A stretch of 64,000 nucleotides of DNA, taken from contig CAZYPU010000001.1 in NCBI GenBank assembly GCA_964649665.1, forward strand, positions 16,428 to 80,427, in the 5' to 3' direction. The translations under genes and the position numbers were made by a program. This document shows positions 1 to 64,000 of the stretch, piece by piece; within the stretch, counting starts at the first letter, position 1, and each line of letters begins with the position of its first letter. The notes under the pieces were generated by a model that worked only from the letters and a program-made list of their open reading frames with translations, had not been told where the DNA came from and ran no database searches. This stretch comes from an uncultured Planctomycetia bacterium (GTDB lineage: Bacteria > Omnitrophota > Gorgyraeia > JABMRN01 > RBG-13-46-9).

Positions 1-51
1 AGGAACACTGGAAAAGCGCCTAAAGATTCTATTGAGCGGATCAGCGGCAGG

Positions 52-3000
52 ATGAACGACGAGAACGAAGATATAGCGTATGAGGCCATCAAAGGCACCG
101 GATGCATTTACGCGGCTATGGTAGAGAGCGGACAACCTGTTCCCATAGGAAGCATAGTGAATAAATTAATGGCAGATAGAGACAAACCGGTAGTTCCCGC
201 CAGATACGCCGCCATAGAGGCGGTTGCCGCTATATGCATAGCCATGATAAATAGAGGGATAGATCCGCCGAGGGCAGCGATATCAGGATTGGAATGGCAA
301 TTTAAAGATTCAAAATTATCCGCTTGCAATAGCAGACGTGAGGCACTATGGGCATTATGTTCGATTTATCGGGTCATGGCAGACCACGATATGGATGTGC
401 CGTTTGAAAAAATTTGCCAGTACGCAGAAAATATCTTCGCATGGGTTAATGGCAAGGAATCGGCGGCATTCAGCGCTCTTTGTGTCACTCTTATTAATAA
501 AGGGATAAACGTCCCGCACTCTATGTTTAGGAATGCCTTAAACGAAGACTGGCTATTTTTTGTTCGGGATATCCTGATGTCCCAAGAACCGGTATATGAG
601 GCTTTGTTTGAGCGCGGTGACGTGCCGTTACACGATCTGGAAGAGAGGTTACGTGACGACCTTTATATAACCCCTGATATTGCAAAACCGGCAACGGCTT
701 TCATGGGATTAGCGTATGCGGCCCTTATCCGCCAGAATAGACTATCGGAACGCGACTGGCAGATATACGAGATGTGGTTAAAGTCGAGGTTTCCCAGGAC
801 ACCATGGATCCTGGAAGAATGCCTCTCGTCACCCGATCCGCTGACATACATAACCGATCTTGCGCGCGAATCCGAACTCCTTCTAAAAAACGGTTTTGAT
901 CCGGACAACGAAAAGGCGCTCTGGCGCGTCTATGTGGGTCTAAGGAGAGCAGGCATAGATATTAACTTTGGAGGCTTAAAAGAAAATGTCGAACACCTCA
1001 TGGCTTTTGACAAAAAACATCCGGGTTATTTCGCGAACATGTTTAATAAGGCAGGGATTTTAAGCCAGATACAGATAAGCGGAAAAGGCGGAGTTATTTT
1101 AGACGCGAGCGGAGTAGATGCGGGTAAGTTGGACAAGAATCTCGCTAAGCTTAAAGGCATGAAAGAGAGAATAGACAGCTTGAGATGGCTGGAAGAGGAC
1201 TTTCCCGGAAACAAGGTATTTAATTTGAAAAATATCTATTACCTTTTAAAACGCAGAGAGGCGGAAGCGTCCGGCGCGCATAAAGGCGGAAGGTTTGTTG
1301 TCACGTACCCGTCCGAAGACGCCATGGGAGAATATATTCTTCAGAATAGCCCTCTTTATTACCGGCTTGTTTTTGAACTTGCGCTCGCGCGCATGGGCGA
1401 CGGGGTATTAGGCAAAAGATGCTTTGCCCTGGCAAGGGATCTTATTGTGAGTGAGGCTCTTTCGGATGAAATTCTGGTTGGACGGATGGGATCGGCGGAT
1501 ACAGACGTAAAAACAGAAGCGTTCAAGAACTTTTACGAGAATTATAAAAACCATCTGCCGGATTCTGCCGGTGTAAGGCTGGCGAAGATAAAAGGCATGC
1601 CCGAGGCATTTGGTGAACTGTCGGGAGAAGTATATTCGGAGATCTCTAAGGTAAAGGTGACTAAAAATAGAAGCGAGGGGGCCTACCGGCTCGTCCCGCA
1701 GGGTTTCTTGAGCGTATTTCGCGGCATAGCCGGAATCAAGGACTGCTCTTACGGGCTGCGCGAGGCCTGTCCGAGGCCTATGCATGAGGACACGCTTTAC
1801 TATTTTGTCTATAAAGGCGAAGAATTAAAGGGGTACATAGGGATGTGCGTCGGTAAGACGCGGCTTGGCAAAAAGATATTGACAATAGATACCGTGCAAT
1901 CTCCTTCGCTTGACGGCGAGGAACTGCTCGCATGCCTATTTTGGGCCCTGGACGCGCAGGCGAAAGAATTAGGCTGCGCAGGCATAGCCCTGCCGAGGGA
2001 CCTTGCCCCGTCATTCAATTTTAGCAATAAGGATACCATATCCAGGATGAAGGCATATAGCCGAGGCCGCCGGATAAGAGTTACGCCGGTTCACAGTGGA
2101 AGCTGGAAAACGATGAATGACTATTTTGGCGAGGACGAATACAATTCAATCGAAGACGGACAATTTGTCTCGTTAAATTTCAAATATTTATCGAAACCGG
2201 AATCACCGCAAGACAGCGTAATCTCAGGCGGCGCGCGTCGAAGGCACAGGCCGGTGTATTTGATGAGTCTGCCCGGCGCGGGCACGCCGGAAGGCACGGG
2301 TGTGCCCGCAGACCCGCAACCTGACAATGCTAACCCGTTTATAAAAGATGGAAAAGAGATCGCTCCTGAGCGGATAAGGCAAGCCGCGACGCTTGCAAAA
2401 GGCATTTTTCCGGATCTACGAAAAGAACAGGAGATATGGATTTTAAAAACAGCGAAAGATGTAAAACAGCTTCGCGCCCAAGGAGCGAAAATAGCCGGAT
2501 CAATAGGTTTCAGCCGGGCGGCCAGGGACCGGTACGCCGGAGCATTAAGAAATAGTTTTGCGTTTAATGTGGCTGGCATTATCTGTTTAATTCCTAGAAA
2601 CGCAGATTCTTCCGGGGGAACGGCCGTTACAGATATGATAATAGCGCACGAGACAGGTGAGACATATCTTTTTCAATTGGGAATTACGCAAGAGATGGCA
2701 GAGCTTGCTTCAGACATTATCAGAAAAGCGAACTTAAGCAAAAAAGATGAGTGGGCAGGGGGTAATTTCGCGTGCGACCTTCTGATAAACAAGATGATTC
2801 TGGATAAAGGGAAAAACCGCTTTGCAGAGCAATATAGGATATTTTTTGACGCAAGAAAAAAACACTACAAAGCCAAGCGGCCGCATTTATTCAAAAGTTA
2901 CAATTTATACCTAAGGGCTCTCGAGATAGTAGCGGATATCGAGGAGGGAACGTTCTCTGAGCCCGATGACTCTCTCGAGGAAAAAGCGCTTCTTGTCGCA

Positions 3001-4992
3001 ATATCGGCAAAACTCGTAGTCGATAGTATACAAAAAAATGGCATGTCGCGTGTAGATGAAATCGCTAAAGCGGTTCGGAAGTTTTCGCCCGGCATGATCG
3101 AAGCGTTCGTAGATGAGATAAAAAGGGCGCCGGCTTCCCCCGCCGCGCCGAAGGACGCGAAGCTCGGCCCGCCATCGGGGCAAGCCACGCCTGTATTGAA
3201 AAGACCGCCCCCGTATGCAGACGAAAGTCAGGCTAAAGAACCATTTTGGAAAAATTCTGCATTAGAAAAAGCATTTGTAGAATTCATGCATAGCCCGCTC
3301 GCGCGCGTTAGCGAGAAAAGGAAGCTAACGCTTGTCAAGGCCATTGAGCAATATGAACTCGCCGCGGTCAAAATAATGAGCCGTGCGAGCCGGATTGAAG
3401 GAATTCCACGTGACATGCTGCCTGAACGCAGACGCGTCACCCATTTCGAAATCATACGGCTTTCCGACGGCAAATTGTTATACCAGATATTTAAGGAACA
3501 ACACATTAAGGTTGTTAAACATTTCGATAACGAAAATTTTGTCGATACGTTTATTGAAGTCGACAGCAGAGGATTGATTGGGCGCCACATTTTTATCCGT
3601 AAGACACGCGAAAACCAATACTACTATTCTCAAGGCTTGAAAATGTTTAAAGGCGCTGAAAGGTATATCCATGTCCAGCATATTGAAGAAGAAGATTACC
3701 AGCGGCATTTTTCTGATCCATATTTATCGGTCAGTCCCGAGTTGAGCAGTGAGCTGAAGCGTTTTAATGCCGCATTGGATGCCATTAATCGTAAACGTTC
3801 CGCCTTGATGGTACATTCGCACTTCCCGCACGCTTGCGGGTTTTCAGCAAAAATTATTCATGAGACTTTACTAAAGAATGGCTTTAAGGGTGCTTTACCG
3901 GAACGGCATAGCGACTCGGAAACGGATACGGTTCAAAACTACGTTTCGGTCGATGTAGCGGGTACGAATTTCATCGTCGATATGAACGCTGAAACATCTG
4001 AATGGCGATTGGTAGATGCAATAAATAATGTATGGGAGATGCGCGATGTTGGCGTGGTTGTTTTGCCACGCTGGTATTTGAAAGCTAATTATTCAAAATA
4101 TCAAAGGACATATTCAAGTAATTCTCTCATTGAAACATTGGCCAGTGTTCAGCATGGTGACATCACTTTGCCTGACGGGACACGCGTCATGGCTAATGAT
4201 AACACCGGCGTGCTGCAAGCCCCCGCCGCGCCGGAGGAGGGTGACATGAAACAACTAATGGAAGCCCGTGACGCGCTAAACGGGCTTTCGAAAAATAGCG
4301 AGTTAAATAGTCCCTTAAGCGAACTAGGCGGCAGGTGCCAGCGGAGGAAGGATATAGCGAAACTCCATTTCTTCGTACCGTGGACGGTCCTTAATAATTC
4401 CGCGGACATTGCGCTTACACTTGATGGATTAGGCGGGATGCAAGGCGGTATCCCGTTTGAGTTAATTGTGACAGGCGTTCCTAAGGAAGACGTCGCGATA
4501 GTGAACGGCCTGAATAGAGAGGATGTAAAACAGGCGCTTAATATTCCGAAAAACGTAACCGTGAAAATAATAGAAGAAAGCGATATTCGTAAAAGGGCCG
4601 AATTCTTAGGGATAGACGCGCCCGATCCTGAAACGAAGACAGGCATAGTTAAGACCCTGTATTTAGAGATGCTCGAAAAACAGTCGCTTCCCTCCGGTGA
4701 ATTCATGGCCATAGCGACGGAGGCGGTTAGTAAAGAGGCCGCGGAGGGGCTGGAGAACCGGCTCAAATCCAAGCTTGCGGAAAACATTTCCATACGCGTG
4801 CTCGTAAAACCCGAAAAGGGGAGAAGCGTCTTTTCACTTTCCGCCATAATCAATGATTGGTTAAAGGATATCCAGGACGGCAATAAATCCACTATCGCTA
4901 TGGTTTTCCCCACCTTTATTTCCCCCGACGTGATGATCGAGAAGCTTGACGAGGCCGTAAGGAAACTTTGGCGGATTCTGGCGAACGCGTAG
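52..4992 (+). CDS. Giant hypothetical multi-domain protein (1646 aa in window); the reading frame is open from nt 1 to the first ATG, so the gene may start upstream of the window
   Basis: Uninterrupted 4.9 kb ORF. No stop codon between nt 1 and the ATG at nt 52 in this frame. Helical-repeat-like N-terminal region, Pro/Ala-rich linkers (AAPAAPKD, APAAPEEG) like those in the two downstream giant ORFs, and a GNAT-like stretch (YFVYKGEELKGYIGMCVGKTRLGKKIL). No confident domain assignment. Confidence 0.65.
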   Translation: MNDENEDIAYEAIKGTGCIYAAMVESGQPVPIGSIVNKLMADRDKPVVPARYAAIEAVAAICIAMINRGIDPPRAAISGLEWQFKDSKLSACNSRREALWALCSIYRVMADHDMDVPFEKICQYAENIFAWVNGKESAAFSALCVTLINKGINVPHSMFRNALNEDWLFFVRDILMSQEPVYEALFERGDVPLHDLEERLRDDLYITPDIAKPATAFMGLAYAALIRQNRLSERDWQIYEMWLKSRFPRTPWILEECLSSPDPLTYITDLARESELLLKNGFDPDNEKALWRVYVGLRRAGIDINFGGLKENVEHLMAFDKKHPGYFANMFNKAGILSQIQISGKGGVILDASGVDAGKLDKNLAKLKGMKERIDSLRWLEEDFPGNKVFNLKNIYYLLKRREAEASGAHKGGRFVVTYPSEDAMGEYILQNSPLYYRLVFELALARMGDGVLGKRCFALARDLIVSEALSDEILVGRMGSADTDVKTEAFKNFYENYKNHLPDSAGVRLAKIKGMPEAFGELSGEVYSEISKVKVTKNRSEGAYRLVPQGFLSVFRGIAGIKDCSYGLREACPRPMHEDTLYYFVYKGEELKGYIGMCVGKTRLGKKILTIDTVQSPSLDGEELLACLFWALDAQAKELGCAGIALPRDLAPSFNFSNKDTISRMKAYSRGRRIRVTPVHSGSWKTMNDYFGEDEYNSIEDGQFVSLNFKYLSKPESPQDSVISGGARRRHRPVYLMSLPGAGTPEGTGVPADPQPDNANPFIKDGKEIAPERIRQAATLAKGIFPDLRKEQEIWILKTAKDVKQLRAQGAKIAGSIGFSRAARDRYAGALRNSFAFNVAGIICLIPRNADSSGGTAVTDMIIAHETGETYLFQLGITQEMAELASDIIRKANLSKKDEWAGGNFACDLLINKMILDKGKNRFAEQYRIFFDARKKHYKAKRPHLFKSYNLYLRALEIVADIEEGTFSEPDDSLEEKALLVAISAKLVVDSIQKNGMSRVDEIAKAVRKFSPGMIEAFVDEIKRAPASPAAPKDAKLGPPSGQATPVLKRPPPYADESQAKEPFWKNSALEKAFVEFMHSPLARVSEKRKLTLVKAIEQYELAAVKIMSRASRIEGIPRDMLPERRRVTHFEIIRLSDGKLLYQIFKEQHIKVVKHFDNENFVDTFIEVDSRGLIGRHIFIRKTRENQYYYSQGLKMFKGAERYIHVQHIEEEDYQRHFSDPYLSVSPELSSELKRFNAALDAINRKRSALMVHSHFPHACGFSAKIIHETLLKNGFKGALPERHSDSETDTVQNYVSVDVAGTNFIVDMNAETSEWRLVDAINNVWEMRDVGVVVLPRWYLKANYSKYQRTYSSNSLIETLASVQHGDITLPDGTRVMANDNTGVLQAPAAPEEGDMKQLMEARDALNGLSKNSELNSPLSELGGRCQRRKDIAKLHFFVPWTVLNNSADIALTLDGLGGMQGGIPFELIVTGVPKEDVAIVNGLNREDVKQALNIPKNVTVKIIEESDIRKRAEFLGIDAPDPETKTGIVKTLYLEMLEKQSLPSGEFMAIATEAVSKEAAEGLENRLKSKLAENISIRVLVKPEKGRSVFSLSAIINDWLKDIQDGNKSTIAMVFPTFISPDVMIEKLDEAVRKLWRILANA

Positions 4993-5030
4993 GATTCTTG
5001 ATAATGTAAAATATTGTGGACACTTTGTTT

Positions 5031-5175
5031 CTCCGTCATTGCGAGGACCCCGAGCAAGCGGCCGAAGGCCGCGCGTCGAGGGGGACGAAGCAATCTCAAA
5101 CGAAGAGATTGCTTCGGTCTGCTTCGCAGACCTCGCAATGACGGAATAAAGGCTTCGCGGCCTCGCAATGACGAA
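5031..5175. mobile_element. MITE-like palindromic element, copy 1 (TIR CTCCGTCATTGCGAGG / CCTCGCAATGACGGAG; internal core palindrome CGAAGCAATCTC..GAGATTGCTTCG; tandemly duplicated right terminus)
   Basis: This is the reverse complement of the element at 7768-7933 and is also related to 62409-62510. Terminal inverted repeats were read directly. It sits immediately 3' of the giant ORF stop and is preceded by the conserved flank GATAATGTAAAATATTGTGGRCACTTT. Confidence 0.75.
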
Positions 5176-5223
5176 GAAGCGAAATGTCCAATTATCTTGA
5201 TATTACAGGGCTTTTTTTCCGGC

Positions 5224-5252
5224 TTGATATTCCGTATCTTTGCAGGTATACT
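5224..5252 (+). promoter_or_regulatory. Sigma70-type promoter TTGATA-17 bp-TATACT upstream of the MFS transporter; the ATG lies about 9 nt after the -10, giving a leaderless or near-leaderless transcript
   Basis: -35 TTGATA at 5224-5229, 17 nt spacer, -10 TATACT at 5247-5252, ATG at 5261. The whole block is duplicated at 7985-8013. Confidence 0.55.
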
Positions 5253-5260
5253 CTACACAT

Positions 5261-6448
5261 ATGGGTGTACGCACTTTTTGCCTTCTGATGATGGCCGCGT
5301 TTTCCGCGTCGCTGGGCCTGGCGGTAATATCACCTTTCCTGCCGGAGCTTGCCCAAAACCACGGCGCCAACGGTTTCTGGATAGGCATGATATTCGCCGG
5401 TTTCGCGGTGTCTCGCGGTATTGTCACGCCTTTCATAGGAAAAATATCCGACAGGGTAGGGCGTAAAATATTTGTCGTCACCGGGCTTTTGCTCTATTCT
5501 CTCGCCTCTCTTCTTTATATCAAAGCCGATAATGTTTACCTTTTGACGCTGGTCCGGATTATCCACGGGCTCTCAGCCGGCATGATATTGCCTATCGTAA
5601 TGGCGTATGTCGGAGAGCTTGCCAGGCAGGGCAGGGAAGGCCTTACGGTAGGGGGATTGAATACGGTGCTATACCTGGGAGTGGCCGCGGGCCCGCTCCT
5701 CGGCGGAGAACTTGCCGAGCGTTACGGCTTCGACGCCGTTTTCTACGCCATGGCCCTTCTCGGGGCCACGACGCTTATTTTTGTAATATTCCTACTTCCC
5801 GAAGCGAAAGGCACGACCCCACAAAAAGCGCCCGGTATCGCGCCGTTTAATATATTGCTGAAATATAATTACGTAAAAGCTATTTTGATAATGGCGCTCA
5901 TTTCGACGGCGCTTTCAGCCGTCTTCATGTCATTTCTTCCGTCCATGGCCATAAGGGATTTTGTGGACGTCGCGCACACAGGCTTTATCATATCCGTATC
6001 TATATTTATCGCGGGGCTCCTGCAGATCCCGTTCGGCAAGTTCGCCGAACATCATGGCCGCCCGGGTAAACTTCTGCAGTCGAGCATGGGAATTTCCGTT
6101 TCCATGCTGGCCATATTTGTTCTGCCGCTTTGCCCGAGTTACTGGGCCCTTTTCGCGGCGGGATGTTTTATGGGGCTCGGTATTGCCATATGCGTGCCCG
6201 CTGTGACGAGCCTTTCCATGGAGATAGGCAGAAAAGTCGGCATGGGAATGTGGATGGGCGTATTCTGGGCAGTAATGAGCGCGGGGATTGTCGCCGCGCC
6301 GATAACGGCGGGCATCATAATGGACCGCCTCGGGATTGATTCCGTGTTTTATTCTTTCGCTATCTTTACCTTTTTCAGCGTACTTCTTTGTCTGTATTAC
6401 ATATTTCGAAAGACAACCGCAGAAAAGCGCCTAAAGTATTTAAAATGA
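5261..6448 (+). CDS. MFS transporter (major facilitator superfamily)
   Basis: 12-TM-like hydrophobic profile. MFS signature G-x-x-SDRxGRK (GKISDRVGRKIFVV) between TM2 and TM3. The ORF track begins at a TTG at 5240 that overlaps the -10; ATG 5261 (MGVRTF..) or ATG 5288 is more likely the true start. Confidence 0.85.
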   Translation: MGVRTFCLLMMAAFSASLGLAVISPFLPELAQNHGANGFWIGMIFAGFAVSRGIVTPFIGKISDRVGRKIFVVTGLLLYSLASLLYIKADNVYLLTLVRIIHGLSAGMILPIVMAYVGELARQGREGLTVGGLNTVLYLGVAAGPLLGGELAERYGFDAVFYAMALLGATTLIFVIFLLPEAKGTTPQKAPGIAPFNILLKYNYVKAILIMALISTALSAVFMSFLPSMAIRDFVDVAHTGFIISVSIFIAGLLQIPFGKFAEHHGRPGKLLQSSMGISVSMLAIFVLPLCPSYWALFAAGCFMGLGIAICVPAVTSLSMEIGRKVGMGMWMGVFWAVMSAGIVAAPITAGIIMDRLGIDSVFYSFAIFTFFSVLLCLYYIFRKTTAEKRLKYLK

Positions 6449-7707
6449 ACAAAAAAATCCCATTTTTACTTATATTTATGGTCGGCTGTTTCATTACCGG
6501 CAACATGATAGGCGCCGGAATACTGGGCCTACCCATAAAAACCGGCGTGGCAGGCTTTTGGCCGTCTATGGTAGGGCTTCTTGCGCTCAGCGCGGCGCTT
6601 TTTTTCACGGCGATCGTGCTCGCAAAAGAATCAATAAAGCGCCGCCAGGAGATTTTTCACTATCCCAGCCTATACCAGGAGTATTTCGGCCACGCGGGAA
6701 AATGGGTTGCCACCCTGGCGAATCTCACCATACTCTACGGCCTTCTTACCGTGTACCTTACCGGTTCGGCGACGGTTATCGCGAGGCTTCTAAACATTCC
6801 CGTTCCGAGATTCGTGATTCTACTGGTGTTTTTCGCGATCTTTACAGGTATCACGTTCCTCAAGCCGAAGCTGCTTTTTAAGCTTAGCACTTTGTTCGTA
6901 GTGCTTTTGTGGATTTCGTTTGGCATTCTTGTAGTCATGGGGGAGAGATACGTGGACGCCTCGCGTTTTGCCTACCAGGACTGGAAAATGCTGCCGGCCG
7001 CGCTCCCGATCATAGTAATAGCGGCAAACTTCCACAACATCATACCTACTATATGCAAGAAGCTCAACTGGAATCTCAGGGATATATTGCTGGCTTTTCT
7101 TTTCGGCGCTGTTGTGGGATTTGTGATGAACGCGATATGGATCCAGATAGGCATAGGGGTGCTGCCGCTTAAAGGAGCCGGAGGTATTTTACACGCCCTT
7201 CAAAAAAGCCTCCCGGCGACCGTGCCCCTCGCAAATGCGATAAAAACGCCGCTTTTTATCCAGGCGGCGCTCATGTTCACCCTTACGGCCATTATAACCT
7301 CGTATATCTCGATAGGCCGCACCCAGATTGATTTTATCGATGATGTCATTACGAATTATACCAGAATGCCGAGAAGCGCGGCTCTCAACTTTGCGCTGGC
7401 CTTCGCTCCGCCGCTCATTATATCGCTTGTGTACCCGGATATCTTTCTTGACGCTCTCGATTTTGTCGGAGGAATAGGGAAGGTCATACTCTTTGGTATT
7501 TTCCCCTGCATACTTGCCATAAGAAGCATGCGGTCATTGGCAAAGCGCCTGTTGATTGCGGTACCGGCGCTTCTTCTCTTCTGCGTTATCCTGATATTTA
7601 AAGTCGGACAGGGATTAGGTTTGTCACATATCAAGCGGGGAGTGAACTACTGGACGAATAATTTCAGGCCCCACAACTACAAACCTCAAGACGAATTTCG
7701 AAAGTAG
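6445..7707 (+). CDS. Aromatic amino acid permease, HAAAP family (TnaB/Mtr/TyrP-like)
   Basis: The N-terminal motif GNMIGAGILGLP resembles IIGAGMFSLP of Mtr/TnaB. The protein is about 420 aa and polytopic. The ATG overlaps the MFS stop (ATGA), indicating translational coupling. The track start at 6388 is an in-frame upstream extension. Confidence 0.7.
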   Translation: MNKKIPFLLIFMVGCFITGNMIGAGILGLPIKTGVAGFWPSMVGLLALSAALFFTAIVLAKESIKRRQEIFHYPSLYQEYFGHAGKWVATLANLTILYGLLTVYLTGSATVIARLLNIPVPRFVILLVFFAIFTGITFLKPKLLFKLSTLFVVLLWISFGILVVMGERYVDASRFAYQDWKMLPAALPIIVIAANFHNIIPTICKKLNWNLRDILLAFLFGAVVGFVMNAIWIQIGIGVLPLKGAGGILHALQKSLPATVPLANAIKTPLFIQAALMFTLTAIITSYISIGRTQIDFIDDVITNYTRMPRSAALNFALAFAPPLIISLVYPDIFLDALDFVGGIGKVILFGIFPCILAIRSMRSLAKRLLIAVPALLLFCVILIFKVGQGLGLSHIKRGVNYWTNNFRPHNYKPQDEFRK

Positions 7708-7712
7708 GAAAA

Positions 7713-7761
7713 AGGTGCCAGGCACCTTAGTTGAATTTATTTAAGGTGCCTGGCACCTTTT
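7713..7761 (+). terminator. Twin palindromic hairpins (AGGTGCCAGGCACCT and AGGTGCCTGGCACCT), the second followed by a T-run; a rho-independent terminator after the permease gene
   Basis: Perfect 7 bp stem palindromes at 7715-7729 and 7745-7759, then TTTTTC. Confidence 0.6.
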
Positions 7762-7767
7762 TCTATT

Positions 7768-7933
7768 TTGCGAGGTCTGCGAAGCCTTTACTCCGTCATT
7801 GCGAGGTCTGCGAAGCCTTTACTCCGTCATTGCGAGGTCTGCGAAGCAGACCGAAGCAATCTCTTCGTTTGAGATTGCTTCGTCCCCCTCGACGCGCGGC
7901 CTTCGGCCGTTTACTCGGGGTCCTCGCAATGAC
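7768..7933. mobile_element. MITE-like palindromic element, copy 2 (orientation opposite to copy 1; left end carries 2.5 tandem copies of a 31 bp unit TTGCGAGGTCTGCGAAGCCTTTACTCCGTCA)
   Basis: Its reverse complement matches 5031-5175 almost base for base. Same TIRs and the same core palindrome. Confidence 0.75.
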
Positions 7934-7984
7934 GGAGAAGCAAAGTACCTAATTATCTTGACATTACTGGGCTTTTTTTGCGGC

Positions 7985-8100
7985 TTGATATTTCGTATCT
8001 TTGCAGGTATACTTTACACATATGGGCGTACGTACTTTCTGCCTTCTGATGATGGCCGCGTTTTTCGCGTCGCTGGGCCTGGCGGTAATATCACCTTTTT
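7985..8100 (+). pseudogene. Duplicated MFS promoter (TTGATA-17-TATACT at 7985-8013) plus a 5' fragment of the MFS gene (first ~27 codons, ATG 8022), degenerating after ~8100
   Basis: Nucleotides 7934-8100 align to 5173-5339 with only a few substitutions, including the promoter, the ATG and MGVRTFCLLMMAAF(S/F)ASLGLAVISPF. The frame then diverges and terminates (SHNIVPRGPTTFSNI*). Confidence 0.7.
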
Positions 8101-8156
8101 CCCACAATATTGTCCCGCGCGGGCCGACAACGTTTTCGAATATATAAGGAGATGTT

Positions 8157-8426
8157 ATGAAAAAACTGGTAGTGTTAATTTTGGGATTTTGTCTTTTGTC
8201 CGGTTTTGCATACGGTATGTACGATGAGGGTACCGAACCTTCCGAGAGGGACTCGCAATATGCGCGGGATAAGGAAGATCCGGAAGATGTGACCCTGCCT
8301 GAAATGCAGACAGAGATGCCGGAAGCCATGCAGGATATAAGCGAAGAGCAGGAGGGTGATCCCCAGGAAGAATATGTCGAAGATAATGTAGGTGAAGACG
8401 AACGCGAAGCTCTTAATCTTGATTAA
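8157..8426 (+). CDS. Small secreted acidic protein (signal peptide plus a Glu/Asp-rich disordered tail)
   Basis: Good RBS (AAGGAG) 8 nt upstream. N-terminal MKKLVVLILGFCLLSGFAYG signal peptide. It may be transcribed from the duplicated MFS promoter upstream. Confidence 0.6.
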   Translation: MKKLVVLILGFCLLSGFAYGMYDEGTEPSERDSQYARDKEDPEDVTLPEMQTEMPEAMQDISEEQEGDPQEEYVEDNVGEDEREALNLD

Positions 8427-8462
8427 TCAAAGGCGCCGTATAGCCATGGGGGTAATTTAAAT

Positions 8463-9134
8463 ATGAAATTTATAAAACTTCTTTCAGTTTTAACAATTTT
8501 AATCGTAATGCCGCAGTTTGCTAAGGCCCAAGACGTCAAACCCCTGCAGCTTGCGGTTTTTAATCCCGTTCAGCTTGTTCCCGAGGAGGACTCCATTAAG
8601 GGCGCGCGCCTCGGCCTGTTTTACACCGTTAATGAAGATGTCACCGGATTGAGCCTTGTATGGGTCGGTGTGAATAGAGCTACGGGGGACGTGCGGGGAG
8701 TTGAGATCGGCCTTGGAAACTGGGTTGATGGTTCTTCGTATGGAGGGCAACTCGGCGTTCTCAACAATGTCGGGGAGCGTTTTGTCGGTTTGCAATACGG
8801 CGCGGTGAATGTCGCGGGAGGCGATTTCACCGGCCTGCAGTGGAGTTTCGTGAACTGGACGGAAGGATTCATGCATGGCGCACAGTGCGGCCTTGTGAAT
8901 ATTTCGAAGGGACAGTCAGTCGGCGTAAATTTAGGCATAGTGAATTATAACGTAGGGTCGTTCAAAGGTTTCCAGGGCGGATTTGTCAATTACGCCGATG
9001 AAATGCGCGGATTTCAACTGGGACTGGTTAACTATACCGAATCTCTTGACGGCGGCCTCCAAATAGGCCTCGCTAACTACAACGGCAATAAGGAACCCCT
9101 GGAGTTTATGGTTCTTGTCAATTGGTCGTTCTAA
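8463..9134 (+). CDS. Secreted repeat protein with about 9 tandem 15-residue repeats, G-[LFA]-Q-x-G-x-V-N-x7 (a beta-solenoid-like adhesin or outer-membrane protein)
   Basis: Signal peptide MKFIKLLSVLTILIVMPQFAKA. The repeats include GLQYGAVNVAGGDFT, GLQWSFVNWTEGFMH, GFQLGLVNYTESLDG and GLQIGLANYNGNKEP. I could not assign a named family. Confidence 0.6.
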   Translation: MKFIKLLSVLTILIVMPQFAKAQDVKPLQLAVFNPVQLVPEEDSIKGARLGLFYTVNEDVTGLSLVWVGVNRATGDVRGVEIGLGNWVDGSSYGGQLGVLNNVGERFVGLQYGAVNVAGGDFTGLQWSFVNWTEGFMHGAQCGLVNISKGQSVGVNLGIVNYNVGSFKGFQGGFVNYADEMRGFQLGLVNYTESLDGGLQIGLANYNGNKEPLEFMVLVNWSF

Positions 9135-9183
9135 TTGTTAAACAAAACCCTGCCCCGATGTTAAAATAGGGAGAAAGGCATAT

Positions 9184-9378
9184 ATGAACTGGAAGGTTGC
9201 ATTAATATTGATATTACTGCTTATCGTAGTGATATTTACGGCCCAGAACTATGAAATAGTTGAAATTAAATTTCTATTCTGGACCTTTGCGGCAAGCAGG
9301 GCCATCGTATTGTTTTTGACTTTGTGCATTGGAATTGCCGTAGGCTGGATAATCTCCTTTGTTATGCGCAAGGAATAG
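9184..9378 (+). CDS. LapA-like small inner-membrane protein (DUF1049 family)
   Basis: 64 aa with two TM segments and the FTAQN..V.V.FLFW pattern typical of LapA/DUF1049. Confidence 0.6.
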   Translation: MNWKVALILILLLIVVIFTAQNYEIVEIKFLFWTFAASRAIVLFLTLCIGIAVGWIISFVMRKE

Positions 9379-9380
9379 AC

Positions 9381-9602
9381 GTGGATAAGATCATCCGGGT
9401 AAGGGCAATCCCGAAATCCCGGAAAAACAAAGTGGAGAAATTCGGCGAAGGTTATAAGGTCCGCCTTACCGCCCCGCCCGTAGAGGGAAAGGCGAACAGG
9501 GCCCTCATAGAGGCGCTGGCAAACCATTTTAATCTAAAGAAATCACAGGTAAGGATTGCAAAAGGCGGCAAATCGAAAGACAAGCTCGTAAGACTTGGAT
9601 AA
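9381..9602 (+). CDS. DUF167 (YggU/UPF0235) family protein
   Basis: VRLTAPPVEGKANRALIEALANHFNLKKSQVRIAKGGKSKDKLVRL matches the YggU signature. The probable GTG start at 9381 lies directly after the LapA stop. The track ORF (9324) overlaps LapA. Confidence 0.7.
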   Translation: MDKIIRVRAIPKSRKNKVEKFGEGYKVRLTAPPVEGKANRALIEALANHFNLKKSQVRIAKGGKSKDKLVRLG

Positions 9603-9607
9603 TTACC

Positions 9608-9994
9608 ATGGGCATACAAAAGTTTACGGTAGAGACCTCGAAGAAAGAAGAATTTATTGACATAACCGCAGAGGTCCGTGATGCGCTGCGAAAACTGAAG
9701 CGCCGGGACGCCATTTGCACCGTATTTACGCCGCACACAACAGCGGCAATTACGATAAATGAGAACGCCGACCCCAGTGTGGCGCGCGACATGCTGCAGG
9801 GCCTGCGAAAAATGGTCCCTGAAACAGGGCACCATCATGCGGAAGGCAATTCCCCAGCCCACATTAAATCAAGTATTATAGGCTGTTCCGAGCAGATCCC
9901 GGTTGAAAACGGCGACTTGGCGCTCGGAACCTGGCAGGGCATATATTTTTGCGAATTCGACGGACCCCGAGAGCGCAGCGTATTTGTAAAATAA
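9608..9994 (+). CDS. YjbQ/UPF0047 family protein (secondary thiamine-phosphate synthase-like)
   Basis: Conserved TTAAITINENADPSV, HHAEGNSPAHIKSS and LGTWQGIYFCEFDGPRERSV blocks. Confidence 0.85.
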   Translation: MGIQKFTVETSKKEEFIDITAEVRDALRKLKRRDAICTVFTPHTTAAITINENADPSVARDMLQGLRKMVPETGHHHAEGNSPAHIKSSIIGCSEQIPVENGDLALGTWQGIYFCEFDGPRERSVFVK

Positions 9995-10070
9995 ACCCTC
10001 GGCCTGCGTTTCGGCAGAAATACCCATTATCGAATTTATCGCGGAAAAGTAGATAGTTACAACAAAATGC

Positions 10071-10099
10071 TTGAAATTTTTGCGTAAAAGGTCTATAAT
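10071..10099 (+). promoter_or_regulatory. Sigma70 consensus-like promoter TTGAAA-17-TATAAT
   Basis: TTGAAA at 10071-10076, 17 nt spacer, TATAAT at 10094-10099. The RBS AAAAAGGAGG and the ATG at 10157 follow. Confidence 0.6.
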
Positions 10100-10156
10100 T
10101 GAGCAACTTATATAGCGGAAGATTTGGAATATTTACGGAACCAAAAAGGAGGTAAC

Positions 10157-10321
10157 ATGGGAGATTATCAAAGCGGCGGATTCGACAGGCCCCCGCGCGA
10201 AATGCACAAGGCGATCTGCTCGGAATGCAAGAAAGAGTGCGAAGTTCCTTTCAAGCCAAGCGGTGATCGTCCGGTATATTGCAAGGAGTGCTTTTCAAAG
10301 CGCAGGAACCAGGACCGTTAA
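10157..10321 (+). CDS. Small zinc-ribbon protein (CxxC-x17-CxxC)
   Basis: Strong RBS. CSECKKECEVPFKPSGDRPVYCKEC. The track start (10124) is an upstream extension. Confidence 0.65.
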   Translation: MGDYQSGGFDRPPREMHKAICSECKKECEVPFKPSGDRPVYCKECFSKRRNQDR

Positions 10322-10358
10322 AAGCAGCCGAACGAAACACAGGAGCTTTTATTCAAAT

Positions 10359-10389
10359 GCCCTCTTTTTGAAAGAGGGCATTTTTTTTC
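10359..10389 (+). terminator. Rho-independent terminator (GCCCTCTTT-TTGA-AAGAGGGC plus T8)
   Basis: Perfect 9 bp stem followed by TTTTTTTT immediately after the zinc-ribbon gene. Confidence 0.8.
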
Positions 10390-10462
10390 GGACAACATGC
10401 AAAAGGCGGAGTGCCGGCAAAAGTTCTTTTAAAGTACACATTTTAGGAGTATAATCTAAGCT

Positions 10463-10957
10463 ATGGAAACATTTGACGCTATATCCAAAAGAGCGAGTGT
10501 CAGGAAATATCAATCAAAGCCGATTGATAAAGCCCTGCTCGAAAAACTTGTCGACGCCGCCAGGCGCGCCCCTACCGCGCGGGCGGTCGAGCCGTGGGAA
10601 TTTGTCGTTGTAACCGAGAAGAAGGCGCTTGAGGCGCTGGGGCGGATAGCCGCGACGGGAGCTTTCATAAAAGACGCGGCCTGCTGCATAGCGGTCTATT
10701 GTAAAGACACTAAATATTATCTCGAAGACGGCTCGGCGGCCACGGAAAATATTTTACTTGCCGCCGCGGGGTGCGGCCTTGGGACGTGCTGGGTCGCCGG
10801 GGATAAAAAGCCCTATGCGGGCCGGGTGTCGGAACTTTTGGGCGCGCCGCAGGAAATGAAACTGGTCAGTCTTATACCCGTGGGCTGGCCCGAAAAAGAA
10901 CCCGAGCAGATCAAAAATAGAAAACTAAAAGACGTAATCCATTGGGAAAAGTTTTAG
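10463..10957 (+). CDS. Nitroreductase family protein
   Basis: N-terminal SKRASVRKY (the FMN-binding R-x-S-x-R motif), the nitroreductase fold signature, and a C-terminal GWP motif. Confidence 0.85.
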   Translation: METFDAISKRASVRKYQSKPIDKALLEKLVDAARRAPTARAVEPWEFVVVTEKKALEALGRIAATGAFIKDAACCIAVYCKDTKYYLEDGSAATENILLAAAGCGLGTCWVAGDKKPYAGRVSELLGAPQEMKLVSLIPVGWPEKEPEQIKNRKLKDVIHWEKF

Positions 10958-11155
10958 TTTTAAAAAGATGCGGCAACACGCAGGGCACTCCGAAGATTCG
11001 TTGCGGGTACTCCGGGGATTGAGAGAGAACAGGATAATAGGCGAATAAAGCGGTGCCGAGAGAAAAAATCATAAGAAGGCAGAAGAACGTCTCCAGGCTC
11101 TTGAGGGAGAAAAGAGAGCAATATAAGAGCAAGCTGAAAACGCTCAGAAAGAAAC

Positions 11156-11419
11156 ATGTTAAAAATGGATTCCGGGGACACGGTAATTAATCCGGTTAAA
11201 TGGTACCGCAGGCCGGCTACGGTTATTATGGCGATTCTATGCACGGGGGCGTTAGCGCTGCCCCTTTTATGGACAAGCCCGGCTTTCAGCAAAAAGCTTA
11301 AAATCGTTATAACGCTGCTGGTTGTTGCCCTTAGCTTATGGCTCGTAAAGGCATCCGTGGATTTATATGCAATATGTTTGAACCGGCTGCAGGAATTGCG
11401 GAAGGTATTGGATTATTGA
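11156..11419 (+). CDS. Hypothetical small membrane protein
   Basis: ORF with two predicted TM helices and no recognisable family. It is followed by the hairpin AGAAGGCCTTCT plus TTTCTT (11433-11450). Confidence 0.35.
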   Translation: MLKMDSGDTVINPVKWYRRPATVIMAILCTGALALPLLWTSPAFSKKLKIVITLLVVALSLWLVKASVDLYAICLNRLQELRKVLDY

Positions 11420-11679
11420 GGTGAATTCGCGCAGAAGGCCTTCTTTTCTTCAGGCCGCCGGCTTACTTTGTAGGTATAACGATGGTAGTCGCCGGATTAA
11501 CCGGCTTTTGCTTGTTGGAGAAGTTCTTTAACAAGTTAGGCTGAAAAAGTCGTGTAGTTTGAAGTAACAGTTGAATTTCGGGGGCGTAGTGCTTAATTCT
11601 GACGCAGGATGTGCGCGAATTGGGCATTGAGCCCCTATAATTCTTCACGTTAGTAATGAAAAAGGAAGCTGGATTTTTG

Positions 11680-11708
11680 TTGACTTAACCGACCATATGT
11701 GCTACGAT
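11680..11708 (+). promoter_or_regulatory. Sigma70-type promoter TTGACT-17-TACGAT upstream of the hydrolase/acyl-CoA ligase cluster
   Basis: -35 at 11680-11685, 17 nt spacer, -10 at 11703-11708. The ATG of the next gene is at 11758. Confidence 0.5.
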
Positions 11709-11757
11709 ATGACTGCTTTGGCTGGCCTCACAACGACAGCTCAAAAACGGAATAAAG

Positions 11758-12573
11758 ATGAAAAAGTGCGGGAAAAGAAACATATTTTACAGGCAATGGG
11801 GATGCTCTGCCCCTAAGGCCGCCCTGCTTCTGATTCACGGCCTCGGCGGACACAGTAATAACTGGGAGTACTTTTCGGACTATTTTGTCCATAACGGCAT
11901 TGCCTGTTACGCGCTTGAGCTAAAAGGCTTTGGCGAGGATGTAAAGAACCGCGTTAAGGGGCACATAGATTCGCTCGATACCTATGTAAAGGATGTTCGC
12001 CGGCTTCACCATATCATAAAAAGAGAGCACAGGGGAAAGAAGGTTTTTGTGGCCGGCGAAAGCATGGGTGGGCTCATCGCTTTCATAGCGGCGATTAAAA
12101 AGCCGGATTTGTTCAGCGGGCTTATATGCATATCGCCCGGCTTCGGAAGCCTCTTGAAATTTTCATTTCTGGATTATACAAAAATGACGCTGGCATGGCT
12201 TCATAAACCGAAAAAACAGTTTGTCATGCCGTTTGACTCCGAGATGTGCACCCGCGATCCGAAATGCCGCAAGCAGATGGATTCGGATCCGCTCGAGCAC
12301 AGGTTTGCCACGCCGGGCCTTCTCCTGAACGTATTGCTCGGCCAGATGTATTCAAGCCTCCTGAAACGTAAAGTCAGGATGCGCACGCTTTTTTTGCTCG
12401 GCGAAAAGGACACCTTCGTGTGCGGCCGGTCCAGTCGGAAGATTTTCGAGGGCCTCAAAACGAAAGATAAGCAATTAATCAAATACTCCGAAATGCGCCA
12501 CACCCTTACGGCGGAGCTCGGGAGGGAAAAAGTTTTCGGCGATGCCTTCGAATGGGTTGAAAAAAGAATATAA
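11758..12573 (+). CDS. Alpha/beta hydrolase, lysophospholipase / monoacylglycerol lipase-like
   Basis: HGLGGHS oxyanion region, GESMGG nucleophile elbow and a C-terminal His block (EMRHTL). It is a paralog of the gene at 14363. Confidence 0.8.
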   Translation: MKKCGKRNIFYRQWGCSAPKAALLLIHGLGGHSNNWEYFSDYFVHNGIACYALELKGFGEDVKNRVKGHIDSLDTYVKDVRRLHHIIKREHRGKKVFVAGESMGGLIAFIAAIKKPDLFSGLICISPGFGSLLKFSFLDYTKMTLAWLHKPKKQFVMPFDSEMCTRDPKCRKQMDSDPLEHRFATPGLLLNVLLGQMYSSLLKRKVRMRTLFLLGEKDTFVCGRSSRKIFEGLKTKDKQLIKYSEMRHTLTAELGREKVFGDAFEWVEKRI

Positions 12574-12574
12574 A

Positions 12575-14287
12575 ATGATCAACTCAATGGTAAAAACCGT
12601 TTTGCAGAACCTTACCATAAGGGATATCCTGGAGGCGATAAATAAAAAATATGGTCAAAGGCCGGCTCTCAGGGTTAAGACAAAAGATGGGCGTTTAAAA
12701 GATATTTCGTATGTCAAACTGGGACGCAGGGTAGTTACCGTCTCTTCGGCGCTTATGGAGCTCGGCGTAAAAAAAGCCGATAAAGTCGCCATACTTTCCG
12801 AGAACAGGCCCGAGTGGGCGCTCGCGTACTTCGGTATCATATCCTGCGCCGGCATAGTGGTGCCCATCGATGTCAAGCTGAGCACAAAGGAAATCCAGTT
12901 CATAATGAATGACAGCCGGGTAAAATGCGTGTTTGTGAGCGCAAAATACATCCCCGTGATAGATGAGTTGAAAACAGTCCTTCCCAATCTCGAACATATA
13001 ATCCTTTTGGACAGAGCGGGCCGCGGGGATGTAATGCTTCTGAAAAACCTGAGCCGGCACAGGGGAAAACAAAGAGGCCGTCCCGTATATCCCGACGATA
13101 CCTCGCTGATCGTATACACATCCGGCACAACGGGCGTCGCCAAGGGTGTCGAGATAAGCTACAGAAACCTCTTATTTCAGGTGCTGGCCTTCAGCGAGAT
13201 AATTCACTCGAGCCCCGACGATAACCTCCTTTCGGTTTTGCCGTTAAATCACATGCTTGAAATAACAGGCGGCCTGATAGCCCCCTTATACGGCGGCGCA
13301 TGCATTACTTACTCCGACAACCTTAAGGCCGGCACGCTTTTGCCGCTCATGAAAGAGACAAAAACCACCGTGATGATTTGCGTGCCTCTTGTATTAAAGT
13401 TGATGCACGGCGGCATCATGAAAAAAATCGCCAGGCTTTCACCGGGCAGGCGAAAGGCGTTCGGGGCGGCTCTTGCGCTTTCAAGGGCTCTTCTTAAACT
13501 CAACGTAAGGGTGGGAAAGGCGCTTTTCGCGCCCATTCACGAGGAATTCGGCGGGCACTTGCGCGGATTCATAAGCGGCGGGGCGCCGCTTGACGCTGAT
13601 GTGGAGGTAGATTTAAACGCCCTGGGCTTCAGGGTACTGCAGGGCTACGGCCTTACGGAAACCGCGCCGGTCATATCGGTCAATACTTTTAATAATAATA
13701 AATTTGCCTCCGTGGGAAAACCCCTGTCGGGAGTCGAGGTAAAGATCCTTAAAAAGAACAAATTTTCCCGCGAAGGCGAAATTATAACCCGCGGGCCGCA
13801 CGTGATGAAGGGCTACTTTAACAATCCGGAAAAGACCGCGGAGGTAATAAGGGGCGGCTGGCTCCATACCGGCGACATAGGTTATTTCGACAGGGACAAT
13901 TTCCTGTTGATATCCGGCCGGATCAAAAATTTGATCGTCCTTGGCACCGGCAAAAAAGTTTTTCCGGAAGAAGTGGAAGCCGTAATGGAGAAGAGCCCTT
14001 ACATAAAAGAGATATCGGTCCTCGGAAGAATTGCCGGGCGCGGCATCCGTAAGGGCCATGAGGAAGTTTACGCTGTTATCGTGCCCGATCTCGAGGCGTT
14101 CGGAGAAAGCGAAAGCCCCGACAGTGAAAACATAAGAAAAAAGATATCCGCGGAAGTAAGCCGCCTGGGCAGGAATTTAGCCGAGTACAAAAGGATAACG
14201 GACTTTCAGATCCGGTTTCAGGAGCTTCCGAGAACAGTAACAAAGAAAATAAAGCGAAAAGCCGTTCGCGAGATGATCAACGTTTAA
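12575..14287 (+). CDS. Long-chain fatty acid-CoA ligase (AMP-binding, FadD-like)
   Basis: AMP-binding motif YTSGTTGVAKGV, the GYGLTET motif and the C-terminal ..GDIGYFD.. block. The ATG at 12575 lies just after the upstream stop. Confidence 0.85.
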   Translation: MINSMVKTVLQNLTIRDILEAINKKYGQRPALRVKTKDGRLKDISYVKLGRRVVTVSSALMELGVKKADKVAILSENRPEWALAYFGIISCAGIVVPIDVKLSTKEIQFIMNDSRVKCVFVSAKYIPVIDELKTVLPNLEHIILLDRAGRGDVMLLKNLSRHRGKQRGRPVYPDDTSLIVYTSGTTGVAKGVEISYRNLLFQVLAFSEIIHSSPDDNLLSVLPLNHMLEITGGLIAPLYGGACITYSDNLKAGTLLPLMKETKTTVMICVPLVLKLMHGGIMKKIARLSPGRRKAFGAALALSRALLKLNVRVGKALFAPIHEEFGGHLRGFISGGAPLDADVEVDLNALGFRVLQGYGLTETAPVISVNTFNNNKFASVGKPLSGVEVKILKKNKFSREGEIITRGPHVMKGYFNNPEKTAEVIRGGWLHTGDIGYFDRDNFLLISGRIKNLIVLGTGKKVFPEEVEAVMEKSPYIKEISVLGRIAGRGIRKGHEEVYAVIVPDLEAFGESESPDSENIRKKISAEVSRLGRNLAEYKRITDFQIRFQELPRTVTKKIKRKAVREMINV

Positions 14288-14362
14288 CCGACTTGCCCTC
14301 CGAAGCGCTGCCTGTTCCGCTTGCAAAAATCCCTTTTTACAAGTATATTTAGGTAAGGGGCA

Positions 14363-15175
14363 ATGATAAAAGAACACAAAAAAACGGGCACTTTGTACAG
14401 GAAATGGGCCGCCGAGTCGCCGAAAGCGGCGCTTCTATTGGTGCACGGCCTCGGCACGCACAGCGATTCCTGGAAATTTACGGGGGATTTTTTTCTTAAA
14501 AGAAATATATCCTCTTATGCCGTGGAATTAAGGGGATTCGGGGAGACCAAAGGCCTTAAGGGGCACATAGATTCTTTCGACACCTATTATAAGGACATAA
14601 AGACGCTGCGCGAGGTAATAACAGAGGAAAACGGCAATATAAAAGTTTTCCTCGCGGGCCAGAGTATGGGCGGCGTGATCGTTTTTACCGCCTCGGCGCT
14701 CTATCCGCGCATTTTTGACGGGATCATATGCGTCGCGCCGGCTTTTACGACGAAGATTAAATTCAGCGCCATAGAACGCGCGGATATTTTCGCGTCGTTT
14801 TTTTATAACGGGAAAAAGAACTTCAACCTGCCGTTTTCCGCGGAAATGTGCACGAGGGACCCCCATCACCGAAAGACCATGGATTCCGACCACCGGGAGA
14901 TAAGGTTCGCGACATCGAACCTTCTTGTGTCAATATTCCTGGCGGGCCTGCGGGGAAGGATCTTAAAAAACAGGATCAAGCCCCCCGTATTGTTTCTTCT
15001 GGCGGGGGAGGACGCGCTGGTTTCTTCCGGGGCGTGCAGAAAGGTATTTAAGGGCCTGAAGGTAAGAGATAAAACGCTGATAGAGTATCCCGGCATGTAC
15101 CACGCCCTGAACGTAGAGCTGGGCCGCGAGAAGGTTTTTGAGGATATCTTTAAATGGATAAAACATCGGTCGTGA
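14363..15175 (+). CDS. Alpha/beta hydrolase, lysophospholipase-like (paralog of 11758..12573)
   Basis: HGLGTHS, GQSMGG and the same C-terminal motif layout (HALNVELGREKVFEDIFKWI versus HTLTAELGREKVFGDAFEWV). Confidence 0.8.
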   Translation: MIKEHKKTGTLYRKWAAESPKAALLLVHGLGTHSDSWKFTGDFFLKRNISSYAVELRGFGETKGLKGHIDSFDTYYKDIKTLREVITEENGNIKVFLAGQSMGGVIVFTASALYPRIFDGIICVAPAFTTKIKFSAIERADIFASFFYNGKKNFNLPFSAEMCTRDPHHRKTMDSDHREIRFATSNLLVSIFLAGLRGRILKNRIKPPVLFLLAGEDALVSSGACRKVFKGLKVRDKTLIEYPGMYHALNVELGREKVFEDIFKWIKHRS

Positions 15176-15990
15176 GGAAGTATCTATATTTCAGCCTGTT
15201 TTTTTGCGCGATAATCTGCTTATGCACAAGCGTTGTTACCGCCCGGGCGCTCGCGGAGCCGGTAAAGGGCGCGCTTCTGACAGAGGACGGGGTTTCGATC
15301 GCGTACGAGCGGTACAAAAACGGGTTTGAAAAAGTAATTATAATATGCCCGGGTTTCTACAACAGCAAGAAAAACAGGTGGATGCGCAAAACCGCGGATT
15401 TTATATCTTCCAGGTATGACGTTATAATCTTTGACCCGAGGGGCCACGGCGAAAGCGGCGGGAAATTTACCTGGTCAGCCAAAGAGCACTGCGATCTGAA
15501 CGCCGTTATTGATTACGCGATAGCCGAAGGGTACGGGGCCGTGGGGGTGGTGGCTTTTTCCCTCGGAGCGGCCTCGGCTATTAATGCTGCCTCGGGCAGG
15601 GGCGATATAGACAGCATGGTATTGATAAGCGCCCCGTCGAGTTTCAGGATGGTCAACTTCCACTTCTGGGAGCCGGGAATGCTCTCGGACCTGAAAGACA
15701 ATATAGACTGTAAATGGGAAGGTAAGGGCGCGAGGTTCGGCAGTATCTTTACGCCGAAGGACAGGCCCATAGACACGATAGGCCTGATAAAGACCACACC
15801 GATGCTTTTTATACACGGTGACAGGGACTGGCTCATTAAGGACCGCCATTCCAGGAAGCTTTATCGGGCGGCGCGGGTTTATAAAAAAATAGAAATAATC
15901 AAAAACGGGCTTCACGCGGAGAGGATTATCCAGTTTAATCCCGATAAGATAAAGAAACTTATACTCGAGTGGTTTTCGGAAACGCTTTAA
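15154..15990 (+). CDS. Secreted alpha/beta hydrolase
   Basis: Signal peptide. The hydrolase fold shows HGESGG and AFSLGAA (a GxSxG variant), then a DRD..H block. Confidence 0.65.
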   Translation: MDKTSVVRKYLYFSLFFCAIICLCTSVVTARALAEPVKGALLTEDGVSIAYERYKNGFEKVIIICPGFYNSKKNRWMRKTADFISSRYDVIIFDPRGHGESGGKFTWSAKEHCDLNAVIDYAIAEGYGAVGVVAFSLGAASAINAASGRGDIDSMVLISAPSSFRMVNFHFWEPGMLSDLKDNIDCKWEGKGARFGSIFTPKDRPIDTIGLIKTTPMLFIHGDRDWLIKDRHSRKLYRAARVYKKIEIIKNGLHAERIIQFNPDKIKKLILEWFSETL

Positions 15991-16062
15991 GTCTGATAAT
16001 TTTATTTGAAATTACGCATTTTATGCGATATACTTTATACCGCTTCTGTAAATCAGGAATAA

Positions 16063-16434
16063 ATGGTTAACATGAAAAGATTTACGTTATATTTACTGAG
16101 ATGGCAGCTTAGCACGCCGATTCTCTGGCTGGTGATCAGGCGTTTAGGCGTGGGAATATGGCCCACGATTATAGCCAACTTTATCGGGGGGAGCATATTT
16201 TTCTGGGTGGACAAATTTATTTTTACGTCTAAAGCGGTTGAGATGTGGCATTTTAAAGAAAATGGAAAATGCGATAACTGCGGGAAAGTTACCAGCCTCT
16301 GGAGGCTGGTCCTGGCCCCGAACTACGACAAGAGCCGCGCCAAGCCGAAATTTTTCTGCATGGAATGTTCGAAGAAAAGAACGGACGAACTGAGGCGCGA
16401 GGGAATAAAAATCCGCGGAAAAAGCGGCAGGTAA
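16063..16434 (+). CDS. Membrane protein with a weakly GtrA-like N-terminus and a C-terminal CxxC..CxxC zinc ribbon
   Basis: Two or three TM helices (LWLVIRRLGVGIWPTIIANFIGGSIFFWV), then CDNCGK ... CMECSKK. Low sequence-family certainty. Confidence 0.5.
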   Translation: MVNMKRFTLYLLRWQLSTPILWLVIRRLGVGIWPTIIANFIGGSIFFWVDKFIFTSKAVEMWHFKENGKCDNCGKVTSLWRLVLAPNYDKSRAKPKFFCMECSKKRTDELRREGIKIRGKSGR

Positions 16435-16443
16435 GGAGAGTTC

Positions 16444-17394
16444 TTATTTTCCCGGAATTCGATCAATCAGGCGGATCAGGTCGCGATACGAGCCTACCCT
16501 CGAGATGCGGTCGCGGATTCTCGCGGCCTCAGGGATGCCTTTAAGATACCACATTGCTACCTTGCCCATGAAGCCCGCCTTGCTGGAATCCGCTATATCC
16601 TTGTATTTTTCTATGTAAGCCAGGTGGGTTTTCAGTGTTTTTTTCTTTACGGATAGCTCCGGATCCTCAGGGGCCACGCCGTTTTTAAGATATCTTTCAA
16701 TATTTCCGAATATCCAGGGATTGCCGAGCGCGCCCCTTGCCACCAGTATCCCGTCGCACCCGGTTTCATCAAGCATTTTTTTGGCCATTGAAGGATTGAA
16801 TATATTGCCGCTTCCGAAGACGGGTATTCTTAGAGCGGTTTTCACCTTTTTTATCGATTCGTAATCGATATCGCCGGAATAGCCCTGCGATACCGTCCTG
16901 CCGTGTATAAAAAGAATGGACGCCCCGTTATCCTGGCATATTTCGGCGATCCTGACGGATTCATCCGCATCCCTTTTGTAAAAACCACTTCGCAGCTTGA
17001 CCGTGATCGGGATACGCAGCCCGGAAGCCAGTTTCTTAACAATTTTACCCAGCTGCCGCGGATTTTTTAAGAGCGCCGCGCCGGCGCTTTTTTTGAGTAC
17101 TTTTTTTGCGGGGCAGGCGCTGTTTATGTCCAGAAAGGATATATCAGCAAAGTTTGGCAGTTTTTGAGCGGCCTCAAGCATTACCGAAGGGTCATGCCCC
17201 AGTAACTGCGCTGCCAGCGGCGAATCTTTCTTAAGGGTTTTCAGCAGGCGCCTGTTTTTCGGATGATCGTAAAGCAGGGCCCTCGCGTCAAGCATTTCAA
17301 AAAAACAATGCGCGGCGCCCAGCGAGCGGCTTACAAGCCGGAAAGAAAGGTCGGTTACCCCTGACATGGGGGCCAGATATATTCCAGGATCCAT
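16444..17394 (-). CDS. dus: tRNA-dihydrouridine synthase (Dus family)
   Basis: TIM-barrel Dus motifs: APMSGVTD at the N-terminus, and the FMN/catalytic region ..NSACPAKKV.. with the conserved Cys. The only minus-strand gene in the window. Confidence 0.85.
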   Translation of the reverse strand: MDPGIYLAPMSGVTDLSFRLVSRSLGAAHCFFEMLDARALLYDHPKNRRLLKTLKKDSPLAAQLLGHDPSVMLEAAQKLPNFADISFLDINSACPAKKVLKKSAGAALLKNPRQLGKIVKKLASGLRIPITVKLRSGFYKRDADESVRIAEICQDNGASILFIHGRTVSQGYSGDIDYESIKKVKTALRIPVFGSGNIFNPSMAKKMLDETGCDGILVARGALGNPWIFGNIERYLKNGVAPEDPELSVKKKTLKTHLAYIEKYKDIADSSKAGFMGKVAMWYLKGIPEAARIRDRISRVGSYRDLIRLIDRIPGK

Positions 17395-17458
17395 CACGCT
17401 ATTATACTATGAATTTCGTTGATAGAGAAGAGAGTTTCTGGTATTATATTATCCTCTC

Positions 17459-18694
17459 ATGGAAAAAATCGACGCAATCATAATCGGTGCCGGACCGGCC
17501 GGCATGATGGCTGCCATTCGCGCCGCGGAAAGAAAGAAAAGAGTTCTCCTCCTTGAGCGCAGCGATACCCCCGGCAGGAAGCTCCTCATCTCGGGAAAGG
17601 GCCGGTGCAACCTGACGAATTCCCGCGATGTCGCGGATTTTCTCGGAAAATTTTCGCCCTCGGGGAATTTTTTAAGAAACGCATTCGCGAGATTTTTCAG
17701 CGCCGACCTTATATCGTTTTTTGAAGGCTCCGGCCTTAAGCTTAAGACAGAACGCGGCGGCCGCGTATTTCCACAAAGCGATAGGGCGGGCGATGTCCTC
17801 GCCGTATTAGAATCAAAGCTGAAAAACAGGAATATTAAAATCCTCCGCGCCCAGCGCGCGCGCGAAATCGTCGTGAAGAACAAAAAAATAGAAGGTGTCC
17901 TGACGTATTCCGGCAGGCGTTTCAGGGCTCCGCACGTCGCCATTGCCACGGGCGGCCTTTCCTATCCACGGACGGGCTCAACGGGAGATGGATACGCCCT
18001 CGCTGAAAAACTAAAACATGACGTCATACCTTTAAAGCCGGCGCTTTCGCCCATTCTCATCAAAGAAAAATTTATACGGCCCTGGCAGGGCGTATCGCTT
18101 AAAAACGCGCGCTTAACGCTTTTTTCCGGGGGCAAAAAAATAGACGAAAGATTCGGCGAAATGGTGTTTACCCACTTTGGTCTATCGGGCCCGGTTGTCC
18201 TCGACATAAGCGCCTCTGTGTACGACGCGCTAAAAGAAAAAGGCGAGGCATCGATATCCATTAACTTCAAGCCCGCCCTGGACCACAAAAAACTGGACGC
18301 GAGACTATTGCGCGAATTTGAGGCGGCTCCGAGAAAAAGCGTAAAAAGCATATTTAAGAATCTGCTGCCGCGGGGCATAGTAGAACGATTCCTCGAATAT
18401 TGCGGCATGGACCCGAATAAAAACGCGTGCCGGATCACCTCCGGGGAAAGAAAAAAACTTATAAACGGATTATTTGATCTAAGGTTAAGCGTATCCGGCG
18501 TAATGCCGGTCAAAGAGGGTATCATCACAAGGGGCGGCGTGAATACAAAGGAAATAAACCCCAAGACCATGGAGTCAAAAATTGTAAAGGGGCTTTTTTT
18601 TGCGGGCGAAGTAATAGACGTGGATGCCGCGACAGGCGGATACAACATGCAGGCGGCATTTTCCATGGGATGGGTTTGCGGGGATAACATATGA
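17459..18694 (+). CDS. NAD(P)/FAD-dependent oxidoreductase, HI0933/BaiN family flavoprotein
   Basis: N-terminal GAGPAGMMAAI Rossmann motif and a C-terminal GEVIDVDAATGGYNMQAAFSMG block typical of the HI0933 family. Confidence 0.85.
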   Translation: MEKIDAIIIGAGPAGMMAAIRAAERKKRVLLLERSDTPGRKLLISGKGRCNLTNSRDVADFLGKFSPSGNFLRNAFARFFSADLISFFEGSGLKLKTERGGRVFPQSDRAGDVLAVLESKLKNRNIKILRAQRAREIVVKNKKIEGVLTYSGRRFRAPHVAIATGGLSYPRTGSTGDGYALAEKLKHDVIPLKPALSPILIKEKFIRPWQGVSLKNARLTLFSGGKKIDERFGEMVFTHFGLSGPVVLDISASVYDALKEKGEASISINFKPALDHKKLDARLLREFEAAPRKSVKSIFKNLLPRGIVERFLEYCGMDPNKNACRITSGERKKLINGLFDLRLSVSGVMPVKEGIITRGGVNTKEINPKTMESKIVKGLFFAGEVIDVDAATGGYNMQAAFSMGWVCGDNI

Positions 18695-19278
18695 AACACA
18701 GAATAATATTGGCCTCGGCGTCAAAGAGGCGTTCAAGGATACTCAGGGAATGCGGCATACCGCACAGAGTTCTTGTAAGCGGGGCGCCTGAAAAAATGGA
18801 ACACAAAAAAGGCGCGAGGTTCAACGCTCTTTGCAACGCCCGCGGCAAGGCCCAAAGAATAGCGTACAGGCAGGGGGAAGGTTTTATTATCGGCGCCGAT
18901 ACCATTGTGCTGCTGGGAAAGCGCCTTATCGGAAAGCCAAAGACGGGAAAAGAGGCAAAGCGCCTCCTTAAAGCGTTCTCGGCGAAGACAATCCTTGTCT
19001 ATACCGGACTCTGCGTAATAGACGCCGCAAAAGGAAAATCGGCATGCGCTGTCGAGGTATCAAAAATCCGCGTCAAAAAACTATCGCGTAAAGAAATAAA
19101 CGAATTTGTAAAAATAGCGGGCCCGCATGACAAGGCGGGCGGTTTTTCGATAGAGGGTCCAGGCGCGTTCATATTCGATAATGTAGAAGGCTCGTTCTAT
19201 AATATACTGGGACTGCCGCCGGCGAAACTCCATGAACTTTTTGAGAAATTAGGCGTGGACCTGTGCAAAATAACCTGA
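18691..19278 (+). CDS. maf: Maf-like nucleoside triphosphate pyrophosphatase
   Basis: ILASASKRRSRIL at the N-terminus and GADTIV in the catalytic region, both typical of Maf. The ATG overlaps the upstream TGA. Confidence 0.85.
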   Translation: MKHRIILASASKRRSRILRECGIPHRVLVSGAPEKMEHKKGARFNALCNARGKAQRIAYRQGEGFIIGADTIVLLGKRLIGKPKTGKEAKRLLKAFSAKTILVYTGLCVIDAAKGKSACAVEVSKIRVKKLSRKEINEFVKIAGPHDKAGGFSIEGPGAFIFDNVEGSFYNILGLPPAKLHELFEKLGVDLCKIT

Positions 19279-19886
19279 AATTGATATGCGAGCGCGCCAT
19301 GCTGGAGGGGCGGAAGATAGACCTCGCCGGCTGTCATTACGGCAGGACCACCGGGCCGCTCCCGTTTCTAAAGAGGCCGACCAACTATTATTATTTTCTG
19401 GCCGGGCTTGTCCGCTCACGGGCAATGACGGATATACTGGAGATAGGAACGCATTTCGGCGGGGCCATCATGTCCATGCGGAGGGGCCTAAAGGCGGAAA
19501 GCGCGCCCCGGAGCAGGCTTGTGACCGTGGATATAGAGCGCAAAAATCCGGACGGTTTCGGGGAATATTCCGATATCGAGCGCATTACGGGCGATTCGCT
19601 GGACGCGGATGTCGCGAAAAAAGTATGTGAATGTTTCGGCGGGGCCATAGACCTTATTTTCATAGATTCGCTTCACGAATATGAGCATACCAGAAAAAAT
19701 ATAGATATTTACGCCGGAGAGCTTAATCCGCGGTATATCGCGCTGGATGATATAAGGCAATGCGATTCGATGGCGCGCTTATGGAGGGACCTCCTTACGG
19801 AGTTTAAAGAAAACGCGTTCGACGCCTCGAATGTCTCTATCAGGAAAGGCGCCGGGTTCGGCGTCATAAAGTGGAGAAAAACTTAA
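19263..19886 (+). CDS. Class I SAM-dependent methyltransferase (CmcI/TylF/Methyltransf_24-like)
   Basis: ILEIGTHFGGAIMSM (motif I) ... LIFIDSLHEYEHTRKNIDIY. Start is a GTG at 19263 overlapping maf; an in-frame ATG at 19299 is an alternative. Confidence 0.6.
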   Translation: MQNNLKLICERAMLEGRKIDLAGCHYGRTTGPLPFLKRPTNYYYFLAGLVRSRAMTDILEIGTHFGGAIMSMRRGLKAESAPRSRLVTVDIERKNPDGFGEYSDIERITGDSLDADVAKKVCECFGGAIDLIFIDSLHEYEHTRKNIDIYAGELNPRYIALDDIRQCDSMARLWRDLLTEFKENAFDASNVSIRKGAGFGVIKWRKT

Positions 19887-19975
19887 TAAAAGCGGCCGGC
19901 TCGCTTGCAAATTATCCTTTCCGCAGGTATACTTTTAATAAGTTGCCGGGATCGCGAAAGGAGGAGGGTTAAAGC

Positions 19976-20341
19976 ATGTTCTTATTGACCAGACTTATCG
20001 GTATTATTTCTCTGGGCGCGGGGCTCATTTTTCTTTTGAATCCCGCGACGATGAAGAACGTTATTTCTTACGCGCTGAAGGGCAAAAGAATCTATGGAAT
20101 AGGCGTTGTTAGGATTGCGGTGGGCCTTGTATTGCTCATGGCCGCTTCGCAGTGCAGGGTAATATGGGCTATAATCGTAATCGGAATTTTACCGCTTACA
20201 GGCGGTATCGGTATTTTCATCCTCGGGATTGAAAAGTGCAAAGACATGATTAAAAAATGGCAGGGTAAGCCGCGGAAGATTCTGCGCCTGGTGAGCTTTG
20301 CCCCTATAATCTTCGGATTACTGATCCTTTATTTTGCCTGA
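19976..20341 (+). CDS. Hypothetical membrane protein (3-4 TM helices)
   Basis: Hydrophobic ORF. No family recognised. Confidence 0.45.
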   Translation: MFLLTRLIGIISLGAGLIFLLNPATMKNVISYALKGKRIYGIGVVRIAVGLVLLMAASQCRVIWAIIVIGILPLTGGIGIFILGIEKCKDMIKKWQGKPRKILRLVSFAPIIFGLLILYFA

Positions 20342-20363
20342 GAAGCGGAAAGAAACGGATAAA

Positions 20364-21029
20364 ATGGCGCCGCCGAGGCGCAGCGTAAAAATATACGCCG
20401 CACTTCTGCTCATTCTTGCTCTCGGTCTATTTTTTGCGGCCGGGTTGTGCCATGCGGATAAAGATGTTATTTCTCTTAAAGGCACTATCCGGCGCTTTTC
20501 ATACGGCGACAGCTTTTACGGCATAGACGGCGATGACGGAAGGCAATACAGGCCCGTGGGGCTTACGCCCGGATTCAAAATCGAGGGCCTGAAAGTAGAA
20601 GTCCGCGGCCGCCTCATCAGGAAAAAATTACTTTTCAAACCGCAGTGCATCCCGATAGAGATTATTGATATTAAAAGGGCCGGCCGCGATGAAGTAGCGG
20701 GGAAAAGGGTATATTCCGACCCGTCGATGCCCGTCAGCGTAAGAGCCGGCGAGAACTTTATCATAAAACTCGCATCCAACCGGACAACCGGCTTTCTCTG
20801 GAAGCTCACTTCGCCCGTCGATAAGAAAATCCTCAAGTGCGAAAATGTGAACTACATAAGCGGAGACGAAACCGGCATTATCATTGCGGGTTTCGCAGGC
20901 GAAGAGAGGTGGACTTTCAAGGCGGCCGGCCCGGGAAAAACGGAGGTATTTTTCGACTATATCCGGCCCTGGGAGAAAGACACGGCACCCGCCAAAAGCC
21001 TGACCTTTAAGATCAACGTTGACGATTGA
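20364..21029 (+). CDS. Secreted protein with a C-terminal chagasin-like cysteine-peptidase inhibitor (I42) domain
   Basis: Signal peptide. The C-terminal domain has NRTTGFLWKL, matching the chagasin NPTTGY.W motif, plus a downstream GxGxxxxxF block. Confidence 0.65.
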   Translation: MAPPRRSVKIYAALLLILALGLFFAAGLCHADKDVISLKGTIRRFSYGDSFYGIDGDDGRQYRPVGLTPGFKIEGLKVEVRGRLIRKKLLFKPQCIPIEIIDIKRAGRDEVAGKRVYSDPSMPVSVRAGENFIIKLASNRTTGFLWKLTSPVDKKILKCENVNYISGDETGIIIAGFAGEERWTFKAAGPGKTEVFFDYIRPWEKDTAPAKSLTFKINVDD

Positions 21030-21064
21030 GTAGTTTTTTCCGCCATTTCGCGCGAGCCCCCTTT

Positions 21065-21125
21065 GTCATTTCGAGGGTGCCCTTCGCTTTGATTCGGGAT
21101 AAACAGAAGGGCGCGCTCAGGATGA
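21065..21125. repeat. MITE-like palindromic element, short variant (TIR GTCATTTCGAGG ... CTCAGGATGAC)
   Basis: Same TIR family as 36429-36512 and related to the CATTGCGAGG elements. Confidence 0.55.
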
Positions 21126-21215
21126 CAGAGAAAACTATTTTGACGATTTTGATTGAAGTTTAAGCCGACTCATATTACAATATATTCCCGAGATGAAAAG
21201 GATGAACGAAGATAA

Positions 21216-21977
21216 ATGAGCAAGGATAAAGGCGAAAAGGGCTTGAATCCCGTCTACATAGAGGCGCTTGATCTTGATGACGCCTGGTTCCGGTGCCTGT
21301 CGGAAATACTGCGGCACGGTTATGTTTACAAGATTGACCGGGGAAGCTACGCGGGACAAAAGCGCCTTGAGTTTGATTTCATAACGGTCCGCGTCAAAAA
21401 CCCCGCCCATCAGATAATTCCCCTCATACCGGAAGGTTCCGGGATACCCGCCCCCACCGACATGAACTACATACAGCAGTATCTCTCGTATCTTCTCACG
21501 AGCCAGAAGACCAAGACCGAAGATTATACCTACGGCGAACGTCTGGTGGACCCGAAGGCAAAAATCGAAACGGAAGTTGACGGCAAAAAAATGGTTAAAG
21601 ATATGCCGCTCAAGTGCAATCAGGTGGAGGAGGTCATAAAGATTTACAAGACCCAGGGATTCGGGACCAACCAGGCTGTCATGGAAATAGGCATGCCATC
21701 GGACATAATGCTCGAGGACCCGCCGTGCCTGCGCATAATAGATACGCGCGTGCGCTACGGAAAACTGCATTTTTTCCTGTACTTCCGCTCCTGGGATCTC
21801 TGGGGAGGTTTTCCTTCGAATCTCGGCGGGCTTGAACTTGTGAAGCAATACATGGCGGACGAGATAGGGGTGGGAAACGGCGAAATCGTGGCGTGCTCCA
21901 AAGGGCTTCACCTCTACGAATACGCCTGGGAACTAGCCAAACAGAGAACCCATAAATACGACCTGGAAATAAAATGA
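21216..21977 (+). CDS. Thymidylate synthase family protein (ThyA fold, short archaeal-like type with a P-C-L active-site triad)
   Basis: EDPPCLRIIDTRV (nucleophile Cys), GKLHFFLYFRSWDLWGGFPSNLGGLELV (the RSxD..G.P.N block), and CSKGLHLYEY (the D.H.Y block). Confidence 0.6.
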   Translation: MSKDKGEKGLNPVYIEALDLDDAWFRCLSEILRHGYVYKIDRGSYAGQKRLEFDFITVRVKNPAHQIIPLIPEGSGIPAPTDMNYIQQYLSYLLTSQKTKTEDYTYGERLVDPKAKIETEVDGKKMVKDMPLKCNQVEEVIKIYKTQGFGTNQAVMEIGMPSDIMLEDPPCLRIIDTRVRYGKLHFFLYFRSWDLWGGFPSNLGGLELVKQYMADEIGVGNGEIVACSKGLHLYEYAWELAKQRTHKYDLEIK

Positions 21978-21991
21978 TCCCGCAGGAATAG

Positions 21992-23002
21992 ATGCAAAAA
22001 GTAAGATATGAAATCGACCCACATAACAGGCTTGTTATCAAAGATACCGGCCGAAAAACCCGCCTTCACGCCTTCAGAAGATCCCTGGACGGCAAATTCA
22101 AGATAGGCAAAAACAATACGCTGACCTACCGCGTAAAGGCCCCGATGCCCCGCGACGCGAATATTCCGCATCAGGTTAAATTAAGGGGAAAATGGTCGCT
22201 AAACAAGCGCCGCGATTTAATATTGACCCTCGATAAATGGGGCAGGCAGACCTTCGGCGACAGGCTGACGCTTACGGGGAACATAATAGGCGTAAATAAA
22301 GACGCGCTTCTTTTTGCCGTTTCCACCCGGACCAAAGAAGGCACCCGCTCGACTTACTGCCTGAAACTCAGCGGTTCGTGGCGGGCCGACCGGCATAACC
22401 GCCTTACGTTCAGGGTAAAAAAAGAGCGCGGAAGGCACGACATTCTAATCCTTGACGGGATATGGGAGATAGGCAAAAACCATCAAATTATATATCGCTA
22501 TGAAAAAGCCCGCCTCATACGTAAATCGAAAAAAATACATACTCTGAACTTTAAGGGGCACTGGGACATTAAGGGCAAAGCGCGAATTTCGTACGTTTTC
22601 GAAGGAAATACGGGCCCGAGTTTTGATTTCAGAACCGGCGCGGGCCTCTTCCGGGAAAACTATATAAAATACGAAATAGGCATAGGCCTCTCGCGGAGAG
22701 CCGGGCCCGCCAGGCGGATAGTCGCCCTTTTCGGCAGATGGAAAATAAACAGAAGAAAAGAGTTAATGTTCGAAGTAAAATATGAAAACGGAAAAATTCA
22801 CGCCATCGCTTTCAGCGCGGACATAAAAATAACGGATAAAGACACGATATTATTCAGGCTCAGGGCCAATAGCGGCAGGGATATAAGCGCGAATCTGAAA
22901 CTTTCCCGCAGTATGTTAGGGGGAAGCGCCGAGGCATTCGCGCGGGCGCTTAAATCGAAGCGGGAGTCCGCCGTTTATGCCGGCGCGGCTCTTGAATGGT
23001 AA
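21992..23002 (+). CDS. Hypothetical basic beta-rich protein with internal ~45-aa repeats
   Basis: Repeating L-x-G-x-W-x-[IL]-x-K blocks. No family recognised. Confidence 0.45.
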   Translation: MQKVRYEIDPHNRLVIKDTGRKTRLHAFRRSLDGKFKIGKNNTLTYRVKAPMPRDANIPHQVKLRGKWSLNKRRDLILTLDKWGRQTFGDRLTLTGNIIGVNKDALLFAVSTRTKEGTRSTYCLKLSGSWRADRHNRLTFRVKKERGRHDILILDGIWEIGKNHQIIYRYEKARLIRKSKKIHTLNFKGHWDIKGKARISYVFEGNTGPSFDFRTGAGLFRENYIKYEIGIGLSRRAGPARRIVALFGRWKINRRKELMFEVKYENGKIHAIAFSADIKITDKDTILFRLRANSGRDISANLKLSRSMLGGSAEAFARALKSKRESAVYAGAALEW

Positions 23003-23079
23003 CAATAATAGATAAATAAAACTTGAGGGTTCTTACCTATAGGGGTATAATCAAAGTTACAAACAAAGGAGGGACCGAA

Positions 23080-24270
23080 ATGAAAGAAAATCGGTTTTTA
23101 TCCCCGGCTTTATTGCTCACATTTCTCGGCGTATTCCTTTCAGGGTGTTCCTACTTTCCCATCCAGACAGCCACCCCCTACATCAAAGACCTGTATAGAC
23201 GCATTCCGTATAAGATGGACGGCCACTACAGGGTAATCAGTATTTTCTACGCGACATGCCGTAAGGTTGAAAAAGGGAAAGATTTTTCGTCGTCTTTCCT
23301 GCCGAAACTCGGGGACAAAACCTCATACGGTAAAATGGATGTCAAAGTGAACCCCCGCCTTAAAATAGGAAAGATGCAGCCCGCGAGCCTTAAGAAAAGG
23401 GGCATGATAGAAATGGATGGCCTCGAGGAAATGGGAAGCGATAATTTTATAGAGCGCCTGGACGAGGCGGTCAAAAACTCCCCGCATAATTCCCTCCTTG
23501 TGCTCGCGTTCGGTTACAAGGACGATTTTGAGGTGACGGCGATAAAGGCCGCTTACTTCGCCTATCTGCTTGATGTCAATACGCCGGTTCTTCTTTTTGA
23601 CTGGCCCGGCGACCAGCCGGTAAGCATAGGCGGCTATAAGAAGGCGCAATCCCTCGCTGTGGAGTCCGGGCCCTACATGGGGAGGCTCCTGGCGAAAATC
23701 GCGCGGGAGATAAAACCACAGAAGCTCTGGGTCGAGTCATCCAGCCTGGGATGCCAGGTTGTGTGCTCGGCTTTCGAGCACATGTGTAAGTATAATGACT
23801 GTGCAGATCCGGATTTTGAGATAGACCATGTGATACTTTCCGCGCCCGATGTCAGCAAAGAAGAGTTTGACAACTCGTTTGAGAACGAAATCTCGGCGCT
23901 TACGAGATATCTGACAATGTATGTTTCCTCGGACGACGAAGCGCTTCTTCTCAGCGGAATTATAGACGGCGAAAAAAAACTCGGCCGCCAGGTGATAAAG
24001 CCCACTGAGCACGTAAAGGACCATGAACAGTTCCAAGAGATGAAAAGTCTTATGTATCTTAAATCGCTTCATTCGGATAAAATTTCCCTGGTTGACGTAA
24101 CCCCGGTAAACAGGGCAAGCAACCGCCACGGCTATTACCTTGAATCGCCCGATTACTTCGACGATTTCTACATACGCATTTTGGCAAAACAGCCAAACTT
24201 AAACCGGCGACTCTACCTTATGAAAGTCAGGGAAAAGGTTGATTGCTGGGTTCTGCTGGGAGAGAGATAA
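23080..24270 (+). CDS. Lipoprotein, putative alpha/beta hydrolase (DUF900-like layout)
   Basis: Lipobox LSGC after the signal peptide. Domain order VLAFGYKDDF ... LLFDWPGDQ ... ESSSLGCQ (a candidate nucleophile elbow). The true start is the ATG at 23080 after the RBS AAGGAGGG. Confidence 0.5.
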   Translation: MKENRFLSPALLLTFLGVFLSGCSYFPIQTATPYIKDLYRRIPYKMDGHYRVISIFYATCRKVEKGKDFSSSFLPKLGDKTSYGKMDVKVNPRLKIGKMQPASLKKRGMIEMDGLEEMGSDNFIERLDEAVKNSPHNSLLVLAFGYKDDFEVTAIKAAYFAYLLDVNTPVLLFDWPGDQPVSIGGYKKAQSLAVESGPYMGRLLAKIAREIKPQKLWVESSSLGCQVVCSAFEHMCKYNDCADPDFEIDHVILSAPDVSKEEFDNSFENEISALTRYLTMYVSSDDEALLLSGIIDGEKKLGRQVIKPTEHVKDHEQFQEMKSLMYLKSLHSDKISLVDVTPVNRASNRHGYYLESPDYFDDFYIRILAKQPNLNRRLYLMKVREKVDCWVLLGER

Positions 24271-24316
24271 AAAATATTACAGATTCATGCGGATAAAACA
24301 AAAGAGGGAGGAAGGG

Positions 24317-24589
24317 ATGGCGCAGATAAAGATTGAAAAATTGCCGGAAGAAAAACTTAAAAAAATGGGCGTTTTTTCATGGCCCGTATGGGAAAAGGAA
24401 GTATCGCGCTTTGATTGGCATTACAATGATACCGAAATGTGCTATATCATTGAGGGAAAAGTAAGCGTGGAAACGGAGCCCGGAAAGGGCGTGAGCTTCG
24501 GCCCGGGAGATTTTGTTACATTTCCGAAAGGCCTGAAGTGCGTCTGGGACATAAAGGAGCCTGTTAAGAAGCATTACAACTTTAAATAA
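24317..24589 (+). CDS. Cupin domain protein (cupin_3/DUF861-like)
   Basis: GVFSWPVWEKEVSRFDWHYNDTEMCYIIEGKVSV...GDFVTFPKGLKCVWDIKEPVKKHY. Confidence 0.7.
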   Translation: MAQIKIEKLPEEKLKKMGVFSWPVWEKEVSRFDWHYNDTEMCYIIEGKVSVETEPGKGVSFGPGDFVTFPKGLKCVWDIKEPVKKHYNFK

Positions 24590-25599
24590 TGAAAAAGCCG
24601 TACATAACCCTGAAATTCGCCCAGACGCTGGACGGTAAAATTGCCGCGCCCGACGGCTCATCGAAGTGGATAAGCGGCCCGCAGGCGCGAAAATTCGCCC
24701 ACGGATTACGCGCAAAAAATGACGCCGTTCTTGTCGGGATAAGAACTATCCTGCGTGACAACCCCGCCCTTACCGTCCGCCTTGTAAAGGGGGGAAACCC
24801 CGCCAGGGTCGTTATTGACCGCAGGCTTCGCGTGCCGCTTGAGGCGCGCGTTGTGAAAGAAGCTAACCTCGCGAAAACAATTATTATTACTACGCCAAAA
24901 GCCCCGGAAAGCAAGATGAAACGGCTTAAAGCGGCGGGTGTCGAAATTATAGTTTTACCGGCCTCAAAAGGAGGGTATATTGACTTACACAGGATTATCC
25001 GTATACTCTATAAGAAGGGAATCAGGAGGATGCTTGTTGAAGGCGGCGCTCGCGTTATCGCCTCTTTCCTGAAAGCGCGCCTCGCGGATAGGATCATAAC
25101 GGTTATATCACCCAGGATTCTGGGAAGGGGCGTGGAAAGCGCGGGGGACATGGGTATCGGGAATATAAAAAATGCCGTTAAGTTACGAATAAAAAACGTA
25201 AAGCGCCTCGGTAAAGACATAATTTACACCTCGGCGGGCTTTACCCTTTTTGAAATAATGGTAGTTATTCTTATCGTCGGCTTCCTCGCGATGATAGCCA
25301 TACCCAATTACATGCAGGCCCGCCTTAAGACACAAGAGGAGTTGTGCCTCGCAAACCAGAAAGCGATCTTTGTCGCGGCCGCGGGATATGTTTTAAATGA
25401 GGCGGATTCCCTGGCGGCGATGAGTAATGACGAGCGTCTTGACGCACTTGTGGAGAGGGGATACCTTAGAAGCGCGGAATGGCAGGGATGCCCCTCGGCC
25501 CCCGGCGGAAACGGCAAGGATTATACCCTGGTATTCGACGGCGATGCTATTACCGACGTGGAGTGCGACATAAAAGGCGGCCAGCACCAGTGGCCGTAA
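24589..25599 (+). CDS. RibD C-terminal-type reductase domain (5-amino-6-ribosylamino-uracil reductase-like), in frame with a complete type IV pilin/pseudopilin-like domain
   Basis: Residues 1-215 have the RibD_C/DHFR-like pattern (LKFAQTLDGKIA ... LVEGGARV ... RLGKDIIY). This is followed directly by GFTLFEIMVVILIVGFLAMIAIPNY (a prepilin N-terminal methylation motif with E5) and a C-terminal Cys pair. Confidence 0.6.
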   Translation: MKKPYITLKFAQTLDGKIAAPDGSSKWISGPQARKFAHGLRAKNDAVLVGIRTILRDNPALTVRLVKGGNPARVVIDRRLRVPLEARVVKEANLAKTIIITTPKAPESKMKRLKAAGVEIIVLPASKGGYIDLHRIIRILYKKGIRRMLVEGGARVIASFLKARLADRIITVISPRILGRGVESAGDMGIGNIKNAVKLRIKNVKRLGKDIIYTSAGFTLFEIMVVILIVGFLAMIAIPNYMQARLKTQEELCLANQKAIFVAAAGYVLNEADSLAAMSNDERLDALVERGYLRSAEWQGCPSAPGGNGKDYTLVFDGDAITDVECDIKGGQHQWP

Positions 25600-25600
25600 T

Positions 25601-26140
25601 ATGAATTCGAAATCCGGATCTTATATTTTATCCGGATTTTTATTTTTGTCATTTGCTATTACAACAGGGGGTAATGCCATGGCGCTTCGATTAACGAGCC
25701 CCGCTTTTAAAGACGGGGAATTTATTCCGGATAAATATACGGGTAAAGGCGAGGATATTTCGCCGCCCCTTGAATGGGTGGACGCGCCAGGCGGGACGAA
25801 GAGCTTTGCGCTTATTTCCGATGACCCTGACGCGCCGATGGGCACGTGGGTTCATTGGGTTTTGTATGGCATACCCGCGGACAAAAAAAATCTCCCGGAG
25901 GGGGTAAAAAAAGACGGCGTTTTACCTGACGGCGCCATGCAGGGTATGACCAATTTCGGAAGTGTCGGCTACGGAGGGCCGTATCCGCCCCCCGGCCCGG
26001 CGCACAGGTATTTTTTCAGACTCTACGCCGTCGGAGCGAAATTGAATTTAAAATCGGGCCTCACGAAGAAAGCGCTTTTGGAGGCGATAAAAGAACATAT
26101 TATCGCGAAAGCTGAGCTTATGGGGAAATACCGGAGGTGA
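25601..26140 (+). CDS. YbhB/YbcL family PEBP (Raf kinase inhibitor-like) protein, secreted
   Basis: DDPDAPMGTWVHWV (D-P-D-x-P motif) and the GYGGPYPPPGPAHRYFFRLYA (His-containing YxGP region) PEBP signatures. Signal peptide. Confidence 0.85.
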   Translation: MNSKSGSYILSGFLFLSFAITTGGNAMALRLTSPAFKDGEFIPDKYTGKGEDISPPLEWVDAPGGTKSFALISDDPDAPMGTWVHWVLYGIPADKKNLPEGVKKDGVLPDGAMQGMTNFGSVGYGGPYPPPGPAHRYFFRLYAVGAKLNLKSGLTKKALLEAIKEHIIAKAELMGKYRR

Positions 26141-26784
26141 AACCCGCGAAAGAACGCGTCGCCGGCATTATAAGGGCGCTGCGCGGGGAGTATCCGGGAG
26201 CGAAAACGACGCTCAGTCATAAATCAGCTTTTGAGCTTCTTATCTCCACGATCCTTTCCGCGCAGTGTACCGACGCGCGCGTAAATAAAATAACGCCCGG
26301 ACTTTTCAGAAAGCATAAAAACCCGGGCGCTTTTGCCCGCGTAAAACAGGGCGTTTTGGAAAAAGAAATACGCTCTACGGGATTCTACAGGAACAAGGCG
26401 AAGAATATCATAGCGGCTTCAAAAAAGATAGTGAAGGAATTCGACGGCAAGGTTCCCGAGACAATGGACACCCTTACGAGCCTTCCGGGCGTGGCGCGAA
26501 AGACCGCCAATATAGTGCTTTCGAGTTCTTTCCGCAAGGCCGAGGGCATAGCGGTCGATACCCATGTCAAGCGGCTCTCGGGAAGGATCGGCCTGAGCGC
26601 GGAAAGGGACCCGGTCAAGATAGAAAAAGACCTTATGGAAATAGTCCCGCGCGGGGACTGGCTTGATTTTAATCACCTTCTTGTCAGTCATGGCCGCAAG
26701 ATCTGCAGCGCGCGAAAACCTCTCTGCGCGGAGTGCGTGATAAAATACCTCTGTCCTTCAGTGGGGACAGGCGCGGGCCCGTAG
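26137..26784 (+). CDS. nth: Endonuclease III (Nth)
   Basis: HhH-GPD motif LPGVARKTANIVL, catalytic Lys, and the 4Fe-4S loop C-x6-C-x2-C-x5-C (CSARKPLCAECVIKYLC). GTG start overlapping the upstream stop. Confidence 0.85.
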   Translation: MKPAKERVAGIIRALRGEYPGAKTTLSHKSAFELLISTILSAQCTDARVNKITPGLFRKHKNPGAFARVKQGVLEKEIRSTGFYRNKAKNIIAASKKIVKEFDGKVPETMDTLTSLPGVARKTANIVLSSSFRKAEGIAVDTHVKRLSGRIGLSAERDPVKIEKDLMEIVPRGDWLDFNHLLVSHGRKICSARKPLCAECVIKYLCPSVGTGAGP

Positions 26785-26793
26785 GGGGAGTAT

Positions 26794-27798
26794 ATGCAAA
26801 AAGAAGCGATGCTATACGAAACGTTAGATAACGATCGCGCGCATTGCTTCCTGTGCGCCCACAATTGCAAAATTGACGATTCGAAATACGGCGTTTGCGG
26901 CGTTCGCAGAAACGAAAAAGGGGCCCTTTATACGTGCGTGTACGCCGAAGCAATCGCCGCTCACGTGGACCCTATCGAGAAAAAGCCGTTTTATCACTTT
27001 CTCCCCGGCACCCGGGCGTTTTCTATCGCGACGATCGGCTGCAATTTCCACTGTCCATTCTGCCAGAACTGGCAGATATCGCAGGAATCAAAAAGAAACG
27101 GCGCTTTCGCAGGAAGGGAACTCAAACCCGAAGAAATCGTAAGGCAGGCGAAAAAAAACAAATGTAAGAGCATATCCTATACCTATACGGAGCCAACCGT
27201 ATTTTTTGAATATGCGTACGATACCTCCAAACTGGCGAAAAAAGAAGGGCTCTTTAACACCTTCGTGACAAACGGTTACATGAGCGCGGAGGCGCTGGAG
27301 ACGATAAAACCGTATCTCGACGCCTGCAATGTGGACCTTAAATTTTTTAACGAGCAAATGTATAAAAAGATATGCGGAGGGTCCCTTGGGCCGGTCCTTG
27401 AATCCATTCGCCTGATGAAGAAGCTCGGTATATGGGTTGAGGTTACGACACTGATCGTGCCGGGGCTGAACGACAGCGACGGGGAGCTTAAAGGCATCGC
27501 GGGATTCATAAAAAGCGTTGACGCGGCGGTTCCCTGGCATATAAGCAGGTTTCATCCCGATTATAAATTTACGGATACGGAAGACACCCCGCTTGCGGCT
27601 CTCAAGAGGGCCGAATCCATCGGGAAAGCAGAGGGCCTCAAATACATATATTTAGGCAACGTCGCCGAAGAAGGCAATACCCTCTGCGGTAAATGCGGCA
27701 AGGTTCTCATATCGAGGGCCGGTTATGCTATCGCGGAGAATAGCATAAAAAACGGAAAGTGCCCCGCGTGCGCCGCGGCGGTAGAAGGCGTGTGGTGA
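26794..27798 (+). CDS. AmmeMemoRadiSam system radical SAM enzyme
   Basis: CNFHCPFCQN radical SAM cluster motif and the N-terminal CFLCAHNC..GVCGVR cysteine motif characteristic of this family. Confidence 0.8.
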   Translation: MQKEAMLYETLDNDRAHCFLCAHNCKIDDSKYGVCGVRRNEKGALYTCVYAEAIAAHVDPIEKKPFYHFLPGTRAFSIATIGCNFHCPFCQNWQISQESKRNGAFAGRELKPEEIVRQAKKNKCKSISYTYTEPTVFFEYAYDTSKLAKKEGLFNTFVTNGYMSAEALETIKPYLDACNVDLKFFNEQMYKKICGGSLGPVLESIRLMKKLGIWVEVTTLIVPGLNDSDGELKGIAGFIKSVDAAVPWHISRFHPDYKFTDTEDTPLAALKRAESIGKAEGLKYIYLGNVAEEGNTLCGKCGKVLISRAGYAIAENSIKNGKCPACAAAVEGVW

Positions 27799-27799
27799 T

Positions 27800-28822
27800 A
27801 TGTATATAGTGTGGATTAAATTCGCGATATGCGCGTGCTTTATTCTTTTCGCGGGCAAGCGGATAGCCATGTACGCCGATGTCATAGCCGAGAAAACAGG
27901 CCTCGGCGGATTATGGATAGGCCTCGTTCTCGTGGCGGTAGCGACAAGCCTTCCCGAGCTTTTTACCGGTATCGGCAGCGTTGTCTTTCTCGATGCGCCG
28001 GATCTTACGATAGGGAACCTTTTCGGCGCAAATTCATATAATCTGCTCAATATCGGATTTCTTGATCTAATTACAAAGGGAAGCCCCCTTCTTTGCTCGC
28101 TCGGGTCCGGCCAGCTTTTAACGGCTGTTTTTACACTGATACCTATTTTGCTGGCTGCGCTCGGAATAATCTTCTGGAAAAGCGGTTTTCACGTATGGAG
28201 CATAGGTAACGTAGGATTCTTCAGTATTGCCATTATCATTTCGTATTGCGTTATTACGAAAATTATATATAATTTTGAAAAAAGAAAAGCCGTAAAAAAA
28301 GAGAATACCCGCCTGCCCGCTCCGCCGAAGGCCAAATATGATGACATTTCCCTTAAGAAAGCGTATATCCATTATGGGATTTCCGCCGGGGTGATCATAC
28401 TGAGCGGCATTTGGCTTGCATATATAGGTAAGGAGATATCGGAAATTATGGGCCTTAACCAGAGTTTCGTAGGCAGTCTCTTCATAGGCCTCGCTACGAC
28501 GCTTCCGGAAATCACGGTTTCCGTAGCGGCGCTCCTTATAGGGGCGCGAGAAATTGCCGTGGCCAATATGCTCGGAAGCAACCTCTTTAATACCGCGATT
28601 ATTTTTGTAAATGATGTTTTATACCGAAAATCCCCGATACTCGAGGCCGTTTCGCCGGGCCACCTGCGGCAGGCTTTCTGTGTTATGGCCATGACAGCCG
28701 TGGTGATTCTCGGCATGACAATGAAGCCGAAAAAAAAGTTTCTTAATATAAGCTGGTACGTTCCGGTGCTTTTTATTATCTTTCTGGTAAGCGCGTATTT
28801 TAATTTCCTTGGAGGGGGGTAA
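27800..28822 (+). CDS. Na+/Ca2+ exchanger family (CaCA/YrbG-like) membrane protein
   Basis: Two alpha-repeat signatures, ATSLPE and ATTLPE, in a 10-TM protein. Confidence 0.8.
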   Translation: MYIVWIKFAICACFILFAGKRIAMYADVIAEKTGLGGLWIGLVLVAVATSLPELFTGIGSVVFLDAPDLTIGNLFGANSYNLLNIGFLDLITKGSPLLCSLGSGQLLTAVFTLIPILLAALGIIFWKSGFHVWSIGNVGFFSIAIIISYCVITKIIYNFEKRKAVKKENTRLPAPPKAKYDDISLKKAYIHYGISAGVIILSGIWLAYIGKEISEIMGLNQSFVGSLFIGLATTLPEITVSVAALLIGAREIAVANMLGSNLFNTAIIFVNDVLYRKSPILEAVSPGHLRQAFCVMAMTAVVILGMTMKPKKKFLNISWYVPVLFIIFLVSAYFNFLGGG

Positions 28823-28824
28823 AA

Positions 28825-29247
28825 ATGTTAATACCGATGAATATCATAGTCCTGCGTCTTTTCCTGGCCGCCGTGTGCGGTGCCATAGTAGGGCTGGAAC
28901 GGGAAATCAGCGACAAAGCGGCGGGCCTCAGAACGCATATTTTGGTTTGCATAGGTTCCTGCATGTTCGGATTGCTGGGGATTGAATTAACGGTGAATTA
29001 CCCCGAGGCCGATATATTGCGGCTTGCGCAGGGGCTTCTGATAGGCGTGGGATTTCTCGGCGGCGGCGTTATAATGCGTGAGGGCGCTTCCGTGAAGGGC
29101 CTTACGACAGCGGCCGGAATATGGGTAATGGGCGTTATCGGCCTTTCAATCGGCGTCGGAAGATATTACATATCGTTAGTGGGGACCCTCTTCATTTTTC
29201 TTGTCATAGGTTTCTTCGGAAAAGTGGGGAAGATGGTGAAGAAATGA
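28825..29247 (+). CDS. MgtC/SapB family membrane protein
   Basis: RLFLAAVCGAIVGLERE (MgtC signature) and about 4 TM helices. Confidence 0.8.
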   Translation: MLIPMNIIVLRLFLAAVCGAIVGLEREISDKAAGLRTHILVCIGSCMFGLLGIELTVNYPEADILRLAQGLLIGVGFLGGGVIMREGASVKGLTTAAGIWVMGVIGLSIGVGRYYISLVGTLFIFLVIGFFGKVGKMVKK

Positions 29248-29897
29248 GTTTTAAAGGCGCGATATTCGATTTGGACGGCGTTATCGTAGATACCGTGCCG
29301 TTTCATTTCAAGGCGTGGAAGAAAATGTTTTCCGAATACGGCAGGGATTTTACCCATGAGGATTACAAGCGGAAAGTCGACGGCATACCGCGGCTTGACG
29401 GCGCGAGGGCTATTCTTACGGATCTCGGCGCCGTGGAGCTTGAAGAGGCCGCCGCGAAAAAGCAGCGATATTACCTCGCGCTGGTTGATTCCGGAGAGAT
29501 CGAGACCTATCCTTCCACGGTGGAGCTGATAAACGAACTTAAGAAAAACGGAGTAAAAATCGCCGCCGCCTCTTCAAGCAGGAATTGCAGATACATACTG
29601 GAAAAGGTGAAGCTCGTTACGCTTTTTGACACTATTGTAGGCGGAGGAGATTTTAAAAAAGGAAAACCGGACCCAGAAATATTTCTTCTGGCCGCTTCGA
29701 GGCTCGGGTTTTCCGCGCCCGAGGTAGTGGTTTTTGAAGACGCGATACTCGGCGTGGAAGCCGCCGAAAACGGCGGCATGCGCTGCGTCGGCATCGCAAG
29801 AAAGGAAGGCAAGCAGGTTCTTAAAAAAGCGGATATCGTGGTAAGGGACTTAGTCGAGGTTGATTACGCGAAACTGAAAGGACTTTTCAAGGCATGA
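29244..29897 (+). CDS. HAD-family hydrolase, beta-phosphoglucomutase-like
   Basis: DLDGVIVDT (HAD motif I), a downstream Ser/Thr motif II, and FEDA..GVEAA...GM (motifs III/IV). The ATG at 29244 overlaps the mgtC stop. Coupled to the GH65 gene downstream. Confidence 0.8.
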   Translation: MSFKGAIFDLDGVIVDTVPFHFKAWKKMFSEYGRDFTHEDYKRKVDGIPRLDGARAILTDLGAVELEEAAAKKQRYYLALVDSGEIETYPSTVELINELKKNGVKIAAASSSRNCRYILEKVKLVTLFDTIVGGGDFKKGKPDPEIFLLAASRLGFSAPEVVVFEDAILGVEAAENGGMRCVGIARKEGKQVLKKADIVVRDLVEVDYAKLKGLFKA

Positions 29898-32206
29898 AGA
29901 GCAGGTTTTATAAATATCTGGCGGATAAAAGCTGGCTCATTGTGGAAAACGGGTATTCCCCCCGCGGCTTAAAAGTGAAGGAGAGCCTATTTACGCTCGG
30001 GAACGGCTATATCGGCTCAAGGGGTATTTACGAAGAAATACCCGACGGTACAGAAGCGGGTACTTACATAGCGGGCATTTATGATAAAGCGGTTTCCATG
30101 GTCCCGGAACTGGTAAACGCCCCTAACCCGATCGATTTTCGCATTGCGGTAGAAGGCGAAAAGCTGGATATCGGCAGGATGGATATTGTCGAAAACAAAA
30201 GAGTGCTCGACTTGAAAAATGGTATCCTTGCGAGAAGAACGATATTTTCGGACACGAAAAAAAGAAGGTTTTTATACGAATCGCTTCGCTTTTTCAGCCT
30301 GCGCGAGGCGCACATCGGGGCGATGCAGGTTTACCTGAAAGCCATGGATAGGCCCGCCAGGATTATCGTCCAGGATACGGTGGATGATTCGGTGACAAAT
30401 CCCGGGGGCATCCTTGAAGGGAGAAAGAGGCACACACAGCTTGTGGATGTCTCGGCCGCTCCGGACGTAAATTATCTTTGCGTCAAGACGTTTACGAACA
30501 AAATCTGGATTGCTTACGCCTCGTTTCTTGCGATCGGAAGGGGCCTGGGCCAGGGCGTGGGCACGCTGAACAAGATCTTTAACATGTCGTTAAAGCGGGG
30601 CGAAACGGTATGTTTCACGAAAATTTTCTCAATACGCACCTCCAAGCATATCAGGCGCGAAAAGCTGAAAAGGATAACGGTAAAGGAACTGCAGCGGGCA
30701 AAGCAGACAGGATTCACGGCGCTTCTGAAAAGCCATACCGCGGCGTGGCGGGAGAGATGGAAGACGGTGGACATAAAAATAGCGCAAGACAAAGAAGCCC
30801 AGAAGGCCCTGCGTTTCAACATATACCACCTGCTCATAGCCGGCAAGGAAGGCGATGGCGACGTAAGTATAGGCGCGAAGACTTTGAGCGGGTACGGCTA
30901 CAGGGGGCACATTTTCTGGGACACGGAAATTTTCATACTGCCGTTTTTTATATATACAAACCCCCACATAGCCAGGAATCTTCTGATGTACAGGTTTCGC
31001 CGGCTTGGCGCGGCCCGGGAGATAGCTAAAGCCAAAGGATACAGGGGCTCGCTTTTCCCCTGGGAATCCGCCGACACCGGCCGTGAGACAACCCCGCCGT
31101 ACGCGAAAAACCTGGATGGTTCCATTATAGAAATCCACACTGGCGAGATGGAACATCACATCGTCTCCGATATCGCCTACGGCGTCTGGCATTATTTCAA
31201 CATCACAGGCGATGTTGACTTTATGCTGGAGGCGGGGCTTGAGATGCTGTTTGAGGCGGCCAGGTTCTGGGCCAGCCGCGTGACGCGCAAACGCAGGAGA
31301 AAGAAATTCGACATAAACGGCGTCATCGGCCCGGATGAATTTCATGAAAACGTAAACAATAACGCCTATACCAACAAAATGGCCCGATGGAACCTCCTCA
31401 TGGCGAAAGATCTTCACAAGCGCTTTTGCAAACAAAGGCCGCGCGCCCTGAGAAGGGTAATGAGGAAAATTTCGCTCAAGGAAGAGGAGCTTAAGCACTG
31501 GGCGTACGTAGCGGAAAATATGAAATTCCCATTTTCGCAATCGAAAGGAATTATCGAGGAGTTCGACGGATATTTCAGAAAAAGGGATGTCATCCCGAAA
31601 AAATTCAACCACTACTTTATGCCGATCGTCCCCCACGATATTTCCCTTTCCGACATCGCGAAAACACAGCTGGTAAAACAGGCCGATGTCGTGATGCTCA
31701 TGTATCTTCTTTCGGAGAATTTCAGGGAAAGCCAGAAAGCGAAAAACTATTTATATTACGTGAAAAGAACCCTGCACAAATCTTCATTGAGTCCGAGTAT
31801 TCATTCAATAATCGCTTCCGAAGTTAAAGACCGCACAAGGAGCTATCTGTACTTTCTTTTTTCGCTCTACGCGGACTTGAAAAATACCCACTCCAATACG
31901 GGAGACGGCATACACGCCGCCTCGCTTGGCGGCACGTGGCAGGCGGCGATAATGGGATTCGCCGGCTTCAGGAACATACATAATCTGCCCTCCTTCGAGC
32001 CGCGCCTTCCCGCGCACTGGAAAAATATGAAATTCTGCCTTAAGTGGAGAAAATGCATCCTGAAGATCTTGGTCAGCAATAAAAGGGTAAAAATTTACGC
32101 CGAAAACCAAAAAAAAGGCGCCATGCTCATCAAATGTTTTAATTCGGTTTATAAAATACCATTTAACAAAACGCACACATTTTACGATAAAAAAGAAAAG
32201 AGGTGA
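29894..32206 (+). CDS. Glycoside hydrolase family 65 disaccharide phosphorylase (maltose/trehalose/kojibiose phosphorylase type)
   Basis: N-terminal LFTLGNGYIGSRG, a central (alpha/alpha)6 region (HIFWDTE, the GPDE catalytic region) and about 770 aa, all typical of GH65. Confidence 0.85.
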   Translation: MKSRFYKYLADKSWLIVENGYSPRGLKVKESLFTLGNGYIGSRGIYEEIPDGTEAGTYIAGIYDKAVSMVPELVNAPNPIDFRIAVEGEKLDIGRMDIVENKRVLDLKNGILARRTIFSDTKKRRFLYESLRFFSLREAHIGAMQVYLKAMDRPARIIVQDTVDDSVTNPGGILEGRKRHTQLVDVSAAPDVNYLCVKTFTNKIWIAYASFLAIGRGLGQGVGTLNKIFNMSLKRGETVCFTKIFSIRTSKHIRREKLKRITVKELQRAKQTGFTALLKSHTAAWRERWKTVDIKIAQDKEAQKALRFNIYHLLIAGKEGDGDVSIGAKTLSGYGYRGHIFWDTEIFILPFFIYTNPHIARNLLMYRFRRLGAAREIAKAKGYRGSLFPWESADTGRETTPPYAKNLDGSIIEIHTGEMEHHIVSDIAYGVWHYFNITGDVDFMLEAGLEMLFEAARFWASRVTRKRRRKKFDINGVIGPDEFHENVNNNAYTNKMARWNLLMAKDLHKRFCKQRPRALRRVMRKISLKEEELKHWAYVAENMKFPFSQSKGIIEEFDGYFRKRDVIPKKFNHYFMPIVPHDISLSDIAKTQLVKQADVVMLMYLLSENFRESQKAKNYLYYVKRTLHKSSLSPSIHSIIASEVKDRTRSYLYFLFSLYADLKNTHSNTGDGIHAASLGGTWQAAIMGFAGFRNIHNLPSFEPRLPAHWKNMKFCLKWRKCILKILVSNKRVKIYAENQKKGAMLIKCFNSVYKIPFNKTHTFYDKKEKR

Positions 32207-32210
32207 TTTT

Positions 32211-32591
32211 ATGCTTTATGTAAGGGACGTTATGAAAAAAGAAATCATTGCCGCTAAAATACACGAGCCCATACAGCATATCAGCAAGGTCCTCACGGAA
32301 AAAAAGATAAGCAATATGCCCGTTATGGACACAAGGGGCAGGCTCATAGGCGTTGTTTCCGAGCAGGACATCATAAGGGCGATGGAATCGGAGAATTTCA
32401 TGAAGCTTACGGCAAAAGACATCATGACAAAGACGGTTCGTTCCGTGAAGGAGAACGATTCGCTTGAATATGTTTCGAAAATTTTCGTAGAGCACCCCTT
32501 CAGGCGGCTTCCCGTTACGCGAAACAAAAAAGTAGTGGGCGCCGTAACGCGCGAGGACATAATAAACAGCTTTATGAGCGAGTATTATTAA
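32211..32591 (+). CDS. CBS domain pair protein
   Basis: Two CBS motifs (VRDVM ... PVMD..GRLIGVVS; AKDIMT ... LPVT..KKVVGAVT). Confidence 0.85.
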   Translation: MLYVRDVMKKEIIAAKIHEPIQHISKVLTEKKISNMPVMDTRGRLIGVVSEQDIIRAMESENFMKLTAKDIMTKTVRSVKENDSLEYVSKIFVEHPFRRLPVTRNKKVVGAVTREDIINSFMSEYY

Positions 32592-32656
32592 TAAAAAAAC
32601 TTGTCATTTCGGAGGATTGTGGTATAATCCTCTTTATTGAAAGGCGGGGTAAGAAA

Positions 32657-32848
32657 ATGGGTAAAACTTTAAGTATTGCAATGGGCGCTCTGGCAGCGTT
32701 CGTAGGGCTCGTCCTTCTCATAGCCTGGTGGTATGAATTTCTTTTTATGCTGAGAGCCGCTGTTCCGGTCCTGCTTATAGCCGGCGGACTTATCGCGCTT
32801 TTTGCCGGGTTCAGCGAGTTCAGGGATACGCTGAAAAGCCGGAAATAG
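32657..32848 (+). CDS. Small two-TM membrane protein
   Basis: 63 aa ORF with upstream purine-rich RBS-like sequence (AAGGCGGGG). Two hydrophobic helices. Confidence 0.4.
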   Translation: MGKTLSIAMGALAAFVGLVLLIAWWYEFLFMLRAAVPVLLIAGGLIALFAGFSEFRDTLKSRK

Positions 32849-32903
32849 CCCGCAAAAACCGCCATCCATAACTACTACAAATAGTAGCTTTCCACGTCGA
32901 CAT

Positions 32904-32919
32904 CTACAATATATTGTGT
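32904..32919. promoter_or_regulatory. Candidate NrdR box (CTACAATATATTGTGT) upstream of the ribonucleotide reductase gene
   Basis: It matches the NrdR-box consensus acaCwAtATaTwGtgt at 14 of 16 positions and contains the perfect palindrome ACAATATATTGT. A second, degenerate palindrome (TACTACAAATAGTAGC, 32873-32888) lies about 31 bp upstream, as in tandem NrdR boxes. Confidence 0.5.
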
Positions 32920-32927
32920 TTTCCCCC

Positions 32928-32955
32928 TTGACAAAGTGACTTTTTATGATATACT
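32928..32955 (+). promoter_or_regulatory. Promoter of nrdJ: TTGACA-16-(TGa)TATACT, an extended -10
   Basis: TTGACA at 32928-32933, TG at 32947-32948, TATACT at 32950-32955, RBS GGGAGG, ATG at 32981. Confidence 0.5.
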
Positions 32956-32980
32956 TATTTTCACCGGGAGGAAATCTGAA

Positions 32981-35251
32981 ATGAAAAATAAAAATTTACA
33001 TTTTTCGGAAAACGCAATGAAAGTCATGAAAAGAAGATACCTTGCGAAAAACGAAAAAGGCGAGAGTCGCGAGTCCCCGGAGGAAATGTTTCGCCGCGTG
33101 GCCGCAAATATCGCCTCGGCTGACGCGCTGTACGATAAAAGTAAGGATACCCGCAAAACCGAAGACGAATTTTATAACGTAATGACGGGCCTGGAATTCC
33201 TGCCGAATTCTCCCACCCTGATGAACGCCGGCAGAGACCTCCAGCAATTAAGCGCTTGTTTCGTCCTGCCGATAGAAGATTCGATGAATTCCATATTTGA
33301 AACCATTAAAGATACGGCCATGATCCACAAGTCAGGCGGCGGCACCGGCTTCAGTTTCTCGCGCCTCAGGCCGAAGAATTCCCCCGTCCGCTCTACCGGC
33401 GGGATCTCAAGCGGCCCGGTTTCTTTCATGAAAGTGTTCAACGCCGCCACACAGGCGGTAAAACAGGGAGGCACAAGGCGCGGGGCGAACATGGGCATAC
33501 TGCGCGTTGATCATCCGGATATACTTGAATTTATCACCTGCAAGGAGAACGACAAAGAGATAACCAATTTTAACATTTCGATAGGCCTGACCGAAGATTT
33601 TATCTCCCGCGCCTCCGAAAACCGGGAATACGAACTTATCGATCCGCACACGAAAACACCCTCCGGCAAATTGAATGCCAGGTCGGTTCTGGATCTGATC
33701 ATTAAAATGGCGTGGAAAAACGGCGAGCCGGGCATTGTCTTCATTGACCGGCTGAATAAGAATAATCCTACGCCCGAACTCGGCGAGATAGAATCAACCA
33801 ATCCCTGCGGCGAGCAGCCTTTACTGCCTTACGAAAGCTGCAACCTCGGCTCAATCAATCTTTCGCTGATGGTAGATGAGGAATCGAAAAAAATAAATTG
33901 GGAAAAACTCGCAAAAACCGTAAAGATCGCCGTGCATTTCCTGGATAACGTGATTGACATGAACAGATACCCTTTAAAGCGCATAGAGGAAACGACAAAA
34001 GGCAACCGCAAGATCGGCCTCGGCGTGATGGGTTTCGCGGACATGCTGATAAAACTCGACGTAAAATATGACTCCGAGGAAGCCGTGAGGGTCGCGGAAA
34101 ACACGATGAAATTCATCCTGGAAAAAGCGCTTGAGGCCTCTCGCGTTCTCGCGGAAGAAAGAGGAACTTTTCCGAATATTGAAAAGAGCATCTATGCCAA
34201 ACACCCCCGACTCCGGCTTAGAAACGCGACTCTTACGACAATCGCGCCGACCGGCTCCATAAGCATCATCACCGGCTGTTCCAGCGGCATAGAGCCGCTT
34301 TTCGCGCTTTCGTACGTCAGGAAAATTCTGGATAACGAAATCCTGGCCGAGGCCCACCCGATTTTTGAAAAAACCGCAAAAAGAGAAGAATTCTATTCAC
34401 CCGAACTTATGAAAAAAATAGCCGAAACCGGCTCGATAAAAGACATAGAAGAAATACCGCCTCACATAAGGGACGTTTTCGTTACGTCCTTTGATATAAC
34501 GCCACCCTGGCACATAAGGATGCAGGCGGCTTTCCAGAGGCACACGCATAACGCCGTATCCAAGACCGTGAATTTTCCGAACTCAAGTACCGAGGCCGAT
34601 ATAAACGAGGTGTACATGCTAGCGTATAAGACGGGCTGTAAGGGCGTTACCGTGTACAGGGACAAATCGCGCCAGGAGCAGGTATTAAATATCGGAAAAA
34701 AAGAGGAAGACAAAACCGCAGCGCTCACTTCGAATATAGTTCCGAGGCCCAGGCCCGACGTCATCTACGGCACGACCACGAAAATAGCCACCGGATGCGG
34801 CAATCTTTATGTCACTATAAACGAAGACGAAAACGGACTTCCCTTCGAGGTATTCATGCAGATGGGAAAAGCCGGCGGATGCGCAATGAGCCAGCTTGAA
34901 GCCATTGGCAGGCTTCTGTCTTTGGCCCTGAGAAGCGGCATAGAGACGGGCTCCATCATCGAGCAGTTGAGGGGGATAAGATGCCCGTCGCCGAGCTGGG
35001 AAAAGGGCGGAAGGATATTTTCCTGCAGCGACGCTATCGCGCGCGTCATAGAAAGGCGCCTCGTTAAAGTAAAAAGAAAAGAAGAAAGCGAAGCGAAACC
35101 CGAGCCGCTGTCCCCGCCGGAGACAGGCGGTGTGGCCGTGAAAAAGAAAGCGGGCAGTGTTGTCGGCGTGTGCCCGGATTGCGGCGGGGCGCTGTGGCAC
35201 ATCGAAGGATGCATGGTCTGCAGGTCCTGCGGGTATTCCAAATGCGGATAA
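32981..35251 (+). CDS. nrdJ: Adenosylcobalamin-dependent (class II) ribonucleoside-diphosphate/triphosphate reductase
   Basis: Class II RNR blocks (NSPTLMNAG, CFVL, SNPCGEQPL with the catalytic Cys, TIAPTGS) and a C-terminal zinc ribbon CPDCGG...CMVCRSCGYSKC. The true start is the ATG at 32981. Confidence 0.9.
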   Translation: MKNKNLHFSENAMKVMKRRYLAKNEKGESRESPEEMFRRVAANIASADALYDKSKDTRKTEDEFYNVMTGLEFLPNSPTLMNAGRDLQQLSACFVLPIEDSMNSIFETIKDTAMIHKSGGGTGFSFSRLRPKNSPVRSTGGISSGPVSFMKVFNAATQAVKQGGTRRGANMGILRVDHPDILEFITCKENDKEITNFNISIGLTEDFISRASENREYELIDPHTKTPSGKLNARSVLDLIIKMAWKNGEPGIVFIDRLNKNNPTPELGEIESTNPCGEQPLLPYESCNLGSINLSLMVDEESKKINWEKLAKTVKIAVHFLDNVIDMNRYPLKRIEETTKGNRKIGLGVMGFADMLIKLDVKYDSEEAVRVAENTMKFILEKALEASRVLAEERGTFPNIEKSIYAKHPRLRLRNATLTTIAPTGSISIITGCSSGIEPLFALSYVRKILDNEILAEAHPIFEKTAKREEFYSPELMKKIAETGSIKDIEEIPPHIRDVFVTSFDITPPWHIRMQAAFQRHTHNAVSKTVNFPNSSTEADINEVYMLAYKTGCKGVTVYRDKSRQEQVLNIGKKEEDKTAALTSNIVPRPRPDVIYGTTTKIATGCGNLYVTINEDENGLPFEVFMQMGKAGGCAMSQLEAIGRLLSLALRSGIETGSIIEQLRGIRCPSPSWEKGGRIFSCSDAIARVIERRLVKVKRKEESEAKPEPLSPPETGGVAVKKKAGSVVGVCPDCGGALWHIEGCMVCRSCGYSKCG

Positions 35252-35259
35252 TCAACTTG

Positions 35260-35373
35260 CCATTGCGAGCGACCGTCTCCGACCCTACAGGTCGTAGACC
35301 CGGAGGGAAGGGGGCGAAGCAATCTCATAGTTTTAGATTGCTTCGCCCCGACTTCGTCGGGGCTCGCAATGAC
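35260..35373. repeat. Divergent MITE-like palindromic element (TIR CCATTGCGAGCG ... GCTCGCAATGAC; core CGAAGCAATCTCATAGTTTTAGATTGCTTCG)
   Basis: Same core palindrome and TIR family as copies 1-3. Intergenic between nrdJ and ychF. Confidence 0.6.
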
Positions 35374-35387
35374 GAATAATATATGTA

Positions 35388-36407
35388 ATGAAAATCGCGA
35401 TAATCGGTTTTCCGGGGTGCGGCAAGTCGACCTGTTTCAAAGCCATTACGCGAAAGAAAAAAGAAGAGACCCAAACCCTTGACCCCACCAAACCGCATCT
35501 CGGCGCGGTAAAAATTCCCGACCCGAGGCTTGAAAAATTAAGAGCCCTCTTTAATCCAAAAAAACTCACGAACGCCGAAATTATTTTTGAGGACCTGCCG
35601 GGCTTTCACATTCCGCAGATCAAAGAAGTAGAGGCCCTTGTGGAGGTTCTGGGTATTTTTTCCGGAAGGGACCCTATTAAAGACATTGAAAACGCGGACG
35701 TTGAATTTATGTTGAGCGATCTGGAAATAATCAATCACAGGCTCTCAACCCTGGAGAAGGAACTGAAGGTCCCCAACCCGCCGAGAGAAAGGCTGAGAGA
35801 GCGCGATACACTGCTGGAGTGCAGGGAATTTCTTGAGCAAAACAGGCCGCTCAGGGATTTGGAATTGAAAAAAGACAGGGAGAGGGAAATCCGCGGCTTT
35901 CAGTTTTTAAGCCGGAAACCGGTCTTTATTCTCGCCAATATAGATGAAAACCGCAAAGCCGCCGACATAACGGAAAAGACAGAAAAATTTTGCCACGGGA
36001 AAAAAATCAAATGCATGGAGTTCTGCGCGAAACTCGAATCCGAAATCGCCGATCTTGAAGAAAAAGAAAGGGATGTCTATATTGAGGAAATGGGGCTCGA
36101 GAAAGAATCCCCGGAAAGGATGATCAGCTCCGCCTATGGCGCCCTTGGCTATATAACGTTTTTCACGGTTAAAGGAAACGAAACAAAAGCCTGGGCCGTT
36201 AAAGCCGGCACCTCCGCCATAGATGCTTCGGGGAAGATACATTCGGACATACAGAAAGGATTCATAAAAGCCGGGGTCATAGGTTTTGATGATTTACTTG
36301 CGTGCGGTTCGATGCAGGGCGCGAAGAAAAAAGGGTTGTTGAAATTAGAGGGAAAAGATTATACAATAAGAGACGGGGATATAGTTGACTTCCGATTCAG
36401 CGTTTAA
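35388..36407 (+). CDS. ychF: YchF/Obg-family ribosome-associated ATPase with C-terminal TGS domain
   Basis: G1-like IIGFPGCGKST, a D-P-R-L ... F.DLPGF arrangement as in YchF, and a C-terminal TGS-like block (FIKAGVIGFDDLLACGSMQGAKKKGLLKLEGKDYTIRDGDIV). Confidence 0.7.
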   Translation: MKIAIIGFPGCGKSTCFKAITRKKKEETQTLDPTKPHLGAVKIPDPRLEKLRALFNPKKLTNAEIIFEDLPGFHIPQIKEVEALVEVLGIFSGRDPIKDIENADVEFMLSDLEIINHRLSTLEKELKVPNPPRERLRERDTLLECREFLEQNRPLRDLELKKDREREIRGFQFLSRKPVFILANIDENRKAADITEKTEKFCHGKKIKCMEFCAKLESEIADLEEKERDVYIEEMGLEKESPERMISSAYGALGYITFFTVKGNETKAWAVKAGTSAIDASGKIHSDIQKGFIKAGVIGFDDLLACGSMQGAKKKGLLKLEGKDYTIRDGDIVDFRFSV

Positions 36408-36428
36408 ATACGAAAAAGTCCTCCAATT

Positions 36429-36512
36429 GTCATTCTGAGGCGCTTCGCCGCCGAAGGCGGCAGGGCGCCGAAGAATCTTAACGATAAGATCCTTCGCTCG
36501 GCTCAGGATGAC
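36429..36512. repeat. MITE-like palindromic element (TIR GTCATTCTGAGG ... CTCAGGATGAC)
   Basis: Read directly. Same family as 21065-21125. Confidence 0.55.
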
Positions 36513-36584
36513 AGGTGGAATGGCTTTTTCAATAGTTGTTGCACTTTTTCGACAAACAATTTAAATTCAAATGGCAAAATTCAA

Positions 36585-37142
36585 ATGTTTCAGACACTGC
36601 TTTTAATTTTGATCCTGTCAGTTCCGCTCACCGGGTGCGGCCGCGTGAGCGAAAGTAAAATAAGCGAAATTCTCAAGAAAGATCCCTCGTTCGAAAAAGA
36701 TTTAAGCAGAAAAAAACAGATAGCTTCGAAAATCTCGGATTTAAAAAACTCCCACCGGGAAGAGAAGCGCGATATTGCCCAAAAAATACGCACGCTCGAA
36801 ACAAGTTTGAAGGATAAAAGGAATGCTCTCAACACGGCGATTCTTTCGCTGGAGGCCGGAATTCAGCCGAACATACGCGAACTGCGCGCCGGGCTGAAAG
36901 GGAAACGCTCCGAATACGCCTTAAAGAATAAGGAATTTAAAAGTTCCATCGCGAAGGCGGAAAATATAAGAAAACTTCTTGAGAAGAAAAAAGAACTTGC
37001 CCTTTCATCGGACGAACTTTCCGTCTGGAATAAGAGGGTGCAAAAGCTTGAAGAGAAAATCACCGCCCTCCGCAAAACGCTTGAAGAAATCCGGGCCAAG
37101 ATCCGCCTCATCAAAACCGAGATCCGCATCCTCGAAGAGTAA
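36585..37142 (+). CDS. Coiled-coil lipoprotein, hypothetical
   Basis: Signal peptide plus the lipobox LTGC, then a highly charged heptad-like sequence. Confidence 0.55.
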   Translation: MFQTLLLILILSVPLTGCGRVSESKISEILKKDPSFEKDLSRKKQIASKISDLKNSHREEKRDIAQKIRTLETSLKDKRNALNTAILSLEAGIQPNIRELRAGLKGKRSEYALKNKEFKSSIAKAENIRKLLEKKKELALSSDELSVWNKRVQKLEEKITALRKTLEEIRAKIRLIKTEIRILEE

Positions 37143-37184
37143 AACCACACTCCATCGTGAAGTCTTCCGGCATGCATTTTAGGG

Positions 37185-37493
37185 CTTTGCTTTGGGGTGC
37201 ATTCTTCCGCTTGCCGCTCGAAAAAGGATGCGCGCCTTTTTCTCGCTGTGACAAAAATCACTCATGTTCTAAATGGCGCGATTGTATTCGCGATTTTTGA
37301 CAGTCGCTCCAGAACACACCCCAAAGCAAAGCTTCTAGTTACAATAGGGGACGTTTCACTTTGACGTAACAGCTTGCGAATAAAGATGTTAGAACACGTC
37401 ATTTTCCGCTTTTTTTCTACAAAAGTGGAAAATGGCAAGTTGTATATTATTGTAACACAATGAGTTATGGCAAAGTGAAACGTCCCCTATTGT
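37185..37493. repeat. Nested long inverted repeats in the 540 bp leader region of the 4284-aa giant gene
   Basis: IR-A: GCTTTGCTTTGGGGTG (37185-37200) with CACCCCAAAGCAAAGC (37317-37332). IR-B: a perfect 23 bp pair, ACAATAGGGGACGTTTCACTTTG (37341-37363) with CAAAGTGAAACGTCCCCTATTGT (37471-37493). There is also an inner imperfect IR (CATTTTCC..GGAAAATG). Confidence 0.7.
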
Positions 37494-37578
37494 CATTAAA
37501 TCAACCCAAGCTAGCGTGCACTTCTCCGTGAATAGTTGACCCGTGTTAAAGATAAAAAAGCCAGATTAAATATTACAC

Positions 37579-37615
37579 TCCTGTGACACGCCGAAGCCGT
37601 GGATATGCTATATTA
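37579..37615 (+). promoter_or_regulatory. Conserved bipartite upstream motif TCCTGTGACAC-N15-ATGCTATATTA (extended -10 TGcTATATT), shared with the second giant gene
   Basis: Identical motif halves and identical 15 nt spacing are found at 50589-50625, upstream of the 3897-aa ORF. Confidence 0.55.
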
Positions 37616-37681
37616 CTCAAGACAATATTGCGGAGCCGCACACGCGCTTCAATAGTATTATAAAAGGCAAGATATAACCAT

Positions 37682-40600
37682 ATGGGTCAAAATAAAAGCA
37701 TAATATTTAAGGCTATATGTTTCTCCCTTGTAATCACGTTTTGCTTTGAGAACATTCTCTGGGCGAACCCGGAAGCTTTTAAAAAGAATGTCTCAAATGG
37801 CACCCTTCAGGTCCAGTCCAAAATTAACCCCATCGCCACTCCTGAGCTTCTTCATCAGGGGCTTATAGAGTTCTCGCTTAGATACATCGTTCAGGCCGTA
37901 GATGATATCGCGAACATCAATTTCCCCCTAACGCCGGAGGCCCCGCATTACGCCAAAGACATAAAAATCGTCCTTGATTTCAGCCCGCCGACTGAAAATA
38001 AAAAAGAGGGTAAACATAAAGAAGGCGACAACTGGATAGTGCCCTGCACTATTTTTGACAGCCGCGGCCGCTATTTCTGGACGTACGAGGCGGTTATACA
38101 TCCGGATAAAAGTATCTCGTGGAAGAAAAAGATATCCGCGGAATCCGCCATCGTTCCCGAACCCCAACCCCCCGCGCCTCCGGTCGAAGAACCAACCCTA
38201 GCCCCGCAGGCTTCAAGGCCCTTACCTAACCCAAGTGCCTTCCGGGATTTACACCGTAGCGAGGAGGGTGCGCGGTGGCCGTTCGGAAAACGTCAACTCG
38301 CAACCCAAGACCCGAGAAGAGATTCGGACAGGGTGGAACATGCCCTTGGGAAAACGAGGCAAAGATATGAATTAACACAGGTTATGGATAGAATCGTGCA
38401 GGGCGTAAAAGAAAAATTCGGATCAGGATTCGTATTAGCCATAGACGGGCAAAAAGCAACACGCAAAACGACACTTTCAGAAATAATGTCAAAAGGCATT
38501 AGCGATATATCGTCCGGAGACATAGAAGTGCTTAGTTACACAAAAGGTATGTATGAACGGGAAAGAGATTATATGAGAGTTGTCAAAAGGGCCTTACGCG
38601 AGAAGAAGTTAGTTGTTTGCGAGGGGCAGAGCATGGTGCAGATTCTGGAAGAAGGAAACATCTTTCCGGATTTAATCCTTTACCATAAAGCCAACTTAAT
38701 GACGCAATTATATTCCAGTTTTCTTAGGTCCTTTTTATTATCAAAGGCTTACAGGGAACGTATGTTAGATGACGAGAAAAAAGGCCTTTCATTATTGTTG
38801 ACGCTTTGCGATTGGGCGCCGTTCGGACTAATATTCTTTATATGGGAAGTTTATAAAATATTCACAGAAAAAAAATCCGATAAGGAAACGCTTAATGAGT
38901 TGTCAAAAAGGCCTAACTGCGTTACGCTGAATTTCAGTACTTATAAGTTGGGCGGATTAACAATAGAAGATGTATATGGAATCATGACAAGCGTGGCAGA
39001 TTCGGCTAGTTATCCGTCCGTTGCCACAGTCGAACATGGTCTGATAAGCGAGGTCCCGGGTGCGCCTCTTACAGCCGAGGATTACGTCAGGCAAAAAGAA
39101 AAAGAGGGAGCTGAATTTATTCTCCTCTACAGCAGGGAAGGGCGCCTGGTGCGTTGCATGTCGATAAAAGAAGCCAAATACGCCGCCGGAAATATGGAGA
39201 TAGCGGGTATTGCCCTGAGAATCAAGGAGGGAGAGACACAGTTCTTTGAGGCTGGCCGAACCGACTTTGAGACCGGGAAAATCGTAGAGTCGCTGGACTA
39301 CACCGCGGAGATGAAAGAGCCGAAAAAGGTCTATTTCGTAGTACCGATGCACAAGGAAATGAAGCGGCTCCTTCCGGAAACGAAAGACAACCCTTATGGC
39401 GAGGACGCGTTGCGGAAAACGGTATGGCAGCTTCAGGAAGGAAGCAGAATAAACAGGCGTTTCAAATGGCAGCTTATCCTGGTAGATGACGGCACTCCCG
39501 GAAACGCCTCAGCAAAGCTTGCGGAAAAACTTTGGGCCGAAATTCAGGAAGAATATGCGTCCTGGGGAGAAACGCTTGATCCATCGCAGGTTATAATCGA
39601 AAAAATTACGCCTCGGGAAAAAAAGAAAATGAAAAGCCGAAAGGGAGGCGCCGTTCTCCGCGGGTTTAATATTGCCCTGAAAAGCGCATCGCCCGGCGAT
39701 TACATAGGATATACGGACCTGGACATCTCAACCGATATGCGCCAGACAGGGTTTCTATTAAAAGCGCTGGCCGAAGGTGATGCGGAGGTGGCCATAGGTT
39801 CCCGCTGGGCAAAAGGCGGAAAGGGAGAAAAAGTCCCTCCTTCAGGCATAGTATCAAGCAAGGTCTACAACCTTTTGGTCCAAACACTTATGCCGCCTTT
39901 ACGCGGTATTCAGGATACGCAGCGCAGCTTCAAGCTTTTTACAAAGCGCGCGGCAGAAGAAATCTTACGTCACGCCAAAGATAACGGCTTTGCCTTTGAC
40001 ACGGAGCTCCTGCTTTTGGCGAAGCTCTTGAGTTATCGGACAAGTGAGGTCCCAATCGCCTGGATTGATTCGCCCGGGGCCACTACTCTGAGCATGTTTA
40101 CCGACGGGCCAAAGATGGTTTGGAGCCTGTTTAGACAGCGCAGACACATGTTCGGGAAGATGTTCCGCTCCTCGTACATCATGACCCGGTCAGGCGCCAC
40201 AAGCGGTTCCGGCGAAGGGGAACGTCCCCTTGGGCTTATCGGGAAGTGGATGCTGACGCCGGAAGCTAAATTTAAAGAGGACCACCCGGGATGCCGCGCC
40301 GGGGATATAACGTTCATGGCCAGGCGCATAGATTATCCCGAGAGGGATGAGATTGAGATAAAGCTTCGGGCGAGGTGCGTGCCGTTCACGGAGTTTGATA
40401 ATTTCCGGAGGACAGGTGTGGAGGAAATCGATAGCGCGCTGAAAGAATTCCTCTACGCTTTCACATCACTTAAGGTCAAAGGCGTGACGCTTTACATGGA
40501 ACCCAACCGGTACGGCATATACGGCATAGGCACAAAGGACATTATTGCCGTAAGAGGCCCTCTCAGGTTCAGTAAAATTGCCAAAACCCATGAAATAATG

Positions 40601-43600
40601 CATGCGGCCCTTGACGCGGGCGCGCTGACCCTCAAAACAGTGATAGACAACATAAAAGGCGGCGAAAAGGCGCTGAATGAATATATAGGAAAAAATCCGC
40701 GCAGGCAGGTGCCCGGCATGCGGGCTCATTATGCCCTCCGCCTTCTTTTTAGGCAGAGAAATCCAATAAGAGACAAACTTCTTACGAGGTTTTTAAAAAT
40801 TATCCAGCCCGTAAGGGATTTTCTTGACATCCGGCTGTTCGGCGGCTTGAGCTTAGCAGGGCGTGCGGGAATCCTGGCGGTATTCGCGTATGTCCTTGAG
40901 AGTTACGTAGGAACAAATCGATGGCTTTTGCTCTCGGTCATCGCGGTATCTTCGATTATATTAGTGGATGTATGGTATTCTTTATGGGAAAAATGGGAAA
41001 AAACCGGTGAACTTATAAACGGTCTCTTGGGCACGCGAAAAGGGCACGAAACTTTAACGGCAGAAGTAAACGAGATCGTGTTTGATCGGTATCCGGGACG
41101 ACGGTGGATTCCTGGTAATGTGAAAGAAGCGTTGAAGCTTGATGATCCATCGGCGGATACGACATACATAATAGCGAGTTTTAAAAAGAGTAATGTTCCC
41201 ATTGGGTACCTCGCCTTTACGGCCAAATCAACAGACGCGGCGATTACATGCGTGAATCTTTGGATTAATGAAAAACACCGGCACAAGGGTATAGCCCTGA
41301 AGCTATTGGAAAGATTTTTGGAGGAGGCGGAACGCAGGCAGAAAAAAAGCGCAATATTTAGATTGAAAAAAAACGAGGGCATCAATCTGGATGTCGTAAC
41401 AGGGCTTCTGAAGGCCGCCGCGGCTTTGCGGGGAGCGAGGATTGCGATTGTCCCAACAAGTTACGGTCGGCTGATACGCATATGGTTGTATAAATCAAGG
41501 CCGCGGACGCAACTTCTTTCAGCGGCGCTGCCTTTGTCCCTACTGGCCATAGAAGCCGCGAAGGAAGAGCCGATTATCATAAAGCCGTGGATGGAGGCCG
41601 CGTTTATGGCAGGTTTTGCTTTTCTATGCTTGTGTGAAATTATCCGGAAGTATTGGGATGCGATCAAAGAAAACAGGGCGGTTGGATACGCGATTGAAAG
41701 ATTCGCCAATTTGATCAAATGGCTTGATGACTTTTTACCGATCGTATTTTTAGCCGCTATTTTGAGCTTTGTGCCGTGTCCGAAAGTAAGTCCATCCGCG
41801 CATGCCGCCATGGTGACACAACCGCCCGCCGCGGCGGGGGTTGTTAATACCTTGCCAGTTGCAGCGCAAGTAGGCGCGGCCGATATTTCGTCAACGCTGC
41901 TAGACTTCATATCGACACCTGTGTCAATCGGGTTAATGATAGGACTGATTTTTGCTATCTTATGCATGATGTACAGAAAAGTGGCGGCCGCTCTGTTTAA
42001 CAACACGTGCGTATATATAAAAGAGATGCTGGGAGATAAGTATATTAGGTTCTGGGCGCGTTTTCAGGAAGACCGCGAGGCGCTCGAACGGCTTTTTGCA
42101 GAGTCAAGAAAGACCGCGCAGAAATATTCGTCATCGCCGCAAGATAGCGTGGAATTTTATGCCATAGAATGTTACCTTATAGCGCGTCGGAAGGGCAAAG
42201 TCAAGTATATACACTTTTCACAAGAACTGGCCAAAGCGTTTCGTAGAGATCGTCGATTTATCGGGCGGTCTATCGCATGGTACAGATTCAGGGTGCGACT
42301 TAAGTCCCTTTGGGCGCGGATATTGCTTAAAGGTGAAGGATTGGCCGGCGACGGGCTCGAGGATCTGCAAAAAAGTATAAGATACTGCGAATCATTATTA
42401 AGGTTGGACACGTTGATTTACAAAAATAGGGAACAATACGCACGGCAAATATTCGACGCAATAATTAATAACCCCGAGCGTTTCCCGGGCATCAAAGAAG
42501 TTCCCGATCCGGATGATCCCGGAACGCACATGTTGGTGTACGAATCTCCGAATAGTTCCGGCGTAAGAAATCCCAAAGACGGTTTTATAAAACCGCTTTT
42601 AATACCCACTTTAACCGGTATCGCCGCGCCGGCGGCGGGGGCGGTATTAGCGGCTCCCTACTTTGCGGAAATTCCCACATATATTAGTGACATTTTAAAC
42701 TGGTTTGCCTCTATCGGCGCGGGTGGCGCACTTTCGTGGAAGACAATAGCTATATTAGTTACCTTTGTCCCGCTTTTCATTTCCATCGTATCCGCTGTTA
42801 AAGGGGAATCGTTGTCAGGAAAATACCGGGGTATCTGGCGGGAAAGGCTTGAAAAAGCCCTGAGGAAGCACTCGAAACTTAACAAAGACGGCGTAATTCC
42901 GGATCTCGCGACACTTTTGAGTATCCGACACAAATTATTTAGATCAGAAAGAGCAAGCGGCAGTCTTTTGGCAATTTTGCAGGCATATCAAGATTTGCTA
43001 TCCGGCGGAATTATCAAAAAACCGAAATTCGCGCCTTTACACATTTTCGTCCTTCGTGACTTGGGTTTCGTCACTGACGAATTGTGGGCGGAATATGAAG
43101 TGTATATAACCTCAAAGAACAATGATGAAATCAGTGAACCACGGATAAAACTGTGGCATTCTTTGGTGCGGGCGGTTCTTAAAAAAGAAGATATGCTGGG
43201 TAAAGACGGAACTATCGACGATGTAAAAAAGCTGGAGGGCATCAAACCGGACTTCTTTACATCCAGAAAAGGGCGGGCTGGAATCAACGAGGTATACGAA
43301 GCCTTTCAGCGCGCGGCCAAAAAGAAAAACATTCCATATAGGTACGCGCACAAAAGAAAATTCGTATTATATGTGCTTAGGATTCTGGGTTTTTTGACGG
43401 ATGAGATGTGTGGGATAGTCGAGAATATTGATTTCACATTTCCATCGGACAAATTAAAGAAAAAATACCACGCCGCATTGGCGCCGGTGTTACGAAAAAA
43501 GGATATTTTGAACGAGAAGGGGAAAGTGCGGGACATTGATGCTCTTTTACGTGTCAACGTTAAATTATTCCGGGCGCGTAAGGAAGAAGGGAAGGGCGTC

Positions 43601-46600
43601 AGTTTATACAGTATTTTTATTAGCTATCAGAAAAAAGCGAGACTCAGCAGGATAAAGAAGCCGAAGCACGCGACATGGCCTTGCTTTATCCTGTATAGTT
43701 TGGGGTTCGTAACTGATGAAGTATGGAAAGGTTATTTATCCTACCGCAGGAAATTACTGCTAAAAAGAGAGACACGGGCTGCTGAAAGGCAATCTAAACC
43801 GGTGCCCTTTCCCGCTTCATTCAATGTAACGCAGGCGCAGTTATCGGGTGTCCGAAAAGCGCTCGAAAAAATACACGTCCTTGACGAAAAAGGCATGATA
43901 AAATCGCTCGGCGCATTTGATAGTATAACCAGGCAGTCAATTGTTGAAGGCGGAGGCGGCCCCGCGTACGGCATTTTTAAATCAGGCATACAAAGGACAG
44001 AGCAGGCGCTGCCCGGAGGAACGGACTTGTGTCACTATATGCTTTATCACCTGGGCTTTGTAAGCGAGGCTGTGTGGCTGGAATACACACAATATCTGAA
44101 GATAAAAGAAGCGCTGAAAAAAGTCAACATGCTCAACCGCCGGGGCAAAATCCGCGATATCACCGCTCTTCTACGCGTAAATGCAACGTTTTTAAGCAAT
44201 CAGGGCATCTTAGGCGTATACCTATCCTACGTAAGAGCGCATTATGAGTTTAAGCGGGATACGCCTAAAGGCATAAAATTACACTATTACGCGCTATATC
44301 GCCTCGGGTTAGTTACCGAAGAATTATTGCGCGAATACAAATGGTATATCCGGCTGGAGAAGGCGTTACGGACAAGGTTAAAACTTGACCAAAACGGGAA
44401 AATTCGCGACCACGCGACCCTTTTAAGCATAAATACGAATTTCCTTGAAAAAGAAGGCCTTTTGGAAGGATACAGGCTTTATATGGAAGCCCATCCCGAA
44501 CTTGCCAAAGAAACACCCGAAGGCACGGAACCCCATCATTACCTTCTACGCCATTTAGGGTTATTTGCCAAGGCGCTATTCACGCAGGAGAGCGAGGGAT
44601 ACGCACAGCTTAAAAACGCGCTTAAGGAGAGCGAAAAGCTTACCCCCGAAGGCGAAGTCCGCGACCTCAAGGCTCTTTTAAGCATAAACATAGAGTTTTT
44701 CGAAAAGAAAAAAGTTCTTGAAGCCTATCAATCCTGTCTGAAAACCGTCGCCGAAGAATTACCGGAAGGCGCAGAGGGCTGTCATTACGTCTTATACAGT
44801 TTAGGGCTTGTTTCGGGCAACCTCTGGACCGAATACACATGGTACTGCCGCCTGAAAAAGGCGCTCAAAGGCGCCGGGAAGCTCAGCCCCGAAGGCATTA
44901 TTAAAAACCTCACCAGCCTGCGCGGCATAGACTACGCATTTTTTAATGAGCATGGCATTGTGAGAATATCGCAATTCTATACACGCCGGTATCCCGGATT
45001 CTGGAGAGGGATTCCGCGCGGCGCGGATGGGTGGCGCTATCTTTTATACAATCTCGGGTTCGTTGACGATGAGTTGTGGCAAAACTATCTATGGTATGCG
45101 AAGATAAGCGTCACGCTTAAAGCGGCCGGAAAACTCGATAAGCAGGGAGCAATCAGGGACATAAACACCCTTTCAAACATCGGCGCAGCGTTTTTTAAAG
45201 AACACGACATCTCGGGCATATACCAGGCATATTTAGAAGAAAACCCTGATTTTATTCAAAGCGTGCCGGAAGGGGTGGAACCGCGGCATTATTTTTTGTT
45301 TATTTTAGATTTCATGCCGGACAAATTCTTGCGCGAATACAAATGCTGCAGCGAGATGAAAAGAGCGTTAGAAAAAGCCGGAAAACTGAATAAGGCAGGG
45401 GAGATTCCCGATTTGGCGACGCTGCTCGGCATGAATAAAAAATTCTTCTCTGAAATTGGCGCATTACCTGCATACGAGGCATACCTTGAGTTTTACCCCG
45501 AGCTTGAGCATCATGCGCCTGAGAAGGAGTCCGCGGAGTGCGATGCGCTTCACCGGATGGGGTTTGTTTCAAAAGAGCTCTATCAGAAATACATGCTGCA
45601 CCTCAAGGTAAAACAAATTTTGAAAAACTCCGGAAAACTCGACAAAACGGGTAAATTCCGAGATATAGACAGCTTCTTGAGCGTAAACTCTGGTTTCTTA
45701 AGGGAACATAAAATCTTAAACAGTGCCGACGCTTTTTTCAGGAAAAACCCGGAACTGATGAAGAAAATGCTCGCCACTGCGGACATATCCCACTGTTTCC
45801 TGTATTGTTTAGGTCTTGTTTCCGAAGAACTTTGGAATAAGTACGAAACGCGTTGCCCGTTCAAAGCGGTGCTGTGGAAAGAAAGGCTCCTTGATTCGCA
45901 CAGAAGAATTCGCGATTATGACGCACTGTTTAGTATAAACGCCGCGTTTTTGAAGAAGCACGGACTGCTAAGCTTATATCAATCTTACGTACAAGAGCAT
46001 CCGGGTTTTGCTGAAAAACTGCCGGAGGGAGCGAATCCGCGACACTATTTCCTGTACCGGATGTACCGGATGGGGCTTGTGTCTGACGAGGTATGGAACG
46101 GATACATAAAGTGCGTGACCACGCCGGAGTTTCTTAAGCTAAACGACGAGAAGCGAATGTGGTATGTTACACGCCGCTATTGTCTTGAGGCCGCGCGGAT
46201 AATAAGGCCGGGAGAGATTATACAGGAGGCCGCGATCCTCTTAAACATAAGGGAACCGGTTTTTCGCCGCAAAAAAACAAAAGAGACGTGGCGTGAAGCG
46301 ACGAGATATTACAGCAGGCAATGGGAAGAAGGGCTATTGGGAAAATTTGAGCTCGAAAACCTTGATATATATATACTAAAGGACCTGGGACTTGCGACAG
46401 CGTCATCATGGGATGAGTATCTTGCCTATTCTGCCCGGGAGAGAGCGGCGCGGATTGAGAAATCCGCTATGACTGCGAGGGGAAGCGTTCTTAACAGAAT
46501 CAAAGGCCTGGCTGTGGATATCCAAAAAGCTATCGAGGAAGGCGATATCGCTTCCGCGGCGGCCGCCCTTGATATGATCGATAAGCTGTGTGAAGGACAT

Positions 46601-49600
46601 GGCGGTAGAATATCGCTTCCGGAGCAAATTAAAATCCTTCTCGACGGATTCAGAGAACAAACCTCTCAAATGATCGACGCGGGAATGCGTGAATTCGCGG
46701 ACGCGCGCCGGGAAATAGAAAAAGGTATATATGCCGCGTATGCCGATTTAGTAAATTTAGTAGACAATATAGACGCTCTTGCCAATCCTCCGGTAGGAGA
46801 GGAGGGGGTAGAAGAAGAAGATCGGGCCACACACGAGCTTTTGATAATCCTTCAGTTTAAGCGGGAGTCTCTCGATAGTTTAAAAACGCTGGAAGATGAC
46901 CTGGAAGTTATCAGGAAAAAAATAACAGAACTGGTCGGCGAATCAGGCAATTTTGAAAATACGCTCGCGGCCCGTGCCGTTATCCAGCTCGAAGAGCTGG
47001 AGGAAGGAATCCCTAAGTTGCCGGCAAAAATTGAAAAATTGTTTAGCCGGTTATTAGGAGAAAACTCTGGAAAAGAAGAAGCGCAAGAACCTATCGAGGA
47101 TATTGAAGTTATTGTAGATATTGAGGTAGAGCCGGGGGCAGCGAAAGGGCCGGACTTAGAAATAGCAGCCGATATAACGATTGAGGAAATGCCGGACGAA
47201 GAGCCGAAAACCACGGAAACTGAAAACATAAAAGAACGAAGATTGGACCTGGAGTTTGCCCGGGACTTATTATCGATGTTTGATAGCGGTGTGCCTGTAA
47301 CCGAAGGTGAAATACAGGACGAGATAGACTATATCGAGTCTAATCTGGAGGCAATAAGAGGGGAGAGCAAAAAGCTGTGGGAGACGGCAAAAATGCTTTT
47401 AGAAAGGCTGAAAAAAGCAAGGTGGATAGTAAGGATAAAAGCCAGGAAGTGCCTCGCTGGAGCCAGGAAAACTACGGAACAACCTTCATCAGAGTTAATA
47501 GCGAGCCGCACTATTGGGGGATTCTTGAGGCAAAATCCTGACAAAACATTGCTCCAGATTATGCCGTTAGTCGTCAGAACCGGGAATTGGGTAGCTGTGG
47601 AAATCGCGATAGGAATGATCAGAGAAGACGAAACACTAAAGCTTAAAAAGGATGACGCGGCCTATTTAGCGGAAATCGAAGCACAACTGCTCAAAGCGCA
47701 AAAAGCACAAAAGGGCGCTAAAAAAACTGCCAAAAGCAAGCCCACCAGAAATCCCAAAGACGGTTTTATAAAACCGCTTTTAATACCCACTTTAACCGGT
47801 ATCGCCGCGCCTGCGGCGGGGGCGGTATTAGCGGCTCCCTACTTGTCGAAATCATTCGGTTTGCCGCTCGTGGCGGGCGTGGCGATAATAGCCATCATCC
47901 TTATTTTGTATTCACGATACAGCAAAGAGATAAAAGCCTTATGGAAAATGACCTGTATCAATTTAGGTGACTTATACGAAGATTTTTCTATTGAGATCAT
48001 GGAGCGCCTTAGAAAAGACCACGAAACATTTAAGTGGCTTTTTGATTATGTCGATGAACTTGTGAAACTTCCGATGTCATTTGAAAACGCCGAGAAATTA
48101 TTCGCGGTAAAATGCTATTTGTTAATTCGTAAAAAAGGTCGTGTTAATTGCGACCGATTTTTGAGAACGTTGACAAGCGCTTTGAGGGACGACATAGAGT
48201 ATTCCAGGCAATCCATAGTCTGGAACAATTCCATGATAGGGCGGAAGAAATTTTGGGTGCATCTTTTACGGCGGAGCGACGATAGTACAACCAAAAGGGA
48301 AATCAGGGACCTTGAATCCGAAATAGAACGCGAAAGAATCTTAAGCGAGATGGAGATAGAGGGGGCGCAAGACATGCTTAATGGTAAGGAAAATTCTGTC
48401 AGGCGGATATTCGACCTGGTATGCGCTAACCCGGATTTTTTTCCGGGAATAAAGAAGATACCCGATTCAAAGAATCCCGAAATAGGGGCGCTTGCGTACA
48501 TGCCGGCGGCGCCGGAAAGCTCGGTCGCTGACATGGGCATTTGTAAACACGTGCTTTTAAGCGTGTCTCCGAGGGAAGAGACAACGCTTGAAAAACAGAC
48601 CCAAGAGGCGCTTTCAAGGGCAAAGAAACTTTTGACGGACATGGGATACAATGAGAGCGCCGTAGTGAAACAAACCGTTTTTTTGAGGAGCGTTTCGGAT
48701 AAGGCAGAATGCAAAGAGATAATCGAAGCGCATTACGACAGGGGCCCGCCTCCGGCCACAAGCTACATAAAGGAACCGCCCGCCGACGGAAGCGATGTTA
48801 CGATTGAGATATTGGCCATAAAAGGCGAAAACACAAATGTCAGAAGAGTAAACGAATTTCTCACCGTTGTAGAACAGGAAAATCTCAAATGGGCCTACGT
48901 CGCCGGCATCGAGCCGGATGAAACGATACCGGATGAAACGATAGAAGATACCTATGAGCAGGCGCTTAATGCTTTCCGGAAAATGAAGGATGTCCTCGAG
49001 GAGAATGGATTCAATTTTGAAGACGTGATACGAACATGGATTTACGAGCGCGATCTTTTAAAGACAGAAAACGGAAGCCAGAGATATCAGCTTTTGAATG
49101 ACGCGAGAAGCGAGTTTTTTAATACAGGGGACAATGGTAAAAAGATACATTTTGGCAGGAATTTCAGGAATTTAATAAGAGACCCGCAATTGAAAGAAGA
49201 GATTCTGCCTCCCGCTTCCACAGGTATTGGCATGTCAGGCGGAACGTTTGTCATGGAATGCCTGGCGCTTTCCACGACGAGAAACGACGTAAGCATCACG
49301 CCTTTGGAAAATCCCGACCAGGTACCCGCGCACAAATACAGCAAAAAAGTGTTGAGAAAAGGAAGGAGCGAAGAGGAAAAAACATCACCCATGTTTTCGC
49401 GGGGGATGGTTGTTAATATCGGCGGTTATAAAATGACTTTGATTTCCGGCACCGCCTCAATAAAGGGCCCTAAAACCGTACACAAAAGAAGTGTTAAAAA
49501 ACAGACAAAAACCACCATAGAAAATATCTTAAGGGTTATAGAGCAGGCGGGTGCGAGCCTGGCGGATATACCACAACTCAGGGTTTACATCAAAAATTCG

Positions 49601-50536
49601 AAACATTATAAAGCGATACGGAAAATCGTGGAAGAAAGATTCCCGGGTAAAGCGTGCGTGTATTTAATAGCTGACGTCTGCCGGGATAATCTCCTCGTGG
49701 AAATCGAGGCAGTGGCGTATACATACCAAAAGCCTGAAGCCGTAACCGAAGAGACGGTTTTGCAAGAGACAGATCCGCCGAAGGAAGCCGCAAGAAGAGA
49801 AGGTAAGAAAGACCGGCCGGCTGATGAACCGCATGAACCGGGCGTACCGGTTGCAGAAACGAAGGGGAGCCCGGAAGACGTAATGCAATTCTTGAGGAAT
49901 CTTCGGATCCCCAAAGAGCTCGCGCAACGTTTTGTGGAAAGCATAACTTCGCGCGCCTTGGGCAAAAAAGAAATTATTCTGGCGTTCGAGGATGCGATAG
50001 GAAGCGGCAGTGATAAAAGCCCCCTCAGCATCTTCGAGGCGTTGAAAAAACTGAGAAAAAACCCCACATTCTGCCTTCTTCTTAAAAACGTTGACGTTGT
50101 TATTGGTTCATCGAATAGTCTTCATAATAAGCTCCAGCGGCATTTCGCAAAACCCGATACGGAGGTATTCCTGTTCGCGAGGGCAGATTCCAGGGAGAGA
50201 TTGAGAGGGGTAGAAGGCAAGCGAGGCGTGCATTCCTTCTACATAAAAGATAAGGGTTTTAACATAAAAGATAAGGATTTTACCAAAAACGCCTATTATC
50301 CCCTTCTGGAGATAGTGACAATTGCCCTAAAACAGCATATTGCTGATTTAGTTTCGGTCAGCGTTGGGCTCGATAAACTAGGCATAGAGCTTGAGCAATT
50401 GGGAATAGAATCGATACTGGAAGAAGAATCCACGGGTGTTTTGGTTTTCACACTTCTGCCTAACGCGAAAGCGCATGACAAACAAGCCCTTATCAAGCGA
50501 TACGCCGACTTAAAGCGCTTCATCCGCTCTGCGTAG
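37682..50536 (+). CDS. Giant multi-domain membrane-associated protein (4284 aa): GT2, GNAT, ~13 novel ~80-aa repeats and tandem RidA-like domains
   Basis: Single uninterrupted 12.9 kb ORF. N-terminal signal-anchor homologous to that of the next giant ORF (ILWANP versus ISWAYP). Domain calls are listed as separate features. Confidence 0.85.
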   Translation: MGQNKSIIFKAICFSLVITFCFENILWANPEAFKKNVSNGTLQVQSKINPIATPELLHQGLIEFSLRYIVQAVDDIANINFPLTPEAPHYAKDIKIVLDFSPPTENKKEGKHKEGDNWIVPCTIFDSRGRYFWTYEAVIHPDKSISWKKKISAESAIVPEPQPPAPPVEEPTLAPQASRPLPNPSAFRDLHRSEEGARWPFGKRQLATQDPRRDSDRVEHALGKTRQRYELTQVMDRIVQGVKEKFGSGFVLAIDGQKATRKTTLSEIMSKGISDISSGDIEVLSYTKGMYERERDYMRVVKRALREKKLVVCEGQSMVQILEEGNIFPDLILYHKANLMTQLYSSFLRSFLLSKAYRERMLDDEKKGLSLLLTLCDWAPFGLIFFIWEVYKIFTEKKSDKETLNELSKRPNCVTLNFSTYKLGGLTIEDVYGIMTSVADSASYPSVATVEHGLISEVPGAPLTAEDYVRQKEKEGAEFILLYSREGRLVRCMSIKEAKYAAGNMEIAGIALRIKEGETQFFEAGRTDFETGKIVESLDYTAEMKEPKKVYFVVPMHKEMKRLLPETKDNPYGEDALRKTVWQLQEGSRINRRFKWQLILVDDGTPGNASAKLAEKLWAEIQEEYASWGETLDPSQVIIEKITPREKKKMKSRKGGAVLRGFNIALKSASPGDYIGYTDLDISTDMRQTGFLLKALAEGDAEVAIGSRWAKGGKGEKVPPSGIVSSKVYNLLVQTLMPPLRGIQDTQRSFKLFTKRAAEEILRHAKDNGFAFDTELLLLAKLLSYRTSEVPIAWIDSPGATTLSMFTDGPKMVWSLFRQRRHMFGKMFRSSYIMTRSGATSGSGEGERPLGLIGKWMLTPEAKFKEDHPGCRAGDITFMARRIDYPERDEIEIKLRARCVPFTEFDNFRRTGVEEIDSALKEFLYAFTSLKVKGVTLYMEPNRYGIYGIGTKDIIAVRGPLRFSKIAKTHEIMHAALDAGALTLKTVIDNIKGGEKALNEYIGKNPRRQVPGMRAHYALRLLFRQRNPIRDKLLTRFLKIIQPVRDFLDIRLFGGLSLAGRAGILAVFAYVLESYVGTNRWLLLSVIAVSSIILVDVWYSLWEKWEKTGELINGLLGTRKGHETLTAEVNEIVFDRYPGRRWIPGNVKEALKLDDPSADTTYIIASFKKSNVPIGYLAFTAKSTDAAITCVNLWINEKHRHKGIALKLLERFLEEAERRQKKSAIFRLKKNEGINLDVVTGLLKAAAALRGARIAIVPTSYGRLIRIWLYKSRPRTQLLSAALPLSLLAIEAAKEEPIIIKPWMEAAFMAGFAFLCLCEIIRKYWDAIKENRAVGYAIERFANLIKWLDDFLPIVFLAAILSFVPCPKVSPSAHAAMVTQPPAAAGVVNTLPVAAQVGAADISSTLLDFISTPVSIGLMIGLIFAILCMMYRKVAAALFNNTCVYIKEMLGDKYIRFWARFQEDREALERLFAESRKTAQKYSSSPQDSVEFYAIECYLIARRKGKVKYIHFSQELAKAFRRDRRFIGRSIAWYRFRVRLKSLWARILLKGEGLAGDGLEDLQKSIRYCESLLRLDTLIYKNREQYARQIFDAIINNPERFPGIKEVPDPDDPGTHMLVYESPNSSGVRNPKDGFIKPLLIPTLTGIAAPAAGAVLAAPYFAEIPTYISDILNWFASIGAGGALSWKTIAILVTFVPLFISIVSAVKGESLSGKYRGIWRERLEKALRKHSKLNKDGVIPDLATLLSIRHKLFRSERASGSLLAILQAYQDLLSGGIIKKPKFAPLHIFVLRDLGFVTDELWAEYEVYITSKNNDEISEPRIKLWHSLVRAVLKKEDMLGKDGTIDDVKKLEGIKPDFFTSRKGRAGINEVYEAFQRAAKKKNIPYRYAHKRKFVLYVLRILGFLTDEMCGIVENIDFTFPSDKLKKKYHAALAPVLRKKDILNEKGKVRDIDALLRVNVKLFRARKEEGKGVSLYSIFISYQKKARLSRIKKPKHATWPCFILYSLGFVTDEVWKGYLSYRRKLLLKRETRAAERQSKPVPFPASFNVTQAQLSGVRKALEKIHVLDEKGMIKSLGAFDSITRQSIVEGGGGPAYGIFKSGIQRTEQALPGGTDLCHYMLYHLGFVSEAVWLEYTQYLKIKEALKKVNMLNRRGKIRDITALLRVNATFLSNQGILGVYLSYVRAHYEFKRDTPKGIKLHYYALYRLGLVTEELLREYKWYIRLEKALRTRLKLDQNGKIRDHATLLSINTNFLEKEGLLEGYRLYMEAHPELAKETPEGTEPHHYLLRHLGLFAKALFTQESEGYAQLKNALKESEKLTPEGEVRDLKALLSINIEFFEKKKVLEAYQSCLKTVAEELPEGAEGCHYVLYSLGLVSGNLWTEYTWYCRLKKALKGAGKLSPEGIIKNLTSLRGIDYAFFNEHGIVRISQFYTRRYPGFWRGIPRGADGWRYLLYNLGFVDDELWQNYLWYAKISVTLKAAGKLDKQGAIRDINTLSNIGAAFFKEHDISGIYQAYLEENPDFIQSVPEGVEPRHYFLFILDFMPDKFLREYKCCSEMKRALEKAGKLNKAGEIPDLATLLGMNKKFFSEIGALPAYEAYLEFYPELEHHAPEKESAECDALHRMGFVSKELYQKYMLHLKVKQILKNSGKLDKTGKFRDIDSFLSVNSGFLREHKILNSADAFFRKNPELMKKMLATADISHCFLYCLGLVSEELWNKYETRCPFKAVLWKERLLDSHRRIRDYDALFSINAAFLKKHGLLSLYQSYVQEHPGFAEKLPEGANPRHYFLYRMYRMGLVSDEVWNGYIKCVTTPEFLKLNDEKRMWYVTRRYCLEAARIIRPGEIIQEAAILLNIREPVFRRKKTKETWREATRYYSRQWEEGLLGKFELENLDIYILKDLGLATASSWDEYLAYSARERAARIEKSAMTARGSVLNRIKGLAVDIQKAIEEGDIASAAAALDMIDKLCEGHGGRISLPEQIKILLDGFREQTSQMIDAGMREFADARREIEKGIYAAYADLVNLVDNIDALANPPVGEEGVEEEDRATHELLIILQFKRESLDSLKTLEDDLEVIRKKITELVGESGNFENTLAARAVIQLEELEEGIPKLPAKIEKLFSRLLGENSGKEEAQEPIEDIEVIVDIEVEPGAAKGPDLEIAADITIEEMPDEEPKTTETENIKERRLDLEFARDLLSMFDSGVPVTEGEIQDEIDYIESNLEAIRGESKKLWETAKMLLERLKKARWIVRIKARKCLAGARKTTEQPSSELIASRTIGGFLRQNPDKTLLQIMPLVVRTGNWVAVEIAIGMIREDETLKLKKDDAAYLAEIEAQLLKAQKAQKGAKKTAKSKPTRNPKDGFIKPLLIPTLTGIAAPAAGAVLAAPYLSKSFGLPLVAGVAIIAIILILYSRYSKEIKALWKMTCINLGDLYEDFSIEIMERLRKDHETFKWLFDYVDELVKLPMSFENAEKLFAVKCYLLIRKKGRVNCDRFLRTLTSALRDDIEYSRQSIVWNNSMIGRKKFWVHLLRRSDDSTTKREIRDLESEIERERILSEMEIEGAQDMLNGKENSVRRIFDLVCANPDFFPGIKKIPDSKNPEIGALAYMPAAPESSVADMGICKHVLLSVSPREETTLEKQTQEALSRAKKLLTDMGYNESAVVKQTVFLRSVSDKAECKEIIEAHYDRGPPPATSYIKEPPADGSDVTIEILAIKGENTNVRRVNEFLTVVEQENLKWAYVAGIEPDETIPDETIEDTYEQALNAFRKMKDVLEENGFNFEDVIRTWIYERDLLKTENGSQRYQLLNDARSEFFNTGDNGKKIHFGRNFRNLIRDPQLKEEILPPASTGIGMSGGTFVMECLALSTTRNDVSITPLENPDQVPAHKYSKKVLRKGRSEEEKTSPMFSRGMVVNIGGYKMTLISGTASIKGPKTVHKRSVKKQTKTTIENILRVIEQAGASLADIPQLRVYIKNSKHYKAIRKIVEERFPGKACVYLIADVCRDNLLVEIEAVAYTYQKPEAVTEETVLQETDPPKEAARREGKKDRPADEPHEPGVPVAETKGSPEDVMQFLRNLRIPKELAQRFVESITSRALGKKEIILAFEDAIGSGSDKSPLSIFEALKKLRKNPTFCLLLKNVDVVIGSSNSLHNKLQRHFAKPDTEVFLFARADSRERLRGVEGKRGVHSFYIKDKGFNIKDKDFTKNAYYPLLEIVTIALKQHIADLVSVSVGLDKLGIELEQLGIESILEEESTGVLVFTLLPNAKAHDKQALIKRYADLKRFIRSA
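39329..40150 (+). other. Domain: family 2 glycosyltransferase (DPM1-like polyprenol-phosphate glycosyltransferase)
   Basis: YFVVPMHKE ... LVDDGTPGNAS ... YTDLDIS (DxD) ... QRSFKLFTK. Confidence 0.7.
41150..41345 (+). other. Domain: GNAT N-acetyltransferase
   Basis: IGYLAF...VNLWINEKHRHKGIALKLLERFLEEA (motif A, R-x-x-G-x-A-type). Confidence 0.55.
43040..46430 (+). repeat. Intragenic array of ~13 divergent tandem repeats of ~75-85 aa (K-A-L-x-K-x-G-x-I-R-D-x-x-x-L-L-x-I-N ... P-E-G-x-E-x-x-H-Y-x-L-Y-x-L-G-[FL]-V-[ST]-[DE]-E-x-W-x-x-Y)
   Basis: Recurrent LGFVTDELW, LGFVSEAVW, LGLVTEELL and LGLVSEELW units read in the translation. No known family recognised. Confidence 0.7.
48533..48826 (+). 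other. Domain: RidA/YjgF/L-PSP-like (first copy)
   Basis: AVVKQTVFLRSVSDKAECKEIIEAHYD..PPATSYIKEPPADGSDVTIEILAI. Confidence 0.55.
49394..49722 (+). other. Domain: RidA/YjgF/L-PSP-like (second copy)
   Basis: LISGTASIKGP..TIENILRVIEQAGASLADIPQLRVYIKN..HYKAIRKIVEERFPGKACVYLIADVCRDNLLVEIEAVAY. Confidence 0.65.
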
Positions 50537-50588
50537 CACGCCGTAACAGCGTGTAAATCAACCCTGTTAGTATTTTCAATAGTTACCT

Positions 50589-50625
50589 TCCTGTGACACT
50601 TGCCCCACTATTTTATGCTATATTA
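50589..50625 (+). promoter_or_regulatory. Second copy of the TCCTGTGACAC-N15-ATGCTATATTA motif, directly upstream of the 3897-aa giant ORF (ATG 9 nt after TATATT, so likely leaderless)
   Basis: See 37579-37615. Confidence 0.55.
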
Positions 50626-50633
50626 AATCTTAT

Positions 50634-53600
50634 ATGTTGCATATAAAACGTAGTATTTGGGTAAAATTTATAGCAATGGGCATGGCCTGCCTATTTTTTC
50701 TTGACACCATCTCGTGGGCGTATCCCGTTGACCGGTCCGAAATTACCACTCTCGCCGCGCAAAGCATGTTCAACTCCATTCTCGACGCCATTACAAAAAA
50801 GCCCTCCGAACGCTACTCATACCGAAAGCGTCTGGAAAAAGAAATGGTCTGCATTATCGAAATGGCGCTTAGGGCGCTGGATAGGAAGAACCCTGACATT
50901 GACTGGGGAAGCCACCTCAACATTAACGCGGCGCTTAACACGATGCAGCATGACGGGCGTTACCGCAAGCTGATGGAAGTCCTGGATATACCGAGGCGCC
51001 TGGAGGACGAAAAAGGGGAGTACATCGAAATACTCGTAAAAACCACAAGGCCAAGCGGAAGACAAAAAGAATTTACGATTAAATTCCGCGGCGAAAAACT
51101 CGATGACCTCTCTGATCGGGGCAAGATTGAGATTATATCCGCGGAAGGGAATACTGCGCCGGCGCCAAATACGGATATCGAGGCGCCGAAAGGACCGTAC
51201 GGAACCGGGGTAAAAAGGGTTAAGGTACCATTCAAGGAAAAGAATCTGGAGGCGCGAAAAAAGAAAGCGCTTTCCTTTATTAAAATAAAATCCGCCGAAT
51301 ACTGCCACAGTGAACTTTGGGATAATATCTGGAACAGCCTTGTTTATAATGGGGGCGTAGCTGAAATAGGAGCGGTTTTAAAAAGGAAGATAAATCGGGT
51401 TCTGCGCTCGCCCCCGGTGGTTAGGAAAAAAGAAGTTGCCATGGAGGCGGTGAAGAGCCTTGCGACTTCTCTTGCCCTAAAAGAGAACTCCGGCAGCGTT
51501 GACCGCGCGTTAATGCGTGATTTTAGAATAGCGGTTCTTTTATTGCTGGATATCTTTGTGCCGGGCATACATGAGGAATTTAAAAAGCAAGATATTTTGG
51601 ACGGCGAACATTTCTTTCCCGGGATATTCGACCGCCTCTCGATTCGCGGTATCCCTGCCGCCCCGGCCGCAGACATGGCCGAGCCGCAATCGCCAAAACC
51701 TGAAGGCCCAGCGCAGGGGCCGAAAGCCGAATTCATGATTCCGGGCGCGGCGCCGGACATGGGCGCGGCGGCGCTCGGAGCGCTCTGGCCGTTCGGGTTA
51801 GTCGGCGCTCTGCCGAGAACACCGCGGCGCCGGTTCGGGGAGCCCCTTATAGATTCGTTATTTAATCGCGGCAAGCGCTTCATGCAGCCGGCTATCCCGC
51901 CCGAGATGGGCGGCGCCGTAGCCGAGCCGGCATCGCCGAAGCCCGCACATGGGACAGGTACAAGCTCGGATTTGAAAGCGTCCCTACCGTCCTATACCGA
52001 AGAGACCCTGTATGCGCTGGAACAAGCAGGAGGCAATCAGGCAAAAGCAGCCGGCATACTTAACATAGGCCTATCAGCTGTCTCAGAGAGAAAAAGCCGC
52101 ATAAGACGAGTCGCCGTCAAAATAAACGATAATGCCACGCTCAAACGGCTGCTACCCCTACCGTCCTATACCGAAGAGACCCTGGAGGCGCTGAAAAAAG
52201 TAGGGGGTAATCAAGTAAAAGCAGCTCGTGTGCTTAGTATAATCCAACAAACTGTTTCACAGAGAATAATCGCCATAAGACGGGCCGCCGCCAGAATAGG
52301 CGATAAGGCCACGCTTGAACGACTTGCTAAAGCGCTATTATCATTACCTGCTTATACCGAAGCAACCCTGGAGGCGCTGGAACAATCGCAAGGCAAGCAG
52401 AAAGAAGCAGCCGGTATACTTAAGATAAGCCAAGCAACTGTTTCACGAAGAATAAGCGCCATAAGATCAATCGCCACCAGAATAGACGATAAGACTACAC
52501 TTGAACGGTTTAATGAAGTGTTAAAAGTCTCAAAAGGCGCCGCCCCAGGCGACAGCGTATCGTCAAGAGGTCGTCAAGGCGCCGCAATCGGCGCGGGACT
52601 TACCACTTTAAGCTGGCAGGCGGGATTATGCTTCTTCGCGTTCCTATTCGTTTATGAGATCGCCCGGCAGGTCTGGTATGCGAGATTCTACAAGAATTTA
52701 CTCGATAGCCACCCCAAGGCTACGCGAATAATCAATTCCTTCTTCTCAAGCTCCTTCCATTTCCCGCGGGTCATAGAAGATTTTATAAAGAACCATATCA
52801 CGCAGCCGTTACTGAATATATTCTCAAGAATAAGATTTCAAAGCCCGATCGTGCAGGTCCGATTAGCCGGCATTGGCCGCACGATTACCGTTTTCAGAAT
52901 GCCGGTGGAACTAATGATGTCTGAGAAATCGCCGCAGAAGCCGCCGGGCCATGCGCTAGGAGAGCTGCCGGCGTCCACCGCAGTCCCGTCCGAGCCGCTA
53001 GGCGCGCCGGAGGGAGCACACTCCCAACCTGACAAACTCGAACAGGTTAGGATCTTGTTGCGCACGCTCATCCAAAAAATAAATTTATTCTTTTTTGGAA
53101 TATTTTCGCAAAAGAAACAATCGCGCGAAGTTGGCCTTGAAGATTTGGTTTTTGAAAGGGCCGTTATAATCGGCGAAGGATCGTTCTCCCGTGTATTCAG
53201 AGTCCCGCATAAAGACAATGGCGTCGATTACGCGTTAAAACTTTATTGCAAGGCGCCTCCGGGTTATTCTCTGAAGAGCGCCGTTGAATTGATCGATTAT
53301 CAAATGCGCATCGCCCGCGAGTATCCGCAACTGATTAAATCCGGAATCATGCCCAAGTATTTTACAAAAGGCAGTTGTTATTTTGACGGCGATAGGCTCA
53401 GCCTTGCACCAATAAGCGAAAAAGCATACCCATGCCTGCTGATGGAGTATATCAAGGGAGATGATCTATCTTCTCTATCAGATCTGGATTATCACGTAGG
53501 GACAAAACTTGTTAGGGATGCATTGGCGGAGGGGCAAGACCAATATATTATCGCTGCCCTATATAATATTCTGCGTGATAAGCTGGACGAGGCATATTCT

Positions 53601-56600
53601 ATAGCGCAGGCAGTTAATGCCTGTCATAGCGCAGAGCCTCATGGCACTTTTCCCGGGGGATTACTGATTAAGGAGCTCAAGCCGACTAACATTAAAGTAC
53701 GGCCAGACAAAACCGTTTGCCTGGTGGATCTCGAAAGTGCGGTCCCGCTAAATTATGACTGGGTGCGTAATCCTTCCGGAGTGCCGCCGGTAGCGAGACT
53801 GGTGATGACCAGCGCTTTCAGCGAGGATAAAAACGCTTTTAAAGACAAATCCAAAGCGGGCTTAATCCTCTTAGGGCAAAAATTGGATGTGCCGTGGGAT
53901 ATTTATAGTTTTGGCGTGGTATTATCGAGGATGCTGCATGAATATAACATAACGCTGGATGACGCCGCAGAGATTAAGGAAGCAGCAGTACAAACCGATA
54001 CGATGAGAAGGTTCTTGGAAAGAGCAGAATTTGCCAAGGGACAATTTAAGCGGTCGATCGCCGGCATGAAGGAGATTATAAAGAAATGCACGATAAAAGA
54101 TCGAACGAAGCGCTACCGGGATATGGGCGAGGTCATCGAGGCGCTTAAAGATTGCATTGGCGTGGTTGATAAAGAATTCAGGGGCAAAATTCCCGCTGAG
54201 CTGCCGTCGCAGGAACCGCGCGGCACCACGTCCCAAGAGAGCATTGAGCCTAAAGCAGCCGCGGCCGAGCCGCCGGCGCCGCGAGTCGCGCCAAAGGCGA
54301 CAGAGCCATTGCCGGAAACTGCAGGAACAAATTCAGGCCCAGATTCGAAATCGCCTCTGTCCCCGTCTATGCTTCCGGGCGGGGAAGAACAGCCGTATAA
54401 GCCCGGCCAATACGTATACGAACACCCGTATAAGTGGTTTTTAATTTCCGCAGCAGGGTTGTCAGCCAATTTGCTTGCGGCGGCCTTATGCCTGGTCCCG
54501 GCTATATTGATTTCATCTTCCATCAACCTTTCCACGCCACCGCTTATAGCGCTCGGCGGCGCGCTATTATATTGCGCAGGCGCTCTGAACGCGATAATAT
54601 TTGCCGTTAACATTCTCGAAGCCGGCATGGCGTTTATCCGGGGAGACGTTGTGGTAAAAGACATCCCGTCGGAAACGGATAAAATTAAAAAATACCTTTA
54701 TACCGCCAGCATACCGCACGAACTGGGCCACTATCTTATGGCGAGGTTATTCGGATTAAATGTGAAATTTTCCACAATCGGGGTTGATTGTAAAGATATC
54801 GACGTGTTTGAAGTAACCGATTATACGAATATGCGCTACGCGATTAATATGATGAAAGAACGCGGCCTTTTCCCATTCTCAAGCTCGCAACCCGGCAAAT
54901 TTAATCGGGTTAAAATCGGGGGGAGTAATGAATTCGTTTTTAATGTTACCGAAAAAGACAGATATTTGTTAGAGCAAATGGTTCGGGCCTGGGCTTCGGA
55001 GAAAAGCCTTGACGCCGGCATTGAAGTGACAATGGATAACCGTCTCATCAACGTTTATAAAGGCCATGACCAGTACGCAATTCTGAGTTATTCGGTGGGG
55101 ATGGGAGAAAATTCAGAAATTGAAATCACTATCTATAATCAACGCGTAGAGTATCCATATAAAAGTCAGGGATTGATGGCGCTTTTACAAACCTATATCT
55201 TTTATCTGTCTAAATCGGACAAAGTCACTTATTGGAACATAGAAGGTACGGACGGAAAGGTATTCGCGAAAACAATGGAGGATAAAGGTATCTTAACGGA
55301 TGTAAAATACAAGAAAACTTCCCGCCTCGAAGATCATACCGAAGTGCGCTATGCGGAAGCGAGCATTAATAAAAACGTAGTGGCACAAAGAGCCAAGGAC
55401 TATCCGTTCGCGGCCGAGCCGCCGTCGCCGCAGGGTCCGAAAGCCGAATTCATGGTCCCGGGCGCGGCGCTGGATACAGGCGCGGCGGCGCTCGGAGCGC
55501 TCTGGCCGCTCGGGTTAGTCGGCGCTCTGCCGAGAACACTGCGGCGCCGGTTCGGGGAGCCCTTTATGGATTCGATATTTAACCGCGGCAGGTGCTTTAT
55601 GCAGCCGGCTATCCCGCCCGAGATGGGTGGCAGCGCGACCGAGTGCGAGGCGCCGAAGCCTGTGAATATTAGCGCTGAAAAAAAGGAGGCGTTTTTTAAT
55701 GAATTAGGTATAGGAGAGGAAGCCCTCGCAGCCGCTATCTTGAAATCCCCTACACTCGCAGGGCTTAACCCAGCCCGTGTAAGGAGGGCCTGGAGAGATA
55801 AATTAGGCATAGAAAAAGAAGCCCTCGCGGCCGCTATCTTGAAATGGCCTAAAATTGCAGGCTATAATGTTCCAAATAATATCAAGCCGAAACTGCAGAT
55901 TCTCAAGATGTTTAATGTCGGAAAAAATAAAATAATGGACTTCCTTATCAGGATAGTTGATTTTAACAGCAAGGCATTGGAATTTATTTTAGAGGCCTCA
56001 AAAGCGTCTTCTTTTGAGATAAAAGACATCAAGACATTAATAAGGATCTATAGAAAACTGAATAAAGCTGTCAAAGCTAAGACAAAAGTTACACTTGCCG
56101 GATGGTTCCGGGAACGAATAACCGATGATATTAATTTGACGGTGAAGCCAATTCTGTCGGATATTATAACCGAATTGCAGTCAGAAGAGACTGTGGATGA
56201 GGATTTGTGGGCAATGATAAAAGAAGCGAAGGCAATATTTGAGAGACAAGAAGAGAATGCCGTTGCCAGAGGCGAAAGAGAAGAACCTCGTAAATTTTCT
56301 CCTATTGCCTTATTTAGAATAGATTCGGCCCTTTACTATAGAGCCAGAAGAATAGGAATGTTGCGCAGGCTGCATTATATTAAACCCAGGTTAGGGTTGC
56401 GCAAGGAAGATACCGGCAGGCTTATTCAGGAGATAATGAAAGCAGAAGAAGAGTTTGACCGGCGTGAAGAGCGGGATGTCCGACGAGGATTTAGGGACAG
56501 CGCCCGCCCATGGATTCGTAGAAGGCTTTGGGAAATCAACCCATACCTGTATGATTTTTTACATAATCATAGGCCGGATTTACTCAAAACCTGCGTGCCT

Positions 56601-59600
56601 GCCGGCCTCCCGGGAAAGGGAAACCGCCACCAAAAGCTTCCAGATAACATATCTCTGGTAGGAAGAGAGGTTGATACTGAAGGGTTGGATTTAGATAATG
56701 TTTACTCTGACGTCAAGTTTTCCAAACCCGCTAAAGCGTCCGGTATAGGTATTTTTGCAAGAAACGAAGAATTGCTGGCAAAGATTGAAGAGATGATATC
56801 CGCCGGTGTCTGGGATCGGCGTGAAGCGTTCATTGTGAAGGAACGGTTGGGACTTAATCCGGAGGGAGCCAGGCGTTCCCTGCAGGAAATTGCGCATGCC
56901 CTGCGCATTACCAGAAACAGGGTATGGCAGATTGAGACAGACGCTATCCGGAAAGCGCAATTTTGGCTGAGGAAATCCCAACACCCTGTATTGAACGCAG
57001 AAAACGATGGACCGGCGTCTGGCACTGCGTCTGAACAGACAACAGCTACCGCCTCGGCCAAGTTGGCACCGCAAAAAGAACATGGTGGCACGTCGTCAGG
57101 AAATTCTTACGGCGCCGCAATCGGCGCGGGGCTTACCGGATTAAGCTGGCAGGCGGGATTATGCTTCTTCGCGTTCCTATTCGTTTACGAGATAGCCCGG
57201 CAGGTCTGGTACGCGAGATTCTACAAGAATTTACTCGAGAGCCACTCCGGGCCTGCCCGAATAATCAATTCCTTCTTCTCAAGCTCCTTCCATTTCCCGC
57301 GGGTCATAGAAGATTTCATAAAGGACCATATCACGCAGACGCTACTTAGCGTCGTTTCAAGAATAAGATTCCAAAGCCCGATCGCCAAAGCTCGGCTGGT
57401 TGATGGTTCAGTGGCACAGTTTCTTCAGATGCCGGTTGTATTTATGAGCACGGATTCAGGCGGCGAGGCTATAAAACGACCCGCCACCCTGCCTGTGAGG
57501 GTAAAAGAATTTTCTCAGTTGGATTCGATGCCGCTACACGGCTCGATAATGGAGTTGCCGATTTCCAGTAGAATTAAAAAAAGGTTGGCACGTGGAGGCG
57601 TCAAAACTATCGATGAACTTAAAAACATGACGCTCGACAAAATTCGTCAAATTTACGGGATTGGCGAAAAATCCATGACTATTATAAAAGCTATAAAGGA
57701 TAGGCTTGATGAATTGGCTGATATAGAGATGATGAAAAAAGAGCAATTAGCTAAGGAAGAGAAAAAGGCAGAAAATAAAAGGCGGCGGGAAAGACTAAAA
57801 TATATACGTGACGAGTTAGGCGTTAGCAGACTAAAATTCATTTCACTATTAAATGCCGCTGGGGCCGCATCCACGATAGAGATGTTGGGATATCTAAGAG
57901 GGTTAACCATTATCCCGGATCGGGTTATCGATAGTGCGGAGAATTTATTGCGACACGAGCGCGAAATAGCAAGAACAAGAGCGGTTCAGCTAGAAGCAAA
58001 AAGACAATTGGTTTCCTGCATTACGGCGTTTGAACAATTAAAAGAAAAACTTAAGACAGCAGATTTTGATGAGAGGAGGAGCGAACTTACGATTGCGCAA
58101 ATCTGGGTTGAGCCGGATTACCATACAAAGGAAATAGGCATTCACGGTTTTATGGATACAATCGCTGATAAAATAATCGCTCTAGATATTAAACCTCAAA
58201 ACCACAAGGCATTAAGGGCGCTTTTTGAATTAAGTGTAAGATATTTCAGCGGCAATATCAATGTTTTTAGAACCGTTTTGGCAAATATAAATAATGTAGA
58301 AGAACTGATAGAATTCCCTGCTTATATTGGATCCAACGGATTTAATCGCGAAAGCATAGATGAAGAAATGCGGCGTTTCCGAGAATGGCTACGTTCTAGA
58401 AGGGCAATACTTCCTTTCGAAACGGGCACATTTTCGTGTCCTTCTTGGTGGCCGTATGTGCCGAATGAGCTGGCTCCCGTCACAAGTGTCGGCAGGAGAA
58501 AATATTCCAAGGACGAAAGAGTTTCCGTAGGATATGGAGGATTTTTTGAAGGGTATTTAGATTTTATTATTGTCGGCGATACAATGCGAATTGGCGAGAT
58601 TCACGGTAAAATAGAAATGCACAGATTAATCCCAGAGGTTCGAAAGAAAGTAAGCGGCTGGGAAAAGTTGGCGCTAGAAGAAGCCATTAAAGAGGCCGGG
58701 CGGCGAGGGGTCAAGACGATTTTGTTCTCCCCTCCATTCGCGCAATACAGAGCGCTTAGCCAATGGAATACGTCTAACCCCGATTCGGATATAGCTTACA
58801 GGATTTATAGTAACCTGCCTTTTGATTCAGGGTTTAGATTAAAGATTAGAGAAAAAATCGTTTTTAGCGAAAATTTCCGCAATCAATTATTCTCTCATCT
58901 TGTATGGCAAAGAGACGCCGCCCCGGCCGCAGTCGCGGCCGAGCCGCCGGCGCCTCTGGCATCGGCCGGAGCCGCGGGCGAAACCCAAACACCCGCCGCG
59001 CGGAGGATAGTCGATACTATAAATGGTTATGAAGAAATCTTCCCGGGAGGCAACGCAGTCGGCCGTTATATAGATCCTGAAGGTAATCCGAGGAATTGCA
59101 CACTAAGCAGGGCGTGTTATGACAATGACTTCTGCAGAATACTGGCGGCGGATATCGGCAATGGCAACGCCGGAAAGAAAGCCCTCTCCATAGGCGCGGG
59201 CTCGGGTGTGCTTGAGAGTCGGCTAAACGAGGCCCATGGCCTTGAAGTTACATGTATAGATATAATCTCGAAATTCATGCCGTGGGATATGCGGGGGTCC
59301 ATGGCGTTTACTCTTGCCGACGGTGAGCATCTTCCGTTTGCGGACAATAGCTTCGATATTGTCATCTTATCGGAAAGCATAGGGCATATGAAACTTGATA
59401 TCGCCCTGGCTGAAGCGTTCAGGGTCTTGAAGCCGGGAGGAGTGATTCATATACTGACGCCTGATCCTGCGAACAAACTGTCCTGCGATCCCAGTTTGTT
59501 CGCGGCGCTAAAATATTCTCCCTATGATATCGCTCAAATTATACATGGATTGAAGAATTCAGGTTTTGAAAATGGTGAAAGAATAAAAGATGACAACCGC

Positions 59601-62327
59601 TCGGCATTCCTGGGGCTTATATATGTGCGGGCCGAAAAGGCTGCGATAACCATTCCCTCCGAGCCGGCGCCGGCCACGCAGTCAGGTCACGCGACCGCCG
59701 CCGTAAAAATACGCGAACTTACAGTTGATGAGTTAGGCGGATATTCAGTTGACCTGATAGCGTTGGAAGATAAGATGCCGCCGGCTGCCAGGGAAGATTT
59801 AGTAATACTATTGGAAGAGATTAAGAGGTGCGCTTCTCAATGTCAGCATTTTGTAATTTTAGGCGCTTTTGATAACGGTCAATTGATAGGATACACGATA
59901 GGTATGTCCGTATCATGGCTTATCGACTATTTCACGAATAAAAAGATAGCCGCTCCGGCATTCATATCCAGAATAGCAAAAGACAGCAAGAATTGGTTTA
60001 TTCCCAGGATAGTAGTTTTACCGGAATACAGAAAACATGCCGTGGCTTACAGGCTCTTTCAGCAACTATCAGGTATGGCCCGAGATAGAAACGCTCAAAG
60101 GTTTTATGCTGTTCTATTGGACGAGAGATTAGCCGCGACCCTTGAGGAATTAGGCGCTAAGCGGATAAGTCGATGGTTTAGTCTGTTAACTTCCCTCAAA
60201 GGTCAAGGCGGCGTGCATCTGAAAATACCCGTAAATTTATTTTCCGCCGGCCACACAGGTAACACAGGCGGACAGAAAAAGTACCGTTCAAAAGCCGCCG
60301 ACCCGACCGCAGGCGCGGCCGAGCCGCCGGCGACGGAACCAGCGCCGGGGGCAAGTCCAAGCTCAGATTCGGAGGAGTCTATTTCGGTACATAGTGATTT
60401 TGGAAGACGACAGTTGCTCGGATTACCCGATAAAGCACGAATGCTGAAATACATCGCTGGTAACAAAGTTATTGAGTTAGGATGCGGAGGAGGTTCGGTT
60501 ACGGGATTGATAAAACAAAGGCTTCCTGATGGCCGTGTTGTAGGCATAGATTTTGAAGAAAGATTTTTAAGAAAAGCGAGAAACGATTACCCGACTTGCG
60601 AGTTTTATCATAGAAACCTTCTGGAATGGGATGACATCGATAGCTTTAAAGGGCAATTCAGCACGGTAATATTATCAAGCGCATTACACGAGATAGAAGG
60701 TGAAGACACCAGAGAGAGGGTATTAAGGACAGCATATGAACTATTGGAGAATGGCGGCGTTATAATTTTCCGTGATGGAGTGAAACCCAAAAACAAGGAA
60801 GAAGAGGTTGAAGTAATATTAAAAACCCCATATGCAAAAGAAAAGTTTGAGCTATTTGTCAAGGAATATAGACATAGAAAAATTAGGTTCATCTATACGG
60901 ATGAAACGCATACGCGTATTCGTATTACCAGTTATGATCTGCATGATCTCCTCTGTAAATATTATTTTGAGGGTGAACTTTGGAAAAGAGACATGAGTGA
61001 GTCTTTCGGACAAATGAATATGGGGGAATATCTTGATTTAATCGGCAGGTATTTTGCTATTACGCATCATGAAAAATACATAGCGCCTTACCTAAAAGAA
61101 TTGTGGGAAAAAGATTTTGAAGTAGTAAACAAAGACTATCCCGAAAGCCATACCCTTATAGTAGCGTCAAAACCGGCCGAGCCGCAAATTTCTAAGCCGG
61201 ATGGTACGAGAACCGAAATTCTGCAGGCCGCAGCCGCGGCCGAGCCGACATCGTCGAAGCCTGCCGAGGGCGGCAGAACGATATTCAAATTTTTTTCAAG
61301 TCAAAAGGAAGTAGTTGAGATATATCGGGATGGAACGCTTAAGGTGGCAATAAAAAGACCGGACAGGGACCTCCGGGATATTTTTGAAGAATGGCTTAAG
61401 AACGAACAAGACCCCAACGTGAAGGAAGCGATTAATTTAGCGCTTGCAAAATTGCCCTTTGACACCGATAGACAAGAAGGGGTCGATACAAAAGGCGCCG
61501 CCGCGGCCGAGCCGCCGGCGACGGGGGACTATAAAACGAATATGCAGGCAATTATAAAGCCCGGTGATATCTCAATCGAAGACAGCAAATTTCTTTTAAG
61601 CCGCGCTTCGGAATACCTCAAGGAGAAGCCGGTCGATATGTCGATAGACCTTTCCCTGATACCGAAGGAAGACATGGAGAGGAACATGGAAATATGGGCC
61701 TATATAATAGCACTTCATGATAAATACGGGTTTAATGCCCACTATATATTTGAAGGGAAGGATAAGAAATATAAAGCATCGGCGGAGGAAACGCTTCTCG
61801 CGAAAATAAAAGATTTATCCTTTTGGAAACGCCTTGATGTTAAGGCCATAAAGGCGCGCGTAACCGATGAATCGCGGCCGGCCGCTATGAGAATAAGCAT
61901 CATGCCGCTCAAGAAACTGGAGGCAATGCCCGTGATACCCGAAAATACTTTTCCGGTGGCCATGTCAGAAGGGCAAAACTTAGACGGCGTACCCTTGTGG
62001 GATTTTGTGGGCGCGGCGAGCCTGGGCCTCGCGCAGGCGGCTTGCGCGAAATTAATAAGGGAAAATAAAGCCGGCTATTTGGAAACCATAGAGCGTAAGT
62101 TTCTCCCGAGAATGCAGGCTATATACGAAAGGCTATTTCCAGGGAAGGAAGTAAAAGAAATAGTTACGAGGCAAACAATCCTCGAAATGGTAAACGAAGA
62201 TCCTTCCGCCGTAAGGGCGCGAATAAACCTGCTCATAGAGCTTGCCTTGCCGCCCATCGTGCGCCTGGCCCTGCGGGATCTAGACGACTACTACGCCAGT
62301 CTCCGCACCCTGCTAAGAGCCGCGTAA
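50634..62327 (+). CDS. Giant multi-domain membrane-associated protein (3897 aa): Fis-type HTH x3, Hanks-kinase-like, M50-like HExxH, sigma70 region-4-like, RNAP alpha-CTD-like, two SAM-methyltransferase domains and a GNAT domain
   Basis: Single uninterrupted 11.7 kb ORF. N-terminal leader homologous to that of the previous giant ORF. Multiple hydrophobic segments. AAAEPPAP-type linkers occur between modules. Confidence 0.85.
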   Translation: MLHIKRSIWVKFIAMGMACLFFLDTISWAYPVDRSEITTLAAQSMFNSILDAITKKPSERYSYRKRLEKEMVCIIEMALRALDRKNPDIDWGSHLNINAALNTMQHDGRYRKLMEVLDIPRRLEDEKGEYIEILVKTTRPSGRQKEFTIKFRGEKLDDLSDRGKIEIISAEGNTAPAPNTDIEAPKGPYGTGVKRVKVPFKEKNLEARKKKALSFIKIKSAEYCHSELWDNIWNSLVYNGGVAEIGAVLKRKINRVLRSPPVVRKKEVAMEAVKSLATSLALKENSGSVDRALMRDFRIAVLLLLDIFVPGIHEEFKKQDILDGEHFFPGIFDRLSIRGIPAAPAADMAEPQSPKPEGPAQGPKAEFMIPGAAPDMGAAALGALWPFGLVGALPRTPRRRFGEPLIDSLFNRGKRFMQPAIPPEMGGAVAEPASPKPAHGTGTSSDLKASLPSYTEETLYALEQAGGNQAKAAGILNIGLSAVSERKSRIRRVAVKINDNATLKRLLPLPSYTEETLEALKKVGGNQVKAARVLSIIQQTVSQRIIAIRRAAARIGDKATLERLAKALLSLPAYTEATLEALEQSQGKQKEAAGILKISQATVSRRISAIRSIATRIDDKTTLERFNEVLKVSKGAAPGDSVSSRGRQGAAIGAGLTTLSWQAGLCFFAFLFVYEIARQVWYARFYKNLLDSHPKATRIINSFFSSSFHFPRVIEDFIKNHITQPLLNIFSRIRFQSPIVQVRLAGIGRTITVFRMPVELMMSEKSPQKPPGHALGELPASTAVPSEPLGAPEGAHSQPDKLEQVRILLRTLIQKINLFFFGIFSQKKQSREVGLEDLVFERAVIIGEGSFSRVFRVPHKDNGVDYALKLYCKAPPGYSLKSAVELIDYQMRIAREYPQLIKSGIMPKYFTKGSCYFDGDRLSLAPISEKAYPCLLMEYIKGDDLSSLSDLDYHVGTKLVRDALAEGQDQYIIAALYNILRDKLDEAYSIAQAVNACHSAEPHGTFPGGLLIKELKPTNIKVRPDKTVCLVDLESAVPLNYDWVRNPSGVPPVARLVMTSAFSEDKNAFKDKSKAGLILLGQKLDVPWDIYSFGVVLSRMLHEYNITLDDAAEIKEAAVQTDTMRRFLERAEFAKGQFKRSIAGMKEIIKKCTIKDRTKRYRDMGEVIEALKDCIGVVDKEFRGKIPAELPSQEPRGTTSQESIEPKAAAAEPPAPRVAPKATEPLPETAGTNSGPDSKSPLSPSMLPGGEEQPYKPGQYVYEHPYKWFLISAAGLSANLLAAALCLVPAILISSSINLSTPPLIALGGALLYCAGALNAIIFAVNILEAGMAFIRGDVVVKDIPSETDKIKKYLYTASIPHELGHYLMARLFGLNVKFSTIGVDCKDIDVFEVTDYTNMRYAINMMKERGLFPFSSSQPGKFNRVKIGGSNEFVFNVTEKDRYLLEQMVRAWASEKSLDAGIEVTMDNRLINVYKGHDQYAILSYSVGMGENSEIEITIYNQRVEYPYKSQGLMALLQTYIFYLSKSDKVTYWNIEGTDGKVFAKTMEDKGILTDVKYKKTSRLEDHTEVRYAEASINKNVVAQRAKDYPFAAEPPSPQGPKAEFMVPGAALDTGAAALGALWPLGLVGALPRTLRRRFGEPFMDSIFNRGRCFMQPAIPPEMGGSATECEAPKPVNISAEKKEAFFNELGIGEEALAAAILKSPTLAGLNPARVRRAWRDKLGIEKEALAAAILKWPKIAGYNVPNNIKPKLQILKMFNVGKNKIMDFLIRIVDFNSKALEFILEASKASSFEIKDIKTLIRIYRKLNKAVKAKTKVTLAGWFRERITDDINLTVKPILSDIITELQSEETVDEDLWAMIKEAKAIFERQEENAVARGEREEPRKFSPIALFRIDSALYYRARRIGMLRRLHYIKPRLGLRKEDTGRLIQEIMKAEEEFDRREERDVRRGFRDSARPWIRRRLWEINPYLYDFLHNHRPDLLKTCVPAGLPGKGNRHQKLPDNISLVGREVDTEGLDLDNVYSDVKFSKPAKASGIGIFARNEELLAKIEEMISAGVWDRREAFIVKERLGLNPEGARRSLQEIAHALRITRNRVWQIETDAIRKAQFWLRKSQHPVLNAENDGPASGTASEQTTATASAKLAPQKEHGGTSSGNSYGAAIGAGLTGLSWQAGLCFFAFLFVYEIARQVWYARFYKNLLESHSGPARIINSFFSSSFHFPRVIEDFIKDHITQTLLSVVSRIRFQSPIAKARLVDGSVAQFLQMPVVFMSTDSGGEAIKRPATLPVRVKEFSQLDSMPLHGSIMELPISSRIKKRLARGGVKTIDELKNMTLDKIRQIYGIGEKSMTIIKAIKDRLDELADIEMMKKEQLAKEEKKAENKRRRERLKYIRDELGVSRLKFISLLNAAGAASTIEMLGYLRGLTIIPDRVIDSAENLLRHEREIARTRAVQLEAKRQLVSCITAFEQLKEKLKTADFDERRSELTIAQIWVEPDYHTKEIGIHGFMDTIADKIIALDIKPQNHKALRALFELSVRYFSGNINVFRTVLANINNVEELIEFPAYIGSNGFNRESIDEEMRRFREWLRSRRAILPFETGTFSCPSWWPYVPNELAPVTSVGRRKYSKDERVSVGYGGFFEGYLDFIIVGDTMRIGEIHGKIEMHRLIPEVRKKVSGWEKLALEEAIKEAGRRGVKTILFSPPFAQYRALSQWNTSNPDSDIAYRIYSNLPFDSGFRLKIREKIVFSENFRNQLFSHLVWQRDAAPAAVAAEPPAPLASAGAAGETQTPAARRIVDTINGYEEIFPGGNAVGRYIDPEGNPRNCTLSRACYDNDFCRILAADIGNGNAGKKALSIGAGSGVLESRLNEAHGLEVTCIDIISKFMPWDMRGSMAFTLADGEHLPFADNSFDIVILSESIGHMKLDIALAEAFRVLKPGGVIHILTPDPANKLSCDPSLFAALKYSPYDIAQIIHGLKNSGFENGERIKDDNRSAFLGLIYVRAEKAAITIPSEPAPATQSGHATAAVKIRELTVDELGGYSVDLIALEDKMPPAAREDLVILLEEIKRCASQCQHFVILGAFDNGQLIGYTIGMSVSWLIDYFTNKKIAAPAFISRIAKDSKNWFIPRIVVLPEYRKHAVAYRLFQQLSGMARDRNAQRFYAVLLDERLAATLEELGAKRISRWFSLLTSLKGQGGVHLKIPVNLFSAGHTGNTGGQKKYRSKAADPTAGAAEPPATEPAPGASPSSDSEESISVHSDFGRRQLLGLPDKARMLKYIAGNKVIELGCGGGSVTGLIKQRLPDGRVVGIDFEERFLRKARNDYPTCEFYHRNLLEWDDIDSFKGQFSTVILSSALHEIEGEDTRERVLRTAYELLENGGVIIFRDGVKPKNKEEEVEVILKTPYAKEKFELFVKEYRHRKIRFIYTDETHTRIRITSYDLHDLLCKYYFEGELWKRDMSESFGQMNMGEYLDLIGRYFAITHHEKYIAPYLKELWEKDFEVVNKDYPESHTLIVASKPAEPQISKPDGTRTEILQAAAAAEPTSSKPAEGGRTIFKFFSSQKEVVEIYRDGTLKVAIKRPDRDLRDIFEEWLKNEQDPNVKEAINLALAKLPFDTDRQEGVDTKGAAAAEPPATGDYKTNMQAIIKPGDISIEDSKFLLSRASEYLKEKPVDMSIDLSLIPKEDMERNMEIWAYIIALHDKYGFNAHYIFEGKDKKYKASAEETLLAKIKDLSFWKRLDVKAIKARVTDESRPAAMRISIMPLKKLEAMPVIPENTFPVAMSEGQNLDGVPLWDFVGAASLGLAQAACAKLIRENKAGYLETIERKFLPRMQAIYERLFPGKEVKEIVTRQTILEMVNEDPSAVRARINLLIELALPPIVRLALRDLDDYYASLRTLLRAA
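51981..52530 (+). other. Three tandem ~56-aa repeats, each a Fis-type (HTH_8-like) helix-turn-helix
   Basis: LPSYTEETLYALEQAGGNQAKAAGILNIGLSAVSERK, LPSYTEETLEALKKVGGNQVKAARVLSIIQQTVSQR and LPAYTEATLEALEQSQGKQKEAAGILKISQATVSRR resemble the NtrC/Fis C-terminal HTH (AL..TGGN..KAA..LGI.R.TL.RK). Confidence 0.55.
53135..54170 (+). other. Domain: eukaryotic-like (Hanks-type) Ser/Thr protein kinase fold with an atypical catalytic loop (IKELKPTN in place of HRDLKPxN); possible pseudokinase
   Basis: Gly loop IGEGSFSRVF, the YALKL Lys, helix-C Glu, hinge LLMEYIKGDDL, VDLES in the DFG position, and subdomain IX DIYSFGVVL. The catalytic Asp is replaced by Glu (GAG at about 53673-53675). Confidence 0.7.
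54714..54746 (+). other. HExxH zinc-metalloprotease-like motif (PHELGHYLMAR) in a transmembrane context, similar to site-2 protease (M50)
   Basis: HELGH followed by ..AR, as in RseP/SpoIVFB, and preceded by hydrophobic helices. No downstream LDG motif was found, so this is tentative. Confidence 0.35.
56815..56970 (+). other. Domain: sigma-70 region 4-like HTH
   Basis: RREAFIVKERLGLNPEGARRSLQEIAHALRITRNRVWQIETDAIRKAQ fits the r4 pattern (ER...L.LRYGL.....TLEEIG...gvTRERIRQIE.kALRKL). Confidence 0.6.
57519..57720 (+). other. Domain: RNA polymerase alpha-subunit C-terminal domain (alpha-CTD, HhH)-like
   Basis: MELPISSRIKKRLARGGVKTIDELKNMTLDKIRQIYGIGEKSMTIIKAIKDRL against the alpha-CTD pattern LELSVRSANCLK.A.I.TVGELV..TE.EL..I.NFG.KSL.EIKE.L. 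Confidence 0.6.
59180..59465 (+). other. Domain: class I SAM-dependent methyltransferase (Methyltransf_11-like), first copy
   Basis: LSIGAGSGV (motif I), LPFADNSFDIVI, LKPGGVI. Confidence 0.65.
59855..60165 (+). other. Domain: GNAT-like acetyltransferase
   Basis: QLIGYTIGM ... IVVLPEYRKHAVAYRLFQQL. Confidence 0.45.
60463..60785 (+). other. Domain: class I SAM-dependent methyltransferase, second copy
   Basis: VIELGCGGGSVT (motif I) ... VVGIDFEERFL ... FSTVILSSALHEI ... LENGGVIIF. Confidence 0.65.
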
Positions 62328-62408
62328 TCATTAAGTGATAAAGAAACTGTGTCCGACCGCGTAAGTCGGACCTACGCGGTGATAATGTAAAATATTGTGG
62401 GCACTTTC

Positions 62409-62510
62409 AACATGTCATTGCGAGGTCTGCGAAGCAGACCGAAGCAATCTCTTCGTTTGAGATTGCTTCGGCCGCAAACGAAGAACAGGGCGGCCTCGCA
62501 ATGACGGAGA
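62409..62510. mobile_element. MITE-like palindromic element, copy 3 (same orientation as copy 2; shortened right arm), with conserved left and right flanks
   Basis: CATGTCATTGCGAGGTCTGCGAAGCAGACCGAAGCAATCTCTTCGTTTGAGATTGCTTCG ... CCTCGCAATGACGGAG. Left flank GATAATGTAAAATATTGTGGGCACTTT and right flank GAGAAGCAAAG..CAATTATCTTGACACTAC match those of copy 1. A double hairpin (GTCCGACCGCGTAAGTCGGACCTACGCGG, 62351-62376) precedes it. Confidence 0.7.
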
Positions 62511-62555
62511 AGCAAAGCGCCCAATTATCTTGACACTACTTACGCGGTCGAATTC

Positions 62556-62585
62556 TTGGAAATTCGGGCCCGCTTGTGGTATAAT
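62556..62585 (+). promoter_or_regulatory. folC promoter TTGGAA-18-(TGg)TATAAT; ATG 10 nt after the -10, so near-leaderless
   Basis: TTGGAA at 62556-62561, TG at 62577-62578, TATAAT at 62580-62585, ATG at 62596. Confidence 0.5.
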
Positions 62586-62595
62586 TAAATTTCTT

Positions 62596-63963
62596 ATGGA
62601 CCAAAAAGAGGCGCTTCAATATCTGGATTCGTTCGTAAACTACGAGAAAATCGGCTACAGGGAACAGGGCTTATTTGAGCTCGGAAGGATGCGCCGCCTG
62701 GCCGGGCTTTTCGGCGATCCGCAGGATTCTTTTCCCGTAATTCACATCGCGGGCACAAAGGGCAAGGGCTCTATAGCGGCCTTTACCTCGAGCATGCTTA
62801 AATCCGCGAACTTCAAAACGGGCCTTTATACGTCACCGCATCTTATTGACTTTCGAGAAAGGGTGAAATTCAATGACGAGATGATACCGGAGGCGGATTT
62901 TGCTTTTCACGCGAACATGATAAAGGATAAGCTCGAAGTAGAGAATTTAGGGTTTTCACCGACATTTTTTGAGATTTTCACGATTCTCGCCTTTAATTAC
63001 TTCAAGGCGAAAAAAATAGACATAGGGGTAATAGAAGCGGGCCTTGGCGGGCGATTGGACGCGACGAATATCGTAAACCCGGCAGTTTCCGTCATATCCC
63101 CCATAAGCTACGACCACACAGAGGTCCTGGGCGAAAGCCTGGAGAAAATAGCCGCGGAGAAAAGCGATATTATAAAAAAAGGGTGCGTCTGCATCAGCGC
63201 GCCGCAGGACGAAAAGGTTTTAGAAATAATACGGGAGAAATGCGATTCGCTCGGTGTTAAACTTATCCAGGCGGGGAGGGATATAGGCGTTGGGGAAATC
63301 TCTTACACCGACGACAAAGAGGTATTCGACATTCGGGGCACGTTCGGAGAATATAAAGCTTGCGAAAGCCGCCTTATAGGCAGGCATCAGCTCATGAACG
63401 CCGCCTCGGCCGTCGCTGCAATCGAAAGCTTGTCAGCCGACGCAGCTGATTGGGGTCGGCTAACATCAGCCGACCCCAATCAGCTGCGTCGGCTGACAAA
63501 GGGTCGGCTGACGCGCAACATAAAGAAAGGGCTGGAGAAAACACGGAATCCGGCAAGGTGCGAGGTAATAGCAAGGAACCCTTATATCATCTTCGACGGC
63601 GCACAGAATAGGGCGAGCGCGAACGCCCTAAAAGAAACGATTAAAAGAAATTTTAACCATAAACGGCTTATTTTAATATTGGGTATTTCGAAGGAAAAGG
63701 ACATAAAAGGCGTATGCGAAGAACTTGCGCCCCTGGCCGATCATGTTATTTTAACAAAGGCGATGATAGAACGCGCTGAAGAGCCGCGCTCTATCGCGCG
63801 CTTTGTAGCGGGAAAAAACGTGATTTTAACAAATTCCGTAAGCGAAGCGATGGAAAAAGCGCGTTCTTTGGCGGGAGAGGGCGACATGATATTGATTGCG
63901 GGATCTTTTTATGTGGCGGGTGAGGCATGGAAGACACAATCGTTGCTATATCAACACCGGTAG
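62596..63963 (+). CDS. folC: Folylpolyglutamate synthase / dihydrofolate synthase (FolC), carrying a ~23-codon in-frame palindromic insertion
   Basis: Mur-ligase P-loop HIAGTKGKGS, YTSPHL, the RLDATN-region motif, HQ..NAA.A.AA, ..DGAQNRASANAL.. The true start is the ATG at 62596. Confidence 0.85.
   Translation: MDQKEALQYLDSFVNYEKIGYREQGLFELGRMRRLAGLFGDPQDSFPVIHIAGTKGKGSIAAFTSSMLKSANFKTGLYTSPHLIDFRERVKFNDEMIPEADFAFHANMIKDKLEVENLGFSPTFFEIFTILAFNYFKAKKIDIGVIEAGLGGRLDATNIVNPAVSVISPISYDHTEVLGESLEKIAAEKSDIIKKGCVCISAPQDEKVLEIIREKCDSLGVKLIQAGRDIGVGEISYTDDKEVFDIRGTFGEYKACESRLIGRHQLMNAASAVAAIESLSADAADWGRLTSADPNQLRRLTKGRLTRNIKKGLEKTRNPARCEVIARNPYIIFDGAQNRASANALKETIKRNFNHKRLILILGISKEKDIKGVCEELAPLADHVILTKAMIERAEEPRSIARFVAGKNVILTNSVSEAMEKARSLAGEGDMILIAGSFYVAGEAWKTQSLLYQHR
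63431..63498. repeat. Perfect 68 bp palindrome (31 bp arms TGTCAGCCGACGCAGCTGATTGGGGTCGGCT, 6 bp loop AACATC) inside the folC coding sequence
   Basis: Read directly. arm2 is the exact reverse complement of arm1. It encodes SLSADAADWGRLTSADPNQLRRLTK between two conserved FolC blocks. A partial repeat, GTCGGCTGAC, recurs at 63503-63512. Confidence 0.85.
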
Positions 63964-64000
63964 GCGAGGGCGGAATCGGCATAGTCCGTTTAAGCGGTAG
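63927..64000 (+). CDS. mnmE: tRNA modification GTPase MnmE (TrmE), N-terminal fragment running off the window end
   Basis: MEDTIVAISTPVGEGGIGIVRLSG matches the MnmE N-terminus (..IAAIATPPGRGGIGIVRISG). It overlaps the folC 3' end in a different frame. Confidence 0.6.
   Translation, partial: MEDTIVAISTPVGEGGIGIVRLSG

Follow-up and report, generated by a model that had tools for sequence, protein, structure and literature searches.

Probable IS256-derived MITEs and a flipped palindromic core in a 64-kb segment from an uncultured bacterium

The window and its repeat elements

The window, the whole stretch of 64,000 nt analysed here, belongs to a genome labelled as that of an uncultured Planctomycetia bacterium (GCA_964649665.1, CAZYPU010000001.1:16428-80427). 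Homologues of its FolC protein are named Candidatus Omnitrophota, which would place the window in that phylum. In the nearest relatives at the folC locus (FolC proteins 72% and 69% identical) the gene order is RNR, ychF, a gene of 185-199 aa and folC, with little or no spacer and without the giant genes and the element. At one such locus, L004 (loci fetched from other assemblies carry L numbers), the three gaps in this run are 1, 6 and 4 nt. At another, L005, the gap before folC is 5 nt, the calls for ychF and the 199-aa gene overlap, and the RNR-ychF junction carries one 48-nt copy of the hairpin half module described below. The same three junctions in the window hold, in order, copy 4 of the repeat family, copy 5, and about 25 kb with two giant genes and copy 3. 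Since the junctions are nearly gapless in the relatives, the window elements are taken as insertions in this lineage.

The motif CTCCGTCATTGCGAGG occurs nine times in the window at up to three mismatches, where 0.44 occurrences are expected, and the looser motif GTCATYSYGAG occurs 12 times, against an expected 0.15. An earlier note, made from the window sequence alone, had listed six intergenic copies of a MITE-like family. All six are real and were found at, or a few bases from, the positions listed there, and the family was named correctly in kind: its complete copies share their ends with insertion sequences (IS) of the IS256 family, and copy 3 is flanked by an 8-bp target site duplication (TSD). 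The anatomy is different from that proposed, as the following coordinates show; the left and right ends of the element are called L and R.

5000-5207, + strand: copy 1, a complete MITE with its L end at 5000-5026, the arms of the internal inverted repeat at 5032-5046 and 5131-5145, a single additional unit of 30 nt at 5147-5176, then R spacer and R end (5177-5207)
5047-5130: core of copy 1, 84 nt, made of hairpin B, the central hairpin CGAAGCAATCTC/GAGATTGCTTCG and hairpin A; orientation 2, with hairpin B adjoining L and hairpin A adjoining R
5161-5337, + strand: first copy of the direct repeat; it spans the R end of the MITE, the flank GGGCTTTT.., a promoter-like TTGATA-17-TATACT (5224-5252) and the first ~30 codons of an MFS gene (ATG at 5261)
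7768-7968, + strand: copy 2, truncated MITE without the L end; 31-nt tandem units 7768-7847, internal inverted repeat 7822-7837 and 7922-7937, core 7838-7921 in orientation 1, R end to 7968
7922-8098, + strand: second copy of the direct repeat; it spans the R end of copy 2, the same flank as in the first copy, a duplicated promoter-like site 7985-8013 and a truncated 5' fragment of the MFS gene
21065-21126: copy 6, short simple palindrome GTCATTTCGAGGGTGCCCTTC ... GAAGGGCGCGCTCAGGATGAC, without the central CGAAGCAATCTC hairpin or IS256-type ends
35260-35373: copy 4, hairpin-module doublet (inverted) standing alone in the RNR-ychF junction, without IS256-type ends
36429-36512: copy 5, variant-module doublet standing alone between ychF and the 185-aa gene
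62373-62380 and 62541-62548: left and right TSD of copy 3, TACGCGGT, 8 bp
62381-62540, + strand: copy 3, complete MITE of 160 nt, core in orientation 1; L end at 62381-62407, module at 62414-62505 and R end up to 62540

Copies 1-3 are thus non-coding elements of 160-208 nt, two of them complete and one truncated. Beyond the window we found at least eight more loci, on contigs of the same sample (Ga0208325) and of Ga0163203. The tandem unit described earlier for copies 1 and 2 was recovered in both, as 2.6 copies with a period of 31 nt and 100% matches in copy 2 and as the single extra unit in copy 1.

Copies 1 and 3 had been placed immediately 3' of giant ORFs. This holds for copy 3, whose upstream ORF of 3897 aa is visible at full length; the ORF before copy 1 runs off the left end of the window. 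Comparison of the two ORFs gave no homology (best E = 0.05), and shared coding ancestry was on that ground rejected as the source of the left flank.

Copies 1 and 2 have the R end and about 150 nt beyond it in common, the two segments forming a direct repeat of 177 nt at 92% identity. The left junction of copy 2 lies directly 3' of a permease terminator hairpin (7743-7759). On this alignment the two copies are one insertion site that was duplicated, not independent insertions. The R end of copy 1 differs from that of copy 2 by about 8% and its core equals the core at locus L094, which suggests that conversion from a flipped copy replaced the interior of copy 1.

Copy 1 as single-stranded DNA has a predicted fold of -57.6 kcal/mol (z = -8.6), and copy 3 is predicted to fold into a four-way junction at -40.8 kcal/mol as DNA (z = -7.8) and -70.1 kcal/mol as RNA (z = -8.0). 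In copies 1 and 3 the parts of the predicted junction are an outer stem, hairpin A, the central hairpin and hairpin B. Rfam at gathering thresholds gave no match in the whole window, and at relaxed thresholds copies 3-5 gave only chance-level matches to miRNA-like hairpins. A literature search with sequence strings of the repeat returned only unrelated primers.

Element ends and an IS256-family partner

The earlier note had taken CTCCGTCATTGCGAGG as the terminal inverted repeat (TIR) and the sequences outside it as shared flanks, possibly a preferred target. These flanks are shared by copies 1 and 3. The left one, GATAATGTAAAATATTGTGGRCACTTT, is found in the window only at 5000 and 62381; the right one, AATTATCTTGAYAYTAC, is found at 5190 and 62523 and also at 7951, in copy 2. 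A metagenome scan with the left flank gave at least 117 loci, many of them chance matches in AT-rich DNA, and the full motif ...ATATTRTGGRCRCTTT was present at about 45 loci of that scan. In these, L (GATAATGTAAAATATTGTGGRCACTTT) and R (AAAGYGCCCAATTATCTTGACACTACT in copies 1 and 3) bracket interiors that differ between genomes, such as the 176-nt element on many Ga0315284 contigs. L aligns end to end with the reverse complement of R (GATAATGTAAAATATTGTGGGCAC against AGTAGTGTCAAGATAATTGGGCAC), so that the two are imperfect inverted repeats. Several other copies have 8-bp TSDs around L...R, namely CAGCACCT (L021), TGCTTATCT (L051) and CGCTCTGGG (L125), and L036 has (T)TTCATAACT, of ambiguous length (8-10 bp). 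Because L and R bracket varied interiors and the TSDs lie outside them, the supposed flanks are the termini of the element, and CTCCGTCATTGCGAGG is an internal inverted repeat. The boundaries of copies 1 and 3 are accordingly 5000-5207 and 62381-62540. With L and R as terminal repeats, repeated independent insertion at a preferred target is no longer needed to account for the common flanks. The 8-mers flanking copy 1, GGATTCTT and GGGCTTTT, match at 5/8 positions and form no clean TSD; given this, copy 1 is probably a recombinant.

Full-length IS copies with the same ends were found at several loci. At L033 (1132-2588) L and R ends as in the MITEs lie 1.46 kb apart within an 8-bp TSD, GAGCAGGG, and the single ORF between them scores 268 bits on NF033543 transpos_IS256 (NCBIfam, cutoff 150) and 224 bits on PF00872. 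The IS is present at full length also in L010 (labelled Planctomycetia, with the TSD AACGAGCG), L046, L056 (TSD TTCAAGTA; GTGGGCACTTT-type ends, with an L end of the same type as in the window), L097 and L144, the last from an Omnitrophota MAG. The ends of L033, L010, L056, L097 and L144 match L and R of copies 1 and 3. Full-length IS with matching ends measure 1.42-1.47 kb and occur in both Omnitrophota and Planctomycetota. A homologue search with the transposase gave 1148 matches at E<=1e-40; most lie on contigs of 1.4-2 kb, and several are named IS256 family transposase of Candidatus Omnitrophota. Scans of viral contigs gave a few matches, among them a full IS copy (L016). A transposase with matching terminal repeats, which the earlier note named, together with reads of a single orientation per locus, as the mark of ordinary MITEs, is therefore encoded in related Omnitrophota and Planctomycetota genomes. 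Within the 64-kb window, a Pfam scan of 32 selected ORFs, mostly on the + strand, found no transposase.

Hallmarks of the IS256 family are an 8-bp TSD and a subterminal TGTAAA, and a promoter is split between its ends, with the -35 half in the right TIR and the -10 half in the left TIR, which meet in a circular intermediate (PMC7780238). TSDs of 8-9 bp are given for the family (PMC3189936). Copy 3 has a TSD of this length, as do the full-length IS copies, the TSDs of other MITE copies span 8-9 bp, and copy 1 has only its 5/8 match. TGTAAA occupies positions 6-11 of L, and TGTCAA stands at the mirror position in R. The L end reads GATAA-TGTAAA-ATATT, with TAAAAT inside it, and the R end carries TTGACA five nt from its tip; the -35 and -10 halves would lie about 18 nt apart in the junction, given a 6-bp spacer.

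We put the probability at about three in four that copies 1-3 are IS256-derived MITEs and that the flip of their core, described below, is passive palindrome rearrangement and not a switch. A non-exhaustive literature search found no description of an IS256-derived MITE.

Origin of the MITEs

The left end of the full-length IS consists of the L TIR, a hairpin half module (GTCATTGCGAGG, a mini-hairpin and CGAAGCAATCT; it includes CGAAGCAATCTC) and then GTTCTTTGAAATGTAAA, with an inner TGTAAA motif following the module. The right end mirrors this arrangement, and the transposase gene stops inside the R repeat, at the TGA in cTTGAca. Loss of the IS interior would leave L, two inverted half modules and R, which is the structure of copies 1 and 3, and the palindromic doublet would then be two half modules joined by an internal deletion. 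As expected for the family, an IS256-family transposase supplied in trans would bind the L and R ends and move the element by copy-out/paste-in through a circle, generating 8-bp target duplications. TTGACA of R and TAAAAT of L would come together in the circle as a predicted junction promoter.

Two observations sit less easily with this derivation. The half module is missing at the left end of L096 and at the right ends of L046 and L056, and half modules are also met, singly or as doublets, where IS256 ends are lacking, which speaks against IS ends simply joined by deletion. The hairpin module may have a life of its own, and joined IS ends may not account for the whole MITE core.

We also considered the reverse order of events, insertion of a full-length IS into a pre-existing doublet, and rejected it: the inner boundaries have no TSD, and the TSDs flank the outer L and R.

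The hairpin module without IS ends

Copies 4-6 carry the module, or a simpler palindrome, outside any IS shell. Local alignment against shuffles gave no sign of decayed L or R ends around them (p = 0.1-1.0). The left spacer of copy 4, TCAACTTGCCATTGCGAG, matches that of the MITE, TCAACATGTCATTGCGAG, at 16/18 positions, and its loop resembles IS sequences on both sides of the deletion. The halves of copy 5 are GTCATTCTGAGG..CGAAGAATCTT and AAGATCCTTCG..CTCAGGATGAC, with pairing kept within each (ATTCT/AGAAT and ATCCT/AGGAT). These three copies are either old relics that have lost their ends or REP-like hairpin repeats that spread independently.

The fetched loci together yield about 50 versions of the half module, with covarying stems (TGC/GCA, TCT/AGA, CCT/AGG, TCC/GGA, TTC/GAA and others). 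The half module is found solo, as a doublet and inside IS ends, and is missing from some IS copies.

Orientation of the core

The earlier note had observed that the asymmetric interior is inverted in copy 1 relative to copy 3, within fixed flanks, and that copy 2 agrees with copy 3. Core alignments bear out both points. Over 137 nt, copy 1 (5022-5158) matches the reverse complement of copy 2 (7810-7946) at 97%. For the core alone, copy 1 against copy 2 gives 82/84 matches in reverse and 44/88 forward, and copy 1 against copy 3 gives 59/85 in reverse and 42/86 forward. Among other loci, L094 has a core identical to that of copy 1 (84/84), and L085 has its exact reverse complement. The copy 1 core is bounded by perfect inverted repeats of 15-17 bp, (T)CTCCGTCATTGCGAGG.

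The subfamily in which the flip occurs is marked by hairpin B ACCCCGAG...GGGGGA and by CTCC spacers that are symmetric. Within it, hairpin A adjoins L and hairpin B adjoins R in L085 and copy 2, and the reverse is true of copy 1 and L094. In a census of distinct loci with hairpin A, it adjoins L at nine and R at two. The 31-nt tandem units are always on the A side, from which it follows that the flip used the outermost GTCATTGCGAGG of that side.

At the level of sequence these alignments establish the core flip as an event. Its mechanism was probably passive, with the 84-nt asymmetric core turned over by recombination or by replication template switching between the bounding repeats, and the flipped form would then have spread, through transposition or gene conversion, to copy 1 and L094 at least. 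Passive rearrangement is favoured by the single orientation at each locus, by the lack of a recombinase among the scanned ORFs and of a sigma-70-like promoter in the core (both detailed below), and by other rearrangements of the palindrome: deletions that excise hairpins (L036, L062, L076), one to three tandem 31-nt units (copy 2, L058, L061, L094, L103) and an insertion in hairpin B (L079). Such deletions, duplications and insertions are the pattern expected of an unstable long palindrome, of which the exact core flip would be a tidy and unsurprising outcome.

Alternative explanations

The orientation difference could also have arisen with no flip at all. The elements would then be nested: the GTCATTGCGAGG doublet or half module would be a mobile REP/REPIN-like hairpin that inserted in either direction into an IS256-type shell, and that entered intergenic DNA as well, so that opposite orientations record independent insertions. 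Modules without IS256 ends do exist, as copies 4-6, at 156, 1419 and 2081 of L085, at L005 and at the Planctomycetota loci L009 and L012-L014. Absence of the module from one or both ends of some full-length IS has the look of an indel, about 50 variants have covarying stems, and the solo module at L085:1419 has CAGAT on either side. Both orientation classes, however, share their junctions (CTCC|GTCATTGCGAGG on each side) and the 84-nt core, which is predicted by a flip only. The full-length IS has a half module at each end, from which a simple deletion gives the doublet; none of the loci gave an L-R shell with a cleanly empty site; L062 and L076 keep AATGACGGAG and so are deletions; and a mobilising enzyme is neither known nor found. 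We regard the nested origin as unlikely.

We are doubtful that the half module (GTCAT-N3-GAG..CGAAG-N3'-ATCTC), which is almost unchanged between Omnitrophota and Planctomycetota, is a mobile or selected REP-like unit. Such a unit would settle in intergenic DNA and at the ends of IS256-family elements with the help of some further enzyme, possibly one acting on single-stranded DNA hairpins with GAA loops, and the flipped cores and solo-to-doublet changes would be its footprints instead of passive instability.

Site-specific inversion, put forward in the earlier note, gained no positive support. As a programmed switch of the inverton kind (fimS, hin, the Bacteroides promoter inversions), it would have a site-specific recombinase flip the core between the CTCCGTCATTGCGAGG repeats and so alter expression of neighbouring genes. 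The family resembles invertons in having perfect 15-17 bp inverted repeats around an 84-nt segment that exists both ways with the same sequence, and in lying upstream of genes (MFS, folC) near promoter-like sites. It differs in the lack of a recombinase, of an internal promoter and of any change of orientation at a locus. The Pfam scan of the 32 selected window ORFs, mostly + strand, gave no serine or tyrosine recombinase and no DDE or Y1 transposase. A search of the cores (5047-5130, 7838-7921 and 62426-62493), which covered only sigma-70-like sites, found no promoter.

Orientation was compared at six loci with two or three independent assemblies each. Copies 1 and 2 are identical in L003, from another sample, which has one indel relative to the window in 9.2 kb; copy 3 is identical in L001 and L002; and orientation is concordant at the three loci shared by Ga0208325 and Ga0163203 (L058/L137, L136/L092, L131/L074). 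No locus of the six showed both orientations, in a comparison of consensus sequences that has limited power and could miss low-frequency inversion, and none differed between these two best-sampled metagenomes, which overlap in only three locus pairs. Orientation tracks subfamily and locus, and the deletions and duplications in the palindrome are typical of passive instability. A programmed inversion is, we think, highly improbable.

Assembly artefact, in which short-read assemblers crossed the palindrome in an arbitrary direction or joined different copies, is hardly credible. In its favour, the repeats do break assemblies, many contigs end within the element, the left flank of L131 and the right flank of L136 are fused in L074, and an Illumina adapter stands at the end of L011. 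Against it, the independent assembly of another sample has copy 1 in the same orientation, two further assemblies contain copy 3 unchanged, L094 provides a second locus with the flipped form, and the bounding repeats, at just 15-17 nt, are expected to be shorter than final k-mers and reads. L074 itself is either a recombinant between MITE copies or a chimeric assembly.

Comparison with known elements

We return to the reading of copies 1-3 as IS256-derived MITEs with a passively flipped core. Their partners resemble IS256 and ISCth4, which move by copy-out/paste-in, in having 1.42-1.47 kb, one ORF (NF033543, PF00872), imperfect TIRs of about 27 bp, 8-bp TSDs, TGTAAA, a stop codon in the R end, a -35-like hexamer in the right TIR and TAAAAT in the left TIR. 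The window copies differ in their length of 160-208 nt and in lacking a transposase. The partner IS differs in adding a conserved hairpin module and a second, inner TGTAAA between TIR and gene; to our knowledge such an extra module has not been described for IS256.

Like the Correia elements of Neisseria and MITEPsy of Pseudomonas syringae, the window copies are short and non-coding, have TIRs and TSDs, are present in many copies, lie between genes and next to them, form long hairpins and fall into structural subtypes. Unlike those, their partner is of the IS256 family and their core is exactly reverse-complemented between copies, which is not a usual description of MITE subtypes. Small inversions between hairpin-forming inverted repeats are known from chloroplast non-coding DNA, and template switching at quasipalindromes is known in bacteria. 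The likeness to these lies in perfect inverted repeats around the flipped segment, an unchanged sequence and no dedicated recombinase; the difference is that the substrate here is the interior of a mobile element, so that the flipped form can spread to new loci.

The family reveals no new regulatory switch. What it offers is a clean natural case in which a MITE core has turned over precisely between the internal inverted repeats of the element, and a link, in a phylum that is poorly known, between a MITE family and a partner of IS256 type. Once the true ends, GATAATGTAAAATATT... and ...AATTATCTTGACACTACT, are recognised, a repeat that fragments Omnitrophota and Planctomycetota assemblies can be masked. 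Small spurious ORFs are then explained as well, and so are local rearrangements, among them the MFS promoter duplicated at 5161-5337 and 7922-8098. Possibly of more weight is the conserved hairpin module, which sits in IS ends and also alone across two phyla.

In several respects the module is like REP, BIME and REPIN sequences: it is a hairpin of about 36-60 nt, lies in intergenic DNA close behind stop codons, either singly or as inverted doublets, and has very many variants in which pairing is kept. No RAYT (Y1/IS200-like, PF01797-type) was found among the 32 window ORFs scanned. The module begins with GTCAT, whereas REPs begin with a GTAG-type tetranucleotide. REPs are usually lineage-specific, whereas this hairpin module is near-identical across two phyla. 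A scan of a genome collection that did not include the species of the window, with the 22-mer GTCATTGCGAGGTCTGCGAAGC of the module, gave six matches: five MAGs labelled Planctomycetota (Pirellulales, Planctomycetia, two Sedimentisphaerales and Phycisphaerales) carry it unchanged, and the sixth match lies in an unclassified 'uncultured bacterium' MAG.

Giant genes between the 185-aa gene and folC

Two giant genes lie between a 185-aa gene and folC in the window, and a motif common to both stands 5′ of each.

Features of the region in the window
37184 and 37311: palindrome, 22-nt arms, after the 185-aa gene and before the first giant gene
37336-37413 and 37421-37498: palindrome, 78-nt arms, 73% complementary, before the first giant gene
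37575-37625 and 50585-50635: motif CCTGTGACAC ... TATGCTATATTA, 5′ of each giant gene
37682-62327: pair of giant genes, the first of 4284 aa, the second of 3897 aa
63430-63499: perfect inverted repeat, 32-nt, 6-nt gap, within the folC coding region

In the nearest relatives at the folC locus, L004 and L005, the 185-aa gene and folC are separated by a gap of 4-5 nt with the giant genes absent between them. The ~25 kb segment bearing the two giant genes is therefore an insertion specific to the lineage of the window. Pfam found scattered domains only: the first giant gene has L-PSP and GNAT, the second methyltransferases, a kinase-like domain, an HTH and an RNA polymerase alpha CTD. The shared upstream motif may be a common promoter or operator.

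The two palindromes that precede the first giant gene (37184-37498) show no sequence relationship to the MITE, the IS256-family-derived palindromic repeat.

Giant gene at the left end

Frame 1 of the window is open from the first base up to a stop at 4990-4992. The region matching 1-4992 in L003, a near-identical assembly from another sample, has two gene calls, of 2229 aa and 394 aa, and across 9.2 kb the two assemblies differ by one 1-nt indel and nothing else. Either the giant gene is polymorphic for a frameshift here or the indel is a sequencing error.

Assembly breaks and joins at the repeat

The public MAG contig CAJVYN010000007.1 (L011, ~640-700) terminates in the Illumina adapter AGATCGGAAGAGCACACGTCTGAACTCCAGTCAC, directly 3′ of a half module (the hairpin unit of the MITE); this adapter is an untrimmed-read artefact at a repeat. 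L074, a contig from sample Ga0163203, combines flanks of two MITE loci, the left one from L131 and the right one from L136, which occurs in sample Ga0208325. Either two MITE copies recombined to give this junction, or the assembly is chimeric at the repeat.

Hairpin ahead of the transposase

In the full-length IS256-family copy L033, a hairpin (GGTATATCCTC ... GAGGATATACC, 1215-1290) lies 5′ of the transposase start and pairs with the ribosome-binding site; it is also present upstream of the transposase start in three other full-length copies (L010, L016 and L144). Its putative role, at a guess, may be to guard against read-through expression.

Other features of the relatives

In L005, GTCATTGCGAGG (1123-1146) falls within codons 5-8 of a lipoprotein-like gene (MKANVIAR...) 3′ of ychF, and may be an element remnant co-opted into the coding 5′ end. 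The RNR of the other relative (GCA_049642705.1; L004 1-1414; 1164 aa) has an intein bearing a LAGLIDADG domain, unlike that of the window (771 aa), which is without an intein.

Follow-up and report, generated by a model that had tools for sequence, protein, structure and literature searches.

Does an open reading frame that runs without interruption from a RibD_C-type reductase into a type IV pilin represent one gene, or two genes that only appear to be joined? The frame in question lies in a stretch of 64,000 nucleotides (referred to here as the window) from an uncultured Omnitrophota bacterium. A sequence-only reading of this DNA had left three explanations side by side: a genuine fusion, a pilin gene with a non-canonical start, or an undetected indel. 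Here we describe the fused ORF and its two halves, compare it with orthologous loci, fused and unfused, and consider how its product might be processed.

Setting and organization of the fused ORF

The predicted product consists of a RibD_C domain (residues 4-212), a three-residue linker, the motif G217↓FTLFE (the arrow marks the predicted cleavage site throughout), a 23-residue hydrophobic helix and a pilin head of about 96 aa. The coordinates of these features are given in Table 1. The ATG of the ORF shares 1 nt with the TAA of the upstream cupin gene (TAATG at 24587-24591), and the two belong to a dense same-strand gene run encoding a DUF900 hydrolase, the cupin, the fused ORF, PEBP, an HhH-GPD glycosylase, a radical SAM enzyme, a Na/Ca exchanger, MgtC, HAD and GH65. 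A six-frame translation of the window contained the GF...E-type prepilin motif a single time, in the fused ORF. The peptide across the RibD_C/pilin junction reads DIIYTSAGFTLFE, and its RibD_C side ends in …DIIYTSAG. A 'MamI' label precomputed for a nearby 63-aa ORF was not reproduced on rescanning and was set aside.

Table 1. Features of the fused ORF, in positions of the window
Feature	Position	Strand	Basis
Fused ORF, 336 aa, ATG start, TAA stop	24589..25599	+	ORF reading of the window
RibD_C (DHFR-like) pyrimidine reductase domain, residues 4-212	24598..25224	+	Pfam and TIGR00227 profiles; alignment to 2AZN
Junction T214-S215-A216	25228..25236	+	Sole spacer between the last RibD_C strand (DIIY213) and the -1 Gly
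G217, the -1 glycine of a prepilin-peptidase-type cleavage motif	25237..25239	+	Invariant in 6/6 fused genes
alpha1N hydrophobic segment, residues 218-240 (FTLFEIMVVILIVGFLAMIAIPN)	25240..25308	+	Predicted signal-anchor/transmembrane helix
E222 (+5 within alpha1N; F218 = +1, 25240)	25252-25254	+	Motif reading
Remainder of alpha1 and small pilin head, residues 241-336	25309..25596	+	AF2 model, family conservation
C253, family-invariant	25345-25347	+	Family alignment
C301, family-invariant	25489-25491	+	Family alignment
C326, family-invariant	25564-25566	+	Family alignment
H333, near-invariant	25585-25587	+	Family alignment

The reductase half

The first ~215 residues had been read as a RibD_C-like reductase, and profile searches bear this out: residues 4-212 match the Pfam RibD_C model (PF01872) over profile positions 1-196 of 197 with 191 bits against a cut-off of 24.1 (E 2.4e-56), and the TIGR00227 model (ribD_Cterm) gives 199 bits, above its cut-off of 150. 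The domain aligns end-to-end with the M. jannaschii reductase 2AZN (residues 2-212 of 219, E 4.6e-37), and also with B. subtilis RibG 2B3Z (E 3e-35). Two equivalog models gave borderline scores, namely TIGR01508 (156.7 bits, cut-off 186) and TIGR00326 (157.3 bits, cut-off 156.35). All family-invariant residues are retained, amounting to 70 invariant columns over the fused and unfused orthologues and including the EGG motif. By these matches the RibD_C half is a full-length member of the PF01872/TIGR00227 reductase family, for which reductase activity is predicted. Its likeness to the stand-alone RibD_C reductases (PF01872/TIGR00227, 2AZN and the Omnitrophota 219-aa 'RibD family protein') extends over the whole domain, with 72% identity to the 219-aa proteins from sister Omnitrophota. 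Whereas the stand-alone proteins end with four further residues and a stop, the fused gene carries a pilin extension of 120 residues instead.

The pilin half

The prepilin methylation motif that had been noticed in frame after the reductase was recovered above the cut-offs of both signal models, PF07963 (N_methyl, residues 215-238, 21.3 bits against 21.2) and TIGR02532 (residues 216-238, 21.1 bits against 16.3), placing the site at G217↓F218. The PilA, ComGC and GspG models matched partially over 216-290. The features of a class III signal are present, with Gly at -1, hydrophobic residues at 218-240 and Glu at +5. The motif stands at residue 217, however, and is not preceded by a short hydrophilic leader with its own start, the N-terminal position typical of prepilins that the unfused orthologues do show.

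An exhaustive phmmer search of 1.84 billion representatives returned 3707 relatives of the pilin half, the top ones being free-standing pilins, about 120-135 aa long, whose Gly lies at position 5-20. No second enzyme-pilin fusion was found among the top 150 representatives of these relatives, where an enzyme stood in front only in the fused cluster. Several candidates were rejected on inspection. The extensions of 30-70 residues in P0126, P0135, P0145 and P0150 look like over-extended gene calls with an internal Met soon before the motif (no obvious Met in P0135); P0234, P0243 and P0250 look like mis-called ORFs over two pilin genes in high-GC DNA; and P0167, P0203, P0224 and P0245 reuse the head domain without a GFxxxE motif.

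Glu+5, Gln257, C253, C301 and C326 are invariant across the pilin family and His333 is nearly so; the 'Cys pair' of the sequence-only reading is thus corrected to three conserved cysteines. The AF2 model of residues 208-336, built with 28 family members, is a confident lollipop (pLDDT 92.7) with a 55-residue helix at positions 9-63 of that segment, along with a pair of short helices and a beta-hairpin. AlphaFold modelling of the whole fusion from a 14-row alignment reached a pLDDT of 50, which is unusable for placing RibD_C relative to the helix. The pilin-family profile matched the alpha1 of solved pilins (Geobacter PilA-N, Myxococcus PilA, Neisseria PilE and GspG, E 1e-13 to 1e-8), and Thermus PilA was matched as well. 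Judged by profile and model, the mature part is a member of the type IV pilin/pseudopilin family with a predicted lollipop fold.

It resembles ordinary type IV pilins and pseudopilins in its G↓F-T-L-x-E motif and hydrophobic stretch of about 21 residues, as well as in its long alpha1 and small head, and its unfused orthologues are ordinary prepilins of 123-131 aa. In ordinary prepilins, however, the motif begins at about residue 5-26, as opposed to 217 here, and the pilin half of the fusion has a complete folded enzyme in place of a start codon and hydrophilic leader of its own. The head, with three Cys, one His and a single beta-hairpin, also differs, in that it found no significant match among solved structures; the best hit of a Foldseek search of the head against the PDB was C. 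difficile PilJ 4ixj, at a non-significant E of 1.4. The two halves are ordinary members of known families, and it is their architecture that breaks one defining feature of prepilins.

Authenticity of the fusion

The identical fused protein was found on three independently assembled contigs, one from ENA and two from JGI; the source samples are ENA ERZ27245787, JGI 3300022553 and JGI 3300013089. A protein search recovered five more full-length fusions, P0002-P0006, of 335-343 aa with 71-77% identity and 100% query coverage, derived from NCBI, JGI, ENA and Logan assemblies; genomes of the fused clade include GCA_049642705.1 and the CAYTQI01 MAG. One junction, D[IVM][IV]YT[AST][AGS]G↓FT[LIV]FEI, is common to all six fused genes, which contain zero stops or frameshifts.

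The alternative is that the genes are truly separate in the organism and were joined by a sequencing or assembly indel, or that the locus is a recent, decaying pseudogene. Close relatives do carry two separate genes, as such a reading would have it. An artefact is nevertheless hard to reconcile with the same fused protein in three independent assemblies, with an in-frame junction shared by five diverged orthologues from varied assemblers and samples, and with the intact frames of all six genes; neither artefact nor pseudogene fits dN/dS values of 0.13-0.22 at a dS of about 1.2. We regard this alternative as scarcely credible. Because all six genes have an unbroken ORF, programmed frameshifting and readthrough were not retained as explanations. 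The comparison shows that the fusion is genuine and has been inherited within a monophyletic Omnitrophota group. The first of the three earlier explanations is thus supported, by six orthologous fused genes with one junction, independent assemblies and purifying selection on both halves.

Ancestry of the fusion

The nearest unfused RibD_C proteins are 219 aa long, about 60-72% identical over the reductase part, and end in …DIIYIAYIS[KR]. At sister loci L004, L006 and L012-L016, ribD_C and the pilin are separate genes, with the pilin start overlapping the ribD_C stop or following close after it. L004 comes from the complete 1.43-Mb Omnitrophota genome CP070780.1. The gene directly after ribD_C in L004 and L006, of 123-131 aa and without a Pfam label, is the pilin, and the genes downstream of the pair are largely those of the window (glycosylase, radical SAM, exchanger and MgtC in both, PEBP in L004 only). 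The L006 pilin reads MKEG↓FTLTEIMIVV…HVWP and its ATG overlaps the ribD TGA (ATGA); that of L004 reads MNRGLSIKTNRG↓LTFFELL…. In L012-L016, which are five species representatives, the leaders are MSKG↓F, MITKKSG↓F, …KRAG↓F, MNLRSAYHKNPQTA↓F and MTEKKINAG↓F; unfused pilin leaders span about 4 to 14 residues. Comparison of orthologous loci, which the earlier reading had recommended as a check, thus does reveal a stop and a start between the domains in sister lineages, an outcome that the earlier reading had named as a refutation. What this outcome records, however, is how the fused gene arose, and it does not point to a fault in the window sequence.

An alignment of the junction DNA shows a net loss of 17 nt in all six fused genes compared with L006 and L012. 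The stretch lost comprises the four terminal codons of ribD and its stop, together with the start and leader of the pilin; the junction TSA takes the place of the former ribD C-terminus (IAYIS[KR]) and stop codon and of the Met and leader that once opened the pilin. Since the ancestral pilin frame is +2 relative to ribD and the loss of 17 nt equals 2 mod 3, the deletion joined the two frames. An indel was indeed suspected from the sequence, but as a sequencing or assembly artefact it is rejected; what is seen is a real, ancient net 17-nt deletion relative to the sister genomes.

A neighbour-joining (NJ) tree of the RibD_C part alone placed the fused genes in one clade in 199/200 bootstraps. 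The fused loci also have upstream synteny in common that is absent from the unfused loci, namely the DUF900 gene, plus the cupin in 4/6. On this comparative evidence, the single clade and common synteny point to one ancient fusion event by small deletion. A same-strand pilin beside ribD was absent in 73 other RibD_C loci outside this Omnitrophota subclade, and the fusion itself is restricted to a small group of uncultured Omnitrophota.

Selection on the two halves

Substitution rates were estimated by the Nei-Gojobori method for the fused genes, for 7 unfused genes and for the 3 closest unfused genes. Median dN/dS for RibD_C was 0.13, 0.17 and 0.18, respectively, and for the mature pilin 0.22, 0.18 and 0.28; the values are approximate because dS in the fused set, at about 1.2, is close to saturation. 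The ratio dN(pilin)/dN(RibD_C), which is independent of dS, had medians of 1.73 (fused), 1.73 (7 unfused) and 2.14 (3 closest unfused). By these estimates, purifying selection is maintained on both halves after fusion, and the pilin half shows no relaxed constraint after the loss of its own start.

The mature pilin measures 118-123 aa in fused genes as against 119-121 aa in unfused ones. G-1, F+1, T+2, F+4, E+5 and I+6 are invariant in 6/6 fused genes, as against only about half of the other TM columns. Since half of the TM columns are invariant, G, F and E would all be invariant in six sequences about 1 time in 8 by chance, which makes their conservation weak statistical evidence.

Start codons and possible internal initiation

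The sequence-only reading had observed that no ATG, GTG or TTG occurs in any frame just upstream of the motif and that in-frame ATA and ATT codons do. Both observations stand: the 60 nt upstream of the cleavage motif lack all three start codons in any frame, the 28 codons before G217 lack them in frame (the nearest ATG is at -29, M188), and ATA and ATT are found at codons -6 and -5. In the six fused genes the codons at -6 and -5 are ATA/ATT, ATA/ATC, ATA/ATT, GTG/GTT, GTA/ATT and ATG/ATT; an ATG occurs at -29 in 5/6 of them and at -24 in the sixth. No conserved internal start or Shine-Dalgarno-like motif was found among the six.

Internal initiation could in principle yield a conventional prepilin, either from -6/-5 with a 7-aa leader (IIYTSAG) or from Met188 with a 30-aa basic leader, and the full-length fusion would then be a by-product. 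Every fused gene has an ATG, GTG or ATH at -6/-5 (ATG in P0006, GTG in P0002) and an ATG at -29 or -24, and a start at -29 would give a Lys/Arg-rich leader of about 30 aa resembling those of long-leader pilins. The codons at -6/-5, however, simply specify I/V/M residues in the final RibD_C strand, just as they do in unfused genes, and the candidate codons further upstream encode the GD[ML]GI motif, the ATG at the -29 position being present in unfused L006 and L016 as well. P0004, with GTA-ATT at -6/-5, breaks any conservation of a start at these positions, and ATA, ATC and ATT are very poor initiators. Before none of the candidates is an SD-like motif conserved at a workable spacing. Each translation of ribD would, moreover, still make the full chain bearing the cleavage motif. 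We therefore find internal initiation quite unlikely, and with it the earlier proposal of a pilin using a non-canonical start.

Predicted processing of the product

On balance we judge it probable that the fusion inserts with its N-terminus inside, and that prepilin peptidase cuts after G217 to give two products, the enzyme acting as a giant leader. The 336-aa product would be made as one chain, so that every translation of ribD would yield the full chain. The alpha1N segment (218-240) would act as an internal signal-anchor, leaving RibD_C cytoplasmic and the pilin head periplasmic, as in any prepilin. The host's prepilin peptidase would cleave after G217 at the cytoplasmic face of the membrane, releasing a soluble 217-aa reductase (219 in the ancestor) and a 119-aa mature pilin (119-121 in the ancestor) with Phe1 and Glu5. 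The enzyme would occupy the place of the leader peptide, and the fusion would be a two-product polyprotein. Cleavage after G217 would have made the deletion nearly neutral, which would explain why it became fixed and why the pilin has remained as constrained as before.

The topology matches that of known substrates, in which the leader is cytoplasmic, the active site of the peptidase lies at the cytoplasmic membrane face, and the -1 Gly alone is absolutely critical (PMC10191384; PMC4471445). Type 4a pilus genes occur in nearly all Omnitrophota classes (PMC10066038), and from this near-universal distribution a prepilin peptidase is probably present in the host. No prepilin peptidase or pilus-assembly gene was found among the ORFs scanned in the 64-kb window, which did not include a 3897-aa ORF. 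The main doubt concerns steric access: three residues separate the last beta-strand from the scissile bond, with RibD_C matching 2AZN end-to-end, and access of the membrane-embedded peptidase may be hindered. Leaders reported in the literature are 6-26 aa long (about 15-30 for T4b), hydrophilic and unstructured, and no precedent for a large folded domain upstream of a prepilin cleavage site was found in the literature searched. That this is a natural prepilin-peptidase polyprotein in its full form, with a folded, essential cytoplasmic RibD_C of 217 aa as the leader and one cut giving both a soluble reductase and an assembly-competent pilin, is a tentative proposal for which we would claim somewhat less than for the cleavage itself.

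A different outcome would be an uncleaved bitopic protein, in which alpha1N is a mere anchor that tethers the reductase at the inner membrane face and exposes a small Cys3/His periplasmic domain, the two ancestral partners then acting jointly in a single membrane protein and the fusion reporting a 'Rosetta-stone' functional link. With hardly any linker between the RibD_C fold and G217, the peptidase could be blocked; ribD_C and the pilin lie side by side, with coupled translation, in at least 7 unfused Omnitrophota species, which could mean a functional link; and the invariant C253, C301 and C326, together with the near-invariant H333, are compatible with a metal or redox site rather than with a subunit of structural role alone. 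However, the rate of the pilin relative to RibD_C equals that of free pilins, and G-1, F+1 and E+5 are kept although a charged Glu and a filament-type alpha1 should drift in a mere anchor. An unprocessed prepilin is unable to enter the filament (PMC10191384), so the ancestral pilin function would be lost, although the constraint on the pilin has not changed. Since the operon is a dense run of unrelated housekeeping genes, the adjacency by itself says little for a functional link. We consider the uncleaved form unlikely. Should it apply, the locus would encode a membrane-tethered riboflavin enzyme with a periplasmic Cys3/His domain, an odd protein of narrower interest.

Comparison with known systems and implications

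Pilins that combine a pilin module with an unrelated functional domain in one polypeptide are known as modular type IV pilins, for example PilB and PilC of Streptococcus sanguinis. Their extra module is at the C-terminal, extracellular end and travels with the pilus. In the fusion described here the extra domain is N-terminal to the cleavage motif, the reverse arrangement, which sets it apart from modular pilins. The long-leader pilins (type IVb, Flp and S. sanguinis PilE) show that leaders can vary in length and that the -1 Gly is the chief requirement of the peptidase; their leaders are unstructured and hydrophilic, whereas that of the fusion would be 217 aa long and folded.

The nearest analogy to an enzyme leader is the mitochondrial GspG of heteroloboseans and jakobids, a complete pseudopilin with polar anchor and Glu+5 behind a long N-terminal extension (~160 residues in Naegleria) that lies on the matrix/cytoplasmic side, in organelles where no GspO homologue is present (PMC8134430). 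The extension of GspG is a targeting sequence, in contrast to the folded enzyme of the fusion, and the processing of GspG is unresolved.

If the fusion is cleaved, the substrates of the class III signal peptidase would extend from leaders of about 6-26 residues to whole domains, and a class III signal would be able to act as an internal signal-anchor. The locus would then be a natural experiment indicating that leader length, hydrophilicity and disorder are dispensable and that the Gly-Phe…Glu5 context by the membrane suffices, which would inform prepilin recognition, a mechanism still poorly understood (PMC10191384). The fusion also offers a clean, datable case in which a small deletion merged two translationally coupled, overlapping genes into a single ORF that selection has since maintained.

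The architecture is relevant for pilin-finding software and for annotation: tools that search for the motif near the N-terminus only will miss such fused genes. Current database labels reflect the reductase half, in that all six fused genes bear the RibD_C Pfam label only and the single one named by NCBI is called bifunctional RibD.

Annotation and structure of the pilin half

The only precomputed Pfam label on the fused RibD_C-pilin proteins (P0001-P0006, 6/6) is PF01872, and current annotation is blind to their pilin half. One of them, P0003, is named by NCBI as a 'bifunctional … deaminase/… reductase', yet the deaminase domain is absent. In the pilin head, the odd number of cysteines together with a histidine (C253, C301, C326 and H333) suggests either a metal site of the Cys3His type or a single disulfide that leaves the third cysteine as a free thiol. 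The top match of the head in a structure search was C. difficile PilJ, which was non-significant.

The head also occurs in four relatives (P0167, P0203, P0224 and P0245; 531-599 aa) recovered by phmmer search, which begin with an N-terminal Sec-type signal followed by a long unknown domain. Each of these proteins carries two copies of the head (…C.ANQK…GYL…P.DPG…C..HG…), arranged in tandem near the C-terminus in three of the four and placed one near each end in P0224. One head copy is set behind a hydrophobic 'AIAIPNF' segment, without the GFxxxE motif of the prepilin cleavage context. This domain layout shows reuse of the pilin head in non-pilin contexts.

Pilin start region in an unfused relative

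In the complete Omnitrophota genome CP070780.1 (locus L004), where the ribD_C and pilin genes are separate, a 24-nt stretch is duplicated in tandem at the start of the pilin gene (locus positions 6651-6700), with the unit ATCAAGA[T/C]GAACAGAGGACTTA[G/C]T. The repeat doubles the pilin leader and cleavage context, MNRGL-SIKTNRG|L, the bar marking the cleavage site. Its presence shows the region in which the ribD_C stop and the pilin start overlap to be prone to small rearrangements.

Genomic neighbourhood

Features of the window and of the pilin head
Feature	Position	Strand	Remarks
Giant ORF, 1646 aa	52-4992	+	Pfam-scanned
Three alpha/beta-hydrolase (Hydrolase_4) genes around one AMP-binding (acyl-CoA ligase-like) gene	11758-15990	+	
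ThyA-like gene	21216-21977	+	Thymidylate synthase match weak and partial (residues 130-245, E 6e-9)
Lys/Arg-rich ORF, 336 aa	21992-23002	+	Adjoins ThyA-like gene; no significant Pfam family
C253	25345-25347	+	Invariant in pilin family alignment (28 diverse members)
C301	25489-25491	+	Invariant, same alignment
C326	25564-25566	+	Invariant, same alignment
H333	25585-25587	+	Near-invariant C-terminal His (H.WP), same comparison
Small protein, 63 aa, two-TM	32657-32848	+	Precomputed Pfam label MamI (magnetosome protein), contig database
Giant ORF, 4284 aa	37682-50536	+	Pfam-scanned
Giant ORF, 3897 aa	50634-62327	+	

The ThyA-like gene and the Lys/Arg-rich ORF lie upstream of the ribD fusion, an arrangement kept in most loci of the fused clade, and part of the hydrolase/AMP-binding cluster is also found upstream in the related locus L009. 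The small MamI-labelled ORF has a 72-aa syntenic counterpart in the unfused sister locus L006; its label is doubtful, because hmmscan gave zero families at E <= 0.001. No other mam-like genes were seen.

The Pfam scan returned zero matches for the 1646-aa giant ORF. In the 4284-aa ORF it gave a weak GNAT match, and three RidA/L-PSP endoribonuclease-type stretches were found near the C-terminus (approximately residues 3918-4013, E 3.7e-29). All three giant ORFs resemble what has been called 'big ORFs' in Omnitrophota (PMC10066038).

Follow-up and report, generated by a model that had tools for sequence, protein, structure and literature searches.

Two giant genes lying in tandem on the + strand of a 64,000-nt stretch of DNA from an uncultured bacterium (hereafter the window) encode a protein of 4284 aa (G1, 37682..50536) and one of 3897 aa (G2, 50634..62327). 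With a little more confidence than doubt, we read both as Sec-exported modular carriers of an Omnitrophota-like lineage, in which a constant frame holds exchangeable cargo. Their architecture is observed directly, whereas export and function are inferred. The role of such carriers would probably be host or surface interaction, as published work on Omnitrophota giant proteins suggests (PMC10066038; 10.1101/2023.11.21.568195).

Two giant genes behind one promoter-like box

Together with a 1646-aa ORF at the window edge (G0), G1 and G2 make up 46% of the window, as the original prediction described. The landmarks of the locus are the following:

1..4992, + strand: 3′ part of the third large ORF, G0, at least 1663 codons (1646-aa ORF at 52..4992)
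37573..37615, + strand: promoter-like box of G1, TTAC-N2-TCCTGTGACAC-N15-ATGCTATATTA, with an exact twin at 50583-50625
37682..50536, + strand: G1, a 4284-aa mosaic of leader, dark regions, GT2-like, HExxH and GNAT segments, ~10 hydrophobic segments, an array of ~84-aa repeats and a chorismatase-like module
37682..37837, + strand: G1 leader, aa 1-52, with an n-region containing K, the h-region AICFSLVITFCF, the c-region ENILWA before NP, and TLQVQS..NP
50583..50625, + strand: promoter-like box of G2, the ATG lying 9 nt past the motif end
50634..62327, + strand: G2, a 3897-aa bookend-family member matching the N- and C-profiles
50634..51158, + strand: G2 leader and N-domain, aa 1-175, with a cleavage-like site between ISWA and YP, a TLAAQSMF motif and a helical plus 5-stranded N-domain
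61467..62327, + strand: conserved C-terminal domain of G2, aa 3612-3897, ending in …ALPPIVRLALRDLDDYYASLRTLLRAA

Internal repeats could in principle deceive assemblers, and an assembly chimera had been a stated worry. We found no sign of mis-assembly: G1 and G2 are present in NCBI, JGI and ENA sources (longest carrying contig, 84,338 bp) with identical 4284-aa and 3897-aa products across the independent assemblies. The G2 product is identical on three independently assembled contigs (two from JGI metagenomes and one from an ENA MEGAHIT assembly), and G2 is thus no chimera. The frames are unbroken, many domain matches fall in frame, and G2 shares conserved termini with 13 complete proteins. Pfam and NCBIfam searches of G1 and G2 detected no Condensation, AMP-binding, KS or AT domains, RHS repeats or toxin domains, and no adhesin, lectin or known secretion-system domains. 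An NRPS/PKS or RHS/toxin identity, which the original prediction had named as grounds for its rejection, is thereby unsupported, and the adhesin role, one of two that it had left undecided, found no backing; the cargo is of cytoplasmic type. The view that the genes are artefacts, whether assembly chimeras, pseudogenes in decay or a megaprotein with one known function (NRPS/PKS, RHS/toxin, adhesin), is largely refuted, and we give it almost no credence.

Ahead of the G0 ORF, 17 more codons without a stop reach base 1, and G0 is therefore probably truncated by the window edge; no gene with the exact 1646-aa product is on record. Its kinship with the tandem pair could not be demonstrated: a Pfam search of G0 gave no match, and comparison with G1, G2 and 67 relatives of G2 revealed no detectable sequence similarity. 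The C-terminus of G0 reads …RILANA, as in many class members; a profile of the ~35-residue tail detected only G2 among the window proteins and missed G0. A C-terminal domain common to G1, G2 and G0 was considered and rejected, as the pairwise alignments were not significant; the class-wide remnant at the C-termini is a tendency toward a final A or AA. Membership of G0 in the class is, by sequence comparison, not shown.

The bipartite motif noticed in the original prediction, TCCTGTGACAC-N15-ATGCTATATTA, is an exact 37-nt twin found before G1 (37579-37615) and G2 (50589-50625) and nowhere else in the window, with none expected from shuffles. The relaxed forms TGTGACA-N17-21-TAnnnT and TTAC-N2-TnyTGTGAC match the same two sites only in the 64 kb. 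The G1 box includes an extended -10-like TGcTATATT and lies 67 nt upstream of the ATG. The box has columns that are invariant across eight loci of different metagenomes. A scan of the whole collection with 20 fixed bases returned seven contigs representing six distinct sites, all six followed by an ORF with a hydrophobic leader. At five of them the ORF, which is large or truncated where the contig stops, starts within 72 nt, and at the sixth (L092) ~1 kb separates the box from the start of the giant ORF. Four of the six ORFs begin 7-9 nt after the box. Box variants also stand upstream of the relatives P0014 and P0056 and of a 2338-aa gene of locus L097. The upstream GTTAAAGATAAAAAAG context of the G1 box is common to L092 and L097. 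Over 64 nt (50562-50625) the G2 box region shares 97% identity with L090, which has a different protein downstream.

In sigma-70-type promoters the -35 and -10 hexamers are 16-18 nt apart. The -35-like GTGACA and -10-like TATATT of the box are separated by 20 nt, outside the E. coli sigma-70 range, and a promoter scanner called no sigma-70 promoter at either copy. With the G2 ATG 9 nt after the motif end, there is no room for a Shine-Dalgarno site. Across the box loci the ATG usually falls 6-9 nt past the -10-like element, a spacing that suggests leaderless mRNA at box-driven genes. Since one class-specific promoter-like box is common to G1 and G2, their predicted co-regulation is plausible. 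An Rfam search upstream of G1 gave only hairpin-type chance matches. Two relatives resemble c-di-GMP-I (GEMM-I) riboswitch-controlled surface protein genes in having c-di-GMP-I-class aptamer-like 5′UTRs (at L095 and L097) followed by a terminator; these elements match the full-length model and score 47.7 bits (E 2e-10) and 52.7 bits (E 7e-12), below the gathering score of 59 (RF03167). G1 and G2 differ in this respect, neither gene in the window having such an element.

Constant ends and a variable middle

The leaders of G1 and G2 share 10 of 26 residues (z = 5.5; 0/300 composition-preserving shuffles as good), so their predicted likeness is significant, and none of the other window ORFs has W[AG]xP after a hydrophobic stretch. 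The leader spans ~30 residues and comprises a basic n-region, an h-region of 12-13 residues (12 in G1) and a c-region with S/A/L-W-A before xP; a TLAxQSxF motif follows ~10 residues past it. Basic residues precede the hydrophobic core, and acidic or neutral residues follow it. Sec signal peptides have the same n/h/c layout, which, together with the positive-inside rule, leads us to infer the export that had been predicted. The leader could also be an uncleaved anchor.

The sequence likeness of G1 and G2 is confined to the box and ~50 N-terminal residues, and pairwise alignment detected no significant likeness between their N-domains or C-termini. The term paralogous therefore holds for the box and these residues and fails for the bodies, which are unrelated. 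Against the N-domain profile, G1 aligns over columns 7-53 alone (iE 6e-11), which places it outside the bookend family, and profile search found neither the N-domain body nor the C-terminal domain in it.

At least 13 complete proteins, 669-7388 aa long, match both the N- and the C-profile, and the matches invariably lie at the very ends of the chain. These constant ends consist of the leader with a ~170-aa N-domain and of a ~255-aa C-terminal domain ending in ...ALPPIxR...LLxAA, for which the AF2 model predicts a Rossmann-like alpha/beta plus helical fold. G2 scores 223 bits against the N-profile (columns 4-201) and 433 bits against the C-profile (aa 3612-3897); G1 and G0 do not match the latter. 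Neither end-domain has a match in Pfam, NCBIfam or the PDB, and no NCBIfam model covers P0014, either end-domain or the leaders. Between these ends lie PfkB; CheR; an APH kinase; a methyltransferase with an ARMT1 phosphatase; or GcvT with GcvP. Similarity of the middles is absent in 74 of the 78 family pairs, and pairs that are 60-79% identical at both ends include unrelated middles (72% and 79% for P0025/P0031). In the small members, the leader is the one hydrophobic segment. Because the bookends are kept on proteins down to 669 aa with unrelated middles, the domain combination amounts to exchangeable cargo. Judged from these comparisons, the middle is cargo on a constant chassis and not a functional unit, an organising principle missed by the original prediction. 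A syntenic locus in L092, located after YchF and a 185-aa lipoprotein (RNR 76% nt identity), carries the box and a G2-like leader with a different body; it documents cargo swapping and bears on the growth of such genes.

Of 1.84 billion representative proteins, only 67 match residues 1-1200 of G2. No relatives emerged when GTDB genomes were scanned with G2 aa 340-840, nor did a close GTDB representative of the window organism, and a viral-contig scan with the C-domain profile returned none. Single-sequence queries (G2 aa 1-350; the C-domain) of a word-indexed collection gave no matches, though the representative library has clear relatives; the word index apparently misses the majority of the family, so that no negative from it should be relied on. 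A profile query of the same collection yielded only four divergent C-domain fragments, one of which is no stand-alone domain but the end of a giant gene that an IS element interrupts. The class is a rare one of uncultured bacteria and probably lineage-restricted. Family member P0055 is annotated '[Candidatus Omnitrophota bacterium]'; evidence on the taxonomy of the window organism itself is indirect, its LeuRS sharing 62% and 59% identity with Planctomycetia/Planctomycetota-named MAGs and 57% with MAGs of Omnitrophota. In the six contexts examined, the neighbourhood contained no conserved secretion genes, nor were immunity genes seen beside the payload genes in the contexts examined. tRNA genes were absent from the window, L086, L089, L090, L092 and L094. 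L095 has two tRNA genes, >400 nt upstream of its giant gene.

Modules of G1 and G2

In line with the predicted patchwork, each gene is a genuine mosaic, combining divergent domains of enzymatic and nucleic-acid-binding kinds with hydrophobic segments and Pro/Ala linkers. Their modules are distributed as follows:

39401..39853, + strand: G1 GT2/AglJ-like segment, weak, aa 574-724 (PF00535, 20.9 bits; TIGR04182, 26.6 bits)
41153..41356, + strand: G1 GNAT acetyltransferase core, aa 1158-1225 (PF00583, E 2e-5 on the segment)
42542..42670, + strand: G1 hydrophobic module NPKDGFIKPLLIPTLTGIAAPAAGAVLAAPY, copy 1, aa 1621-1663 (copy 2 at 47723-47851)
42833..46441, + strand: G1 repeat array, aa ~1718-2920, ~14 divergent ~84-aa repeats of 27-45% identity
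48578..49720, + strand: G1 chorismatase-like module, aa 3633-4013, RidA/YjgF twice plus FkbO/Hyg5_N (PF01042, PF21168)
51678..51950, + strand: G2 Gly/Ala-hydrophobic plus basic module, copy 1, aa 349-439 (copy 2 at 55413-55667)
51975..52532, + strand: G2 three Fis-type HTH units, aa 448-633 (PF02954)
52560..52925, + strand: G2 hydrophobic module (…LSWQAGLCFFAFLFVYEIARQVWY…), copy 1, aa 643-764 (copy 2 at 57093-57455)
53154..54116, + strand: G2 divergent protein kinase domain, aa 841-1161 (PF00069, 30.5 bits; kinase relatives exist)
54261..61520, + strand: six AAEP(P) linkers at G2 domain borders, all encoded by GCGGCCGAGCCG(CCG)
55683..56954, + strand: G2 mTERF-like repeats (aa 1684-1802) and sigma-70 region 4-like HTH (aa 2063-2107) (PF02536, PF04545, TIGR02393)
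57531..57692, + strand: G2 RNA polymerase alpha CTD-like helix-hairpin-helix, aa 2300-2353 (PF03118, E 6e-6)
59184..60758, + strand: G2 SAM methyltransferase, GNAT and SAM methyltransferase, aa 2851-3375 (PF08241, PF00583, PF13649)

The NCBIfam scores of all G1 and G2 domains lie far under the trusted cut-offs, indicating divergent domains rather than orthologues. Of the domains predicted, GNAT and RidA were recovered in G1, the latter as two RidA/YjgF units that are joined by FkbO/Hyg5_N in a chorismatase-like module scoring 97.5 bits against TIGR04444 (cut-off 325). The glycosyltransferase is weak, its PF00535 score falling below the Pfam cut-off of 23.3. The ~84-aa repeats have no family match and also occur in the relative P0019. 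G2 holds at least nine Pfam domain types; here two methyltransferases, GNAT, a divergent kinase and HTH units bear out the prediction, and its protease-like motif is only weak (M50-like HExxH, 17.5 bits in Pfam). The Fis-type HTH module is found in ~25 relatives at varying positions. Hydropathy analysis revealed ~10 hydrophobic segments besides the leader in G1 and 3-6 in G2.

Several modules are duplicated within their gene. The G1 NPKDGFIKPLLIPTLTGIAAPAAGAVLAAPY copies are 96% identical over 105 nt, with 31 of 43 codons identical and two synonymous-only differences. In G2, the LSWQAGLCFFAFLFVYEIARQVWY copies are 89% identical over 292 nt, with 74 of 100 codons identical and 8 synonymous vs 18 non-synonymous differences, and the Gly/Ala-hydrophobic plus basic copies share 77% aa and 88% nt identity. 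DNA-identical module cores with few synonymous changes point to internal duplication by recent copy-paste in both genes. The AAEP(P) linkers (starts at 54261, 55410, 58935, 60315, 61236 and 61503) number six vs 0.08 expected and are found in the window in G2 only.

Export, its alternatives and related systems

In the carrier reading, the box, TTAC-N2-TCCTGTGACAC-N15-ATGCTATATT, would usually place the transcription start at or beside the ATG, and a class-specific regulator acting there would switch expression, as c-di-GMP may in some relatives. The leader would take the chain through Sec/SRP. Small members would then be set free or retained beyond the cytoplasmic membrane, and the internal hydrophobic segments of large ones would thread these into it. 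Sorting, retention or assembly might fall to the constant end-domains, and the cargo might act on the cell surface or inside a host or prey cell to which the bacterium is attached. This cargo would comprise divergent cytoplasmic-type enzymes and nucleic-acid-binding modules that are quickly gained, lost and duplicated, parted by linkers and, in large members, also by hydrophobic segments. A bolder version, which we entertain only tentatively, is that the box and leader, with the TLAxQS motif and the N- and C-domains, form an undescribed export or delivery chassis of Omnitrophota-like episymbionts that takes arbitrary cytoplasmic-type enzymes, glycine-cleavage subunits among them, out of the cell and into or onto a host cell, the giants being heavily loaded versions and the C-domain a handle by which some machinery recognises them.

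Against export stand cargo domains that require ATP, SAM, THF or DNA, absent outside the cytoplasm, and a housekeeping-looking GcvT-GcvP fusion that is hard to square with it. The carrier reading is also weakened by the lack of adhesin, lectin and known secretion-system domains, of conserved secretion genes nearby and of the end-domains in G1, as well as by the 20-nt spacing within the box and the indirect taxonomy. The proteins might instead be membrane-tethered cytoplasmic scaffolds, in which an uncleaved anchor or inverted topology keeps the enzymes and the HTH, sigma-region-4 and alpha-CTD-like modules at the membrane inside, with end-domains that oligomerise. Every cargo domain that could be identified belongs to a cytoplasmic kind (SAM methyltransferases, kinases, GNAT, HTH, GcvT/GcvP, PfkB), several internal hydrophobic segments in large members could return domains to the cytoplasm, and Nielsen & Lui assign 46% of the long proteins of Omnitrophota to a TM-only class whose bulk is cytoplasmic. 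The charge distribution around the hydrophobic core argues the other way, as do a core of just 12-13 residues past an internal Lys, followed by a conserved small-x-small site (SWA, AWA), and small members without a second hydrophobic segment to bring the chain back. We consider such scaffolds rather unlikely.

More improbable still is a polyprotein, with G2 and perhaps G1 cut at AAEPP linkers, possibly by an HExxH module of their own, into separate enzymes. Six identical linkers exactly at domain borders would suit it, HExxH motifs occur in both proteins, and West-Roberts et al. raise cleavage of giant proteins by embedded peptidases. However, the linker occurs in none of the 67 relatives, nor in G1, and thus does not characterise the family; the identity of its codons is as compatible with the scar of a recent recombination or duplication as with a cleavage site, and the protease assignment is weak.

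The predicted likeness to giant ORFs of uncultured lineages finds its closest described counterpart in the multi-enzyme giant ORFs of Omnitrophota, namely the Archaeovorin type (West-Roberts et al. 2023, bioRxiv 10.1101/2023.11.21.568195), class 1 (Nielsen & Lui 2026, bioRxiv 10.64898/2026.06.07.730766) and those of Seymour et al. 2023 (PMC10066038). According to the giant-protein passages of these sources, many unrelated, divergent cytoplasmic-type Pfam domains tile one chain and none dominates, as in G1 and G2; PF08241 methyltransferases and PF00583 GNAT are among the commonest domains of the catalogue; and an N-terminal signal peptide with scattered TM helices is the commonest architecture of the long proteins. 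The same passages describe poor conservation between genomes and an uncultured, probably host-dependent lineage, again as here. G1 and G2 differ in size, at 3.9-4.3 kAA vs catalogue thresholds of >=10 kAA and, for giants, >=30 kAA; the bookend relatives, reaching 7388 aa, also fall below 10 kAA. SecA_DEAD, C39 and S8, common in the Archaeovorin type, have no Pfam matches in G1 or G2. The box, leaderless start, N/C bookends, sub-1-kAA single-enzyme members and c-di-GMP riboswitch-like leaders are not mentioned in these passages.

Autotransporters (T5SS) and T9SS CTD cargo follow the same logic of constant N-terminal signal, variable passenger and constant C-terminal domain. However, the predicted alpha/beta and helical C-domain differs in fold from the T5SS beta-barrel, with no Pfam autotransporter match, and from the ~80-aa T9SS beta-sandwich (Por_Secre_tail type), with no Pfam/NCBIfam match to this or other sorting-domain models, and the bookend passengers, unlike that cargo, are cytoplasmic-type enzymes. 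Polymorphic toxin and effector systems are alike in the quick replacement of payloads on a conserved delivery module and in tandem related genes; they are unlike in that bookend proteins keep both ends constant around a varying middle, with no toxin-family payloads and no immunity genes seen.

No feature of Omnitrophota and similar ultra-small host-dependent bacteria is more conspicuous or less understood than their giant mosaic proteins, which at 10-150 kAA are nearly impossible to study. In one lineage at least, such proteins are built on a constant frame that can be recognised, made up of promoter box, predicted export leader and two new end-domains, and proteins of 669-1200 aa carrying a single enzyme use the same frame. 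Sequence profiles for finding the class are now available, and the class-specific box and c-di-GMP riboswitch-like leaders provide a regulatory lead. The small members suit reporter fusions and structure work, a direct route to the question of export.

Giant genes and their genomic setting

All three giant open reading frames (ORFs) announced in the original prediction are present in the window:

37682..50536, + strand: G1, 4284 aa
50634..62327, + strand: G2, 3897 aa
52..4992, + strand: G0, 1646 aa, frame open to base 1

Because the frame of G0 stays open to base 1 and an exact-product look-up found no gene on record, we take G0 to be the 3' portion of a gene that extends beyond the window. 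The G1/G2 region has an even GC content (44-51%) and is flanked by housekeeping genes (ribonucleotide reductase (RNR), YchF and a Mur-ligase/FolC-like gene, with TrmE, AccA and LeuRS further downstream). Assembly chimerism was ruled out, since G2 is identical on three independently assembled contigs and NCBI, JGI and ENA sources each contribute records of the two genes. LeuRS of the window shares at most 62% identity with any GTDB representative, its best matches being MAGs named Planctomycetia/Planctomycetota and, next, Omnitrophota; a scan with G2 aa 340-840 found no G2 relatives among GTDB representatives. Given these results and the NCBI name of one relative, P0055 ('[Candidatus Omnitrophota bacterium]'), we describe the source as 'Omnitrophota-like', an assignment that carries real uncertainty.

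Most of the predicted domains were recovered by Pfam and NCBIfam, the glycosyltransferase and protease assignments being weak and all G1/G2 domain scores lying far under orthologue cut-offs. The N-termini of G1 and G2 share 10/26 identities (z = 5.5, better than 300/300 composition-preserving shuffles), and this leader type is absent from every other ORF of the window. The expected similarity of the leaders therefore held, whereas paralogy did not extend to the bodies: the two genes have in common only an upstream box, ~50 N-terminal residues and one Pro-rich linker. G0 shares no detectable sequence with either. Internal repeats are found in both G1 and G2:

G1 aa 1718-2920: ~84-aa repeat array, about 14 divergent copies
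G1 aa 1621-1663 and 3348-3390: duplicated hydrophobic module
G2: three Fis-type HTH units
G2 aa 349-439 = 1594-1678: duplicated module
G2 aa 643-764 = 2154-2274: duplicated module

At the DNA level the cores of the duplicated modules are identical, and fewer of the differences are synonymous-only than non-synonymous (8 vs 18, 6 vs 18 and 2 vs 10), which points to recent copy-paste or gene conversion rather than to ancient conserved repeats.

Elsewhere in the window, a REP/MITE-like palindromic intergenic element of ~95 nt with arms GTCATTGCGAGG...CCTCGCAATGAC occurs at 5035-5172, 7795-7933 and 62414-62505, with degenerate copies near 21065 and 35362 (10 arm matches vs 0.24 expected); a 78%-identical copy occupies another intergenic site (5348-5427) in L092, a related metagenomic contig. 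The RibD_C-domain protein at 24589-25596 carries a prepilin-type N-terminal methylation motif internally (aa 215-238), so the gene could be a fusion or have been mis-called. At 11758-15990, an AMP-binding acyl-CoA-synthetase-like gene lies amid three alpha/beta-hydrolase (Hydrolase_4) paralogues.

Constant ends and exchangeable middles

The class to which G2 belongs combines a constant chassis with exchangeable cargo, a box of its own and rapid turnover. A full HMMER scan with G2 aa 1-1200 returned only 67 matches among 1.84 billion representative proteins. About 20 of these, ranging from 114 to 7388 aa, align to G2 aa ~5-180, in each case at their own extreme N-terminus, and sequence reading followed by local profiles revealed that they likewise have the last ~255 residues of G2 in common. 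Both the N- and the C-profile match 13 complete proteins including G2, always at the two termini (the bookend family). G1 is matched by the N-profile at columns 7-53 only, corresponding to the leader and a TLAxQS motif, and G0 by neither profile. In small members the middle is a single ordinary enzyme:

P0031: PfkB sugar kinase
P0041: CheR methyltransferase
P0025: APH-type kinase
P0021: methyltransferase and ARMT1-like phosphatase
P0056: GcvT fused to GcvP

The middles lack any similarity in 74 of 78 family pairs, including pairs 60-79% identical at both ends; P0025 and P0031, for instance, are 72% (N) and 79% (C) identical with dissimilar middles. Constant ends around dissimilar middles make G2 a heavily loaded member of the family. 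Modules of G1 and G2 (HTH triplet, kinase, hydrophobic module and the 84-aa repeat of G1) recur at varying positions in other relatives.

AlphaFold2 run on family alignments yielded confident models of both end-domains. The N-domain (pLDDT 82) is predicted to run from a leader helix (residues 5-27) through a disordered stretch (31-41) into three to four helices and a five-stranded sheet; in the C-domain (pLDDT 81, pTM 0.82), helices would follow a Rossmann-like alpha/beta core. We also observed Ala at the C-terminus of 42/72 family-set proteins and Ala-Ala in 29/72 (5/70 and 1/70 among background ORFs), many tails taking the form φφφLP-loop-amphipathic helix-(A)A-COOH. The giants of the window end as follows:

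4960-4989, + strand: G0 C-terminus, ILANA
50500-50533, + strand: G1 C-terminus, FIRSA
62290-62324, + strand: G2 C-terminus, LLRAA

Run on the window, the tail profile detected G2 and neither G0 nor G1, so membership of the latter two is unproven. A second leader type, MKK plus hydrophobic core plus (G)YALRP(M)A, is found in relatives that carry the HTH module of G2 (P0001, P0002, P0005, P0016, P0020, P0027 and others), which may represent a sister class that has a sorting motif of its own.

Synteny with the window extends in contig L092 from RNR (76% nucleotide identity) and YchF (65%) through the 185-aa lipoprotein and the box to a giant ORF. This ORF has a G2-like leader and a different body, which encodes a methyltransferase, a 5-formyl-THF cyclo-ligase and two kinases. 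Between AccA and LeuRS, L097 has a bookend gene in tandem with a gene of 2338 aa, where the organism of the window has a ParE/Phd pair instead. Two giant genes (7388 aa and at least 2571 aa) also stand in tandem in L095, and in L098 (2208-8819) an IS element (DDE transposase) has broken a related giant gene into pieces. Swapped bodies, tandem pairs and the IS-broken copy indicate that genes of this class, often in tandem, are inserted into a conserved backbone and turn over quickly. The L098 locus is syntenic with that of P0055, with YgjP-like and FMN_bind genes upstream; P0108 (272 aa) is a remnant of this split gene and not a stand-alone C-domain protein.

The upstream box and associated elements

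The bipartite motif predicted upstream of both giants (37579-37615 and 50589-50625, within the box at 37573..37615 and 50583..50625) occurs exactly twice, with 0 occurrences expected by chance, and much looser versions still recovered just these sites in 64 kb containing ~45 other genes. A single scan of the metagenome collection with 20 fixed motif bases matched seven contigs, which correspond to six distinct sites; downstream of the box at each of the six lies an ORF whose leader is hydrophobic. The box lies 7-9 nt from the ATG in L087, L088, L089 and L090 and 9 nt in G2, with longer distances in L086 (45-72 nt) and G1 (67 nt) and ~1 kb of non-coding sequence in L092. The alignment is invariant at TTAC-N2-TCCTGTGACAC-N14-T-ATGCTATATT; variants precede P0014 (TCCTGTGACAC-N15-ACGCTATACT, ATG 6 nt later), P0056 and the 2338-aa gene of L097.

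The box contains an extended -10-like TGcTATATT, with GTGACA 20 nt upstream of the -10-like hexamer. An ATG 6-9 nt past this element leaves no room for a leader or Shine-Dalgarno sequence, from which we infer leaderless mRNAs. Since a sigma-70 scanner did not accept the box as a promoter, its invariant upstream half is more likely to be where a regulator or sigma factor specific to the class acts. The stretch of 64 nt that surrounds the G2 box is 97% identical in L090, where the downstream protein is unlike G2 (HATPase and HEAT repeats); the regulatory element is thus conserved more than the coding sequence it drives.

Full-length matches to the c-di-GMP-I-class aptamer were found in the 5'UTRs of P0070 (L097 9780-9869; 52.7 bits, E 7e-12) and of the second giant gene of L095 (30346-30422; 47.7 bits, E 2e-10), both short of the gathering score of 59. 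A terminator-like hairpin follows the L097 element. Rfam detected no such element at G1 or G2. In L092 (6407-7418), the box is followed by a ~250-nt structured stretch starting ATATTCTAGATAAAA, as in the L097 element, and closing with a hairpin of intrinsic-terminator-like form (~6625-6665). Rfam gave no significant match for this stretch, which may be an unassigned riboswitch or sRNA. Three tandem repeats (~70 nt start to start) and further repeats lie between this hairpin and the giant ORF. Upstream of the G1 box are a long imperfect hairpin (arms 37336-37413/37421-37498, 73% complementary) and a second inverted repeat (37184-37205/37311-37332, 91%), for which Rfam gave chance miRNA-type matches only (37184-37498). 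Upstream of the GcvT-GcvP bookend gene, L094 3570-3680 contains CATGACA four times and AAGTTGTTACA twice, along with a variant box (TTACATTGCTGTGACAAT...TATGATAAT), which suggests repeated regulator sites.

Predicted export and relation to known giant proteins

In the leader consensus, M..K..YSIWFK-AIAIxLVCLFLV-N(D/T)IS-WA|xP, a basic n-region precedes a hydrophobic core of 12-13 residues, and positions -3 and -1 are occupied by small residues; by von Heijne rules, Sec signal peptides have this anatomy. Judged from sequence, it would act as a Sec-type export signal. Small members, whose one hydrophobic segment is the leader, would be released past the cytoplasmic membrane, and large members, which have more, would be anchored through the later segments. 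The cargo depends on ATP, SAM or DNA, and export would make sense only for proteins that finally act in another cell or in an enclosed compartment. We lean slightly towards this reading. Its main rival, a membrane-tethered cytoplasmic scaffold, would account for the cargo types and the GcvT-GcvP member, and we consider it rather unlikely. The linker AAEP(P) occurs six times at domain borders of G2 (0.08 expected by chance), with the same codons GCGGCCGAGCCG(CCG) in all six, and in none of the relatives. A polyprotein cut at these linkers, conceivable for G2 only, seems improbable.

On the passages available from the Omnitrophota long-protein catalogues, in which methyltransferase and GNAT are among the commonest modules, G1 and G2 probably group with the multi-enzyme, signal-peptide-plus-TM long proteins, but are shorter than the length thresholds and lack SecA_DEAD, C39 and S8 domains. 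These passages of the giant-protein papers contain no mention of a conserved box, leaderless design or two end-domains, nor of single-enzyme members, demonstrable cargo swapping or riboswitch-like leaders. They do view Omnitrophota giant proteins as host-interaction factors (PMC10066038; 10.1101/2023.11.21.568195), a role with which export of cargo to another cell or compartment would be consistent, while the possible c-di-GMP link would fit a lifestyle switch.
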